From: Euglena gracilis
Taxonomy: Eukaryota
Reading direction: 5' to 3'
Length of the DNA stretch: 64,000 bases
Assembly (NCBI GenBank): GCA_039621445.1
Contig: CP154954.1
Location: 32,202,012-32,266,011, forward strand
Part shown: piece after piece, positions 1 to 64,000 of the stretch
Position numbering within the stretch: position 1 is the first letter of the stretch
Layout of the letters: the number at the start of each line of letters is the position of its first letter
Notes under the pieces: generated by a model
Told to the model about the DNA's origin: nothing
What the model saw: only the letters and a program-made list of their open reading frames with translations
Database searches by the model: none
Translations under genes and position numbers: made by a program

Positions 1-2846
1 GCCGACCAGCCGCCGAAGGACGGCGCTGCCCTTTTTTGGGGGTCAGGGGGGGGGGGCAACTTTTGGAAGTTCCACCTGTGCACCAGTGGTGTCTGATGGC
101 TTTGGGGGACACCCATTGCTGCCTGGCCTGACTGTCACGTGCGAAGGTGGCTGTCCTTCTCGGGGGGGGCATTTTATGACTGTTCTCAAAGCCCCTGGGG
201 TTCCTCCACGGAACCTCAGCTTGGGGTGTAGGTTGGAATATCCCCAAAGGGTGCCTTGCAGAACCACATGGGGCGTCCGGGAAGGACGGGAAGAGCAGCG
301 CCCGCCGAGACATGAGGCCCAGCCCGCCGGGGTCCTCCAGCGGAGTGGGCTTGCTGGGGTCTGGCCGGGTCTGGGCCATAGCATTGCTTAATAACCAGCC
401 TGGGGGGGTGGGCAGGGGAGGTTTATTCACCAGCCCACTTTCAACCCCCCCGGGTGGGGACTGGGGGATCACTCCAGCCACTCAAGACAAACTGGTTCAA
501 AACCTCACGCTGATCAACGTCAAAAAAGCTTTCATTTACATCGCGGGGCACTTGCGGCCGACCCCACCCACTCCGAGGGGTCCGGGGCCCAAAAACCAGT
601 CAGCCATCCCCTTGGGGGGGTCCAGCGCATCCCGAGCAATGCAGTGGTCCGGGCCGCGGCCTGGGCCGCCCCAACGGGCCGCTGGGCCGGGGGTGGCTGG
701 GTCGACGGGGGCGGGGGGTCCGGCTGGTGGACGCCGTGGAGGCGGCGGGAGGCGAGCCCGAGGCCGAGGCCCGGGTCGGCCGGTGTGGCGCTGCCCGGGG
801 CGGGGCGGGCCAGCGGGGCGACGGCGGAGGCGCGGCCGGGGCCGGCGGGGGCCGGGGCGGGGCGGGGCTGGGGAGGGGGGGCGGCGGAGGGGGACGGGGG
901 GAGGGGCCGGCCGGCCAGGCTGGCGGAGAGGTCGGGGGCCGGGGCGGCTGACGTGCGGTGTGGCCCCAAAGTGCCCCGGGCATACACGTGGGTCTGTTTG
1001 CTGGGGGGGCATCCATGGGTAGAGAGGAGGGAGGGGAATACATGGGGGGGGGCTGGTGCACACGACAGGGTTCTACGGGGATGTACTACTACTATGTCCG
1101 CAGCGGCCGGGACAAAGAGGAAACAAAGGGCCGACATGAAGTTTCGCAGGAAAGCAGGGTCTTTCATCCTTCGGGGGCTGCCTGTCTGAATCAATTCCAC
1201 CCACCCCAGTAATCCCCCCAGTGGGGGATGGTGGTGTGTGCTTTGCCTTTTGGCCACAACAAGGATGGATATTGGATATCGGCCCATATCGGGTTTATCG
1301 AAAACCTTGAATTTATGGGGTCCCAAAAAAATATCGTGAAATATCGGCTTTTATTGGGGGGGGGGGCAACGTACTTTTTTGTTCTCTCTTTTTTTGGGGC
1401 GACTTTGGGATTCTCCAAATCACAAAAATGAGGATATCGGGGCACAAAATGATCATATCGGTTTTATCAACCTTTATCGACGATATCGGGGCTTCAATCC
1501 ATCCAAATTTATCGCGACCTCCAAAAACCAATATCAATATCCATCCTTGGCTACGATAGTTTGCTGCTGCCAAAGCACAGTGACACAGAGCAGCCCCGGA
1601 GAAGAGCTGACAGGTGGACGGTTGGGCAGGGGGGCGAGGGCGGTGGACTTAGCTGGTGCACGCATAGGAGATGGCATCGAGGGGATGGGAGGGGGACCGC
1701 CTTGAAGACATGGGGTGAAACTGGGACTGTGCGTGTGCGTAAGAACTCCAATGCAACGATGAAGAGACCATCTCACATGGATGAAATCATACGCACACAC
1801 ATGTTTGCTTAACCTTGATTTGTGAAAAGGTGTTAAATACTCATTCGTTTATGGACACACACAATTACTACCTAACCGCCCCCCCCCCCCCCATACCGAA
1901 AGAAACACTGAAGGAAATAATAAACCCCCCCGTATTATTATCTAGACATTCGGAATTGGGGTCCAGGGGGGTTGATTATTTTGGGGGGGGTTCGTTACTT
2001 GGGCGAAATTTTCGAAGTCAAACATGCACCACCAAGAGGCAATACAGGGGACTTTTTTTGGGCATTTTGGGGCTCCTTTGAAAATGGACGAACTTTGGAA
2101 CATAATTTCTGCACCAATTTCCTCCATGTTTGTGTTTCTTTTTTAACCATTCTGTTGATTTCCCCTCTTCATTGCCTTTATGGTTGTCGGGGGATTATTA
2201 TTTGGGGATTTTTTGGGGGTTACAATTTACATTTCCATGCACACCTGCTGAAAAAAAAAGGTGCTCTGCCAACCTCCAATTTTTTGAAAGTTGTCCAACA
2301 ACCCAAAGCCCCTACAAGTGAAGAGTACCTGAAAGGGGAATTTCAATTTCTTGAATACTGAAGGGTTTTGGTTTTGACCCCGAGGGGGGACACACTTCTC
2401 TGCCTCTCTGCAAAAAAAATCCCTGCTCAACCCTGGCACCTCCACCCTCACTTGCTTGTGAACAACGAGCACAAACAAACAAAAATTATGCATTTGTGTC
2501 CATGTGGGTGCTTGCATGCACACGTGAGGTCATGCGTGCGCCTGTGCCATGTGTATCTGCGTGTGACAAACACAGTCGGCCCGATAGTTGGTCAACGGGG
2601 TCCATTCAGGACGTCCCCGGTGCTGCCGAAGCTGCCCGGCAGGCTGCGGTGGGCGGAGCCGCCCCCCGGGGACGCCCGGTCCGCCCACACCCCCGGCGCG
2701 GAGGGGGCGGAGCCCGTCCGCGGCCCGCCGGCCGCCTCCTCCCGCGACGACCCGAGCGCGCCGAACGTGCGGGAACGCTCGCCGAGGCTGCGGCTGGCGG
2801 AGGACGGGCGGAGGGCGGGCCATCCGAGGCCGACCCCCGACGCCAT
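1..2846 (-). CDS. Spliced gene for a Pro/Ala/Ser-rich low-complexity protein; continues off the left edge of the window
   Basis: Phase-consistent exon chain 2597-2846 (MASGVGLGW...GDVLNGP), 1587-1700 (GPPPIPSMPSP...GLL), 650-947, 268-371 (TRPDPSKPTPLEDPGGLGLMSRRALLFPSFPDAP) and 1-30. All introns are GT-AG except 372-649. Third codon positions are GC-rich. The ATG at 2846 is uncertain. Confidence 0.6.
372..649 (-). other. Nonconventional intron formed by a hAT-like MITE (377-646)
   Basis: Inverted ends CATAGCATTGCT...AGCAATGCAGTG are flanked by GTCTGGGC (369-376) and GTCCGGGC (647-654). Removing the element plus one copy joins AAQAAAR|TRPDPSKP in frame. Confidence 0.7.
1260..1549. mobile_element. 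MITE with a perfect 15-bp TIR and repeated GATATCGG/CATATCGG motifs
   Basis: CAAGGATGGATATTG ... CAATATCCATCCTTG; no clean TSD. Confidence 0.65.
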
Positions 2847-3329
2847 GTTGTGCACAACGATGGCACATGCTGGACATGGATGTGGGGCGGTGTTTTTTTT
2901 TTGGCTGTGGGTAGACAGAAGGTGGAGTGGAGGACGGAACACCAGCCAGCCGTCACCAACCCTGGCAGGTGGATGGGGTCGGACCCCCCCCCCCCTGAGG
3001 GGTGGGACCCCTACCGCCTAAACAGTGGCGTGGTCAAAATGAAGGATTTTGGGCGTTGGGCTGAAAAATCCCCCCATATGGACCCAAACTGCAATTTTGG
3101 GCAGGTGTTGGGCAAAATTCGTCAAAATTGCCAAAAAAAATTCGGTGTAAAGCGCCGGAAGCTGAAAATTGAGGGTCTGACTACCTCCCTGGGATCGGTC
3201 CAGACACTTTGGCTGGTGGGGCGGCCAAGGAGGGGGTAGATCCACTACCTAAAGCCGTGGCACCCTCCTAGCCCCGAACCCTGGTCCCCGACCGCAACCC
3301 CAGCTGAGTTTGCACCTTGGGGGGGGGGG

Positions 3330-3448
3330 GGTTGGGCCCGCCCTCGGCACTGACTGCAGTTCGATGTCGGTCGGCCGGCCTCCGCCCATTGACTCCAGCA
3401 GGCTGGCCTGCAGGCCTGCCGGACACTCCCGGCCCCGCGGCGACGCCC
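3330..3448 (-). CDS. Probable exon (ASPRGRECPAGLQASLLESMGGGRPTDIELQSVPRAG); gene assignment unclear
   Basis: GC-rich island with GC-rich third positions in this frame and an upstream AG; frame not confirmed. Confidence 0.35.
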
Positions 3449-3499
3449 TCCCATCAACAACAGCAGCAGCCACCCCCAACCTCCCAATCCTCGAAATAC

Positions 3500-4015
3500 A
3501 TATGCTGTGTATAATGTGTATGTATATGTGTATATGTATATGTATATGTACATGTATGTACACGTATATGTACACATGTACATATACGTATACGTATACA
3601 CATATGAATATTTGTATATATATACGTATATACATATACGTATATATATACATATACGTATACACATATGAATATGTGTATATGTATATGTATATGCATA
3701 TGCATATGTATATGTGTATGTGTATAGGTATGTGTATGTGCATATGTTTATGCATATGTATACGTATATGCATACGTGCATGTATATGTTTTTTTGCATA
3801 TACTTATGTGTGTATATGTATATGCATACGTGTATATGTATTTTTTACTTATATGTATTTGTATGTGTACATGTATATGTATCTGTATATATATCTGTAT
3901 CTGTATCTGTATTCATATACGTATATGCATATGTGCATGAATCTGAACATATATATATATATATATCTGCATCTGTATCTGTATAATATATGTATATGTA
4001 CATGTATATGCACAT
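3500..4015. repeat. Degenerate (TATATG/TGTA)n microsatellite
   Basis: Seen directly; the complementary (CATATA)n tract lies at ~4737-5038. Confidence 0.9.
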
Positions 4016-4017
4016 GT

Positions 4018-4144
4018 GGCAGGCGGGTAGCAGGGGTGCCCGGGGGCCCCCCTGCTACCCGCGACCCTGCACTGGGTTAGGGTTAGGGTTAACAGGCCCC
4101 GCGGGTAGCAGGCCCCCCCGGGGGGGGGCTGCTACCCACTTGCC
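4018..4144. mobile_element. Small GGCAG...TTGCC element in a TA-rich microsatellite, with internal GGGTTA repeats
   Basis: TIR GGCAGGCGGGTAGCAG / CTGCTACCCACTTGCC; internal gggttagggttagggttaa. Confidence 0.6.
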
Positions 4145-4505
4145 GTATATGTATACGGGGACAATTGTATGTGAAATATTAAATAAAGTTTTGGACGAAG
4201 ACTGCAGATCCAAATTATTTTAGTGCTTTTTAATTTTTTTCCTTTGTAGGACTTGTATTGTGCTCTTGAACATTTGGTCTGTTATCTAAATCTGGTTGTG
4301 GTTACGCTTATGCACCACAAGTGAGTCGATGCGGTAGCGATGTGCATCAACCCTCCCAAATGAGAACCTGTGGACTGCCAACAGTAAGACTATCCCAAAA
4401 GTTCAGACCCCTGGCGGCACCAGGTGCCAGAGGTGATGAAGGTGTTCTTTGGACTTTTATCGAAAATCCAAATCCCAACTTCAGGCGCACAAAAGACAAA
4501 TATAT

Positions 4506-4552
<47 letters not shown>

Positions 4553-4736
4553 TGTATATATATAAAAATTGGGATAGTCAAGCCCTGGCTTGCCGGGTTG
4601 CGAAAACTTTATTATCACTGACTGCCAGGGGGTTTCACAGCCTGGGGAGCTGCTTGCTGGGGAAAATGAGTGCTGGCTGGGAGCCCCCCCCCCCCCAGGA
4701 AAAAAAGGTAGGGTCTGGACAAAAAAAATTCCCTGA

Positions 4737-4857
4737 TACATATGCATATGCACATACATATACATATGCGTATGCATAAACACATACATATACATTTACA
4801 TACACACCTATGCATATATATACATATACATATACGTATAGACATATACATATACAC

Positions 4858-4912
<55 letters not shown>

Positions 4913-5038
4913 ACATATACATACACATGTACATACACAAATATGTATGCATATATGGATGCGGATACGTACACACGTGCATTCACAAATACATATACAC
5001 ATACACACATTACATTATACGTACACACACATGCATGT
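4737..5038. repeat. (CATATA)n microsatellite
   Basis: Seen directly; a (TA)n tract also lies at 4500-4563. Confidence 0.9.
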
Positions 5039-5619
5039 AAACCAAATTCAAACTTTTTTTCACGCTTGTGTCCAATTTCCACCAGGTGCTCCGCACAATG
5101 CTGTTGGTGCCATCAGGCGCAGCCGCGGCCGAGGCAGCTTGCCAGGGATTGTTTGGGCCACAGACATTCCTGGTGGTGGGCCATTGAGGCCGGGGCTAGG
5201 CGAAAACACAATCCACCCCCAAAATCTAAAGCGGTGCCTGAAACGTTGAAAATAAAACCGAAAACGTTGAAACACCAAACATTGGAAACCAGACAAGTTT
5301 AATCAACAAAAAAAATGCCAGGAGTCAATGAATTTCTGGCACAGAAAAAATGTGCGAGAAAAGAACAGGGCTTTCAATGGTTTGGAACATAAATCCTAAG
5401 CTAGGAATGCGTGAAAAATTTTCACTTGCTCTGAGGACAACGGTGGACTACCAAATTTTATCAAGCATTTACTTTAGACCCTCATTTGGGGGAATCGGAC
5501 TAGATGTTTTCAGAAGGCTGCGCCCACGCTCAGGCACCCACCCCCACCCCCCCACCCCCATTCTCACCACCCCCACACCACACCCAAACCCACACCCCCA
5601 CCCACGCACCCACCCACAC

Positions 5620-8600
5620 ACAGACCGCCCCTCCCCGGGCGAACTGCTGGTCCAGCCTCCGGTGCAGGGCCTCCAGCCGCTTCTCCGGGGGCAGCTGCGC
5701 CTCCCGCTGGGCGGTGCGCCGCGCCTGGGTCTCCCGCCGCCGCTGCATCCGCCGGATGCGGTCCGCCACGCCGCCCCACTCCTCCGCCGGTGTGCCGGCC
5801 GGCGGACCGGGGCCTGTGCGGGGGAAGGTGGGGGGAGCAAAGCCTGCCACTGTCCCCCGCGCAGTTTTGCTTAAAGACCGAGGTCTTTAAGCAAACCATT
5901 TTCCGAGCCAATGGGGAAAAAAGCCACTGGCTAGACCCCTCGGCTGAAACCCCCTGAAATGGGGGAAAAAAGCTCCTCCGGCGCTGTGTGTCAGAGGCAG
6001 AAATGGGACTTTCAGGGCGTTGTTGGGCTAATTTTGTTCAAAAAAATCCCGAATTGCCAAAAACGGTCATTTGGGGCAGGCGTTGGGCTGTCAAAAAAAT
6101 CCACAAACTGGCCCTGCTGGCGCACCCCCCCCAGGGGTCCACTAGAAATTCCACAAGCCAAATTTGAACTTGCTGCAGTCGAGCCCCCCCCCCCTGCTGA
6201 GGGGTACTGCAGACCCTTGAGCAGAAGCCTGGTCCCTCACCCCCCACCCCACCAAGGCTGGTGGAGACTTAAAGGTGGGGGGTTTCCCTCCCGCCCAGCC
6301 CAGTGCAGGCCAAACTGCACAAAGCGCACCCCAAAATGTCATTTGTGTTTTTTTATGTTTTTTTGGATTTTAGGATCTTTTCTTAGCTTTATGAGCAAAG
6401 AAAAAAATATCGAAAACAATTCAAAGATCAAGATTTTTGACACAAGATTTTTTCTTCAAAGCAATACTAGAAAAACCACAAAAATATTTAAAAAAATTGC
6501 ACTTAAAGTGCAATTTTATTCATTTTATTCAATGACACTTTTATCTATTTTCACTCCACATTTTCTTTATTATTGGCTTTTAAAAAAAAACGGCGAAAGA
6601 AAGGGTTCCTGAATTTTTATGGATTTACGGCAGCCCCATGACACAAAACCCCAACGTCGCCCAAATGGAGCTCAAAAAACCCAGACGACAATCCAACAAA
6701 CGACCAAACACGAAACTGTGGAACAAATATCTGTGGGGTTTAGCAGCTCTGCATTTTTGCGCATTAAAAAACACCTCTGGAAATGGGGTGGATTTCCTGA
6801 TTTGCTCAGACCAGGGTTTTTCAAGAGAGAATTGTCTGTTGTTCACCTTTTGATTTTATTTTTGCACTGCGGTGCATAAATTTTGGTTGGCTTAATTTTG
6901 TCTTCCTAGCAAACCACATGGCAGGTTGAAGCAATTGTGCTTTGGTGCCAAGAATTTTGTCTTCCTAGCAAACCACATGGCAGGTTGAAGCAATTGTGCT
7001 TTGGTGCCAAGCAATGCCACATTTTCTTCGTCTTGGCTGTTGTATGTCTGTGCGTGTTTGCACTTTTCTTTTTGCCCATGGACGCCTCAATGAGCCCGTG
7101 TCTTTCGTGTTTCGCCGAGTTTTGTCAATTTGTTTTTGTTGACGGATCACGTGCCACATTGGTTATTTTTTTTAAATGTATTTTTGCTTCGTCCCCTTTG
7201 CCCAATATTGGACCAAGGCAGAAACAGCGCCCTCACCAATCTATGGTATGCTGATTTGTGGACCGCCAAGAGATTTAGACTAGGGCTGGATAGAGGTAGA
7301 GGTCGAGGTCAAAACCTCTACCTTTATCTGACCCACCTCCACCTCAACCTCTACCTCTATGTCACCTCTATGTCCATAAAATGTCATAAAATGGCACAAA
7401 AAAGGGTCATAAAACACCCCAAAATGCCTCAAATGTGGCAAGTCTCATCAAAACACATCCAATTAGGGTCGGAATGAGAATGAGAAATATTATCCAGGTG
7501 GGTGGTTTTGAAAGTTGTCATCAGAGATATGTGAAATGACCCCAAAAATGAGCAAAAGTGTGCAAAGTGAGCAAGCACAGAACCGAAAGCACATTCCACA
7601 CATGTGGAATCCAGCGCCAACTTGTATCGCATAGATGCCCATGGAATCTATTGAACAAATTGCTTTGTGAATTTTTTCGAAAATCTTTCCAAATGAGCGA
7701 AAATGGTCACAAAGATAAAGAATGGCATAAAGCATCAGCTAAAAAAATGCACACAAAAAACAAAATGGTGTAAAATGACCTGAAATATTTTGCACTTGCT
7801 CATTTTGACCAAGCAAAGCCCAAAAGCCCCAAATCAGCTCAATATTGACCCAAATTTGTCAAAATGGCCCCAGATTCACAAAAACCGAATCCAAATCGCC
7901 AAAATGGGCATAATATCAGAGACAAGTGAAATAATCCCTCATAAATCCAAAAAAATGACGTGGTTCGGGCTTGAAGAACATGGGTGTGTGAGGGGGAGAT
8001 GAACCAACAGAATCACCCCTTGGCAACCCTGTCGCTGCACCAGACCACACCCTGAAACACCTGCAGGGGGGCAGTTCCCCCTCACTGAAGGACGTGAATT
8101 CTTGCCTTGACACCTGCCGTCGCTGAGCCCAGGGTTTTCCACGCTGCTCTTGGAACAACGCTGGCAGCAACCGGCCCATCACCTCCGCCGGGTGGGGGAC
8201 GGTTGCACGTGCGTTGTGAGGTGCTCCACACGTTCATAAAAGCAGCATAGGCTGGGCTGGGCACTGGACTGCAGCAGGTGAAGTCGAATGCGCAGGCGCG
8301 CATTCTGTTTTGTTCAATGACTTGACGACACCTGCAGCACCGCCCCAGAGCATGCATGGCAGCACACAGCCAATGGCCGCACTGACCAACCTTACGTTGG
8401 GCTGCAGTGCATGGTGCAAGGAGCACTGTGCCCCACAATTAGGGTCAAAGCAGGGGATTGCGTCTGGTTCCACACACATGGTGCTCACGGGGTTGGCACC
8501 TTGAGAGTGAAACACGCCTATCACCACCTTCGGCATCATTCCCAAAAACGGTCTGTAAACACAGAATTATTTCACAATCAAAATGGACTCAAAGAAGTGA

Positions 8601-11600
8601 ACGCGATTGGACAGTCCTTGACCAAAAATTCTCCAGGCCCTTGAGACCGTGAGTCAGGCACAAGCACATCACAAAAGAAAACGACCGATAGAACCGACAA
8701 TTTTTCCCTTCCTGCTTGTTCTGTGTATTCCACTGTGTCGCACCATGGACAATGGATGAGAAAGGGACTTCAGTGCCCAAGGAAATTCCTCAGTGACGGG
8801 CACCCTAATTCCCAACTGCGGTCAGCAGTCTTTCATGGCATGAGTGAAAAGACGGTGAATGCACACATGCGCAAAAAAGCGTCTTGTGCCTTTCTTTGAA
8901 TTACAGCCACACTGCTGAATTTTGTACACCCAGGTGGGCCTGCCACCACCCACGCTCACTCCCCCCCCACCAGGCCTGGGTTTAAAACCACATGGCTGAA
9001 ATATAGACCTCCCTGTGAGGATCGAATGGTGTCCGAGGACAAAGCAACCCTGAAGCGAAACACGGCAGGGGAGGACCACCGCCTGTGGCCTTGTTGGCAA
9101 CAAACGTCACCCACCACACAGATCCCTTTTTTATCATGTACTCAGAGTCGACGCTCCAGCACTCAAAGCCACACAACCCCTGGCCGCTGTGAAGACCAAG
9201 GAAAGCACATATGAAGACACTTTCTCCACACACCCCATCTGCAATGGTTGCAGTCAAACATGGCACATCGGGGTGAATGCGCACATGTGCATTCCCTTCT
9301 TGTGTCTCACCTTAAGGCACCCTGGTAGGAGGTTGCTATGCAGGGCCATGCCAAACAACTCAGCACACAAGGTGGAGGCAGCCCAGGAGACGTCAACCCT
9401 ACTGGCGGCATCCACCTTTGCAATGAGATGCCTCTGAAATCGCTAACAAAAAGGGTGTAGCCCTGTCACAATGCTGCGCTAGCACTGGGTTCAGGAGTGC
9501 AAGACACAGCTCCCCACAACACAGAGAATGCGCACATGCGCACTCCCCCTCACGGAATGCGCAGGTGCGCACTCTTGTGGATGCCCAGCGCTGCTCCCCT
9601 CCTGCTTTTCTGCAGATAGAATCACAGCCAGCCAGCGAAGGAATGGCCTCAAGAGTGCGCACGTGCGCATTCTTGTGCCTCATGCAACCTCGGAGAGGAG
9701 CCATTTTATGTTGTTTGTGAGGGCTGTTCTGGTGGGTGTAGTCTGTGGCAAAAAGAATTGAAGTGGGGCTGCGTTCTGTAGCTTTTAAAACCAGTGACAC
9801 ACAAGAAAGGAGTGCAAACCAGCCCCCCCCCCCTCCATACCCAGCAGCCCATCCCAAACGTCAGACCTAAACACAGGTGGTCGCACATGGTGATGTGCCG
9901 TGGTGCCTATGAGAAGGCATGCGGGACGGACTGCGGGTGCCACTGGAGGGATGCTGTGCCTGCATGTGTCAAGGAGGGGCGCAGTGCACCGTGTGCAATG
10001 CAAACAGCAGGCAGCCTAACGAAAGGTAACGAGCCCTCCCCTACAGACATCTGGTGTGGATTTAAACATACCCTCCCCACCACTCTCTGAATGCAGACTA
10101 CAGGCACAGAACAAACCTTCGCTAGCGCCCCCTTGTGCCCTGCTTCCAACACAGGGTACAGAACCTCCCCTCCAGTCTAACCGTAGAGACCACAATGCCC
10201 CCTTCCCACCCCCACCCCCAGGAGCCACAATAACTGAAACTTCAGGAAAAGTCCGGGAGGGGAGGGGGGTGAATGCACACCTGCGCATTCACTGGGCACC
10301 ACAAAACAGGGGGGACAGCGACAGGTACAACAGCTTCACCTGACGAGGGTTCGCCCTTGCGATACAGCGTTTCGTGTCGCACCAACTTCGGCAGACGGGG
10401 GTTTCCACACGGTCGGCGGAGGTGGTAAACCGTCATTTTCAAAACGAAAAAAGTCGGTTTACCCAGAAAAAAACCCGGGGGTCGAAAGCAGTGGTACTAA
10501 TTTTGGTACCACGGGTTCCAGCTGACGGGTGCGCCGCCCCGTCAAGTGATGGCGACACATTTGGTCAAAAAAGAATGTGCAGGTGCGTAAAAAGCCACCA
10601 AAAATGAAAAGTGCATTCCCGGCCGTTTAAATAAACATTCCAAGACACACTTCTTAAAGGCGTCAAAGCAAAGCTTAAAATTTAATAAAATCCCACTTCT
10701 TTTGTTGCCTTGCTTTTTTTGTGTCCTTTTTGAGCAAATAAAAAGAAAACTAACCAGAAAAAAGTTCAGAAATGGGAGAAAATAAAATAATAATAAAATA
10801 ATAAAATATAAATAAACGGGAACAAATGAAATATAAATACATCTGTTCAAACCTTCAAAAGTTAAACTACCGAGAAAAAAGATCGATGTCGATGGGGGGG
10901 GGGGCAGGCACCCAGGAAAGCGAGGGGCACACCGTGGCTCGGGACAGGCTGTGGCGCACTGTCGTTCATCCAGGCATGAACCGTGCGGCTGGCGTCGGTT
11001 ACAGGGCGCTGACCGGTCTTCCCCCAACCTCAACGTGTCTTGGCCTGTTTTTCAGTCGTTTCGGTTGGTTCGTTGGCTCAGCCGGTACAGCGTTTCCAAT
11101 GCATCATAATGGATGGCGAAAAAGAAACGATGAAAATTTCAGATCAGCGGAAAATGCGGTATGCAGAAGATGGCATGAGCGGAAAATCGAATGTTGAAAA
11201 GATTCCAAACCTTCTGTCTGTGAAATTCAAATTTTAAACTGAATTAGGAGTCACCAAAACAGAATTCTGAATTTTCAAACAACAAGTGGTGAACTTCACA
11301 GAAAGCGTGATGAATTTCTATAAAAACTTTTTTGGAAGGACTGGGAGGGTGGTTCTCTGGGTCAACCCTGGGTGTTTGGGTCGGGTGGGGGCGGCAGGCT
11401 GGGCGGGGCCCCCGGCCCCGGCATCGGCGACGGGGCAGGCGGCGGTGGGTTGCGGCGGAGGTACTCCTCCATGGGGGTGGGGGCGGCGGGGTCCGGTGGG
11501 GGCCGGTCCAGGCCATGGGCCGCCATCGCCTGCGCCAACACCGTCGACACGTTGACGGCCGGCCACCGGGCGAGCGCTTTGCTGGGGGGGGGGGCAGGGC

Positions 11601-14600
11601 GGTCCACCACGAAGAAAAGAAAGCCCGTCTTCTTCCGCCGTCGCCCAGCCTTCTTCTTCCCCACACCACACCCGTCGTCGTCATCACGGGGGGGAGTATG
11701 ACAAGCACCGCCCGGGGCAGGTACCTCTCCTCGTCAAACGCCACCTCCACCCGGCCGTACAGCTCCGCGTCGTCGTCCTCCAGCTGGAGGGGGACAATGC
11801 CACGGGGGCAGGGGACAGGGGAGGTGGCACATAACCATTCCAACCATAGATGCACTGGTGCCCCCCCCCCCCCCCCGGGGCGGCACGTTTCCCCCGGGGC
11901 CAAACCCACCCATCCATCCACCCACTTGTCTCAAAAACCCACCCACCCACAATCCCCCTACGGGGGTCAACCACCCGCCCACCCACCCAGAATCCAGCCA
12001 AAATCGCCTCAAAAACTTCTCTGACCCGGCCGTTGGCCAGGCAGAAAATCCGACCCTATCGCACCCCACCCCCAGGGGAGTCCACGGGCACAACCCACTC
12101 ACCCACTCTCGAAACTCCCCCCGGGGGGGGTCACACAAGTGTTAAATGAATCTCTGGTTCCAACCTCATTTGATGTCCCTGCCACAACTTTGACTTCAGC
12201 GACACAGACAAATTATGGATGCTCCAGAGGCCACCACTGCTTGCGAGTGCATTCGTTCGGCTGATGGGACCTTCACCATAACCCCCCCCCCAAATAACCT
12301 GACGGGGTGCCAGGCTATTGGACCCAACTTTTGCCCCTCCCCCCCCCCCCCCCCGCCAGGCTATTTGGGCCCTTTTCTCAGCGCCATAAAGGAATTTTGC
12401 CTGAAAAGGGGGTGCCAAGTTACTGGAACCAAGTTTTTTCCTCCTGCCAGGTTATCCGGCCACTGCCAGGAGCAAGGGCCCCGCCAGGTCATTTGGGAGG
12501 GAGGTTTACGATTGCTTACCGACCCCCCTGCGGGGGAGGGTCACTTTCCACTTTCAAAAAACTGGTCAATCACTTCCTGTCCCCCCCCCCCCTGGGTTAG
12601 CCACTCGGGCCAAAAACGCTGAAAATAAATGGATTTGGCCAAACCACCCCCCCAAATTTCTGGTGTCTTCGGCGCAGGGTGGCCACTTTCGGTCATTCCT
12701 GGCCACCCCCCCCCCCCCCAAGGTCAAACAGCCCCCCGGGGGGGGGGGGTTGCTCGGACACCTTAAGCCATGGTACGGGGGGGGGGGAGACAACATGGAT
12801 CCTCAAAAATGATGCAAAAAAAAGCACAAATGAACACAAATAATGCAGAAACCGCAATTTGCATGCGTTGTCCGTCAGGAGCTCCCCCGGGATGTACATT
12901 TTCTGCTGGAGAGGATTTTTTCACCTCTGCGGGGTATTTTCATAAAAATATGCAGTTTTATTGACCAAAAATGCAAAAAAGACAGGAATTTGACAAAAAT
13001 TTTGTTCCCATGGGAAATTGGGGCCGAAATGAGGAATTTTCATAATCAGGAAAAAAAACGTTAACGCAAAAAAAACTGAATAACCGCACCCGGACAAACA
13101 CAAAAAGAGCCTGAAATCTTGCCAAAATTGAAAAAAAAAAAAAAAAAGAAAAAAAAAAAAAAAAAGAAAAAAAAAAACAAAAGCCCCTGTAAAAGGCGAA
13201 TTTGGCACCCACCCCTGTTTGGTAAGATCCCCACCCGCCGAACCCCCACAAGCAAACAGTGGGTGCCCCATCCTTCCGGATGAAGCTGAACCCCAATACA
13301 ATACAGTATACGATGGTTTACACATTTGGAGGGCTGCCCCAATCAGTTTGTGGCATTTCTGCTTGAAGCGGATGGCAGCGCACCTTGACCCGGGCCAGCC
13401 GCATCCGCAGCACGGCCCCCCGCCACACGGGCTGGATGCGGCGGCACGCTACCTCGGACCCCAGGAATTCCTGAAGGGGGGTCCCGCCAGCCAGCCTGCC
13501 GGAGGTGCTGACCTGGACCAGACACTCCCCTGGGGGGTCTGTGGCCCGGGTGGGAGCTGCCGGCTGGGGAAAAGGTGCTGGCTGGTTGCCCCCCCCCCCC
13601 AGGTGGTAGGGTGAGGGTCCAATCCGAAGAAATTCCTGCTCGTACCGCCGCCGCCACTCTTCCCACCGCTCCGCCGCCCGCCGCCGCCGCTCCGCCACCG
13701 CGCGGCGCACCGCCAGCCGCCCGCCCAGCCACCGGCCGATGCGCTGCCGCGCCTGCTGCTCCCGGTGGCTGCGCAGCCGCTGCTGGCGGCAGACCCCCCC
13801 CCCTGCAGAGTGCTTGGACCCGGAGCCACCGCCACCACCGCCCGGCGTCGATCCCCAGACCCGATGGGTCCCCATGGGGGTTCGGTTGGGGGTTGGGAAG
13901 GGGTCCGGCGCGGGACCCCTCCCCCCGGGGGCCCGGCTCCGGACTGCACGCACCCCGAGAAAGGTCTTTCGAGTTAAAAAAATGAAGCCTGTTGCGGAGG
14001 AGGGGGGTCGACCCCGGGGCGGACCAACTCATCTCGTCGGCAGACGGGGCGGCCTGGCCGGTACGCAACGGACGGGCGGACCACCGCCTGGTGCGGGGCG
14101 GCGTTCCAGTCCGCGTGCTGGACCACGTGCTGCGCCGCGAGCCGCACCGCCTCCTCCGCGTGGTACAGCTCCAGCTGGTGCCGGGCGGCGAGCACGCCCG
14201 CCTGACTCGGGTGGCTGTGCGACCCTGGGCATGAGGGGGAGGGGTCAAACGTTTGGCTGCCTGCCCAAATGATACGTCCGATGCGTGGCTTGGAAAGTGG
14301 AGCTGGTTTCATTTGGCCAGAGCTGGCACACTTCCGCGCAAACAATTCTCAATGGGGACCCATCTAGCCATCCTTGCGCCTCCCAGGGAACCTAGTCGGG
14401 AGTCCATGGTGCTGCGGCACACCGGACGAGGTCGGGGGCGGCAGCCGCTGCAGCTCCGCCTTCTGCGCCTGGCGCTGGGCGTGCTGCTCCCGCCGCTGGG
14501 CGGAGCGGGGCCAGGGGCTTGGCCAGCGGATCCCGGCCCGATCATCCTCGCTCCACTGGAATCATCAATATCAAAGAATCCTGCCCATTTCGGCAACTGC

Positions 14601-15702
14601 ATCGATTAGACTGATCTTGCTGTGCTTTATCTTTTCGTGATGTACTTGCACATGATAAGTGGGGACGTTGTTCAACCACATGGTGCGGCACTTCATCCCA
14701 ACACAAATCCAGAAGGCCGAATCACCGCCATGAATATCTGATGAGGAAATTGAAGAGGAAACGGGAAATATGACCGTGTATGGCTGCATAAAAGCAGAGT
14801 GGGATAATTTAACCACACATTGCCAACCTAGATGCATTTCACCTTTAAGGGCAGCAACAGGATCTTTGAGGGTAGCACAGGACATTTGCTCCTTGTAATA
14901 AAGCTGATTGAGTTTGCGGTTGGCTAATTGAAGCCAAAAACGAATTGAAGGAAATGGGTATGAGCTGGGGCTTTTTTTTATATACCAAATCGTTGATTGT
15001 CTGTTTAATTAAAGTGCGATGTTAATACTATTGGCAAGCTCGTCAATCAAGGCAAAAATAAACTCAGACACCAAATGGAGGCATACATTGCTGCCTGCCG
15101 AGGAAACCGGCCAACAACCAAAGGCCCCCAGGCAAGCCCCTCGGGCACATCGCATCGAACGTCCGCAGCCGCCAGGCCTCCGGGCCGAGGCTGCGCTGCA
15201 GCGGGTGTCCCACCACCCCGCCGGGGGTCGGGGCAGGCATTGCTTTTTTTAAGTCGCCTTTCTAACCCTTCTGAAGCTGATAAGAAATCATTGTTGGCAA
15301 AACTTTTCTCCAACCGAGCAAAAATTCGAAAACCCTCGGCAAAAAAAATAACCAACTCCGGGGAAAATAATTTCTGGCGTCACTGGGAAGTTGTATTTCC
15401 ACCCCGACTCAAAAAAACAGGAGGTTTCCACTTGTGATTTTGGACCCCATTCGACTCCCGGACGGGTCATGGATGGATTTAATAAATTTAATTAAAAATA
15501 AATAAATTTAAAAACACTTAAAATATTTGAAAATTTCCACCTCAAAACATAATGCCTGGTTTGGGGCGGCGGGTAGGTGGGCCCCGCCCGGAGGATGGGC
15601 CCCCAGGCCGGGGTGGGCGGGGCCCCGCCGGGCTGGGGCTGCAGCAGCACTGCGGGCAGCGGCAGGTTGTGGTCGAAGCACGGGGGCAAGGCGGGGGGGG
15701 GT
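5620..15702 (-). CDS. Spliced IQ-motif (calmodulin-binding) protein; C-terminal part resembles LRRIQ1-type proteins
   Basis: Exons ~15562-15702, ~15130-15228, 14423-14555, ~14010-14224, 13642-~13849, 13384-13455, 11709-11783, 11367-~11580 and ~5620-5813. IQ-like motifs are RVQALCRG..CR and ACRRIQPVWRGAVLRMRL. These are followed by acidic LEDDDAELYGRVEVAFDEERYL and C-terminal AEEWG...LPPEKRLEAL. Several GT-AG junctions are phase-consistent. The LRRIQ1 likeness is from recall only. Confidence 0.7.
6894..7011. repeat. Perfect 59-bp tandem duplication
   Basis: aattttgtcttcctagcaaaccacatggcaggttgaagcaattgtgctttggtgccaag occurs twice. Confidence 0.9.
8690..10627 (+). mobile_element. Partial copy of a non-autonomous Harbinger-like element; inverted homologue at 51981-56815
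   Basis: Long reverse-complement similarity to ~51981-53120, ~54920-54983 and ~55665-56290. It ends in GAAAAGTGCATTCCCGGCCGTT followed by TAA and carries recurrent GAATGCGCA-NN-TGCGCATTC palindromes. Left end not found. Confidence 0.75.
12291..12505. mobile_element. Small MITE with ACCCCCC...GGT ends; inverted copy at ~21615-21837
   Basis: Shared internal sequence (gccaagttactggaacc, ccgccagg-tatttggg) in opposite orientation; TA-type flanks. Confidence 0.65.
13456..13641 (-). other. Nonconventional intron formed by a hAT-like MITE (13462-13638), immediately upstream of an IQ motif
   Basis: The minus-strand intron starts GAG-CAG and has CAGGAATT...AATTCCTG inverted ends. Flanks are CTCGGACC(C) and CTCGTACC. 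Removal gives WEEWRRRY|EVACRRIQPVWRG. The interior shares the CCAGCCAGCACCTTTT motif with free MITEs. There is one extra base at the 3' end, possibly a homopolymer error. Confidence 0.75.
15229..15561 (-). other. Probable nonconventional intron formed by a MITE (15234-15558)
   Basis: CAGGCATT...AATGCCTG ends with flanks GGTCGGGG / GTTTGGGG. The minus-strand intron starts AAC-CAG. It sits between two GC-rich exons; the joined frame is ambiguous. Confidence 0.6.
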
Positions 15703-16239
15703 CTGGGGAGGTTGGGTTCAGCCAAATGGGCCAGTGAAGGGGGGGAGCCAACCCTGTTTGCAACCAGGTGGGCCAAAGTGGGGGAAGAGAGCAGCCTCGG
15801 AGTGGAATTGCAGGGCAACCCCCCTCCTGCTAAAATGGCAACCGAGGGGCCAGGAGGCCGGGGTTGATGAGTATGGACACGCTGATCAACTTCTCATCGT
15901 GTCATGATGGTTGGCCAAATCGGGGAATGGGTGACGTAGGAAGCCGTTCGCACTGGACCTTCGAGGGGAGACAAACCGAACCACGACTGTCTCGCGCTCG
16001 TCCTCAAAGAAACCCTCGGCACCCCCACCTTGCTGACATAGTCACATAACCAACAGACAGCCAAAGGATGGGCGGCACAGTCTGGTGGATGTGCAACACC
16101 GCCTGGTGGATGTGCGTCACCATCTCTTAACTGTCTGTCACATGTAAGTCACTGTCCAATGGATATGTGCCACCGTCCAGTGGATGTGCATCTCTATCCA
16201 ATGGATATGCCTCACCACCTGGTGGACATGTGTCACAGT

Positions 16240-16533
16240 CATACCATTGCAGAGCACCTGTCCTGCCCCACCCCCAGGGGGGTGACTGACTGGTTTTCCG
16301 GCCCAGAGCCACCCCCCCCCTGGGGGGGGTGGGGTAGGCCTGAAAATGAAAAGTGGCTGGCCTGGCGCCGAAGGCGCCGGATTTTTTGACAACATTTCAT
16401 TGCCTCCTGAAGCGTGGCCGATCCCCCCGGGGGGATAAAGTGACTGATTGGTTTTTTTTCAGAAAAAATGACTGATTGGTTTTTCAGAGTGGAAAGTGAC
16501 CGCCTCCCCAGGGGGTCGCTAAGCAATGGTATG
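16240..16533. mobile_element. hAT-like MITE with a perfect 8-bp TSD
   Basis: GTCACAGT | CATACCATTGC...GCAATGGTATG | GTCACAGT. Confidence 0.85.
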
Positions 16534-16896
16534 GTCACAGTCTTGTGGCTGTGCGTCACTGTCCAGTGGATATGTGTCACTGTCCGATGGATGTACATCA
16601 CCGTCCCGTGGTTGTTTTTTTTTGCATCACGGTCCGGTGGATGTGCGGCACCGTCCGGTGGATGCACCACCGTCTGGTGGTTGTGCATCACCGTCTGGTG
16701 GATGTGTGTCACCGTTTTGTGTTACCATCCGGCGGATGTGCGTCACTGTCCAGTGGATGTGCGTCATTGTCCCGTGGATTTGTGTCGCCGTCTGGTGGAT
16801 GTGCTTCACCATGCGGTGGATGTGCATCACCATCCTGTGAATGTGTATTACCCTCCAGTGGATGTGCGTCACCGTCCTTCGGATGTGCGTCAGTGT

Positions 16897-17204
16897 CAGG
16901 CTTGTGCTTAGTCGGGTGCCTACCCCACGGGGGGGGGGGGGGGCTAGGGGCAGGCACCCCATAGCACCCGATCCGACCCCCCCCCCCCGGGGGGGAGTAG
17001 GGTTTTGGGGGGGGTGCTTGCCCCTAGCAGGCGCCCCCCTCCGACCCCGGCGCCGAAGGCGCCGGGGGCCCGGAAACGGCCTTTTTCAATGAAAATTTTC
17101 TGGGTCCGGCCCGGACCCCTACCCCCCCCCCGGGGGGGTGTGCCTGCTAGGGGCAGGCACCCTATAGCACCCACCCCCCCCCCCGGTCGGTAAGCACAAG
17201 CATG
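16897..17204. mobile_element. hAT-like MITE with a perfect 8-bp TSD
   Basis: GTCAGTGT | CAGGCTTGTGCTTA...TAAGCACAAGCATG | GTCAGTGT. Confidence 0.88.
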
Positions 17205-20200
17205 GTCAGTGTCCGGTGGATGTGCATCACCGTCCGGTGGATGGGCATCACCGTCCGGTGGATGTGCATCACCGTCCGGTGGATGGGCATCACCGTCCGG
17301 TGGATGTGAGTTACTGTCCGGTGGATGTGCGTTGCTGTCCGGTGGATGCGAGTCACCGTCAGGATGTGTATCACCGTCTGGGGGATGTGCGTCATTGTCC
17401 GGTGGATGGGCGTCACCATCGGGTGGATGTGCGTAAATGTTCGGTGGATGTGCGTCACCGTCCGGTGGAACTGCGTCACCGTCTGGTGCATGTGTGCCAC
17501 CGTCCGGTGGATGTTTGCCACCGTCCGGTGGACGTGAGTTACCGTCTGGTGGACGTGCGTCACCGTCCGAAGGAATATGCGCCTATGTCCGGTGGATGTG
17601 CATCACCGTCCGGTGGATGTGTGTCACCGTGCGGTGGATGTGCGTCATTGGATGTGTGTCACGGTCCAGTGGAGGTGCGTCACCGTGCGGTGGATGTACG
17701 TCACCGTCTGGTGGAGGTGCCCGGTGGATGTGCGTCACCGTCTGGTGGATGTGTGTCACCGTCCGGTGGATGTGCATTACCATCCGGTGGATGTGTGTCA
17801 CCGTCCGGTGGATGTGCGTTACTGTCCGGTGGATGTGCGTCACCGCCCGGTGGAGGTGCGTCACCGCCCGGTGGAGGTGCGTCACCGTCCGGTGGATTTG
17901 CGTCACCGTCTGGTGGATGTGTGTCACCGTCCGGTGGATGTGCATCACTGTCCGGATGATGTTCGTCGTTGGATGTGTGTCACCGTCCAGTGGATGTACA
18001 TCACCGTTCGGTGGATGTGCGTCAGTGTCCGGTGGATGTGCATCACCGTCCGGTGGATGTGCTTCACCGTCCGGTGGATGTGCGTCGTTGGATGTGTGTC
18101 GCCGTCCGGTGGATGTGCGTTACTGTTCGGTGGATGTGCGTCACCGTCCGGTGGATGTGCATCACCGTTTGGTGGATGTGCGTCACCGTCCTGTGAATGT
18201 GTATTACCCTCCGGTAGATGTGCGTTACTGTTCGGTGGATGTGCGTCACCATCCGGTGGATGTGCATGACCGTTCCGTGGAAGTGTGTCACCGTCCTGTG
18301 AATGTGTATTACCCTCCGGTGGATGTGCATCGCCGTTCTTCGGATGTGTTTCACCGTCCTTCGGATGTGCGTCACCAGTGGATGGGCATCAACGTCCAGT
18401 GGATGTGAGTTACCGTCCGGTGGATGTGAGTTATTGTCTGGTGGATGTGCGTCACTGTCGGGTGGATGGGCGTCACCACCGGGTGGATGTGCGTCACTTT
18501 TCGGTGGATGTGCGTCACGGTCCGGTGGAACTGCGTCGCCATCTGGTGCATGTCTGCCACCGTCCGGTGGATGTGCGCCGTTGGATGTGTGTCGCCGTCT
18601 GGTGGATGTGCGTCACCGTCCGGTGGATGTGCATCACCATCCGGTGGATGTGCATCACCGTCCGGTGGATGTGCGTCATCTTGCGGTGGATGTGTGCGTT
18701 GTTGAATGCGTGTCACCGTCTGGTGGATGCACGTCACCATTTGGTGGATGTGTGTCACCGTCCTTCGGATGTGCGTCACCGTCCGGTGGATGTGTATTAC
18801 CCTCCAGTGGATGTGCATCACCGTCTTTCGGATGTGCGTCAGTGTCCGGTGGATGTGCATCACCGTTTTTCGGATGTGCGTCACCGTCCGGTGGATGTGC
18901 ATCACCGTCCGGTGGATGGGCATCACCGTCCGGTGGATGTGCGTCACCTTGCGGTGGATGTGCGTTGTTGAATGCGTGTCACCGTCTGGTGGATGCATGT
19001 CACCATTTGGTGGATGTGTGTCACCGTCCTTCGGATGTGCGTCACCGTCCGGTGGATGTGTATTACCCTCCAGTGGATGTGCATCACCGTCTTTCGGATG
19101 TGCGTCAGTGTCCGGTGGATGTGCATCACCGTCTTTCGGATGTGCGTCACCGTCCGGTGGATGTGCATCACCGTCCGGTGGATGGGCATCACCGTCCGGT
19201 GGATGTGCATCGTTAGATGTGTGTCACCGTCTTTCGGATGTGCGTCAGTGTCCGGTGGATGTGCATCACCGTCTTTCGGATGTGTGTCACCGTCCGGTGG
19301 ATGTGCATCACCGTCCGGTGGATGGGCATCACCGTCCGGTGGATGTGCATCGTTGGATGTGTGTCACGGTCTGGTGGAGGTCTTTCACCGTCCGGTGGAG
19401 GTGCGTCACCGTCCGGTGGATGTGCGTCACCGTCCGACGGGTGTGCATCACTGTCCAGTGGATGTGCATCACTGTCCGGTTGATGTGTGTCACCGTCCGG
19501 TGGATGTGCGTCAGTGTCTGGTGTACGTGCGTCACCATCCGGTGGATGTGTGTCACCATCCAGTGGATGTGCATCGTTGGATGTGTGCCACGGTCTGGTG
19601 GATGTGTGTCACCGTCCGGTGGATGTGTGTCACCATCCGGTGGAGGTGCGTCACCATCCGGTGGATGTGTGTCACCGTGCGGTGGATGTGTGTCACCTTC
19701 CTTCGGATGTGCGTCAGTGTCCGGTGGAGGTGCGTAACTCTCCGGTGGATGTCGTCACCGTCTGGTGGATGTGCATCACCGTCCGGTAAATGTGAGTTAC
19801 CGTTTGGTAGATGTGAGTTACCGTTCAGTGGATGCGCATCACCGTCCGATGGATGTGTGTCATCGTCCGGTGGCTGTGCGTCACCGTCCGGTGGATTTAC
19901 ACACAATACGGTGGAGGTGCGTCACCTTCCGGTGGATGTGCGTCGCTGTCCAGTGGATGTGCGTCACCGTCTGGTGGATGTGTGTCACCGTCTGGTGGAC
20001 GTGTGACTTTGCCCAGTGTATTTGTGTCACCTTCTGGTGGATGTGCGTCACCGTCCGGTAGATGTTCATCACCGTCCGGTGGAATATGCGTCACCGTCCC
20101 GTGGATTTGCGTCACCGTCCGGTGGATGTGTGTTACCGTCCGGTAGAGGTGGGTCACCCTCCGGTGGATGTGCATCACGGTCCGCCGGAGCATGCGTCAC

Positions 20201-22668
20201 CGTCCAGTGGATGTGTGTTACCGTCCGGGTAGGTGGGTCACCCTCCGGTGGATGTGCATCACGGTCCGCCGGAACACGCGTCACCGTCCAGTGGATGTGT
20301 GTTACCGTCCGGCAGAGGTGGGTCACCCTCCGGTGGATGTGCATCACCGTCCGCCGGAACATACGTCACCGTCCAGTGGATGTGTGTCACCGTGCTGTGG
20401 CTGTGCTACACCGTCCGGTGGATGTGCGTCACCATCCGGTGGATGTGCGTCACCGTACAGTGGATGTGCATCACCATCTGTATGGATCTTAGGAGGCCGG
20501 ATTCGCATTTAAGCTTTTTTATGTTTATTTGCACATTTGCGCAAATCCCGGAATTTCTTCACTTCGGCTGTATGGCTCCGGGGGTGTTTGAAAACACGGT
20601 GACAAGAGAGTGCAAAAAATGAGCTAAATTCTGTTTTTGGCTGTGAGACCCCTGGGGCTTTGGCCAAAAATGGTGTTTTTGGTGGGTCCGGAAATGGCCT
20701 CCGCGCGTCGAAACCCCCGGGACTTTCCCGTCCAAGGGAGAAAAAAATGGCAAAAAAGCGGCAAAGGAACGGGACCTTTGCTGCCCTTGTTGCTCTTGTC
20801 GGCTGTTTTCCTGGGTGGGCCTGGATTGCCGGCGGTGTGTGTCCTGGGTGTTTGCCGGACTGCTTCGCTTGTGGCGCCTTGGTGTGGTGTTTTTGGGTTG
20901 TTTGTTAAAGCGCGGGGAGGAAGTGCTGGGGGGTGAGGGTGCGGTGTGGCCAAGCCGGCGGGAAGGACGCAGGGAAAGGAAGATAAGTGTGGGGTGTTTG
21001 GCAAGGAATGCGCAGGGGGGAAGAAATAGGGACCTCAGGGAATGAAGTTTCCCACCCTATTTACACCCGGGATCTGCACAACCAGTTTTGTGGCAAAGAA
21101 CCCGGCAGAAGAAGCCGAACCCTTAAAGAACAAATTTGTGTTTATTTGCGCAATTGCGCACCAACATAATTATGTTGGTGCGCGCATTTGCGCAAATAAA
21201 CATAATTGTGTCTTTCAAGGGTTGGTCTTCAACACCCATGAACTGATGCCGTCGGTAAACGGCGTGACAAAGGGGCCGTGACGGTGCGAACCAGCGTGCC
21301 ATCGATAAACATAATTTGGTGGGTTTGTCTCACCGTTTGTCGACGGCGTTAGCTTATGGGCGCAAATGCGCGCACAAACAAAACTATGTTTATGCGCGCA
21401 TTTGCGCCCACGAAAAAAATTTGTATTGGTGGACGCAAATGCGCACATAAACCCAAAGAAGAAGGGTGTGACGGAAACACAATTGTGAAACGCCAGCAGC
21501 AGATGTGGTTCATTTGCGCATTTGTGCCCACAAGCAACGTGATGCGCGCAAATGCGCAAATGAACCACCAATGGAGGAGTAAAAAGTGGCTTCATTTGGC
21601 CCTCCAACAGCTAACCCCCCCCCAAAATACCTTGGCAGGGCCCAAATTCCTGGCGGGGGCCGAACAACCTGGGGGGGGGAGGGGCAAAAAAGATGGTTCC
21701 AGTAACTTGGCGGGGTCCTTTTTAGGCAAAATTCTTTTACGTCGCTGAAAAAGTGGCCCAAATAACCTGGCGGGGGGACAAGGCCAAAAGTTGGTTCCAA
21801 TAACCTGGCACCTCGCCATTTTATTTGGGGGGGGGTTACCCTTTGTGGCCTCTGAATGGGTTCAACACAAATGGCCACACCGTCTCCTCCGGCACATGGT
21901 ATTATGGTGCTGTTTCTGGTCCATTGACAGGTCCCACAAAAGAGGATCTCCTGAAGGTGGGTGTGCAGCCACCCGATAACGGCACACGTCCACCGGCACC
22001 GATTATGGGATCCCAAGGGCCCTGCCGCTGGCCTGCAGCCTCGGCTCCGCTGCTGCAGCCACATAAGCTGCGGATGCTTCTGCACCCACCAGACCGGCAT
22101 CCACCTCCCCGGTGCAACAACACCGAGCTTTAGCAGCCACGTTATTCCCCGCAACCGGCGTGTGAGACTGGGGGACGACGTGGTGCCAGTGCTTGGCAAC
22201 CAGCAGCCGGAGATAGGTAGCCCTCAAACACCCGTCATTTTGGGTGCAAGGAAGTGTTGAACCTTTACCATTTGACTGGTTGCATGAAAGCGGTGGGACC
22301 CACTCCCCTCAAATTATGCACAAAAACTGGTGTGTTTTACGGTTTTCAAGGGAAAAATGGTGGAGAAAAACCAGAAAACGGACTCCGGCCCGACGCAACC
22401 CGGGTGTTTCAGGTGCCAAATTTTGACTTCTTGTAACGCAGTACTGTTGCAGAAAAGGTGTCGAACAGTCACTGGTCGTTGCACGTCGTCAATTCATTAT
22501 GTTTAGTTGCCAAAAGCATGAGGCCAAAACAACACGCCGTGTGGACCGGAGAACAGCAGTGCAAATGTCCACACGTAAGGCAGACAAATTATGGCCAGTC
22601 AGATGCCGTGTTTAAATGAATATTGCATACTACCTCTCACCACAAATTTCATCACCACATATTTTATC

Positions 22669-25600
22669 GTTACCCACCCGTTTTGGGGGGGCAAATCCGT
22701 TTTGTTGCCCAACTGTTCGAGGGCCCCGAAACAACAAAATCCCTTGTGTTACCCACCCGTTTTGGGGGGGGGGGCAAAACCCTTTGGTTGCCCAACGGTT
22801 CGAGGGCCCCAAAATAACAAAATCCCTTGTGTTACCCACCCGTTTTGGGGGGGCAGATCCTTTTGGTTGCCGAACTGTTCGAGGGCCCCAAAACAACAAA
22901 ATCCCTTGTGTTACCCACCCGTTTTGGGGGGGCAAATCCCTTTTGTTGCCCAACTGTTCGAGGGCCCCAAAACAACAAAATCCCTTGTGTTACCCACCCG
23001 TTTTGGGGGGGCAAATCCCTTTTGTTGCCCAACTGTTCGAGGGCCCCAAAACAACAAAATCCCTTGTGTTACCCACCCGTTTTGGGGGGGGCAAAACCCT
23101 TTTGTTGCCGAACTGTTCGAGGGCCCCAAAACAACAAAATCCCTTGTGTTACCCACCCGTTTTGGGGGGGCAAATCCCTTTTGTTGCCCAACTGTTCGAC
23201 GGCCCCAAAACAACAAAATCCCTTGTGTTACCCACCCGTTTTGGGGGGCAAATCCCTTTTGTTGCCCAACTGTTCGAGGGCCCCAAAACAACAAAATCCC
23301 TTGTGTTACCCACCCGTTTTGGGGGGGCAAATCCCTTTGGTTGCCCAACTGTTCGAGGGCCCCAAAACAACAAAATCCCTTGTGTTACCCACCCGTTTTG
23401 GGGGGGCAAATCCGTTTTGTTGCCCAACTGTTCGAGGGCCCCAAAACAACAAAATCCCTTGTGTTACCCACCCGTTTTGGGGGGCAAATCCCTTTTGTTG
23501 CCCAACTGTTCGAGGGCCCCAAAACAACAAAATCCCTTGTGTTACCCACCCGTTTTGGGGGGGCAAATCCCTTTTGTTGCCCAACTGTTCGAGGGCCCCA
23601 AAACAACAAAATCCCTTGTGTTACCCACCCGTTTTGGGGGGGCAAATCCCTTTTGTTGCCGAACTGTTCGAGGGCCCCAAAACAACAAAATCCCTTGTGT
23701 TACCCACCCGTTTTGGGGGGGGCAAATCCCTTTTGTTGCCCAACTGTTCGAGGGCCCCAAAACAACAAAATCCCTTGTGTTACCCACCCGTTTTGGGGGG
23801 GCAAATCCGTTTTGTTGCTCAACTGTTCGAGGGCCCCAAAACAACAAAATCCCTTGTGTTACCCACCCGTTTTGGGGGGCAAATCCCTTTTGTTGCCCAA
23901 CTGTTCGAGGGCCCCAAAACAACAAAATCCCTTGTGTTACCCACCCGTTTTGGGGGGGCAAATCCCTTTTGTTGCCCAACTGTTCGAGGGCCCCAAAACA
24001 ACAAAATCCCTTGTGTTACCCACCCGTTTTGGGGGGGGGGCAAATCCCTTTGGTTGCCCAACTGTTCGAGGGCCCCAAAATAACAAAATCCCTTGTGTTA
24101 CCCACCCGTTTTGGGGGGGCAAATCCGTTTTGTTGCCCAACTGTTCGAGGGCCCCAAAACAACAAAATCCCTTGTGTTACCCACCCGTTTTGGGGGGCAA
24201 ATCCCTTTGGTTGCCCAACTGTTCGAGGGCCCCAAAACAACAAAATCCCTTGTGTTACCCACCCGTTTTGGGGGGGCAAATCCCTTTTGTTGCCCAACTG
24301 TTCGAGGGCCCCAAAATAACAAAATCCCTTGTGTTACCCACCCGTTTTGGGGGGCAAATCCGTTTTGTTGCCCAACTGTTCGAGGGCCCCAAAACAACAA
24401 AATCCCTTGTGTTACCCACCCGTTTTGGGGGGCAAATCCCTTTTGTTGCTCAACGGTTCGAGGGCCCCAAATCAACAAAATCCCTTGTGTTACCCACCCG
24501 TTTTGGGGGGCAAATCCGTTTTGTTGCCCAACTGTTCGAGGGCCCCAAAACAACAAAATCCCTTGTGTTACCCACCCGTTTTGGGGGGGGGGCAAATCCC
24601 TTTGGTTGCCCAACTGTTCGAGGGCCCCAAAACAACAAAATCCCTTGTGTTACCCACCCGTTTTGGGGGGGCAAATCCTTTTGGTTGCCGAACTGTTCGA
24701 GGGCCCCAAAATAACAAAATCCCTTGTGTTACCCACCCGTTTTGGGGGGCAAATCCCTTTGGTTGCCCAACTGTTCGAGGGCCCCAAAACAACAAAATCC
24801 CTTGTGTTACCCACCCGTTTTGGGGGGCAAATCCCTTTTGCTGCCCAACGGTTCGAGGGCCCCAAAATAACAAAATCCCTTGTGTTACCCACCCGTTTTG
24901 GGGGGGCAAATCCCTTTGGTTGCCAAACTGTTCGAGGGCCCCAAAACAACAAAATCCCTTGTGTTACCCACCCGTTTTGGGGGGCAAATCCCTTTGGTTG
25001 CCCAACTGTTCGAGGGCCCCAAAACAACAAAATCCCTTGTGTTACCCACCCGTTTTGGGGGGCAAATCCCTTTGGTTGCCCAACTGTTCGAGGGCCCCAA
25101 AACAACAAAATCCCTTGTGTTACCCACCCGTTTTGGGGGGCAAATCCCTTTTGCTGCCCAACGGTTCGAGGGCCCCAAAATAACAAAATCCCTTGTGTTA
25201 CCCACCCGTTTTGGGGGGCAAATCCCTTTGGTTGCCCAACTGTTCGAGGGCCCCAAAACAACAAAATCCCTTGTGTTACCCACCCGTTTTGGGGGGGAAA
25301 GTCCTTTGGGTTGGCGAACGGTTCGAGGGCCCCAAAACAACAAAATCCCTTGTGTTACCCACCCGTTTTGGGGGGGCAAATCCCTTTTGTTGCCCAACTG
25401 TTCGAGGGCCCCAAAACAACAAAATCCCTTGTGTTACCCACCCGTTTTGGGGGGGGCAAATCCCTTTTGTTGCCGAACTGTTCGAGGGCCCCAAAACAAC
25501 AAAATCCCTTGTGTTACCCACCCGTTTTGGGGGGGCAAATCCGTTTTGTTGCTCAACTGTTCGAGGGCCCCAAAACAACAAAATCCCTTGTGTTACCCAC

Positions 25601-28600
25601 CCGTTTTGGGGGGCAAATCCCTTTGGTTGCCCAACTGTTCGAGGGCCCCAAAACAACAAAATCCCTTGTGTTACCCACCCGTTTTGGGGGGGAAAAACCC
25701 TTTTTGTGTCAAAACTGTACGAGGGCCCCAAAAAAAAAAATCCCTTGTGTTACCCACCCGTTTTGGGGGGCAAATCCGTTTTGTTGCCCAACTGTTCGAG
25801 GGCCCCAAAACAACAAAATCCCTTGTGTTACCCACCCGTTTTGGGGGGCAAATCCGTTTTGTTGCTCAACTGTTCGAGGGCCCCAAATCAACAAAATCCC
25901 TTGTGTTACCCACCCGTTTTGGGGGGCAAATCCCTTTTGTTGCCCAACTGTTCGAGGGCCCCAAAACAACAAAATCCCTTGTGTTACCCACCCGTTTTGG
26001 GGGGGCAAATCCCTTTGGTTGCCCAACTGTTCGAGGGCCCCAAAACAACAAAATCCCTTGTGTTACCCACCCGTTTTGGGGGGCAAATGCCTTTGGTTGG
26101 CGAACGGTTCAAGGGCCCCAAAATAACAAAATCCCTTGTGTTACCCACCCGTTTTGGGGGGGCAAATCCCTTTGGTTGCCCAACTGTTCGAGGGCCCCAA
26201 AATAACAAAATCCCTTGTGTTACCCACCCGTTTTGGGGGGCAAATCCCTTTGGTTGCCCAACGGTTCGAGGGCCCCAAAATAACAAAATCCCTTGTGTTA
26301 CCCACCCGTTTTGGGGGGGCAAATCCCTTTGGTTGCCCAACTGTTCGAGGGCCCCAAAACAACAAAATCCCTTGTGTTACCCACCCGTTTTGGGGGGCAA
26401 ATCCGTTGGTTGCACAACTGTTCGAGGGCCCCAAAACAACAAAATCCCTTGTGTTACCCACCCGTTTTGGGGGGGCAAATCCCTTTGGTTGCCCAACTGT
26501 TCGAGGGCCCCAAAATAACAAAATCCCTTGTGTTACCCATTCGTTTTGGGGGGCAAATCCCTTTTGTTGCCCAACGGTTCGAGGGCCCCAAAATAACAAA
26601 ATCCCTTGTGTTACCCACCCGTTTTGGGGGGGCAAATCCCTTTGGTTGCCCAACTGTTCGAGGGCCCCAAAACAACAAAATCCCTTGTGTTACCCACCCG
26701 TTTTGAGGGACAAACCCCTTTGGTTGGCGACCTGTTCGATGGCGCCAAACTCACAAAATCCCTTGTGTTACCCACCCGTTTTGGGGGGGCAAATCCCTTT
26801 TGTTGCCCAACTGTTCGAGGGCCCCAAAACAACAAAATCCCTTGTGTTACCCACCCGTTTTGGGGGGGGCAAATCCCTTTTGTTGCCGAACTGTTCGAGG
26901 GCCCCAAAACAACAAAATCCCTTGTGTTACCCACCCGTTTTGGGGGGGCAAATCCCTTTTGTTGCCCAACTGTTCGAGGGCCCCAAAACAACAAAATCCC
27001 TTGTGTTACCCACCCGTTTTGGGGGGGCAAATCCCTTTGGTTGCCCAACTGTTCGAGGGCCCCAAAATAACAAAATCCCTTGTGTTACCCACCCGTTTTG
27101 GGGGGGCAAATCCCTTTTGTTGCCCAACTGTTCGAGGGCCCCAAAACAACAAAATCCCTTGTGTTACCCACCCGTTTTGGGGGTAGATCCCTTTTGTTGC
27201 CCAACGGTTCGAGGGCCCCAAAACAACAAAATCCCTTGTGTTACCCACCCGTTTTGGGGGGGGCAAAACCCTTTTGGGGCCGAAATGTACGAGGGCCCCA
27301 AAATAACAAAATCCCTTGTGTTACCCACCCGTTTTGGGGGGCAAATCCCTTTTGTTGCCCAACTGTTCGAGGGCCCCAAAACAACAAAATCCCTTGTGTT
27401 ACCCACCCGTTTTGGGGGGGCAAATCCCTTTTGTTGCTCAACTGTTCGAGGGCCCCAAAACAACAAAATCCCTTGTGTTACCCACCCGTTTTGGGGGGCA
27501 AATCCCTTTTGTTGCCCAACTGTTCGAGGGCCCCAAAACAACAAAATCCCTTGTGTTACCCACCCGTTTTGGGGGGGCAAATCCCTTTGGTTGCCCAACT
27601 GTTCGAGGGCCCCAAAACAACAAAATCCCTTGTGTTACCCACCCGTTTTGGGGGGGCAAAATCCTTTGGTTGCCCAACGGTTCGAGGGCCCCAAAATAAC
27701 AAAATCCCTTGTGTTACCCACCCGTTTTGGGGGGGCAAATCCCTTTGGTTGCCCAACTGTTCGAGGGCCCCAAAACAACAAAATCCCTTGTGTTACCCAC
27801 CCGTTTTGGGGGGGGAAAGCCGTTTTGTTCCCCAACCGTACGAGGGCCCCAAAAAAACAAAATCCCTTGTGTTACCCACCCGTTTTGGGGGCAAATCCCT
27901 TTGGTTGCCGAACTGTTCGAGGGCCCCAAAACAACAAAATCCCTTGTGTTACCCACCCGTTTTGGGGGGCAAATCCCTTTGGTTGCCCAACTGTTCGAGG
28001 GCCCCAAAACAACAAAATCCCTTGTGTTACCCACCCGTTTTGGGGGGGCAAATCCCTTTGGTTGCCCAACTGTTCGAGGGCCCCAAAATAACAAAATCCC
28101 TTGTGTTACCCACCCGTTTTGGGGGGCAAATCCCTTTTGCTGCCCAACGGTTCGAGGGCCCCAAAATAACAAAATCCCTTGTGTTACCCACCCGTTTTGG
28201 GGGGGCAAATCCCTTTGGTTGCCCAACTGTTCGAGGGCCCCAAAACAACAAAATCCCTTGTGTTACCCACCCGTTTTGGGGGACAAACCCCTTTGGTTGG
28301 CGAACGGTTCGAGGGCCCCAAACTGACAAAATCCCTTGTGTTACCCACCCGTTTTGGGGGGGCAAATCCCTTTTGCTGCCGAACTGTTCGAGGGCCCCAA
28401 AACAACAAAATCCCTTGTGTTACCCACCCGTTTTGGGGGGGGGGCAAATCCCTTTTGTTGCCCAACTGTTCGAGGGCCCCAAAATAACAAAATCCCTTGT
28501 GTTACCCACCCGTTTTGGGGGGGCAAATCCCTTTGTTGCCCAACTGTTCGAGGGCCCCAAAATAACAAAATCCCTTGTGTTACCCACCCGTTTTGGGGGG

Positions 28601-31600
28601 GGGGCAAAACCCTTTTGTTGCCCAACTGTTCGAGGGCCCCAAAACAACAAAATCCCTTGTGTTACCCACCCGTTTTGGGGGGGCAAATCCGTTTTGTTGC
28701 CCAACTGTTCGAGGGCCCCAAATCAACAAAATCCCTTGTGTTACCCACCCGTTTTGGGGGACAAACCCCTTTGGTTGGCGAACGGTTCGAGGGCCCCAAA
28801 ATAACAAAATCCCTTGTGTTACCCACCCGTTTTGGGGGGGCAAATCCGTTTTGTTGCCCAACTGTTCGAGGGCCCCAAATCAACAAAATCCCTTGTGTTA
28901 CCCACCCGTTTTGGGGGGGCAAATCCGTTTTGTTGCCCAACTGTTCGAGGGCCCCAAAACAACAAAATCCCTTGTGTTACCCACCCGTTTTGGGGGGCAA
29001 ATCCGTTTTGTTGCCCAACTGTTCGAGGGCCCCAAAACAACAAAATCCCTTGTGTTACCCACCCGTTTTGGGGGGGCAAATCCCTTTTGCTGCCGAACTG
29101 TTCGAGGGCCCCAAAACAACAAAATCCCTTGTGTTACCCACCCGTTTTGGGGGGCAAATCCCTTTTGTTGCCCAACTGTTCGAGGGCCCCAAAACAACAA
29201 AATCCCTTGTGTTACCCACCCGTTTTGGGGGACAAACCCCTTTGGTTGGCGAACGGTTCAAGGGCCCCAAAATAACAAAATCCCTTGTGTTACCCACCCG
29301 TTTTGGGGGGGCAAATCCCTTTTGTTGCCCAACTGTTCGAGGGCCCCAAAACAACAAAATCCCTTGTGTTACCCACCCGTTTTGGGGGGGGGGGCAAAAC
29401 CCTTTGGTTGCCGAACTGTTCGAAGGCCCCAAAATAACAAAATCCCTTGTGTTACCCACCCGTTTTGGGGGGGGCAATCCCTTTGGTTGCCGAACTGTTC
29501 GAGGGCCCCAAAACAACAAAATCCCTTGTGTTACCCATTCGTTTTGGGGGGCAAATCCCTTTTGTTGCCCAACTGTTCGAGGGCCCCAAAACAACAAAAT
29601 CCCTTGTGTTACCCACCCGTTTTGGGGGGGCAAATCCGTTTTGTTGCCCAACTGTTCGAGGGCCCCAAAACAACAAAATCCCTTGTGTTACCCACCCGTT
29701 TTGGGGGGGGCAAAACCCTTTTGTTGCCCAACGGTTCGAGGGCCCCAAAATAACAAAATTTCTTGTGTTACCCACCCGTTTTGGGGGGGGGGCAAAACCC
29801 TTTGGTTGCCGAACTGTTCGAGGGCCCCAAAACAACAAAATCCCTTGTGTTACCCACCCGTTTTGGGGGGGCAAATCCCTTTGGTTGCCCAACTGTTCGA
29901 GGGCCCCAAAACAACAAAATCCCTTGTGTTACCCACCCGTTTTGGGGGGGCAAATCCCTTTTGTTGCTCAACTGTTCGAGGGCCCCAAAACAACAAAATC
30001 CCTTGTGTTACCCACCCGTTTTGGGGGGGCAAATCCCTTTTGTTGCCCAACTGTTCGAGGGCCCCAAAACAACAAAATCCCTTGTGTTACCCACCCGTTT
30101 TGGGGGGGGCAAAACCCTTTTGTTGCCGAACTGTTCGAGGGCCCCAAAACAACAAAATCCCTTGTGTTACCCACCCGTTTTGGGGGGGCAAATCCCTTTT
30201 GTTGCCCAACTGTTCGAGGGCCCCAAAACAACAAAATCCCTTGTGTTACCCACCCGTTTTGGGGGGGCAAATCCCTTTGGTTGCCGAACTGTTCGAGGGC
30301 CCCAAAACAACAAAATCCCTTGTGTTACCCACCCGTTTTGGGGGGGCAAATCCCTTTTGTTGCCCAACTGTTCGAGGGCCCCAAAACAACAAAATCCCTT
30401 GTGTTACCCATTCGTTTTGGGGGGGCAAATCCCTTTTGTTGCCCAACTGTTCGAGGGCCCCAAAACAACAAAATCCCTTGTGTTACCCACCCGTTTTGGG
30501 GGGGCAAATCCCTTTTGTTGCCCAACTGTTCGAGGGCCCCAAAACAACAAAATCCCTTGTGTTACCCACCCGTTTTGGGGGGGGGGCAAATCCCTTTGGT
30601 TGCCCAACTGTTCGAGGGCCCCAAAACAACAAAATCCCTTGTGTTACCCACCCGTTTTGGGGGGGCAAATCCCTTTGGTTGCCGAACTGTTCGAGGGCCC
30701 CAAAATAACAAAATCCCTTGTGTTACCCACCCGTTTTGGGGGGCAAATCCCTTTGGTTGCCGAACTGTTCGAGGGCCCCAAAACAACAAAATCCCTTGTG
30801 TTACCCACCCGTTTTGGGGGGGCAAAACCCTTTGGTTGCCCAACGGTTCGAGGGCCCCAAAATAACAAAATCCCTTGTGTTACCCACCCGTTTTGGGGGG
30901 GGGGGCAAAACCCTTTGGTTGCCCAACGGTTCGAGGGCCCCAAAATAACAAAATCCCTTGTGTTACCCACCCGTTTTGGGGGGGCAATCCCTTTGGTTGC
31001 CGAACTGTTCGAGGGCCCCAAAACAACAAAATCCCTTGTGTTACCCACCCGTTTTGGGGGGCAAATCCCTTTGGTTGCCGAACTGTTCGACGGCCCCAAA
31101 ACAACAAAATCCCTTGTGTTACCCACCCGTTTTGGGGGGGCAAATCCCTTTTGCTGCCGAACTGTTCGAGGGCCCCAAAACAACAAAATCCCTTGTGTTA
31201 CCCACCCGTTTTGGGGGGCAAATCCCTTTTGTTGCCCAACTGTTCGAGGGCCCCAAAACAACAAAATCCCTTGTGTTACCCACCCGTTTTGGGGGGGCAA
31301 ATCCCTTTGGTTGCCGAACTGTTCGAGGGCCCCAAAACAACAAAATCCCTTGTGTTACCCACCCGTTTTGGGGGGGCAAATCCCTTTGTTGCCCAACTGT
31401 TCGAGGGCCCCAAAACAACAAAATCCCTTGTGTTACCCACCCGTTTTGGGGGGGCAAATCCCTTTGGTTGCCCAACTGTTCGAGGGCCCCAAAACAACAA
31501 AATCCCTTGTGTTACCCACCCGTTTTGGGGGGGCAAATCCCTTTGGTTGCCCAACTGTTCGAGGGCCCCAAAACAACAAAATCCCTTGTGTTACCCACCC

Positions 31601-34600
31601 GTTTTGGGGGGGGGCAAATCCCTTTTGTTGCCCAACTGTTCGAGGGCCCCAAAACAACAAAATCCCTTGTGTTACCCACCCGTTTTGGGGGGCAAATCCC
31701 TTTGGTTGCCCAACTGTTCGAGGGCCCCAAAACAACAAAATCCCTTGTGTTACCCACCCGTTTTGGGGGGCAAATCCGTTTTGTTGCTCAACTGTTCGAG
31801 GGCCCCAAAACAACAAAATCCCTTGTGTTACCCACCCGTTTTGGGGGGCAAATCCGTTTTGTTGCCCAACTGTTCGAGGGCCCCAAAACAACAAAATCCC
31901 TTGTGTTACCCACCCGTTTTGGGGGGCAAATCCGTTTTGTTGCTCAACTGTTCGAGGGCCCCAAATCAACAAAATCCCTTGTGTTACCCACCCGTTTTGG
32001 GGGGCAAATCCGTTTTGTTGCCCAACTGTTCGAGGGCCCCAAAACAACAAAATCCCTTGTGTTACCCACCCGTTTTGGGGGGGGCAAATCCGTTTTGTTG
32101 CCCAACTGTTCGAGGGCCCCAAAACAACAAAATCCCTTGTGTTACCCACCCGTTTTGGGGGGCAAATCCCTTTGGTTGCCAAACGGTTCGAGGGCCCCAA
32201 AATAACAAAATCCCTTGTGTTACCCACCCGTTTTGGGGGGGCAAATCCCTTTGGTTGCCCAACTGTTCGAGGGCCCCAAAATAACAAAATCCCTTGTGTT
32301 ACCCACCCGTTTTGGGGGGGCCAATTCCTTTTTGTTGCCCAACTGTTCGAGGGCCCCAAAATAACAAAATCCCTTGTGTTACCCACCCGTTTTGGGGGGG
32401 GGGCAAATCCCTTTGGTTGCCCAACTGTTCGAGGGCCCCAAAATAACAAAATCCCTTGTGTTACCCACCCGTTTTGGGGGGCAAATCCCTTTTGTTGCCC
32501 AACTGTTCGAGGGCCCCAAAACAACAAAATCCCTTGTGTTACCCACCCGTTTTGGGGGGGGGGGCAAATCCCTTTGGTTGCCGAACTGTTCGAGGGCCCC
32601 AAATCAACAAAATCCCTTGTGTTACCCACCCGTTTTGGGGGGGCAAATCCGTTTTGTTGCCCAACTGTTCGAGGGCCCCAAAACAACAAAATCCCTTGTG
32701 TTACCCACCCGTTTTGGGGGGGGCAAATCCCTTTGGTTGCCCAACTGTTCGAGGGCCCCAAAATAACAAAATCCCTTGTGTTACCCACCCGTTTTGGGGG
32801 GGGCAAATCCGTTTTGTTGCCCATTTGTTCGAGGGCCCCAAAACAACAAAATCCCTTGTGTTACCCACCCGTTTTGGGGGGGGGCAAATTGGGGGGGGGA
32901 GGGCCAAATTTTGTTGCCCAACTGTTCGAGGGCCCCAAAATAACAAAATCCCTTGTGTTACCCACCCGTTTTGGGGGGGGCAAATCCCTTTTGTTGCCCA
33001 ACTGTTCGAGGGCCCCAAAACAACAAAATCCCTTGTGTTACCCACCCGTTTTGGGGGGGGCAAAACCCTTTTGTTGCCCAACGGTTCGAGGGCCCCAAAA
33101 CAACAAAATCCCTTGTGTTACCCACCCGTTTTGGGGGGGCAAATCCGTTTTGTTGCCCAACTGTTCGAGGGCCCCAAATCAACAAAATCCCTTGTGTTAC
33201 CCACCCGTTTTGGGGGGGCAAATCCCTTTGGTTGCCCAACGGTTCGAGGGCCCCAAACAACAAAATCAACAAAATCCCTTGTGTTACCCACCCGTTTTGG
33301 GGGGCAAATCCGTTTTGTTGCCCAACTGTTCGAGGGCCCCAAAACAACAAAATCCCTTGTGTTACCCACCCGTTTTGGGGGGGCAAATCCCTTTGGTTGC
33401 CGAACTGTTCGAGGGCCCCAAAACAACAAAATCCCTTGTGTTACCCACCCGTTTTGGGGGGGCAAATCCCTTGGGTTGCCGAACTGTTCGAGGGCCCCAA
33501 AACAACAAAATCCCTTGTGTTACCCACCCGTTTTGGGGGACAAACCCCTTTGGTTGGCGAACGGTTCAAGGGCCCCAAAATAACAAAATCCCTTGTGTTA
33601 CCCACCCGTTTTGGGGGGGCAAAACCCTTTGGTTGCCCAACGGTTCGAGGGCCCCAAAATAACAAAATCCCTTGTGTTACCCACCCGTTTTGGGGGGGGG
33701 GCAAAACCCTTTGGTTGCCGAACTGTTCAAAGGCCCCAAAATAACAAAATCCCTTGTGTTACCCACCCGTTTTGGGGGGGCAATCCCTTTGGTTGCCGAA
33801 CGGTTCGAGGGCCCCAAAACAACAAAATCCCTTGTGTTACCCACCCGTTTTGGGGGGGCAAAACCCTTTGGTTGCCCAACTGTTCGAGGGCCCCAAAACA
33901 ACAAAATCCCTTGTGTTACCCACCCGTTTTGGGGGGGGGCAAAACCCTTTGGTTGCCGAACTGTTCGAAGGCCCCAAAATAACAAAATCCCTTGTGTTAC
34001 CCACCCGTTTTGGGGGGGCAATCCCTTTGGTTGCCGAACTGTTCGAGGGCCCCAAAACAACAAAATCCCTTGTGTTACCCACCCGTTTTGGGGGGGCAAT
34101 CCCTTTTGTTGCCCAACTGTTCGAGGGCCCCAAAACAACAAAATCCCTTGTGTTACCCACCCGTTTTGGGGGGCAAATCCCTTTTGTTGCTCAACTGTTC
34201 GACGGCCCCAAAACAACAAAATCCCTTGTGTTACCCACCCGTTTTGGGGGGGGGGGGGGCAGATCCCTTTGGTTGCCGAACTGTTCGAGGGCCCCAAATC
34301 AACAAAATCCCTTGTGTTACCCACCCGTTTTGGGGGGGGGGGGGCAAATCCGTTTTGTTGCTCAACAGTTCGAGGGCCCCAAATCAACAAAATCCCTTGT
34401 GTTACCCACCCGTTTTTGGGGGACAAATCCGTTTTGTTGCCCAACTGTTCGAGGGCCCCAAAACAACAAAATCCGTTGTGTTACCCACCCGTTTTGGGGG
34501 GGCAATCCCTTTGGTTGGCGAACGGTTCAAGGGCCCCAAAATAACAAAATCCCTTGTGTTACCCACCCGTTTTGGGGGCAAATCCCTTTTGCTGCCCAAC

Positions 34601-37600
34601 GGTTCGAGGGCCCCAAAATAACAAAATCCCTTGAGTTACCCACCCGTTTTGGGGGGGCAAATCCCTTTGGTTGCCCAACTGTTCGAGGGCCCCAAAACAA
34701 CAAAATCCCTTGTGTTACCCACCCGTTTTGGGGGGGGGGGGGGGCAAATCCCTTTGGTTGCCCAACTGTTCGAGGGCCCCAAAACAACAAAATCCCTTGT
34801 GTTACCCACCCGTTTTGGGGGGCAAATGCCTTTGGTTGGCGAACGGTTCAAGGGCCCCAAAATAACAAAATCCCTTGTGTTACCCACCCGTTTTGGGGGG
34901 CAAATCCCTTTTGCTGCCCAACGGTTCGAGGGCCCCAAAATAACAAAATCCCTTGAGTTACCCACCCGTTTTGGGGGGGCAAATCCCTTTGGTTGCCCAA
35001 CTGTTCGAGGGCCCCAAAACAACAAAATCCCTTGTGTTACCCACCCGTTTTGGGGGGGCAAATGCCTTTGGTTGCCCAACTGTTCGAGGGCCCCAAAACA
35101 ACAAAATCCCTTGTGTTACCCACCCGTTTTGAGGGACAAACCCCTTTGGTTGGCGAACGGTTCGAGGGCCCCAAACTGACAAAATCCCTTGTGTTACCCA
35201 CCCGTTTTGGGGGGGCAAATCCGTTTTGTTGCCCATTTGTTCGAGGGCCCCAAAACAACAAAATCCCTTGTGTTACCCACCCGTTTTGGGGGGGGGGCAA
35301 ATCCCTTTTGTTGCCCAACTGTTCGAGGGCCCCAAAATAACAAAATCCCTTGTGTTACCCACCCGTTTTGGGGGGGGGCAAATCCGTTTTGTTGCCCAAC
35401 GGTTCGAGGGCCCCAAAACAACAAAATCCCTTGTGTTACCCACCCGTTTTGGGGGGCAAATCCCTTTTGTTGCCCAACTGTTCGAGGGCCCCAAAACAAC
35501 AAAATCCCTTGTGTTACCCACCCGTTTTGGGGGGGGCAAAACCCTTTTGTTGCCCAACGGTTCGAGGGCCCCAAAACAACAAAATCCCTTGTGTTACCCA
35601 CCCGTTTTGGGGGGGCAAATCCCTTTTGTTGCCCAACTGTTCGAGGGCCCCAAAACAACAAAATCCCTTGTGTTACCCACCCGTTTTGGGGGGGGCAAAT
35701 CCCTTTTGTTGCCCAACTGTTCGAGGGCCCCAAAATAACAAAATCCCTTGTGTTACCCACCCGTTTTGGGGGGGGGCAAATCCCTTTTGTTGCCCAACTG
35801 TTCGAGGGCCCCAAAATAACAAAATCCCTTGTGTTACCCACCCGTTTTGGGGGGCAAATCCCTTTTGTTGCCGAACTGTTCGAGGGCCCCAAAATAACAA
35901 AAATCCTTGGGGCCACCCCCCGTTTTGGGGGGGCAAATCCCTTTTGTTGCCCAACTGTTCGAGGGCCCCAAATCAACAAAATCCCTTGTGTTACCCACCC
36001 GTTTTGGGGGGGCAAATCCGTTTTGTTGCCCAACTGTTCGAGGGCCCCAAAACAACAAAATCCCTTGTGTTACCCACCCGTTTTGGGGGGGCAAATCCCT
36101 TTTGTTGCCCAACTGTTCGAGGGCCCCAAAACAACAAAATCCCTTGTGTTACCCACCCGTTTTGGGGGGCAAATCCCTTTTGTTGCCGAACTGTTCGAGG
36201 GCCCCAAAACAACAAAATCCCTTGTGTTACCCACCCGTTTTGGGGGGGCAAATCCCTTTGGTTGCCGAACTGTTCGAGGGCCCCAAAACAACAAAATCCC
36301 TTGTGTTACCCACCCGTTTTGGGGGACAAACCCCTTTTGTTGCTCAACGGTTCAAGGGCCCCAAAATGACAAAATCCCTTGTGTTACCCACCCGTTTTGG
36401 GGGGGCAAAACCCTTTGGTTGCCCAACTGTTCGAGGGCCCCAAAATAACAAAATCCCTTGTGTTACCCACCCGTTTTGGGGGGGCAAAACCCTTTTGTTG
36501 CCCAACGGTTCGAGGGCCCCAAAATAACAAAATCCCTTGTGTTACCCACCCGTTTTGGGGGGGGCAAAACCTTTTGGTTGCCGAACTGTTCGAAGGCCCC
36601 AAAATAACAAAATCCCTTGTGTTACCCACCCGTTTTGGGGGGGCAATCCCTTTGGTTGCCGAACTGTTCGAGGGCCCCAAAACAACAAAATCCCTTGTGT
36701 TACCCACCCGTTTTGGGGGGGCAAAACCCTTTGGTTGCCCAACGGTTCGAGGGCCCCAAAACAACAAAATCCCTTGTGTTACCCACCCGTTTTGGGGGGG
36801 CAAAACCCTTTTGTTGCCCAACGGTTCGAGGGCCCCAAAATAACAAAATCCCTTGTGTTACCCACCCGTTTTGGGGGGGGCAAACCCCTTTGGTTGCCGA
36901 ACTGTTCGAGGGCCCCAAAATAACAAAATCCCTTGTGTTACCCACCCGTTTTGGGGGGCAAATCCCTTTGGTTGCCGAACTGTTCGAGGGCCCCAAAACA
37001 ACAAAATCCCTTGTGTTACCCACCCGTTTTGGGGGGCAAATCCGTTTTGTTGCCCAACTGTTCGAGGGCCCCAAAACAACAAAATCCCTTGTGTTACCCA
37101 CCCGTTTTGGGGGGCAAATCCCTTTTGTTGCCCAACTGTTCGAGGGCCCCAAAACAACAAAATCCCTTGTGTTACCCACCCGTTTTGGGGGGGGGGGGCA
37201 AATCCCTTTGGTTGCCGAACTGTTCGAGGGCCCCAAATCAACAAAATCCCTTGTGTTACCCACCCGTTTTGGGGGGGGGGGGCAAATCCCTTTTGTTGCC
37301 CAACTGTTCGAGGGCCCCAAATCAACAAAATCCCTTGTGTTACCCACCCGTTTTGGGGGGCAAATCCGTTTTGTTGCCCAACTGTTCGAGGGCCCCAAAA
37401 CAACAAAATCCCTTGTGTTACCCACCCGTTTTGGGGGGGGGGGCAAATCCCTTTGGTTGCCCAACTGTTCGAGGGCCCCAAAACAACAAAATCCCTTGTG
37501 TTACCCACCCGTTTTGGGGGGCAAATGCCTTTGGTTGGCGAACGGTTCAAGGGCCCCAAAATAACAAAATCCCTTGTGTTACCCACCCGTTTTGGGGGGG

Positions 37601-40600
37601 GCAAATCCCTTTTGTTGCCCAACTGTTCGAGGGCCCCAAAATAACAAAATCCCTTGTGTTACCCACCCGTTTTGGGGGGGCAAATCCCTTTGGTTGCCCA
37701 ACTGTTCGAGGGCCCCAAAACAACAAAATCCCTTGTGTTACCCACCCGTTTTGGGGGGGCAAAACCCTTTGGTTGGCGAACGGTTCAAGGGCCCCAAAAT
37801 AACAAAATCCCTTGTGTTACCCACCCGTTTTGGGGGGGCAAAACCCTTTGGTTGCCCAACGGTTCGAGGGCCCCAAAATAACAAAATCCCTTGTGTTACC
37901 CACCCGTTTTGGGGGGGGGCAAAACCCTTTTGTTGCCCAACGGTTCGAGGGCCCCAAAATAACAAAATCCCTTGTGTTACCCACCCGTTTTGGGGGGGGC
38001 AAAACCTTTTGGTTGCCGAACTGTTCGAAGGCCCCAAAATAACAAAATCCCTTGTGTTACCCACCCGTTTTGGGGGGGCAATCCCTTTGGTTGCCGAACT
38101 GTTCGAGGGCCCCAAAAAAAAAAAATCCCTTGTGTTACCCACCCGTTTTGGGGGGGCAAAACCCTTTGGTTGCCCAACTGTTCGAGGGCCCCAAAATAAC
38201 AAAATCCCTTGTGTTACCCACCCGTTTTGGGGGGGCAAAACCCTTTTGTTGCCCAACGGTTCGAGGGCCCCAAAATAACAAAATTTCTTGTGTTACCCAC
38301 CCGTTTTGGGGGGGGCAAAACCCTTTGGTTGCCGAACTGTTCGAAGGCCCCAAAATAACAAAATCCCTTGTGTTACCCACCCGTTTTGGGGGGGCAATCC
38401 CTTTGGTTGCCGAACTGTTCGAGGGCCCCAAAACAACAAAATCCCTTGTGTTACCCATTCGTTTTGGGGGGCAAATCCGTTTTGTTGCCCAACTGTTCGA
38501 GGGCCCCAAAAAAACAAAAACCCTTGTGTTAACCACCCGTTTGGGGGGCAAATCCCTTTTGTTGCCCAACTGTTCGACGGCCCCAAAACAACAAAATCCC
38601 TTGTGTTACCCACCCGTTTTGGGGGGGGGGGCAGATCCCTTTGGTTGCCGAACGGTTCGAGGGCCCCAAATCAACAAAATCCCTTGTGTTACCCACCCGT
38701 TTTGGGGGGGGGGGCAAATCCGTTTTGTTGCTCAACAGTTCGAGGGCCCCAAATCAACAAAATCCCTTGTGTTACCCACCCGTTTTGGGGGACAAATCCG
38801 TTTTGTTGCCCAACTGTTCGAGGGCCCCAAAACAACAAAATCCCTTGTGTTACCCACCCGTTTTGGGGGGGGGGCAAATCCCTTTGGTTGCCCAACTGTT
38901 CGAGGGCCCCAAAACAACAAAATCCCTTGTGTTACCCACCCGTTTTGGGGGGCAAATGCCTTTGGTTGGCGAACGGTTCAAGGGCCCCAAAATAACAAAA
39001 TCCCTTGTGTTACCCACCCGTTTTGGGGGGCAAATCCCTTTTGCTGCCCAACGGTTCGAGGGCCCCAAAATAACAAAATCCCTTGAGTTACCCACCCGTT
39101 TTGGGGGGGCAAATCCCTTTGGTTGCCCAACTGTTCGAGGGCCCCAAAACAACAAAATCCCTTGTGTTACCCACCCGTTTTGGGGGACAAACCCCTTTGG
39201 TTGGCGAACGGTTCAAGGGCCCCAAAATAACAAAATCCCTTGTGTTACCCACCCGTTTTGGGGGGGCAAAACCCTTTGGTTGCCCAACGGTTCGAGGGCC
39301 CCAAAATAACAAAATCCCTTGTGTTACCCACCCGTTTTGGGGGGGGGGCAAAACCCTTTTGTTGCCCAACGGTTCAAGGGCCCCAAAATAACAAAATTTC
39401 TTGTGTTACCCACCCGTTTTGGGGGGGGCAAAACCTTTTGGTTGCCGAACTGTTCGAAGGCCCCAAAATAACAAAATCGCTTGTGTTACCCACCCGTTTT
39501 GGGGGGGCAATCCCTTTGGTTGCCGAACGGTTCGAGGGCCCCAAAACAACAAAATCCCTTGTGTTACCCACCCGTTTTGGGGGGGCAAAACCCTTTGGTT
39601 GCCCAACGGTTCGAGGGCCCCAAAACAACAAAATCCCTTGTGTTACCCACCCGTTTTGGGGGGGGCAAAACCCTTTTGTTGCCCAACGGTTCGAGGGCCC
39701 CAAAATAACAAAATTTCTTGTGTTACCCACCCGTTTTGGGGGGGGGCAAAACCCTTTGGTTGCCGAACTGTTCGAAGGCCCCAAAATAACAAAATCCCTT
39801 GTGTTACCCACCCGTTTTGGGGGGGCAATCCCTTTGGTTGCCGAACTGTTCGAGGGCCCCAAAACAACAAAATCCCTTGTGTTACCCATTCGTTTTGGGG
39901 GGCAAATCCGTTTTGTTGCCCAACTGTTCGAGGGCCCCAAAACAACAAAATCCCTTGTGTTACCCACCCGTTTTGGGGGGCAAATCCCTTTTGTTGCCCA
40001 ACTGTTCGACGGCCCCAAAACAACAAAATCCCTTGTGTTACCCACCCGTTTTGGGGGGGGGGGCAGATCCCTTTGGTTGCCGAACTGTTCGAGGGCCCCA
40101 AATCAACAAAATCCCTTGTGTTACCCACCCGTTTTGGGGGGGGGGGGCAAATCCGTTTTGTTGCTCAACAGTTCGAGGGCCCCAAATCAACAAAATCCCT
40201 TGTGTTACCCACCCGTTTTGGGGGACAAATCCGTTTTGTTGCCCAACTGTTCGAGGGCCCCAAAACAACAAAATCCCTTGTGTTACCCACCCGTTTTGGG
40301 GGGGGGGGGCAAATCCCTTTGGTTGCCCAACTGTTCGAGGGCCCCAAAACAACAAAATCCCTTGTGTTACCCACCCGTTTTGGGGGGCAAATGCCTTTGG
40401 TTGGCGAACGGTTCAAGGGCCCCAAAACAACAAAATCCCTTGTGTTACCCACCCGTTTTGGGGGGCAAATCCCTTTTGCTGCCCAACGGTTCGAGGGCCC
40501 CAAAATAACAAAATCCCTTGAGTTACCCACCCGTTTTGGGGGGGCAAATGCCTTTGGTTGCCCAACTGTTCGAGGGCCCCAAATCAACAAAATCCCTTGT

Positions 40601-43244
40601 GTTACCCACCCGTTTTGAGGGACAAACCCCTTTGGTTGGCGAACGGTTCGAGGGCCCCAAACTGACAAAATCCCTTGTGTTACCCACCCGTTTTGGGGGG
40701 GCAAATCCGTTTTGTTGCCCATTTGTTCGAGGGCCCCAAAACAACAAAATCCCTTGTGTTACCCACCCGTTTGGGGGGGGGGGGGGCAAATCCTTTTTGT
40801 TGCCCAACTGTTCAAGGGCCCCAAAATAACAAAATCCCTTGTGTTACCCACCCGTTTTGGGGGGGGCAAATCCGTTTTGTTGCCCAACGGTTCGAGGGCC
40901 CCAAAACAACAAAATCCCTTGTGTTACCCACCCGTTTTGGGGGGGCAAATGCCTTTGGTTGCCCAACTGTTCGAGGGCCCCAAAACAACAAAATCCCTTG
41001 TGTTACCCACCCGTTTTGAGGGACAAACCCCTTTGGTTGGCGAACGGTTCGAGGGCCCCAAACTGACAAAATCCCTTGTGTTACCCACCCGTTTTGGGGG
41101 GGCAAATCCCTTTTGTTGCCCAACTGTTCGAGGGCCCCAAAATAACAAAATCCCTTGTGTTACCCACCCGTTTTGGGGGGGGCAAATCCCTTTTGTTGCC
41201 CAACGGTTCGAGGGCCCCAAAACAACAAAATCCCTTGTGTTACCCACCCGTTTTGGGGGGGCAAATGCCTTTGGTTGCCCAACGGTTCGAGGGCCCCAAA
41301 ACAACAAAATCCCTTGTGTTACCCACCCGTTTTGGGGGACAAACCCCTTTGGTTGGCGAACGGTTCAAGGGCCCCAAAATAACAAAATCCCTTGTGTTAC
41401 CCACCCGTTTTGGGGGGGCAAATCCGTTTTGTTGCCCAACTGTTCGAGGGCCCCAAATCAACAAAATCCCTTGTGTTACCCACCCGTTTTGGGGGGGCAA
41501 ATCCGTTTTGTTGCCCAACTGTTCGAGGGCCCCAAAACAACAAAATCCCTTGTGTTACCCACCCGTTTTGGGGGGGCAAATCCGTTTTGTTGCCCAACTG
41601 TTCGAGGGCCCCAAAACAACAAAATCCCTTGTGTTACCCACCCGTTTTGGGGGGCAAATCCCTTTTGCTGCCGAACTGTTCGAGGGCCCCAAAACAACAA
41701 AATCCCTTGTGTTACCCACCCGTTTTGGGGGGGGCAAATGCCTTTGGTTGCCCAACTGTTCGAGGGCCCCAAAATAACAAAATCCCTTGTGTTACCCACC
41801 CGTTTTGGGGGACAAACCCCTTTGGTTGGCGAACGGTTCAAGGGCCCCAAAATAACAAAATCCCTTGTGTTACCCACCCGTTTTGGGGGGGCAAAACCCT
41901 TTGGTTGCCCAACGGTTCGAGGGCCCCAAAATAACAAAATCCCTTGTGTTACCCACCCGTTTTGGGGGGGGGCAAAACCCTTTGGTTGCCGAACTGTTCG
42001 AAGGCCCCAAAATAACAAAATCGCTTGTGTTACCCACCCGTTTTGGGGGGGCAATCCCTTTGGTTGCCGAACTGTTCGAGGGCCCCAAAACAACAAAATC
42101 CCTTGTGTTACCCATTCGTTTTGGGGGGGCAAATGCCTTTGGTTGCCCAACTGTTCGAGGGCCCCAAAACAACAAAATACCTTGTGTTACCCACCCGTTT
42201 TGGGGAGGCAAATCCCTTTTGTTGCCCAACTGTTTGAGGGCCCCAAAACAACAAAATCCCTTGTGTTACCCACCCGTTTTGGGGGGCAAATCCCTTTTGT
42301 TGCCGAACTGTTCGAGGGCCCCAAAATAACAAAATCCCTTGTGTTACCCACCCGTTTGGGGGGGGGGGGCAAAACCCTTTTGTTGCCCAACGGTTCGAGG
42401 GCCCCAAAATAACAAAATTTCTTGTGTTACCCACCCGTTTTGGGGGGGGCAAAACCCTTTGGTTGCCGAACTGTTCGAAGGCCCCAAAATAACAAAATCC
42501 CTTGTGTTACCCACCCGTTTTGGGGGGGCAATCCCTTTGGTTGCCGAACTGTTCGAGGGCCCCAAATCAACAAAATCCCTTGTGTTACCCACCCGTTTTG
42601 GGGGGGGGCAAATCCGTTTTGTTGCTCAACAGTTCGAGGGCCCCAAATCAACAAAATCCCTTGTGTTACCCACCCGTTTTGGGGGGGCAAATCCGTTTTG
42701 TTGCCCAACTGTTCGAGGGCCCCAAAACAACAAAATCCCTTGTGTTACCCACCCGTTTTGGGGGGGGGGGCAAATCCCTTTGGTTGCCCAACTGTTCGAG
42801 GGCCCCAAAACAACAAAATCCCTTGTGTTACCCACCCGTTTTGGGGGGGCAGATCCCTTTGGTTGGCGAACGGTTCAAGGGCCCCAAAATAACAAAATCC
42901 CTTGTGTTATCCACCCGTTTTGGGGGGGGCAAATCCCTTTGGTTGCCCAACTGTTCGAGGGCCCCAAAATAACAAAATCCCTTGTGTTACCCACCCGTTT
43001 TGGGGGGCAAATCCCTTTTGCTGCCCAACGGTTCGAGGGCCCCAAAATAACAAAATCCCTTGTGTTACCCACCCGTTTTGGGGGGGCAAATGCCTTTGGT
43101 TGCCCAACTGTTCGAGGGCCCCAAAACAACAAAATCCCTTGTGTTACCCACCCGTTTTGGGGGACAAACCCCTTTGGTTGGCGAACGGTTCGAGGGCCCC
43201 AAACTGACAAAATCCCTTGTGTTACCCACCCGTTTTGGGGGGGA
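22669..43244. repeat. 79-bp tandem satellite, about 260 units, with higher-order repeats
   Basis: Unit GTTACCCACCCGTTTTG(6-12)CAAATCCCTTTTGTTGCCCAACTGTTCGAGGGCCCCAAAACAACAAAATCCCTTGT. TATC flanks both ends. Confidence 0.97.
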
Positions 43245-43305
43245 TATCAAGGGTTGTCATGTGGAATTGCGTTCGCCAGCCGTCATGGACGAGGAGATGG
43301 TGTCG

Positions 43306-43764
43306 CACAACTGATGTGTGTTTGTGCTCGCATTTGCACACACAAGCAAATTTTCTTTGTGTGCGCTGAGGCTCGCTCAAACAGCTTATTTTGAAGCTTT
43401 AATCAAATGGTTCTGCGTGCACTTGCGCAAATGCCCGCACAAATGTAATTGTGTTTATTTGCGCAAATGCGCGCACCAACACGCCTATCACGTTCAAAAA
43501 CCTCGTAGGGTCACGGTCCTCCTCAGTGTGCTTTAACACAGACATGTTGTTTGTTGCCTCCCATTGCACAAACCATCCCTATACCAGTTTCCCCAGGGTG
43601 TTGGTTTGCGCATTTGCGCACACAAACAAATTTGTTTGTGGGCGCATTTGCGCCCACAAACGAGTATTTTTCTTGCAATATTTGCGTGTTTATTTGTGCA
43701 AATGCGTCCATAAACAAATTGTTTTTATTTGCGCAAATGCGCGCACAAACACACATCAGTTGTG
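43306..43764. mobile_element. Nested MITE with a 22-bp TIR, rich in TTTGCGCAAATGCGC motifs
   Basis: CACAACTGATGTGTGTTTGTGC ... GCACAAACACACATCAGTTGTG. A related motif cluster lies at 21130-21560. TSD unclear. Confidence 0.7.
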
Positions 43765-44227
43765 TAGTGTGTGATGTAATAGGGCTCTGTGTGTTCTTAT
43801 GGGCGGCTACAGTATTCAAGCCAGTTCAGCACGTCGGCACCAGTTCCAAGTGTCGTAACAGCGGGTTTGTGCTTCTCACCTGTTTGATGTACGAGAGCAC
43901 CAGTCTCACCCTCGGCCTTATTCATATCACTCGGTAAGCAGATGTGCACTAAACTGCTGGCGTTAATCCCCTCCAATAGAGGGGTGTAACGGTTCATAAT
44001 CTGTTTTCTCTGTGTGTCAGGGTACAGGGTCCCAGAAATTTTGCAAAATTTGTGCATTTGCGCAAATGCGCCCATTTCAAAGAAAAAAACTTTAAGTGCG
44101 AATCCGGCCGCCTTAGTGGATGTGTGTCACCGTCCGGTGGATGTGTGTCACCATCCGGTGGATGTGTGTCACCATCCGGTGGATGTGTGTCACCATCCAG
44201 TGGATGTGCGTCACCGTCCGGTGGATG

Positions 44228-44664
44228 AACAGTCAGCAGTACCTCCGGTACCACCCCTCTCATTACCTGGAGTGCTAACGGCACCAACCGCAACAGAGCC
44301 TGTCGCGTCACCGACAATACCTACAGGTGTTTTAGGTGGTGTGCTACAGGGTCTGACCGCGGCGATGTCCGCAATATCAACAGTGCTGACCCCTCGCAGC
44401 TCATCTGCCGCATCCCCACCAGAAACCCAACGGTTTCCTGCTGATGACAGCAGCTCAACAGCCGCACAGGCTGCGGTCACAACTCCAGTGGAGTTGGATG
44501 TATTAGCAGCCACACCAGCTGCGCAAGCACCGCCAACGGCGGATATGCAACCACCCACTGCCAAACCGGCAGCTCAGACACCGCCAACAGCAGAAAGACC
44601 ACTGCCTCTGGCAGACCCCAGAGAGGAATGCCGATATGGCAAGAAATCAAAGCCTCAGGCCTAA
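44228..44664 (+). other. Orphan Ala/Pro/Thr-rich open frame embedded in the 21-bp minisatellite (probable TE or gene fragment)
   Basis: About 145 codons are open (QSAVPPVPP...KKSKPQA*). A-ending codons are frequent, unlike the host exons. No start or splice signal is evident. Confidence 0.35.
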
Positions 44665-45142
44665 ACCCCCAGCCAAAGGCTTACATGTGCGTCACCGTCC
44701 GGTGGATGTGCGTCACCGTCCGGTGGATGGTATTTTTCCAAAAAAATCATGAACAATTGTGAAAATCAGGGGAAATTCATACGAGTGATTTTTTTCTTTT
44801 GCAATTTTATAGCACGATTAATCACGAAAAATCACGGAATCGTCACAAATGAGAATTTGGGGTCCCCGGCACGAAACAGAAGTAAACCCTGCTGTTCAAT
44901 CTATGTGCATGATGTTCCGGTGGATGCGCGTCACTGTCCTTTTTTTGTGTGTCATTGTCCAGTGGATGTGCACACATCCATTGGCCATATGATGTATTTT
45001 TGCAGCACACCTGAGCTCCGCATATTATCTCTTCCAGTTTTATTGAAGTTTGCCAGTGCAGCTCCGGCATGTCAGGCACTGTCCAGTTTCCTCATTAATG
45101 TGGCGGCATCCCCCTCTGCTTCACCTGGACTTCCTCTCGCAG

Positions 45143-61065
<15,923 letters not shown>

Positions 61066-61559
61066 GCCAGTCCCTTCCTTGGTCGCCCCCCGGCCGGGCA
61101 CCATCCGGCAGGGAGGGGCCGGGAAATTGGTAAAATAAAAGGCCCAATTTCCAACACAGAGCTGGTGGTTTTGGATTCCTTGGTATTCCTTGCAGCAGAT
61201 GCGAACTGTCAACATAAGGCAATTCAGTCGCAATTCAGTTGTGGCGCAAGTGCAAACGAAAAAAAACTGTTGCGTTTCAGGAGACCCGAAAATTTTTTTC
61301 TCTGTGCAGCGAATGACAAAAAGAATTTTGTCTGACGACCAACTAAAAAAATGAACCTCCTCAATCGTCCCAGCGCAACCCAATCCCAAATTGAATTTGG
61401 CATTCTGGTTCCAGGGTACGTAAGAGCCCACCGGGGTATGGGGACCAGCCTGCCATGGAGTGCCTTCCACCTTCGGTGGGGCAGTCGCATTGATCGGGAT
61501 TGCCCCCCCTCCCCGCTCCTCCTCCACATATGGACACACAAGAACACACACACACACGC

Positions 61560-61690
61560 ACACACCTCCATGCGAAGCACGGCGCACCCGGGGCGGTTCC
61601 ACCACAGGGCCGTTGGCCCTCGGCGGGTCACACGACGCCAGTCCAGTGTGGCATCGAATGAGGCACCCCATCCGGCGGCCATTCTGTGTT
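61560..61690 (-). CDS. Possible exon of a convergent minus-strand gene
   Basis: AG...FDATLDWRRVTRRGPTALWWNRPGCAVLRME|GT; no family recognised. Confidence 0.2.
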
Positions 61691-61797
61691 CTTTGGTTTT
61701 GCCGCCAAACCCTCGCTGCGTCTGCTTTCACTGCGGAGCCTGCTGTGCACGTTTGGGAGGGTTCGGATGCCGGGCAGTCCTCCCTCCCGGTGGGGGG

Positions 61798-62888
61798 CAG
61801 GGGTTTTCGTAAGCCGGAGGGGACCCTGCCACCCCCCCCCCCCAGGAGGGAAGGGGTCCTTTTTTTCCTTTTTTTTTCCAGCCAGCGGCTCCCAACCCGG
61901 CTGCCGACCCCCCCCCCGCAGAGGCTTTTTTAAGTTCCGTGACCCGGGGGGGGTTTGGTTTGGTATGGCTCGCATACAAGGCGCAGTGCAGCAGGTCAGC
62001 GTGGGCATAGCCAAGCACCACACCGCCCACGGGCACACCAAGTGCCAGCGCCATAGAACAACGACAGGGACTGAAAAAGACAGGGGGGGGGGGGACGAGG
62101 GGTCGGCGTTGAACATCGTACGAGGGACTGAAGGGGGGGCAAAGAGGCGAAGGTGGGGGTGTTCACCTCATCCTGCCCGGTTTGCCGTGCCTTTTGACAC
62201 GTTGCCCCCCTCCCGCCGCGAGGAGGCTGGGCACCGCTGAGGTCTCGGTGGGAGGGACAAAGGGGGGGGGGGTCGTGGCTGACCAGGGGGGTTGGGCTGG
62301 ACACCACACAGCAAGCTGGGCCAGAAGCGAAGTTAGTGCCGGCCATAAACAGACAAGAAGCCTTCGTGCAACTAAGGGGGGGGGGGGGTTGGGCTGGGTG
62401 GGCAACCCGCCAGAGGCGGGGTTTTCTTCTATTTTTGGCGTGAAGAGCCGAAAAAATTTTCCTCCGTCGGCCCCCCCCCCCGGGGGTGGTTGGGTGGGTC
62501 CGGCCCCCCCCTCCGGGTCCTAAAGAAGCCTCTGCCCCCCCCCCCCGAGGAATCTGCTGAAATAAAGGGGCTGGCGGTCCAGCCCAGCGCAGCCAGGCTG
62601 GACCGAAAAAAATTTGGCGCAAAGCGCCGAAAATTTTTTGAAAGAAGGGAGTCGAATTTGGCCAAAAGTGGCATTTTTTGAAGGGTTTCGGGGCCTTTGG
62701 CCACAAATTTTGGCAGAAAAATTCCAACTCACCTGGGTTTGGCCTTTTCCGCCAGGTTTTGCGTATCATCTGATTCCAGCCCGGCAGTTGGCTGGATCCC
62801 CCCCCCTCTGGAGGGGTCCAGCCAGCACCTTTTTCCAGCCGGCCGGATAGACCCCCTCCCCCCCCCGGGTCCTTAAAGAAAACCTCTG
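61798..62888. mobile_element. hAT-like MITE with a nested MITE (61919-62534)
   Basis: GTGGGGGG | CAGGGGTTTTCGTAAG...TTAAAGAAAACCTCTG | GTGGAGGG. The inner element CAGAGGCTTTTTTAAG...CTAAAGAAGCCTCTG sits in a poly-C run. Confidence 0.75.
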
Positions 62889-64000
62889 GTGGAGGGAGGC
62901 GTCTCTGCTTCAGTGCATTTCTTTGGATGGTAAGAGTCTAAGCTCTTAACAGGTTCTGGATTTGCAGCAAAGGACTTGCTGCAAATCCTTCCAGGATTTT
63001 CTTCAGTGGTTGGAGGTTCTGCATGCCCAGGATGCAGCTGGAAGGCCCTTCTGCAATTTTATGCCACTCAGTTGGAACCCCCCATTTCAACGCACGAAAT
63101 CGCTTCTCCCCACTGCCACCAGAACCCTTTTTATGTTTTTATGTTTCCATGGGGTAAGTTTTTTTTTTGAGGTGTCCGCACGGGGGGGATGTCTGTCTGA
63201 CCGCTCGGTCCTCCAAATTCCCATTCTCCCAAATAAAGGTTGCCATTTTGACCCTTCCCCAGTTGGTCAAGTTTCTACACAAATTGGCCACCTTGCCCCT
63301 AAAAAAATTAAAAAAACAAAACAAACGATGCGCATGCCCGGTTGTCCAAAATCATTTCAGATCTTGCTGAAGAGCGACAGTGCGTCAGGCAGAAACCACT
63401 CAGGTGGTGTATCTCGCGTTTAAGCTTTCTTGTGTCATGTGTGTATGTGCGCACACATGTGGACATAAGAAGTTTGAAACTTTTGTTTTAGAGGGTTTTG
63501 GCCCAGGTTTTTGAACTGCTTGTGACACGTCGCCACTCCATTTATTTATTTTTGTAATTTTCCGGTGGTTACACCTGGGGGAATGGTGCAGATTTGGTGT
63601 TTTTGACCCTCCGAATTATGTCGCCAGGTTGTGGAATCGTCGCCGAATTATGTCGCCGAATTATGTCCCCGGCACTGACCTCCCCAAAATGAGAAATTCA
63701 CCAAAAACCACGAAAACCCCGGTCCTTGCCTCCCCCCCCCCCCCGTGTGGCAACGGCCGGCCCCGGGTGATGTTCTGGAGGTGGGGTGGGTCCATCCTTT
63801 TGCTTGCGTTCTGAGGCCCTGCGGCAGGTTGTGGAGATTTTTGAAGCTGGTTACGAAAGGAATGGAAACTCACATGCAACAAACAAAGGGGGTGGAAATG
63901 GACTGTTGGAGAACTCTGTCACCTGGTGGTTGATGAGGGGGATACAGAACACAGGAGGATTGCCACAAGTTACCAGTTGAATTCGGTGGCAAATTGTCCA

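Follow-up and report, generated by a model that had tools for sequence, protein, structure and literature searches.

A 64,000-nucleotide stretch of Euglena gracilis DNA (contig CP154954.1, positions 32,202,012 to 32,266,011; hereafter, the window) holds both free MITEs and at least one nonconventional intron, verified by RNA, whose ends are of the same type. Free MITEs with 8-bp target duplications (TSDs) probably gave rise to nonconventional introns, which would be spliced scarlessly since their 3-nt and 5-nt spacers add up to 8. In the proposed mechanism, a genome with euglenid-type nonconventional splicing would host related non-autonomous DNA transposons (MITEs) with CAG/CAT..CTG/ATG ends, and each insertion would duplicate exactly 8 bp. 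In a transcribed exon, the inverted ends of such an element would fold into a stem recognised by the nonconventional splicing system, whose upstream cut would fall 3 nt from CAG and whose downstream cut would fall 5 nt from CTG. As these distances add up to the length of the duplication, the RNA would lose the element and a single duplication copy, which would restore the original exon. The arithmetic, as given in the original prediction, is sound: cuts at these distances remove the element plus 8 nt, i.e., one duplication.

The origin of euglenid nonconventional introns and the mechanism of their removal have been questions since the 1990s. Such introns leave as circular RNA, later than the conventional ones. 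The idea of a MITE origin is not new and has been in print since 2013; earlier suggestions of this kind have been repeated, but without mobile copies in hand. Like I3, euglenid nonconventional introns as described in the available text of four papers (Milanowski et al. 2014, PMC3935182; Milanowski et al. 2016, PMC4770533; PNAS 2025, PMC12501133; a review, PMC11282704) are non-GT-AG and carry CAG at +4..+6 and CTG at -8..-6, CA and TG being the most conserved letters; they also have a terminal stem and short junction repeats and have been proposed to be of MITE-like origin. Unlike our reading, the available text of these papers holds no fixed 8-bp duplication rule, no hAT assignment and no statement that the sum of the spacers equals the duplication. 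According to the accessible part of one report (PMC12501133), knock-ins established the 3-nt and 5-nt spacers, nonconventional introns make up 71.8% of E. agilis introns, and 84.4% of the introns of this species are "slidable" owing to junction repeats. Direct repeats of eight nucleotides are described for a recently gained gapC intron, and each of the two junctions shows Y|R (PMC4770533). The 3 + 5 = 8 arithmetic fits both the spacer knock-ins (PMC12501133) and the 8-nt repeat at the new intron (PMC4770533), as far as the available text of the two papers goes. The literature covered, that is, outside subscription journals and supplements, contains no free MITEs with 8-bp TSDs in euglenids, no hAT assignment and no 3 + 5 = 8 argument; Table S3 of PMC4770533 and the SI of PMC12501133 may be relevant to this negative result.

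All five free MITEs named in the original prediction (M1-M5) were found at their sites (Table 1). Each runs from CA to TG, has inverted termini and is bordered by an 8-bp TSD without mismatches. Their terminal complementarity is at least 9/12 in every case, and the two ends of M3 are identical over the first 16 nt. M5 lies head to tail with M4 in the same 8-mer target, so that GTGGCAAC is present three times. M1 sits within a 21-bp minisatellite, and the insertion point of M2 is the homologous place of the minisatellite unit that also hosts M1. Start motifs are CAGG or CAGAG in M2-M8 and CATAC in M1, the right end of M2 is CATGC, and TIR identity ranges from 12/20 to 16/20.

The same scan for CA..TG ends with an 8-bp duplication gave 199 hits, and the other 194 all lie within microsatellite or minisatellite DNA. 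After repeat masking, four such elements occurred in the unmasked 34.5 kb, whereas 100 dinucleotide shuffles averaged 0.07 and never gave more than 1; M2, whose right flank was masked, falls outside this count. Precisely 8 bp are duplicated: of the 194 CA..TG pairs whose TIRs reach at least 11/14, four showed 8/8 adjacent identity and none 9/9. When TIR pairs starting with the 15 other dinucleotides were considered, only one perfect 8/8 was found. An alternative delimitation, with elements 2 bp longer (AC CAG...CTG GT) and a 4-bp duplication, was rejected because the left positions of M1 and M2 are GT rather than AC and the 8-bp repeat is perfect in 5/5.

Three further complete copies (M6, M7 and M8) and several fragments are also present in the window. 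Minimum-energy folding gives CAG:CTG pairing, on one strand or on both, for all eight complete free or nested MITEs, and in M3-M6 the stem extends 2 bp into the duplication. A search of metagenomes with the 16-nt terminus of M3 matched at least 119 records, which we judged to be chance matches and not extra copies; among the 80 loci listed, 79 had one isolated hit that lacked a partner end, and the remaining locus had three hits in tandem. Rfam searches found no family in the window.

Table 1. Positions of MITEs, introns and exons in the window
Feature	Position	Strand	Description
M1, free MITE	16240..16533		294 bp; ends match 15/20; TSD GTCACAGT twice
M2, free MITE	16897..17204		308 bp; TSD GTCAGTGT twice
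M3, free MITE	53703..54175		473 bp; TSD GTCCACAC twice
M4, free MITE	54984..55408		425 bp; TSD GTGGCAAC twice
M5, free MITE	55417..55664		248 bp; TSD GTGGCAAC twice
M6, MITE-like	50298..50589		292 bp; TIR 15/20; flanks 6/8
M7, M3-family member	61798..62888		1091 bp; flanks 7/8; hosts nested element
M8, nested within M7	61919..62534		616 bp; TIR 16/20; flanks 7/8 but low complexity
MITE copy or fragment, family of 13462-13638	45447..45832		right end resembles terminus of 13462-13638; flanks 5/8 (by eye)
M4-like fragment	5974..6231		inverted orientation; 76-77% identity; right terminus 6231
M3-like element, right end	56882..56962		terminus at 56962
I1, candidate intron	372..649	-	element 377-646, 270 bp; flanks 7/8; in-frame stops
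I2, candidate	13456..13641	-	element 13462-13638, 177 bp; short M3-like family member; coding-like surroundings
I3, nonconventional intron	15229..15561	-	333 nt; element 15234-15558 plus spacers; 3 in-frame stops
I4, candidate intron	58150..58530	+	element 58153-58525, 373 bp; flanks 6/8; 2 in-frame stops
I5, further nonconventional intron	13785..14059	-	5' edge observed
Exon piece	15562..15681	-	RNA-type contig; TTG + 5 nt upstream, a nonconventional-type 3' end
Exon, inferred	15145..15228	-	from the contig's 168 letters and distances to piece ends
Exon, inferred	14422..14505	-	from the contig's 168 letters and distances; strong codon periodicity
Exon piece	14060..14223	-	RNA-type contig; strongest codon periodicity of segments tested (p=2.6e-10)

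An 8-bp duplication combined with CAG/CAT..CTG/ATG ends is the signature expected of hAT-type elements. The hAT target consensus is nTnnnnAn, and hAT TIRs begin with (C/T)A(G/A)NG. In this small sample, T occupies position 2 in all four distinct perfect duplications and A occupies position 7 in two of the four. Like the elements in the window, hAT MITEs, of which Mar of Drosophila is reportedly an example, are noncoding and have an 8-bp TSD. Short inverted ends starting from CAG(G/A)G and a T-rich target position 2, the further traits of hAT MITEs, may be shared in part, as M1 and I1 begin with CATA/CATAG rather than CAGNG. Three features prompt the putative hAT label: the length of the duplication, the terminal motif and the T found at position 2 of the target. 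The autonomous hAT partner sought in the original prediction was not seen here: there is no long transposase-like ORF among the 217 ORFs of at least 130 aa in the window, and Pfam recognized no domain in 14 flanking ORF pieces, with one sub-threshold 12-residue match.

Removal from RNA was observed for I3. Read and contig alignments covered positions 5000-16100, a range set by long simple repeats on either side; raw RNA reads there were sparse (126 and 66). A 1225-nt RNA-type contig (record 6 of run X15, a run guessed to be RNA, the contig being about 97% identical to the window with 8 other letters in 284) skips 15229-15561; it covers 15562-15681 and 14060-14223, with 168 letters between them. 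Contigs of a DNA run, X2, span both junctions of the intron (14975-15291 and 15345-15896), and X15 also contains the interior of I3, seen as a 15386>15523 joint. The exon edge at 15562 was observed; read on the minus strand, precisely 3 nt separate it from CAG (exon|AAC CAG). By contig arithmetic, the other edge would be at 15228, with 15225 as a possible alternative. The borders are AA..CG on the minus strand, i.e., not GT-AG, and among the introns in the window I3 alone was found to be nonconventional on these grounds. Its flanks match at 6/8 in strict register, and in the minimum-energy fold CAG (+4..+6) pairs with CTG (-8..-6).

The minus-strand gene to which I3 belongs, at about 13.3-15.7 kb, offers two further observed edges. 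At 14060, the exon is followed by GGC CAG, i.e., 3 nt to CAG, and at 15681 it is preceded by TTG plus 5 nt. All three observed exon edges (15562, 14060 and 15681) agree with the published 3-nt or 5-nt spacing. The edge at 14060 opens another nonconventional intron, I5, which was absent from the original prediction. Its 3' edge is predicted from CTG plus 5 nt, a TIR of 15/20 and codon phase; it contains in-frame stops, its flanks match at 4/8, and its fold pairs two of three positions of CAG:CTG. We also considered an end at the first CTG (13808-13806), which needs a 6-nt spacer; the candidate end at 13792-13790 was preferred because it gives a 5-nt spacer and a TIR of 15/20 and leaves the phase unchanged. 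In the same gene, the intron at 14224-14421 fits GT-AG and has no MITE features, and the intron between 14506 and 15144 has, by eye, no CAG at +4..+6.

The original prediction named four elements, those of I1-I4, as interrupting coding frames, with flanks matching at 6/8-7/8. The described ends are present in all four. Interruption of a coding frame is borne out for 15234-15558 by the RNA-type contig; the other three cases rest on codon periodicity and open frames, the latter being common by chance in DNA as GC-rich as this. The flank figures were confirmed for three of the four (7/8, 6/8 and 6/8) and failed for 13462-13638, which matches at 3/8 in register. For arbitrary CA[GTC]..[CAG]TG pairs, the background probability is 0.0071 for at least 6/8 and 0.0010 for at least 7/8. 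Among TIR-bearing pairs, 9/194 had flanks of at least 6/8 in register, as compared with 1-7/194 off register; a single 6/8 is weak evidence because off-register controls also reach this level.

I1, I2 and I4 would likewise be spliced out. I2, I3, I4 and I5 all show CAG...CTG at +4..+6 and -8..-6 under the 3 + 5 cut, and I1 reads CAC...ATG; the fold of I1 pairs two of three positions. Removal of I1 (278 nt) yields a joined open frame of 357 codons, the longest of six, and its right flank shows codon periodicity (p=0.004). For I2, the minimum-energy fold pairs CAG with CTG, and the flanks reach 7/8 only when an additional base separates the left repeat from CAG. A strict 3 + 5 cut of I2 (185 nt) breaks the codon phase of both sides, and 186 nt (3 + 177 + 6) are needed. 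I2 may instead be retained because it has no in-frame stop inside; when the junctions were checked against RNA, no joint over 13462-13638 was among those listed for the sparse RNA reads at 5000-16100. In I4, CAG:CTG pairing is absent from the minimum-energy fold, and the 53-aa piece downstream gave no homology hit when compared with longer proteins. The flanks of I4 were presumed to be transporter-motif-like, an idea we dropped.

A relationship between intron interiors and free MITEs, also part of the original prediction, held for I1 and I2. The interior of I1 matches that of M1 (74% over 70 nt, E=2e-6), and four further MITE copies resemble I2, the best with 81% over 68 nt and E=4e-13; I3 and I4 show no interior similarity to any other element within the window. 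Counting both strands, the window contains five copies of a rare 8-mer, CATTGCTT; three of them sit 5-6 nt in from a terminus, one each in I1, I3 and M1. The introns would descend from these MITEs, with I3 as at least one case of a MITE-derived intron and I5 and I2 probably as further cases, the duplications having partly decayed. The 13 elements can plausibly be ordered from fresh to decayed, as the original prediction had it; they do not amount to a demonstrated series in which every stage is present.

Transposon-derived introns are known from other systems, here compared as far as the available text of one source describes them (PMC11282704). Introners of Micromonas, Aureococcus and other organisms are similarly DNA transposons with inverted ends that insert into exons, the target duplication aiding restoration of the RNA, such that insertions are nearly harmless and introns multiply (PMC11282704). 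Unlike the introns in the window, which follow a non-spliceosomal-looking CAG/CTG-stem rule with an 8-bp duplication, introners depend on the spliceosome, which removes them at GT/GC-AG sites, with one splice site coming from the duplication (3 bp in M. pusilla; PMC11282704). I3, whose borders are not GT-AG, falls outside this spliceosomal class. Noncanonical introns of Fritillaria borealis and Amoebophrya also have inverted ends and junction duplications and are thought to be MITE-derived, but an adapted spliceosome is said to remove them and their duplications are 3-5 nt (PMC11282704).

We consider it rather unlikely that MITEs and nonconventional introns are unrelated, with the splicing system recognising any CAG...CTG hairpin and hAT ends happening to start with CAG. 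I3 would then be an old intron of other origin, the flank similarities would be chance in GC-rich DNA, and I1, I2 and I4 would be plain MITEs in untranslated or non-coding DNA or, for I2, a kept in-frame insert. The lack of interior relatives of I3 in the window, which fits such an origin, is set against the CATTGCTT core that its terminus has in common with I1 and M1 (3/5 window occurrences). Chance similarity of flanks agrees with the 6/8 matches found off register in 1-7/194 TIR pairs; the 7/8 flanks of I1, with a background of 0.001, and the 8-nt repeat at the published new intron, as given in the available text (PMC4770533), argue otherwise. Non-coding surroundings are consistent with RNA support limited to one of four candidates, the lack of Pfam domains in flanking ORFs, the open frame of I2 and the lack of relatives of I4 in the window, but I1 and I4 have in-frame stops beside codon-periodic flanks (p=0.004 for the right flank of I1).

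Two other alternatives were considered. The junction repeats might have arisen through double-strand-break repair, by filler DNA or microhomology, and not as transposase duplications. Milanowski et al. 2016 read their own 8-nt repeat in this way, according to the part of the paper at hand (PMC4770533), and the poor match of the flanks, 4/8 for I5 and an in-register 3/8 for I2, would suit it. Perfect repeats of a fixed 8 bp in 5/5, multi-copy families, nesting in one case and use of the same target 8-mer twice indicate instead transposase behaviour, and we regard break repair as very improbable. The direction could also be reversed, with excised circular intron RNAs copied back into DNA and free copies descending from introns; circular excised introns have been reported, as cited in the available text of PMC11282704 and PMC12501133. 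Copies derived from RNA should, however, keep the 3 + 5 spacer letters of their donor, whereas M3 and M7, members of one family, differ beside CAG/CTG and each have their own local 8-bp duplication; we give this reversal almost no credence.

If the free MITEs are indeed the source of nonconventional introns, the origin of the latter becomes testable genome-wide through flank register, family clustering and insertion polymorphism. The strict 3-nt and 5-nt spacers would gain a simple reason, namely that scarless removal requires them to add up to the duplication length, and the search for a matching transposase and a stem-measuring enzyme would become well defined. Transposons would also have a second, spliceosome-independent route for large-scale creation of introns.

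A broader reading, which is possible though doubtful at present, is that the consensus published for euglenid nonconventional introns is, in its entirety, the footprint of one transposon superfamily. CAG and CTG would be the terminal bases of the transposon and the 3-nt and 5-nt spacers the two parts of the 8-bp duplication. After such cuts, the stem would have a 3' overhang of 2 nt. This geometry is reminiscent of RNase III-type enzymes, for which a double-stranded stem is the substrate, and may point away from the spliceosome. The splicing system could then be a host defence tuned to the insertion geometry of one family, which would in turn have allowed that family to fill exons. [quoted passage not shown]

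Splicing is established for one of the four proposed nonconventional introns, I3, by a contig of a run guessed to be RNA (X15). The RNA comparison was limited to positions 5000-16100 and used two raw RNA runs under the same species label and at very low depth (126 and 66 reads), X15 and a DNA contig run, X2; words of the window were covered to about half by DNA-type contig runs and to about a tenth by guessed-RNA contig runs. Record 6 of X15 (1225 nt, depth 13.3) aligns to 15562-15681 (record 762-881) and to 14060-14223 (record 1050-1213). The 168 letters between these pieces cover 15185 and 14457, as judged by differing letters in the rows listed, and distances to the piece ends (41 and 36) point, among the rows listed, to two 84-nt exons, 15145-15228 and 14422-14505; the upper exon edge might instead lie at 15225 rather than 15228. 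The record skips 15229-15561, i.e., I3 plus 8 nt, and X2 contigs span both I3 junctions. I3 is therefore present in DNA and absent from processed RNA, and of the four junctions at which the original prediction called for RNA support, this one was borne out. The I3 interior is found in X15 itself, as an allele with an internal deletion of 136 nt; this deletion of the AT-rich core (15386-15523) occurs in X15 and X2 alike.

The flanking exons are strongly codon-periodic (p from 2.6e-10 to 5e-4) and stay in phase across the 168-nt total, and I3 carries three stops in the exon frame. On the minus strand, the edges read exon/AAC-CAG at 15562, exon/GGC-CAG at 14060 and TTG-CCCCC/exon at 15681; all three, of nonconventional type, thus keep to the 3-nt or 5-nt spacing known from the literature. 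The edge at 14223 is a conventional ...CCCAG/G. The intron 14506-15144, whose boundaries are deduced from the X15 contig, ends in CTG followed by 6-7 nt, lacks CAG at +4..+6 and, as we read these boundaries, matches the pattern of neither conventional nor standard nonconventional introns. Position 14457 is G in every read or contig of three RNA-type runs (X21 5/5, X24 1/1, X15 depth 13.3) and C in the assembly and X2 (G in 0/148 depth), a difference that may reflect strain, paralogy or editing; RNA-type letters also differ at 15185 and 14126.

Free MITEs with perfect 8-bp duplications had been predicted at five places. The window was scanned for identical 8-mer pairs, 80-1500 bp apart, directly flanking a CA...TG segment with terminal complementarity of at least 9/12. 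This gave 199 matches, 194 of them within simple repeats, and the other five were exactly the predicted elements, M1-M5 (see the table). Repeat masking leaves 34.5 kb with four of these elements, since the right flank of M2 falls under the mask, versus a mean of 0.07 and a maximum of 1 in 100 dinucleotide shuffles. Among CA..TG pairs with a TIR of at least 11/14 (n = 194), adjacent identity was 8/8 in four and 9/9 in none, and a single 8/8 came from all TIR pairs that open with any of the remaining 15 dinucleotides; thus, the duplication is 8 bp long and tied to CA..TG ends. M6-M8 came from a looser scan and blastn.

Transposable elements, proposed introns and tandem repeats of the window
Feature	Position	Duplication or flank identity	Remarks
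M1	16240-16533	GTCACAGT
M2	16897-17204	GTCAGTGT
M3	53703-54175	GTCCACAC
M4	54984-55408	GTGGCAAC
M5	55417-55664	GTGGCAAC
M6	50298-50589	6/8
M7	61798-62888	7/8	M3 family, nested M8 inside
M8	61919-62534	7/8	nested in M7
MITE fragments	6231, 45832, 56962		termini
I1	377-646	7/8, strict register	minus strand
I2	13462-13638	3/8, strict register	minus strand; 7/8 only with one extra base between left repeat and CAG
I3	15234-15558	6/8, strict register	minus strand
I4	58153-58525	6/8, strict register	plus strand
I5	13785-14059 (predicted)	only 4/8	minus strand
21-bp minisatellite	17211-20475		consensus GTCCGGTGGATGTGCGTCACC; 158 copies (TRF, from 17211); similar units from about 16150
79-bp-unit satellite	22669-43243		20.6 kb; 157-bp dimers, about 130 copies, 92-94% matches

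M4 and M5 are different MITEs that occupy one target 8-mer head to tail (54976-55672), with three copies of GTGGCAAC, a pattern suggesting either that the target is strongly preferred or that a copy of the duplication was hit again. The insertion points of M1 and M2 correspond to each other within the unit of the 21-bp minisatellite. A central hairpin motif, GGCGCC-GAA-GGCGCC, is common to M1, M2, M5 and one fragment (positions 16364, 17049, 55508 and 56825), with six matches in the window at up to three mismatches versus 0.48 expected; MITE families with differing ends share it. The tentative label hAT-like draws on three features of the hAT consensus: duplication length, which agrees in our elements, the terminal motif, which agrees in most but not all of their ends, and T at target position 2, seen in 4/4 distinct perfect duplications, a small sample.

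If the duplication is written t1-t8, an insertion would read t1..t8-CAG...CTG-t1..t8, and cuts 3 nt before CAG and 5 nt after CTG would join t1-t5 to t6-t8, the pre-insertion sequence. That such cuts remove the element plus one duplication, as the original prediction had it, follows from this notation. Any spacer pair summing to 8 would restore the target likewise, the published pair being 3 and 5. The scheme would account for the identical pyrimidine-purine step at both junctions and for the frequent junction repeats, both stated as rules in published work (PMC4770533, PMC12501133). The targets of M3-M6 read GT....AC, so that the folded stem reaches 2 bp beyond the element on the duplication side; 3/5 cuts on this stem would leave a 2-nt 3' overhang.

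Kinship of introns and free MITEs, as judged within the window, holds for I1 and I2. The I1 interior matches that of M1 (74% over 70 nt, E=2e-6), and for I2 there are matches to four other copies, at best 81% over 68 nt (E=4e-13), whose subterminal motif it shares. No relatives of the I3 and I4 interiors were found within the window; the I3 end has in common with M1 the 8-mer CATTGCTT, of which the two strands of the window carry five copies, and three of these lie 5-6 nt in from the termini of I1, I3 and M1.

The terminal motifs of I1-I4 are as had been described in all four, and the claimed 6/8-7/8 matching flanks stood for I1, I3 and I4 and failed for I2 in strict register. Arbitrary pairs of such ends reach 6/8 or better with a background probability of 0.0071, and 7/8 or better with one of 0.0010; TIR-bearing pairs reach at least 6/8 in 9/194 in register versus 1-7/194 in shifted registers, and the 6/8 values are suggestive only. 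Both I2 flanks keep one codon phase (p=3e-5 and 0.057), and a removal would therefore have to span a multiple of 3: 186 nt (3+177+6) instead of 185. Such a candidate removal agrees with the one-base offset of the I2 duplication and with a 3' spacer that, according to PMC12501133, tolerates one extra base. I2 may also simply be retained, because it contains no in-frame stop.

For I1, a candidate 278-nt removal would give a joined open frame of 357 codons, the longest of six; several in-frame stops lie inside the element, and codon periodicity is seen in the right flank (p=0.004) and not in the left (p=0.44). I4 has weakly periodic flanks (p=0.048 and 0.24) and two in-frame stops, and CAG:CTG pairing was not found in its fold. 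The edge at 14060 exposes a further nonconventional-type intron, I5, which the original prediction did not include; its extent is predicted from CTG+5 nt, a TIR of 15/20 and a codon-phase change between 14060-14223 and 13642-13791. Pfam found no domain in 14 flanking ORF pieces, and a protein homology search with one flanking piece gave no match.

A MITE origin of these introns is already in print as a hypothesis (PMC3935182, PMC6221363, PMC11282704, PMC12501133, PMC12621601). A 2024 review (PMC11282704) calls CAG/CTG the inverted repeat and the junction repeats duplication-like, and a 2016 paper (PMC4770533) describes a newly gained intron with an eight-nucleotide repeat, which it interprets as break repair. 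Our literature search, which covered main texts of papers open without subscription, found no report from a euglenid genome of free copies flanked by 8-bp duplications, no hAT-type assignment for such elements and no mention that the two spacers add up to the length of the duplication. The observation behind the original prediction was largely right, and its interpretation, as judged within this window, is well supported; it sharpens a hypothesis already published and is not new in itself.

The window is of mixed composition: besides GC-rich gene-like parts it contains satellite, minisatellite and microsatellite DNA and numerous short elements in which C/G palindromes abound. The 79-bp-unit satellite occupies one third of it, and a short array related to the 21-bp minisatellite lies at 44115-44227. 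The segments 7226-10935 and 12049-12790 are a very high-copy repeat with short ORFs only: X2 summed contig depth is 10^4-10^5 versus roughly 100-250 in most single-copy bins, contig joints are many, and depth is high in X15 too. At 48492-49459, two long arrays, (ATAC)n and (ATGT)n, lie in opposed orientation and form an imperfect inverted repeat of roughly 400 nt.

Follow-up and report, generated by a model that had tools for sequence, protein, structure and literature searches.

Two short inverted repeats, each set against the same minisatellite, enclose a ~23.6-kb segment most of which is satellite DNA, and the locus raises the question of whether these repeats are the ends of one mobile element and, if so, whether the satellite travelled with it. 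We analyzed the whole 64-kb stretch surrounding the segment (the window). The segment comprises a left arm of 2,177 bp, an array of 79-bp repeats, and a right arm of 869 bp. We somewhat favor the reading that the window holds a single cut-and-paste DNA transposon, old and non-autonomous, which is most likely a PIF/Harbinger (Tourist-like) element and whose array grew mainly after insertion.

The features at the two ends of the segment are the following:

20492..20512, plus strand: 21-bp terminal inverted repeat at the left end, beginning GGAGGCCGG (sequence comparison; contig depth step)
44092..44112, minus strand: right terminal inverted repeat, 21 bp, 19/21 identical to the left one (sequence comparison)
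20489..20491, no strand: left TTA, putative target-site duplication, possibly part of CTTAG at 20488-20492 (sequence)
44113..44115, no strand: right TTA, putative target-site duplication (sequence)
17211..20475, no strand: left flank, 21-bp minisatellite of ~158 units, the insertion target (tandem-repeat scan and sequence)
44116..44227, no strand: right flank, 5.3 units of the left-flank 21-bp minisatellite, oriented as on the left (tandem-repeat scan)

The left repeat agrees with the reverse complement of 44112-44092 at 19 of 21 positions, and the similarity between the ends, which begin GGAGG and GGCGG, continues weakly to ~55 bp (79% over 58 columns). The initial annotation had described matching inverted repeats of ~21 bp, TTA on both sides, and one minisatellite flanking both ends 23.6 kb apart, and all three were confirmed, with both ends interrupting a single 21-bp minisatellite. 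Screening the 64-kb window with an 18-base end core (up to three mismatches) returned two matches, which are the two element ends in inverted orientation (0.13 expected); by our calculation, 64 kb should yield ~3e-5 second 21-mers that differ at no more than two positions. A metagenome scan with the same core gave 11 loci with matches of only 18-28 bp, which is chance level. The reconstructed insertion site, a single site, is ATC-TTA-GTG, and the minisatellite phase across the empty site is not seamless, as an 11-bp partial unit contains the TTA. If the direct repeat is instead taken to be 5-bp CTTAG (20488-20492 and 44112-44116), the inverted repeats align just as well; read from this single copy, the duplication may be either 3-bp TTA or 5-bp CTTAG, which fit equally.

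Palindromic motifs and hairpin clusters recur in both arms:

20531..20546, no strand: palindromic motif near the left end (43 bp in), resembling GCGCAWWTGCGC and overlapping ATTTGCGCAAAT (motif search)
44052..44071, no strand: palindromic motif near the right end (45 bp in) (motif search)
21111..21568, no strand: left internal cluster of hairpin units centred on GCGCAWWTGCGC, 7 motif matches (motif search and DNA fold)
43306..43764, no strand: right internal cluster of hairpin units with the same motif GCGCAWWTGCGC, 5 motif matches (motif search and DNA fold)

The ATTTGCGCAAAT palindrome lies at 20535-20546 on the left and at 44056-44067 on the right, so that the subterminal palindromes previously noted at both ends are mirrored at +43 and +45 bp. 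All eight window matches to ATTTGCGCAAAT with at most one mismatch fall within the two arms (0.32 expected), as do 15 of the 17 matches to the wider motif GCGCAWWTGCGC (0.39 expected). The left cluster has a DNA folding energy of -135.6 kcal/mol (z = -12.0) and the right one of -116.5 kcal/mol (z = -9.6). Both ~460-bp clusters are built from the subterminal GCGCAWWTGCGC motif, and the copies of this motif are probably binding sites for a transposase that another element supplied and that mobilized the family. If the element belongs to PIF/Harbinger, this trans-acting machinery would consist of the transposase and a Myb-like partner protein.

Neither arm has recognizable coding capacity, and the left one carries a nested insertion:

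20492..22668, no strand: left arm (2,177 bp), without coding capacity, from a dispersed family of very high abundance (Pfam scan and contig mapping)
43244..44112, no strand: right arm, 869 bp, non-coding (Pfam scan)
21614..21836, no strand: small nested element of 223 bp, its ends being A-C9...G9-T, with TA on both sides (contig joints; second copy)

The Pfam scan (E <= 0.001) covered 276 of the 277 ORFs of at least 75 aa outside the arrays, including all arm ORFs (the one omitted is 395-1186, plus strand), and found no family; neither a PIF/Harbinger-type DDE transposase nor a Myb/SANT-like second gene, features not required of a non-autonomous member, was thus detected in the ORFs scanned. 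No autonomous partner was seen within the 64-kb window. With no transposase and no Pfam domain, this copy is unable to move by itself. Two weak Pfam matches, NFXL1 RRM-like (E 0.0025) and Auxin_repressed (E 0.0096), lie far from the element and below the family cut-offs, and we treat them as noise.

These features bear on the superfamily. PIF/Harbinger elements are described as making 3-bp TTA/TAA duplications, and seven inverted repeats reported for them measure 14-25 bp and all start with GG (PMC6327408). Their target preference is reported to reach 3 bp to each side of the duplication, and two proteins are required (PMC2836001); a Myb-like protein is described as binding a subterminal motif (PMC9710019). 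The ends analyzed here are short inverted repeats of this kind (21 bp, 19/21 identical, GG start), and the subterminal motifs and the flanking TTA, which with its neighbors reads C-TTA-G, also fit. Membership of PIF/Harbinger is plausible, as judged from the ends and flanks of one copy, and the Harbinger-like label of the initial annotation is plausible to the same degree; the window adds no transposase or Myb-like gene to it. The extended target preference of the superfamily spans 9 bp in plants and 15 bp in vertebrates. For maize PIF we take the consensus to be CWCTTAGWG, a string that our literature search did not retrieve, and the one site available here matches it at 8 of 9 positions.

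It is possible but unlikely that the locus holds a single inverted-repeat-bounded element of another superfamily, e.g., one that makes 5-bp CTTAG duplications, or of an undescribed group. The CTTAG reading keeps the inverted repeats aligned, the window offers no transposase for classification, and the GC-rich end resembles the plant PIF ends shown in PMC6327408 only in its leading GG. Against this, the C-TTA-G context is typical of PIF/Harbinger, in line with the extended preference given in PMC2836001; mismatching 8-bp flanks argue against hAT, the absence of TTAA argues against piggyBac, and a TA reading shifts the inverted repeats one base out of register. CACTA/EnSpm was rejected on the GGAGG and GGCGG starts, as neither end opens with CACTA; a Helitron or Helentron satellite carrier was rejected on the 21-bp inverted ends and the flanking direct repeat; and a foldback (Tetris-like) element was rejected on end similarity that stops at ~55 bp and on array anchors that all lie on one strand.

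The array fills the space between the arms:

22669..43243, plus strand: 79-bp satellite array of ~260 head-to-tail monomers, mean pairwise identity ~0.94 (tandem-repeat scan and anchors)
36300..40300, plus strand: zone in which an 18-monomer (~1.4-kb) block recurs in tandem about three times, limits approximate (lag-18 identity)

At 20,575 bp it accounts for the 20.6-kb satellite array previously claimed to lie inside the element, and the remaining arms (2,177 + 869 = 3,046 bp) agree with the ~3 kb proposed for the element without it. All 259 monomer anchors are on the plus strand and none is reversed; their spacing is 77-87 bp except at one gap of 97 bp and another of 157 bp. Both arm-array junctions are clean, with no minisatellite-like sequence between arm and array. 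The 79-mer does not occur outside the element in the 64-kb window, and comparison of its sequence with the arms and the remaining window showed no similarity (best E 0.11). Within 36300-40300 the lag-18 identity is 0.971-0.982, compared with 0.92-0.97 elsewhere in the array; lag 18 scores best among all lags, a period-18 pattern is visible at variable site 38, and the 18-monomer block is repeated about three times at 97-98% identity. A regular 157-bp dimer, suggested by the tandem-repeat scan, was rejected since identity between monomers stays level from lag 1 to lag 12 (0.936-0.944), and a split of the array at 32882-32909 into a half duplication was rejected since this is merely a locally garbled monomer and no lag near 130 stands out.

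Given its single orientation, its homogeneity, and the duplication of the 18-monomer block, the array most likely grew in place after insertion. Identity to the monomer consensus is 0.982 for the first 20 monomers and 0.945 for the last block; edge monomers are no more diverged than central ones, which fits the simplest picture of unequal exchange poorly. In the history that we propose, a family with a 79-bp tandem repeat in its interior would have been mobilized in trans and have become very abundant in the genome. One member would have inserted at a TTA within the 21-bp minisatellite, and in this copy the repeat would have reached ~260 units and 20.6 kb, mainly after insertion, through unequal exchange or replication slippage.

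The abundance of the family was assessed with contigs from three public DNA runs of the same organism (X1, X9, and X13). The numbers mapped to 20400-22830, which include matches to the flank and to the first two 79-bp monomers, are 73,316 of 37.9 million (X1), 84,069 of 45.3 million (X9), and 33,906 of 9.0 million (X13), and most of these contigs are 90-95% alike. Summed contig depth, which is not equivalent to copy number, rises between bins 20400-20481 and 20482-20563 from 17.9k to 371k in X1, from 26.3k to 523k in X9, and from 6.0k to 90k in X13, i.e., 15-21-fold at the left end of the element. In this organism, the family to which the left arm belongs is dispersed, diverged, and very abundant. 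The summed depth of the 79-mer is ~10-15 times higher again than that of the left arm (in X1, 79-mer bins sum to 6.5-9.8 million versus 0.66 million for the median arm bin). In all three runs contig joints skip 21612-21845, which places the nested element outside the family consensus. The absence of this insertion from other copies, together with many sites at which nearly all contigs differ from the window base, suggests that the present copy is old; with its length of 23.6 kb, its diverged ends, and the nested insertion, it would now be a fossil and no longer a mobile unit.

We consider it quite unlikely that the 20-kb array was already aboard at transposition, which would make the family a giant transposon that spreads satellite blocks. 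Arm and 79-mer are both abundant in the three independent DNA runs, with the 79-mer in the excess given above, and monomer identity is alike within and between blocks, so that most of the array bears no signs of recent local growth. On the other hand, the 18-monomer block duplication represents at least partial growth in place, and no second array-bearing copy was seen. The efficiency of cut-and-paste transposition falls with the length of a DNA transposon. The Harbinger-type carriers described in PMC7290377 have 3-5 units. Just ahead of the left arm-array junction at 22668, summed depth drops from ~640k (22584) to ~100-200k (22621-22628), and among the contigs listed for the three DNA runs none bridges this junction. 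The earlier suggestion that the transposon disperses satellite blocks is therefore compatible with the high abundance of arm and 79-mer but found no counterpart in another arm-array junction; we did not retain the notion of a giant transposon as a 23.6-kb mobile unit, as its size is accounted for no less well if the array expanded on site once the element had inserted.

Still less probable is a pair of separate, truncated insertions of the same family, a left end and a right end, that bracket an independent satellite array. TTA on both sides says little in favor of one event because a family that always targets TTA yields it at the outer ends of separate insertions too; the minisatellite runs out of phase across the site, and the linkage of the arms through the array is that of the assembly. 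Yet the window contains two end matches and not four, the 79-mer is confined to the element within the window, and the same minisatellite in the same orientation on both outer sides, with nothing like it between arm and array, argues for one element and not two. Apart from the 55-bp end and the motif clusters the arms have nothing in common; their contents differ and complement each other, so that they look like two halves of one element and not the same end twice. An assembly artefact in the array length or the arm join is very improbable: a 20.6-kb array with 94% monomer identity and a very abundant monomer is hard to assemble, but the window contains no N bases, the array variants form a non-periodic pattern along its length, and both junctions are clean with matching outer flanks.

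Tandem repeats within transposons, including Harbinger-type ones, have been described before, and the single inserted element that we favor is a further example, a large but ordinary case of satellite expansion within a mobile element. A literature search with the monomer, end, minisatellite, and motif strings returned no match. Among the closest by description are the Vaccinium elements HARB-N1_VCo together with HARB-N7_VMa, non-autonomous Harbinger-type elements carrying VaccSat7 tandem units, which are likewise non-coding, have 3-bp TAA/TTA flanks and internal satellite units, and are dispersed genome-wide; they are described with 3-5 units near the 3' end, whereas the present copy has ~260 units over 20.6 kb (PMC7290377). 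The expected VaccSat7 monomer is also 79 bp, which is probably a coincidence, as the same source gives monomers of 49-72 bp as well and the present window has 52% G+C (PMC7290377). In Tetris/TIR-220 of Drosophila virilis, also a non-autonomous DNA transposon, internal repeats gave rise to kb-size satellite arrays; those repeats are described within long inverted ends (foldback), whereas the present array is central, in one orientation, and bounded by short inverted repeats (PMC4079207). DTC84 of Donax trunculus similarly has arms that form a cassette around an internal array of variable copy number, but is described as having at most five core repeats, with a microsatellite tail and a duplication that is putatively AA; the present element is larger, has TTA flanks and a far longer array, and its ends are still recognizable (PMC3879986). 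Tourist-like elements (PIF, Ping, and Pong) share with it the lack of coding sequence, the short inverted repeats starting with GG, the TTA duplication (putative here), and a very high copy number, and they are described with subterminal similarity to a partner element; they measure 100-500 bp, compared with ~2.8 kb here without array and nested insert (PMC6327408, PMC2836001). The expansion of internal arrays of small transposons into classical satellites has been reviewed (PMC12628747).

Against these described arrays, which are much shorter (Harbinger-type elements have 3-5 units, DTC84 has no more than five, and Tetris arrays are of kb size), this copy is a clean intermediate between mobile element and satellite, in which a 20.6-kb array is enclosed by intact element ends, an intact putative target duplication, and intact flanks. 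If other family copies hold 79-mers, their array sizes could be counted as a series whose starting points are known, suited to measuring satellite growth. For annotation, the 79-mer and the arms are best treated as one repeat family. A more speculative extension, to which we give little credence, is that the family is both birthplace and vehicle of a major genome satellite: most 79-bp arrays would then sit in its copies, seeded by transposition and later expanded, the ~20-kb arrays might act as dispersed heterochromatin or centromere-like units, and the flanking hairpin clusters might drive expansion by stalling replication.

The sequencing-run search contained no RNA run among those listed as carrying the sequence. 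Of the 12.9 million raw reads of RNA run X21, 438 map, on both strands; 285 of these are less than 90% alike, 372 overlap only partially, and five are at least 99% alike. These reads show family-related RNA at a low level and support no firm inference for the present copy. Rfam and tRNA scans of the 64-kb window gave no matches. The window has a G+C content of 0.527 and a CpG observed/expected ratio of 0.62, and it holds a second copy of the nested 223-bp element at 12283-12506, which is likewise flanked by TA.

The initial annotation had described matching ends of about 21 bp, TTA on both sides and subterminal palindromes, and all of these were borne out: the 21-bp terminal inverted repeats agree at 19 of 21 positions, TTA lies directly outside each, and the 12-base palindrome ATTTGCGCAAAT lies inward of each end, by 43 bp on the left and 45 bp on the right. 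The transposon (20492-44112) consists of a left arm (20492-22668), a head-to-tail array of 79-bp satellite monomers (79-mers), and a right arm (43244-44112).

Features of the element and its surroundings (window coordinates)
12283-12506: second copy of the small element nested in the left arm, TA-flanked
17211-20475: 21-bp minisatellite, left flank, about 158 units
20489-20491: TTA directly outside the left end
20492-20512: left terminal inverted repeat, 21 bp
21111-21568: left cluster of hairpin units, about 460 bp, centred on the GCGCAWWTGCGC motif (DNA fold z = -12.0)
21614-21836: small element nested in the left arm, 223 bp, A-C9...G9-T ends, TA-flanked
22669-43243, + strand: 79-bp satellite array, 20,575 bp, 259 monomer anchors, 0 reversed
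about 36.3-40.3 kb: zone of about three copies of an 18-monomer block (about 1.4 kb each)
43306-43764: right cluster of hairpin units, about 460 bp, centred on the GCGCAWWTGCGC motif (DNA fold z = -9.6)
44092-44112: right terminal inverted repeat, 21 bp, inverted relative to the left end
44113-44115: TTA directly outside the right end
44116-44227: 21-bp minisatellite, right flank, orientation as on the left
44685-44729: further stretch of the 21-bp minisatellite

The ends stay similar, though more weakly, as far as roughly 55 bp (58 columns at 79%), and an 18-base end core, allowed up to three mismatches, matched only twice in the 64 kb, at the two element ends (0.13 matches expected). Because the element begins with G and finishes with C, CTTAG is a second possible reading of the flanking direct repeat; this reading and TTA both leave the ends in register, and 2- or 4-bp readings break it. 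The reconstructed target is ATC-TTA-GTG, which agrees at eight of nine positions with the maize consensus CWCTTAGWG.

Two independent insertions, each contributing one end, could also present TTA on both sides, as a family that targets TTA gives TTA at unrelated ends too, so that the matching TTA is weak support for a single element. The window contains two such ends, not four, and no 79-mer is present outside the element. Apart from the 55-bp end and the motif clusters the arms have nothing in common; they are complementary halves rather than a duplicated end. We regard a single element as likely. The tandem-repeat scan also upheld the claim that one minisatellite lies on both flanks, and the orientation is equal too. 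Its phase is not seamless after removal of the element and one TTA, and an 11-bp partial unit contains the TTA. The flanks argue for insertion of the element into the minisatellite, and alone are no proof of a single event. The minisatellite is also repeated in the genome, as its own summed depth of 6-26k in other sequencing runs shows. Several of its reading frames are free of stops, one of them encoding a PVDV-rich repeat, and on the right it continues into a 224-aa open frame (43990-44664) without a Pfam match.

The palindromic motifs are nearly confined to the arms. All eight window matches to ATTTGCGCAAAT with at most one mismatch fall within them, as do 15 of the 17 matches to the wider motif GCGCAWWTGCGC (0.39 expected). 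The core TTGCGCAA of ATTTGCGCAAAT, present in both arms, may resemble the palindromic site of C/EBP-type bZIP factors.

Published accounts describe PIF/Harbinger transposons as having 3-bp TTA/TAA duplications and short ends, with the seven ends of 14-25 bp in that source all starting with GG (PMC6327408), a target preference that extends 3 bp on either side of the duplication and a need for two proteins in movement (PMC2836001), and, in the zebrafish element, a 9-bp subterminal motif as the binding site of a Myb-like protein (PMC9710019). In form, the copy is compatible with PIF/Harbinger on each of these features. CACTA-starting ends, 8-bp flanks, and TTAA are absent at the element. The Harbinger-like assignment of the initial annotation fits in its TTA, short ends, and subterminal motifs; membership, judged from one copy, is probable rather than established. 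Taken together, the observation was confirmed and its interpretation held in part only; the suggestion that such an element may seed heterochromatic or centromere-like domains stays a hypothesis.

No Pfam family was found at E ≤0.001 among 276 of the 277 stop-to-stop open reading frames of at least 75 aa outside arrays (the frame at 395-1186 on the + strand was the one not included in the scan); two weak sub-threshold matches both lie far from the element. The window also contains no Rfam families or tRNAs, and by these measures the 64 kb appears gene-free. As no coding capacity was found, this copy cannot move itself.

Neighbouring monomer anchors within the array lie at distances of 77-87 bp, with two wider intervals of 97 and 157 bp, and the window contains no further anchors; nor is there detectable similarity between the 79-mer and the arms or the remaining window (best E 0.11). 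We aligned 257 of the 258 intervals, leaving out the 157-bp interval. Mean pairwise monomer identity is about 0.94 at each lag from 1 to 12, and a regular dimer, although a 157-bp period appeared in the tandem-repeat scan, was therefore rejected. Variable sites are concentrated in seven columns, each with two common alleles. The first 20 monomers match the consensus at an identity of 0.982, against about 0.945 towards the right side, so that the edges are not more diverged than the centre. Across all lags, identity is highest at 18 (0.9492, against a mean of 0.9376), and within about 36.3-40.3 kb lag-18 identity reaches 0.971-0.982, compared with 0.92-0.97 in the rest of the array. This repetition of an 18-monomer block is one clear sign of local array growth.

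The left arm represents a dispersed family of very high abundance, and the abundance of the 79-mer is higher yet. With a left-arm query, 14 DNA-type runs of one organism contain 0.32-0.46 of the sampled words. We compared the stretch 20400-22830 with three of that organism's public DNA runs from different studies (X1, X9, and X13) and with one RNA run. Matching contig records, whose counts span the whole stretch including flank matches and the first two 79-bp monomers, numbered 73,316 of 37.9 million in X1, 84,069 of 45.3 million in X9, and 33,906 of 9.0 million in X13. Summed contig depth, which is not copy number and serves only as a sign of relative abundance, jumps between the bin of the flank and the first one in the element, from 17.9k to 371k in X1, 26.3k to 523k in X9, and 6.0k to 90k in X13, which puts the edge of the family at the left end. 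In X1, left-arm bins range from 0.13 to 2.3 million (median 0.66 million); for the two bins of 79-mer sequence the values are 6.5 and 9.8 million. Among the contigs listed, none bridges the junction between arm and array, and depth falls just before it. Matching contigs are mostly just 90-95% alike (in X1, 7,219 at ≥99%, 20,690 at 95-99%, 32,472 at 90-95%, and 12,935 below 90%), and the copy is old, because nearly all contigs differ from the window base at many positions. Each of the three DNA runs contains joints that skip 21612-21845, and other family copies are thus without the nested element. In the RNA run, 438 of 12.9 million reads match, on both strands and mostly less than 90% alike, which is a weak, family-level signal only.

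In the most likely history, a protein-coding relative would supply a transposase, plus the Myb-like partner of PIF/Harbinger; with the ends and the palindromic motif as their recognition sites, these proteins would insert the element at TTA. The family amplified greatly, as established for the left arm. An internal 79-bp tandem repeat probably varies in unit number through unequal exchange or slippage. The array in this copy grew to about 260 units, and the duplicated 18-monomer block shows that at least part of this growth took place on the spot. The copy probably decayed later, with two mismatches in 21 end positions, private substitutions, and a nested insertion.

Tandem repeats within DNA transposons that expand into satellites are already described in several systems. 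Non-autonomous Harbinger-type elements of Vaccinium carry 3-5 VaccSat7 units (PMC7290377), tandem repeats in a DNA transposon expanded into satellite in the Tetris and TIR-220 arrays (PMC4079207), DTC84 is another tandem-repeat-bearing DNA transposon (PMC3879986), and Helentron carriers are reported from oyster (PMC7492417); a review gives a general model of internal-array expansion (PMC12628747). Relative to these accounts, the present copy differs in scale, with 20.6 kb inside still-recognisable ends, and does not differ in kind.

The window as a whole is eukaryote-like and repeat-rich, with 0 N bases. The small element of about 223 bp is Stowaway or Tc1/mariner-like in form, and its ends are marked by some of the long C/G runs, which are unusually numerous; runs of at least 9 bases outside the array number 46 for C and 27 for G, versus 9 each for A and T. 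Another dispersed repeat is present in two inverted copies (8699-10630 and 51978-56301) that match over 1,170 bp at 84% and 640 bp at 87% and bracket about 42 kb that include the element; no Pfam domain was detected in either copy. Palindromes or foldback-like segments lie at 48215-48494 (282 bp, 87%), 45858-45959 (102 bp, 98%), and 46500-46709 (219 bp, 72%), and a short interstitial telomere-like run of CCCTAA type at 46251-46327. Very long microsatellites occupy 3508-4010, 4736-4955, 45959-46120, 46747-46891, and 48492-49459, among them a run of some 82 units of TGTATA and roughly 1 kb made up of ATAC, ATAT, and ATGT units. The observed/expected CpG ratio over the whole window is 0.62.
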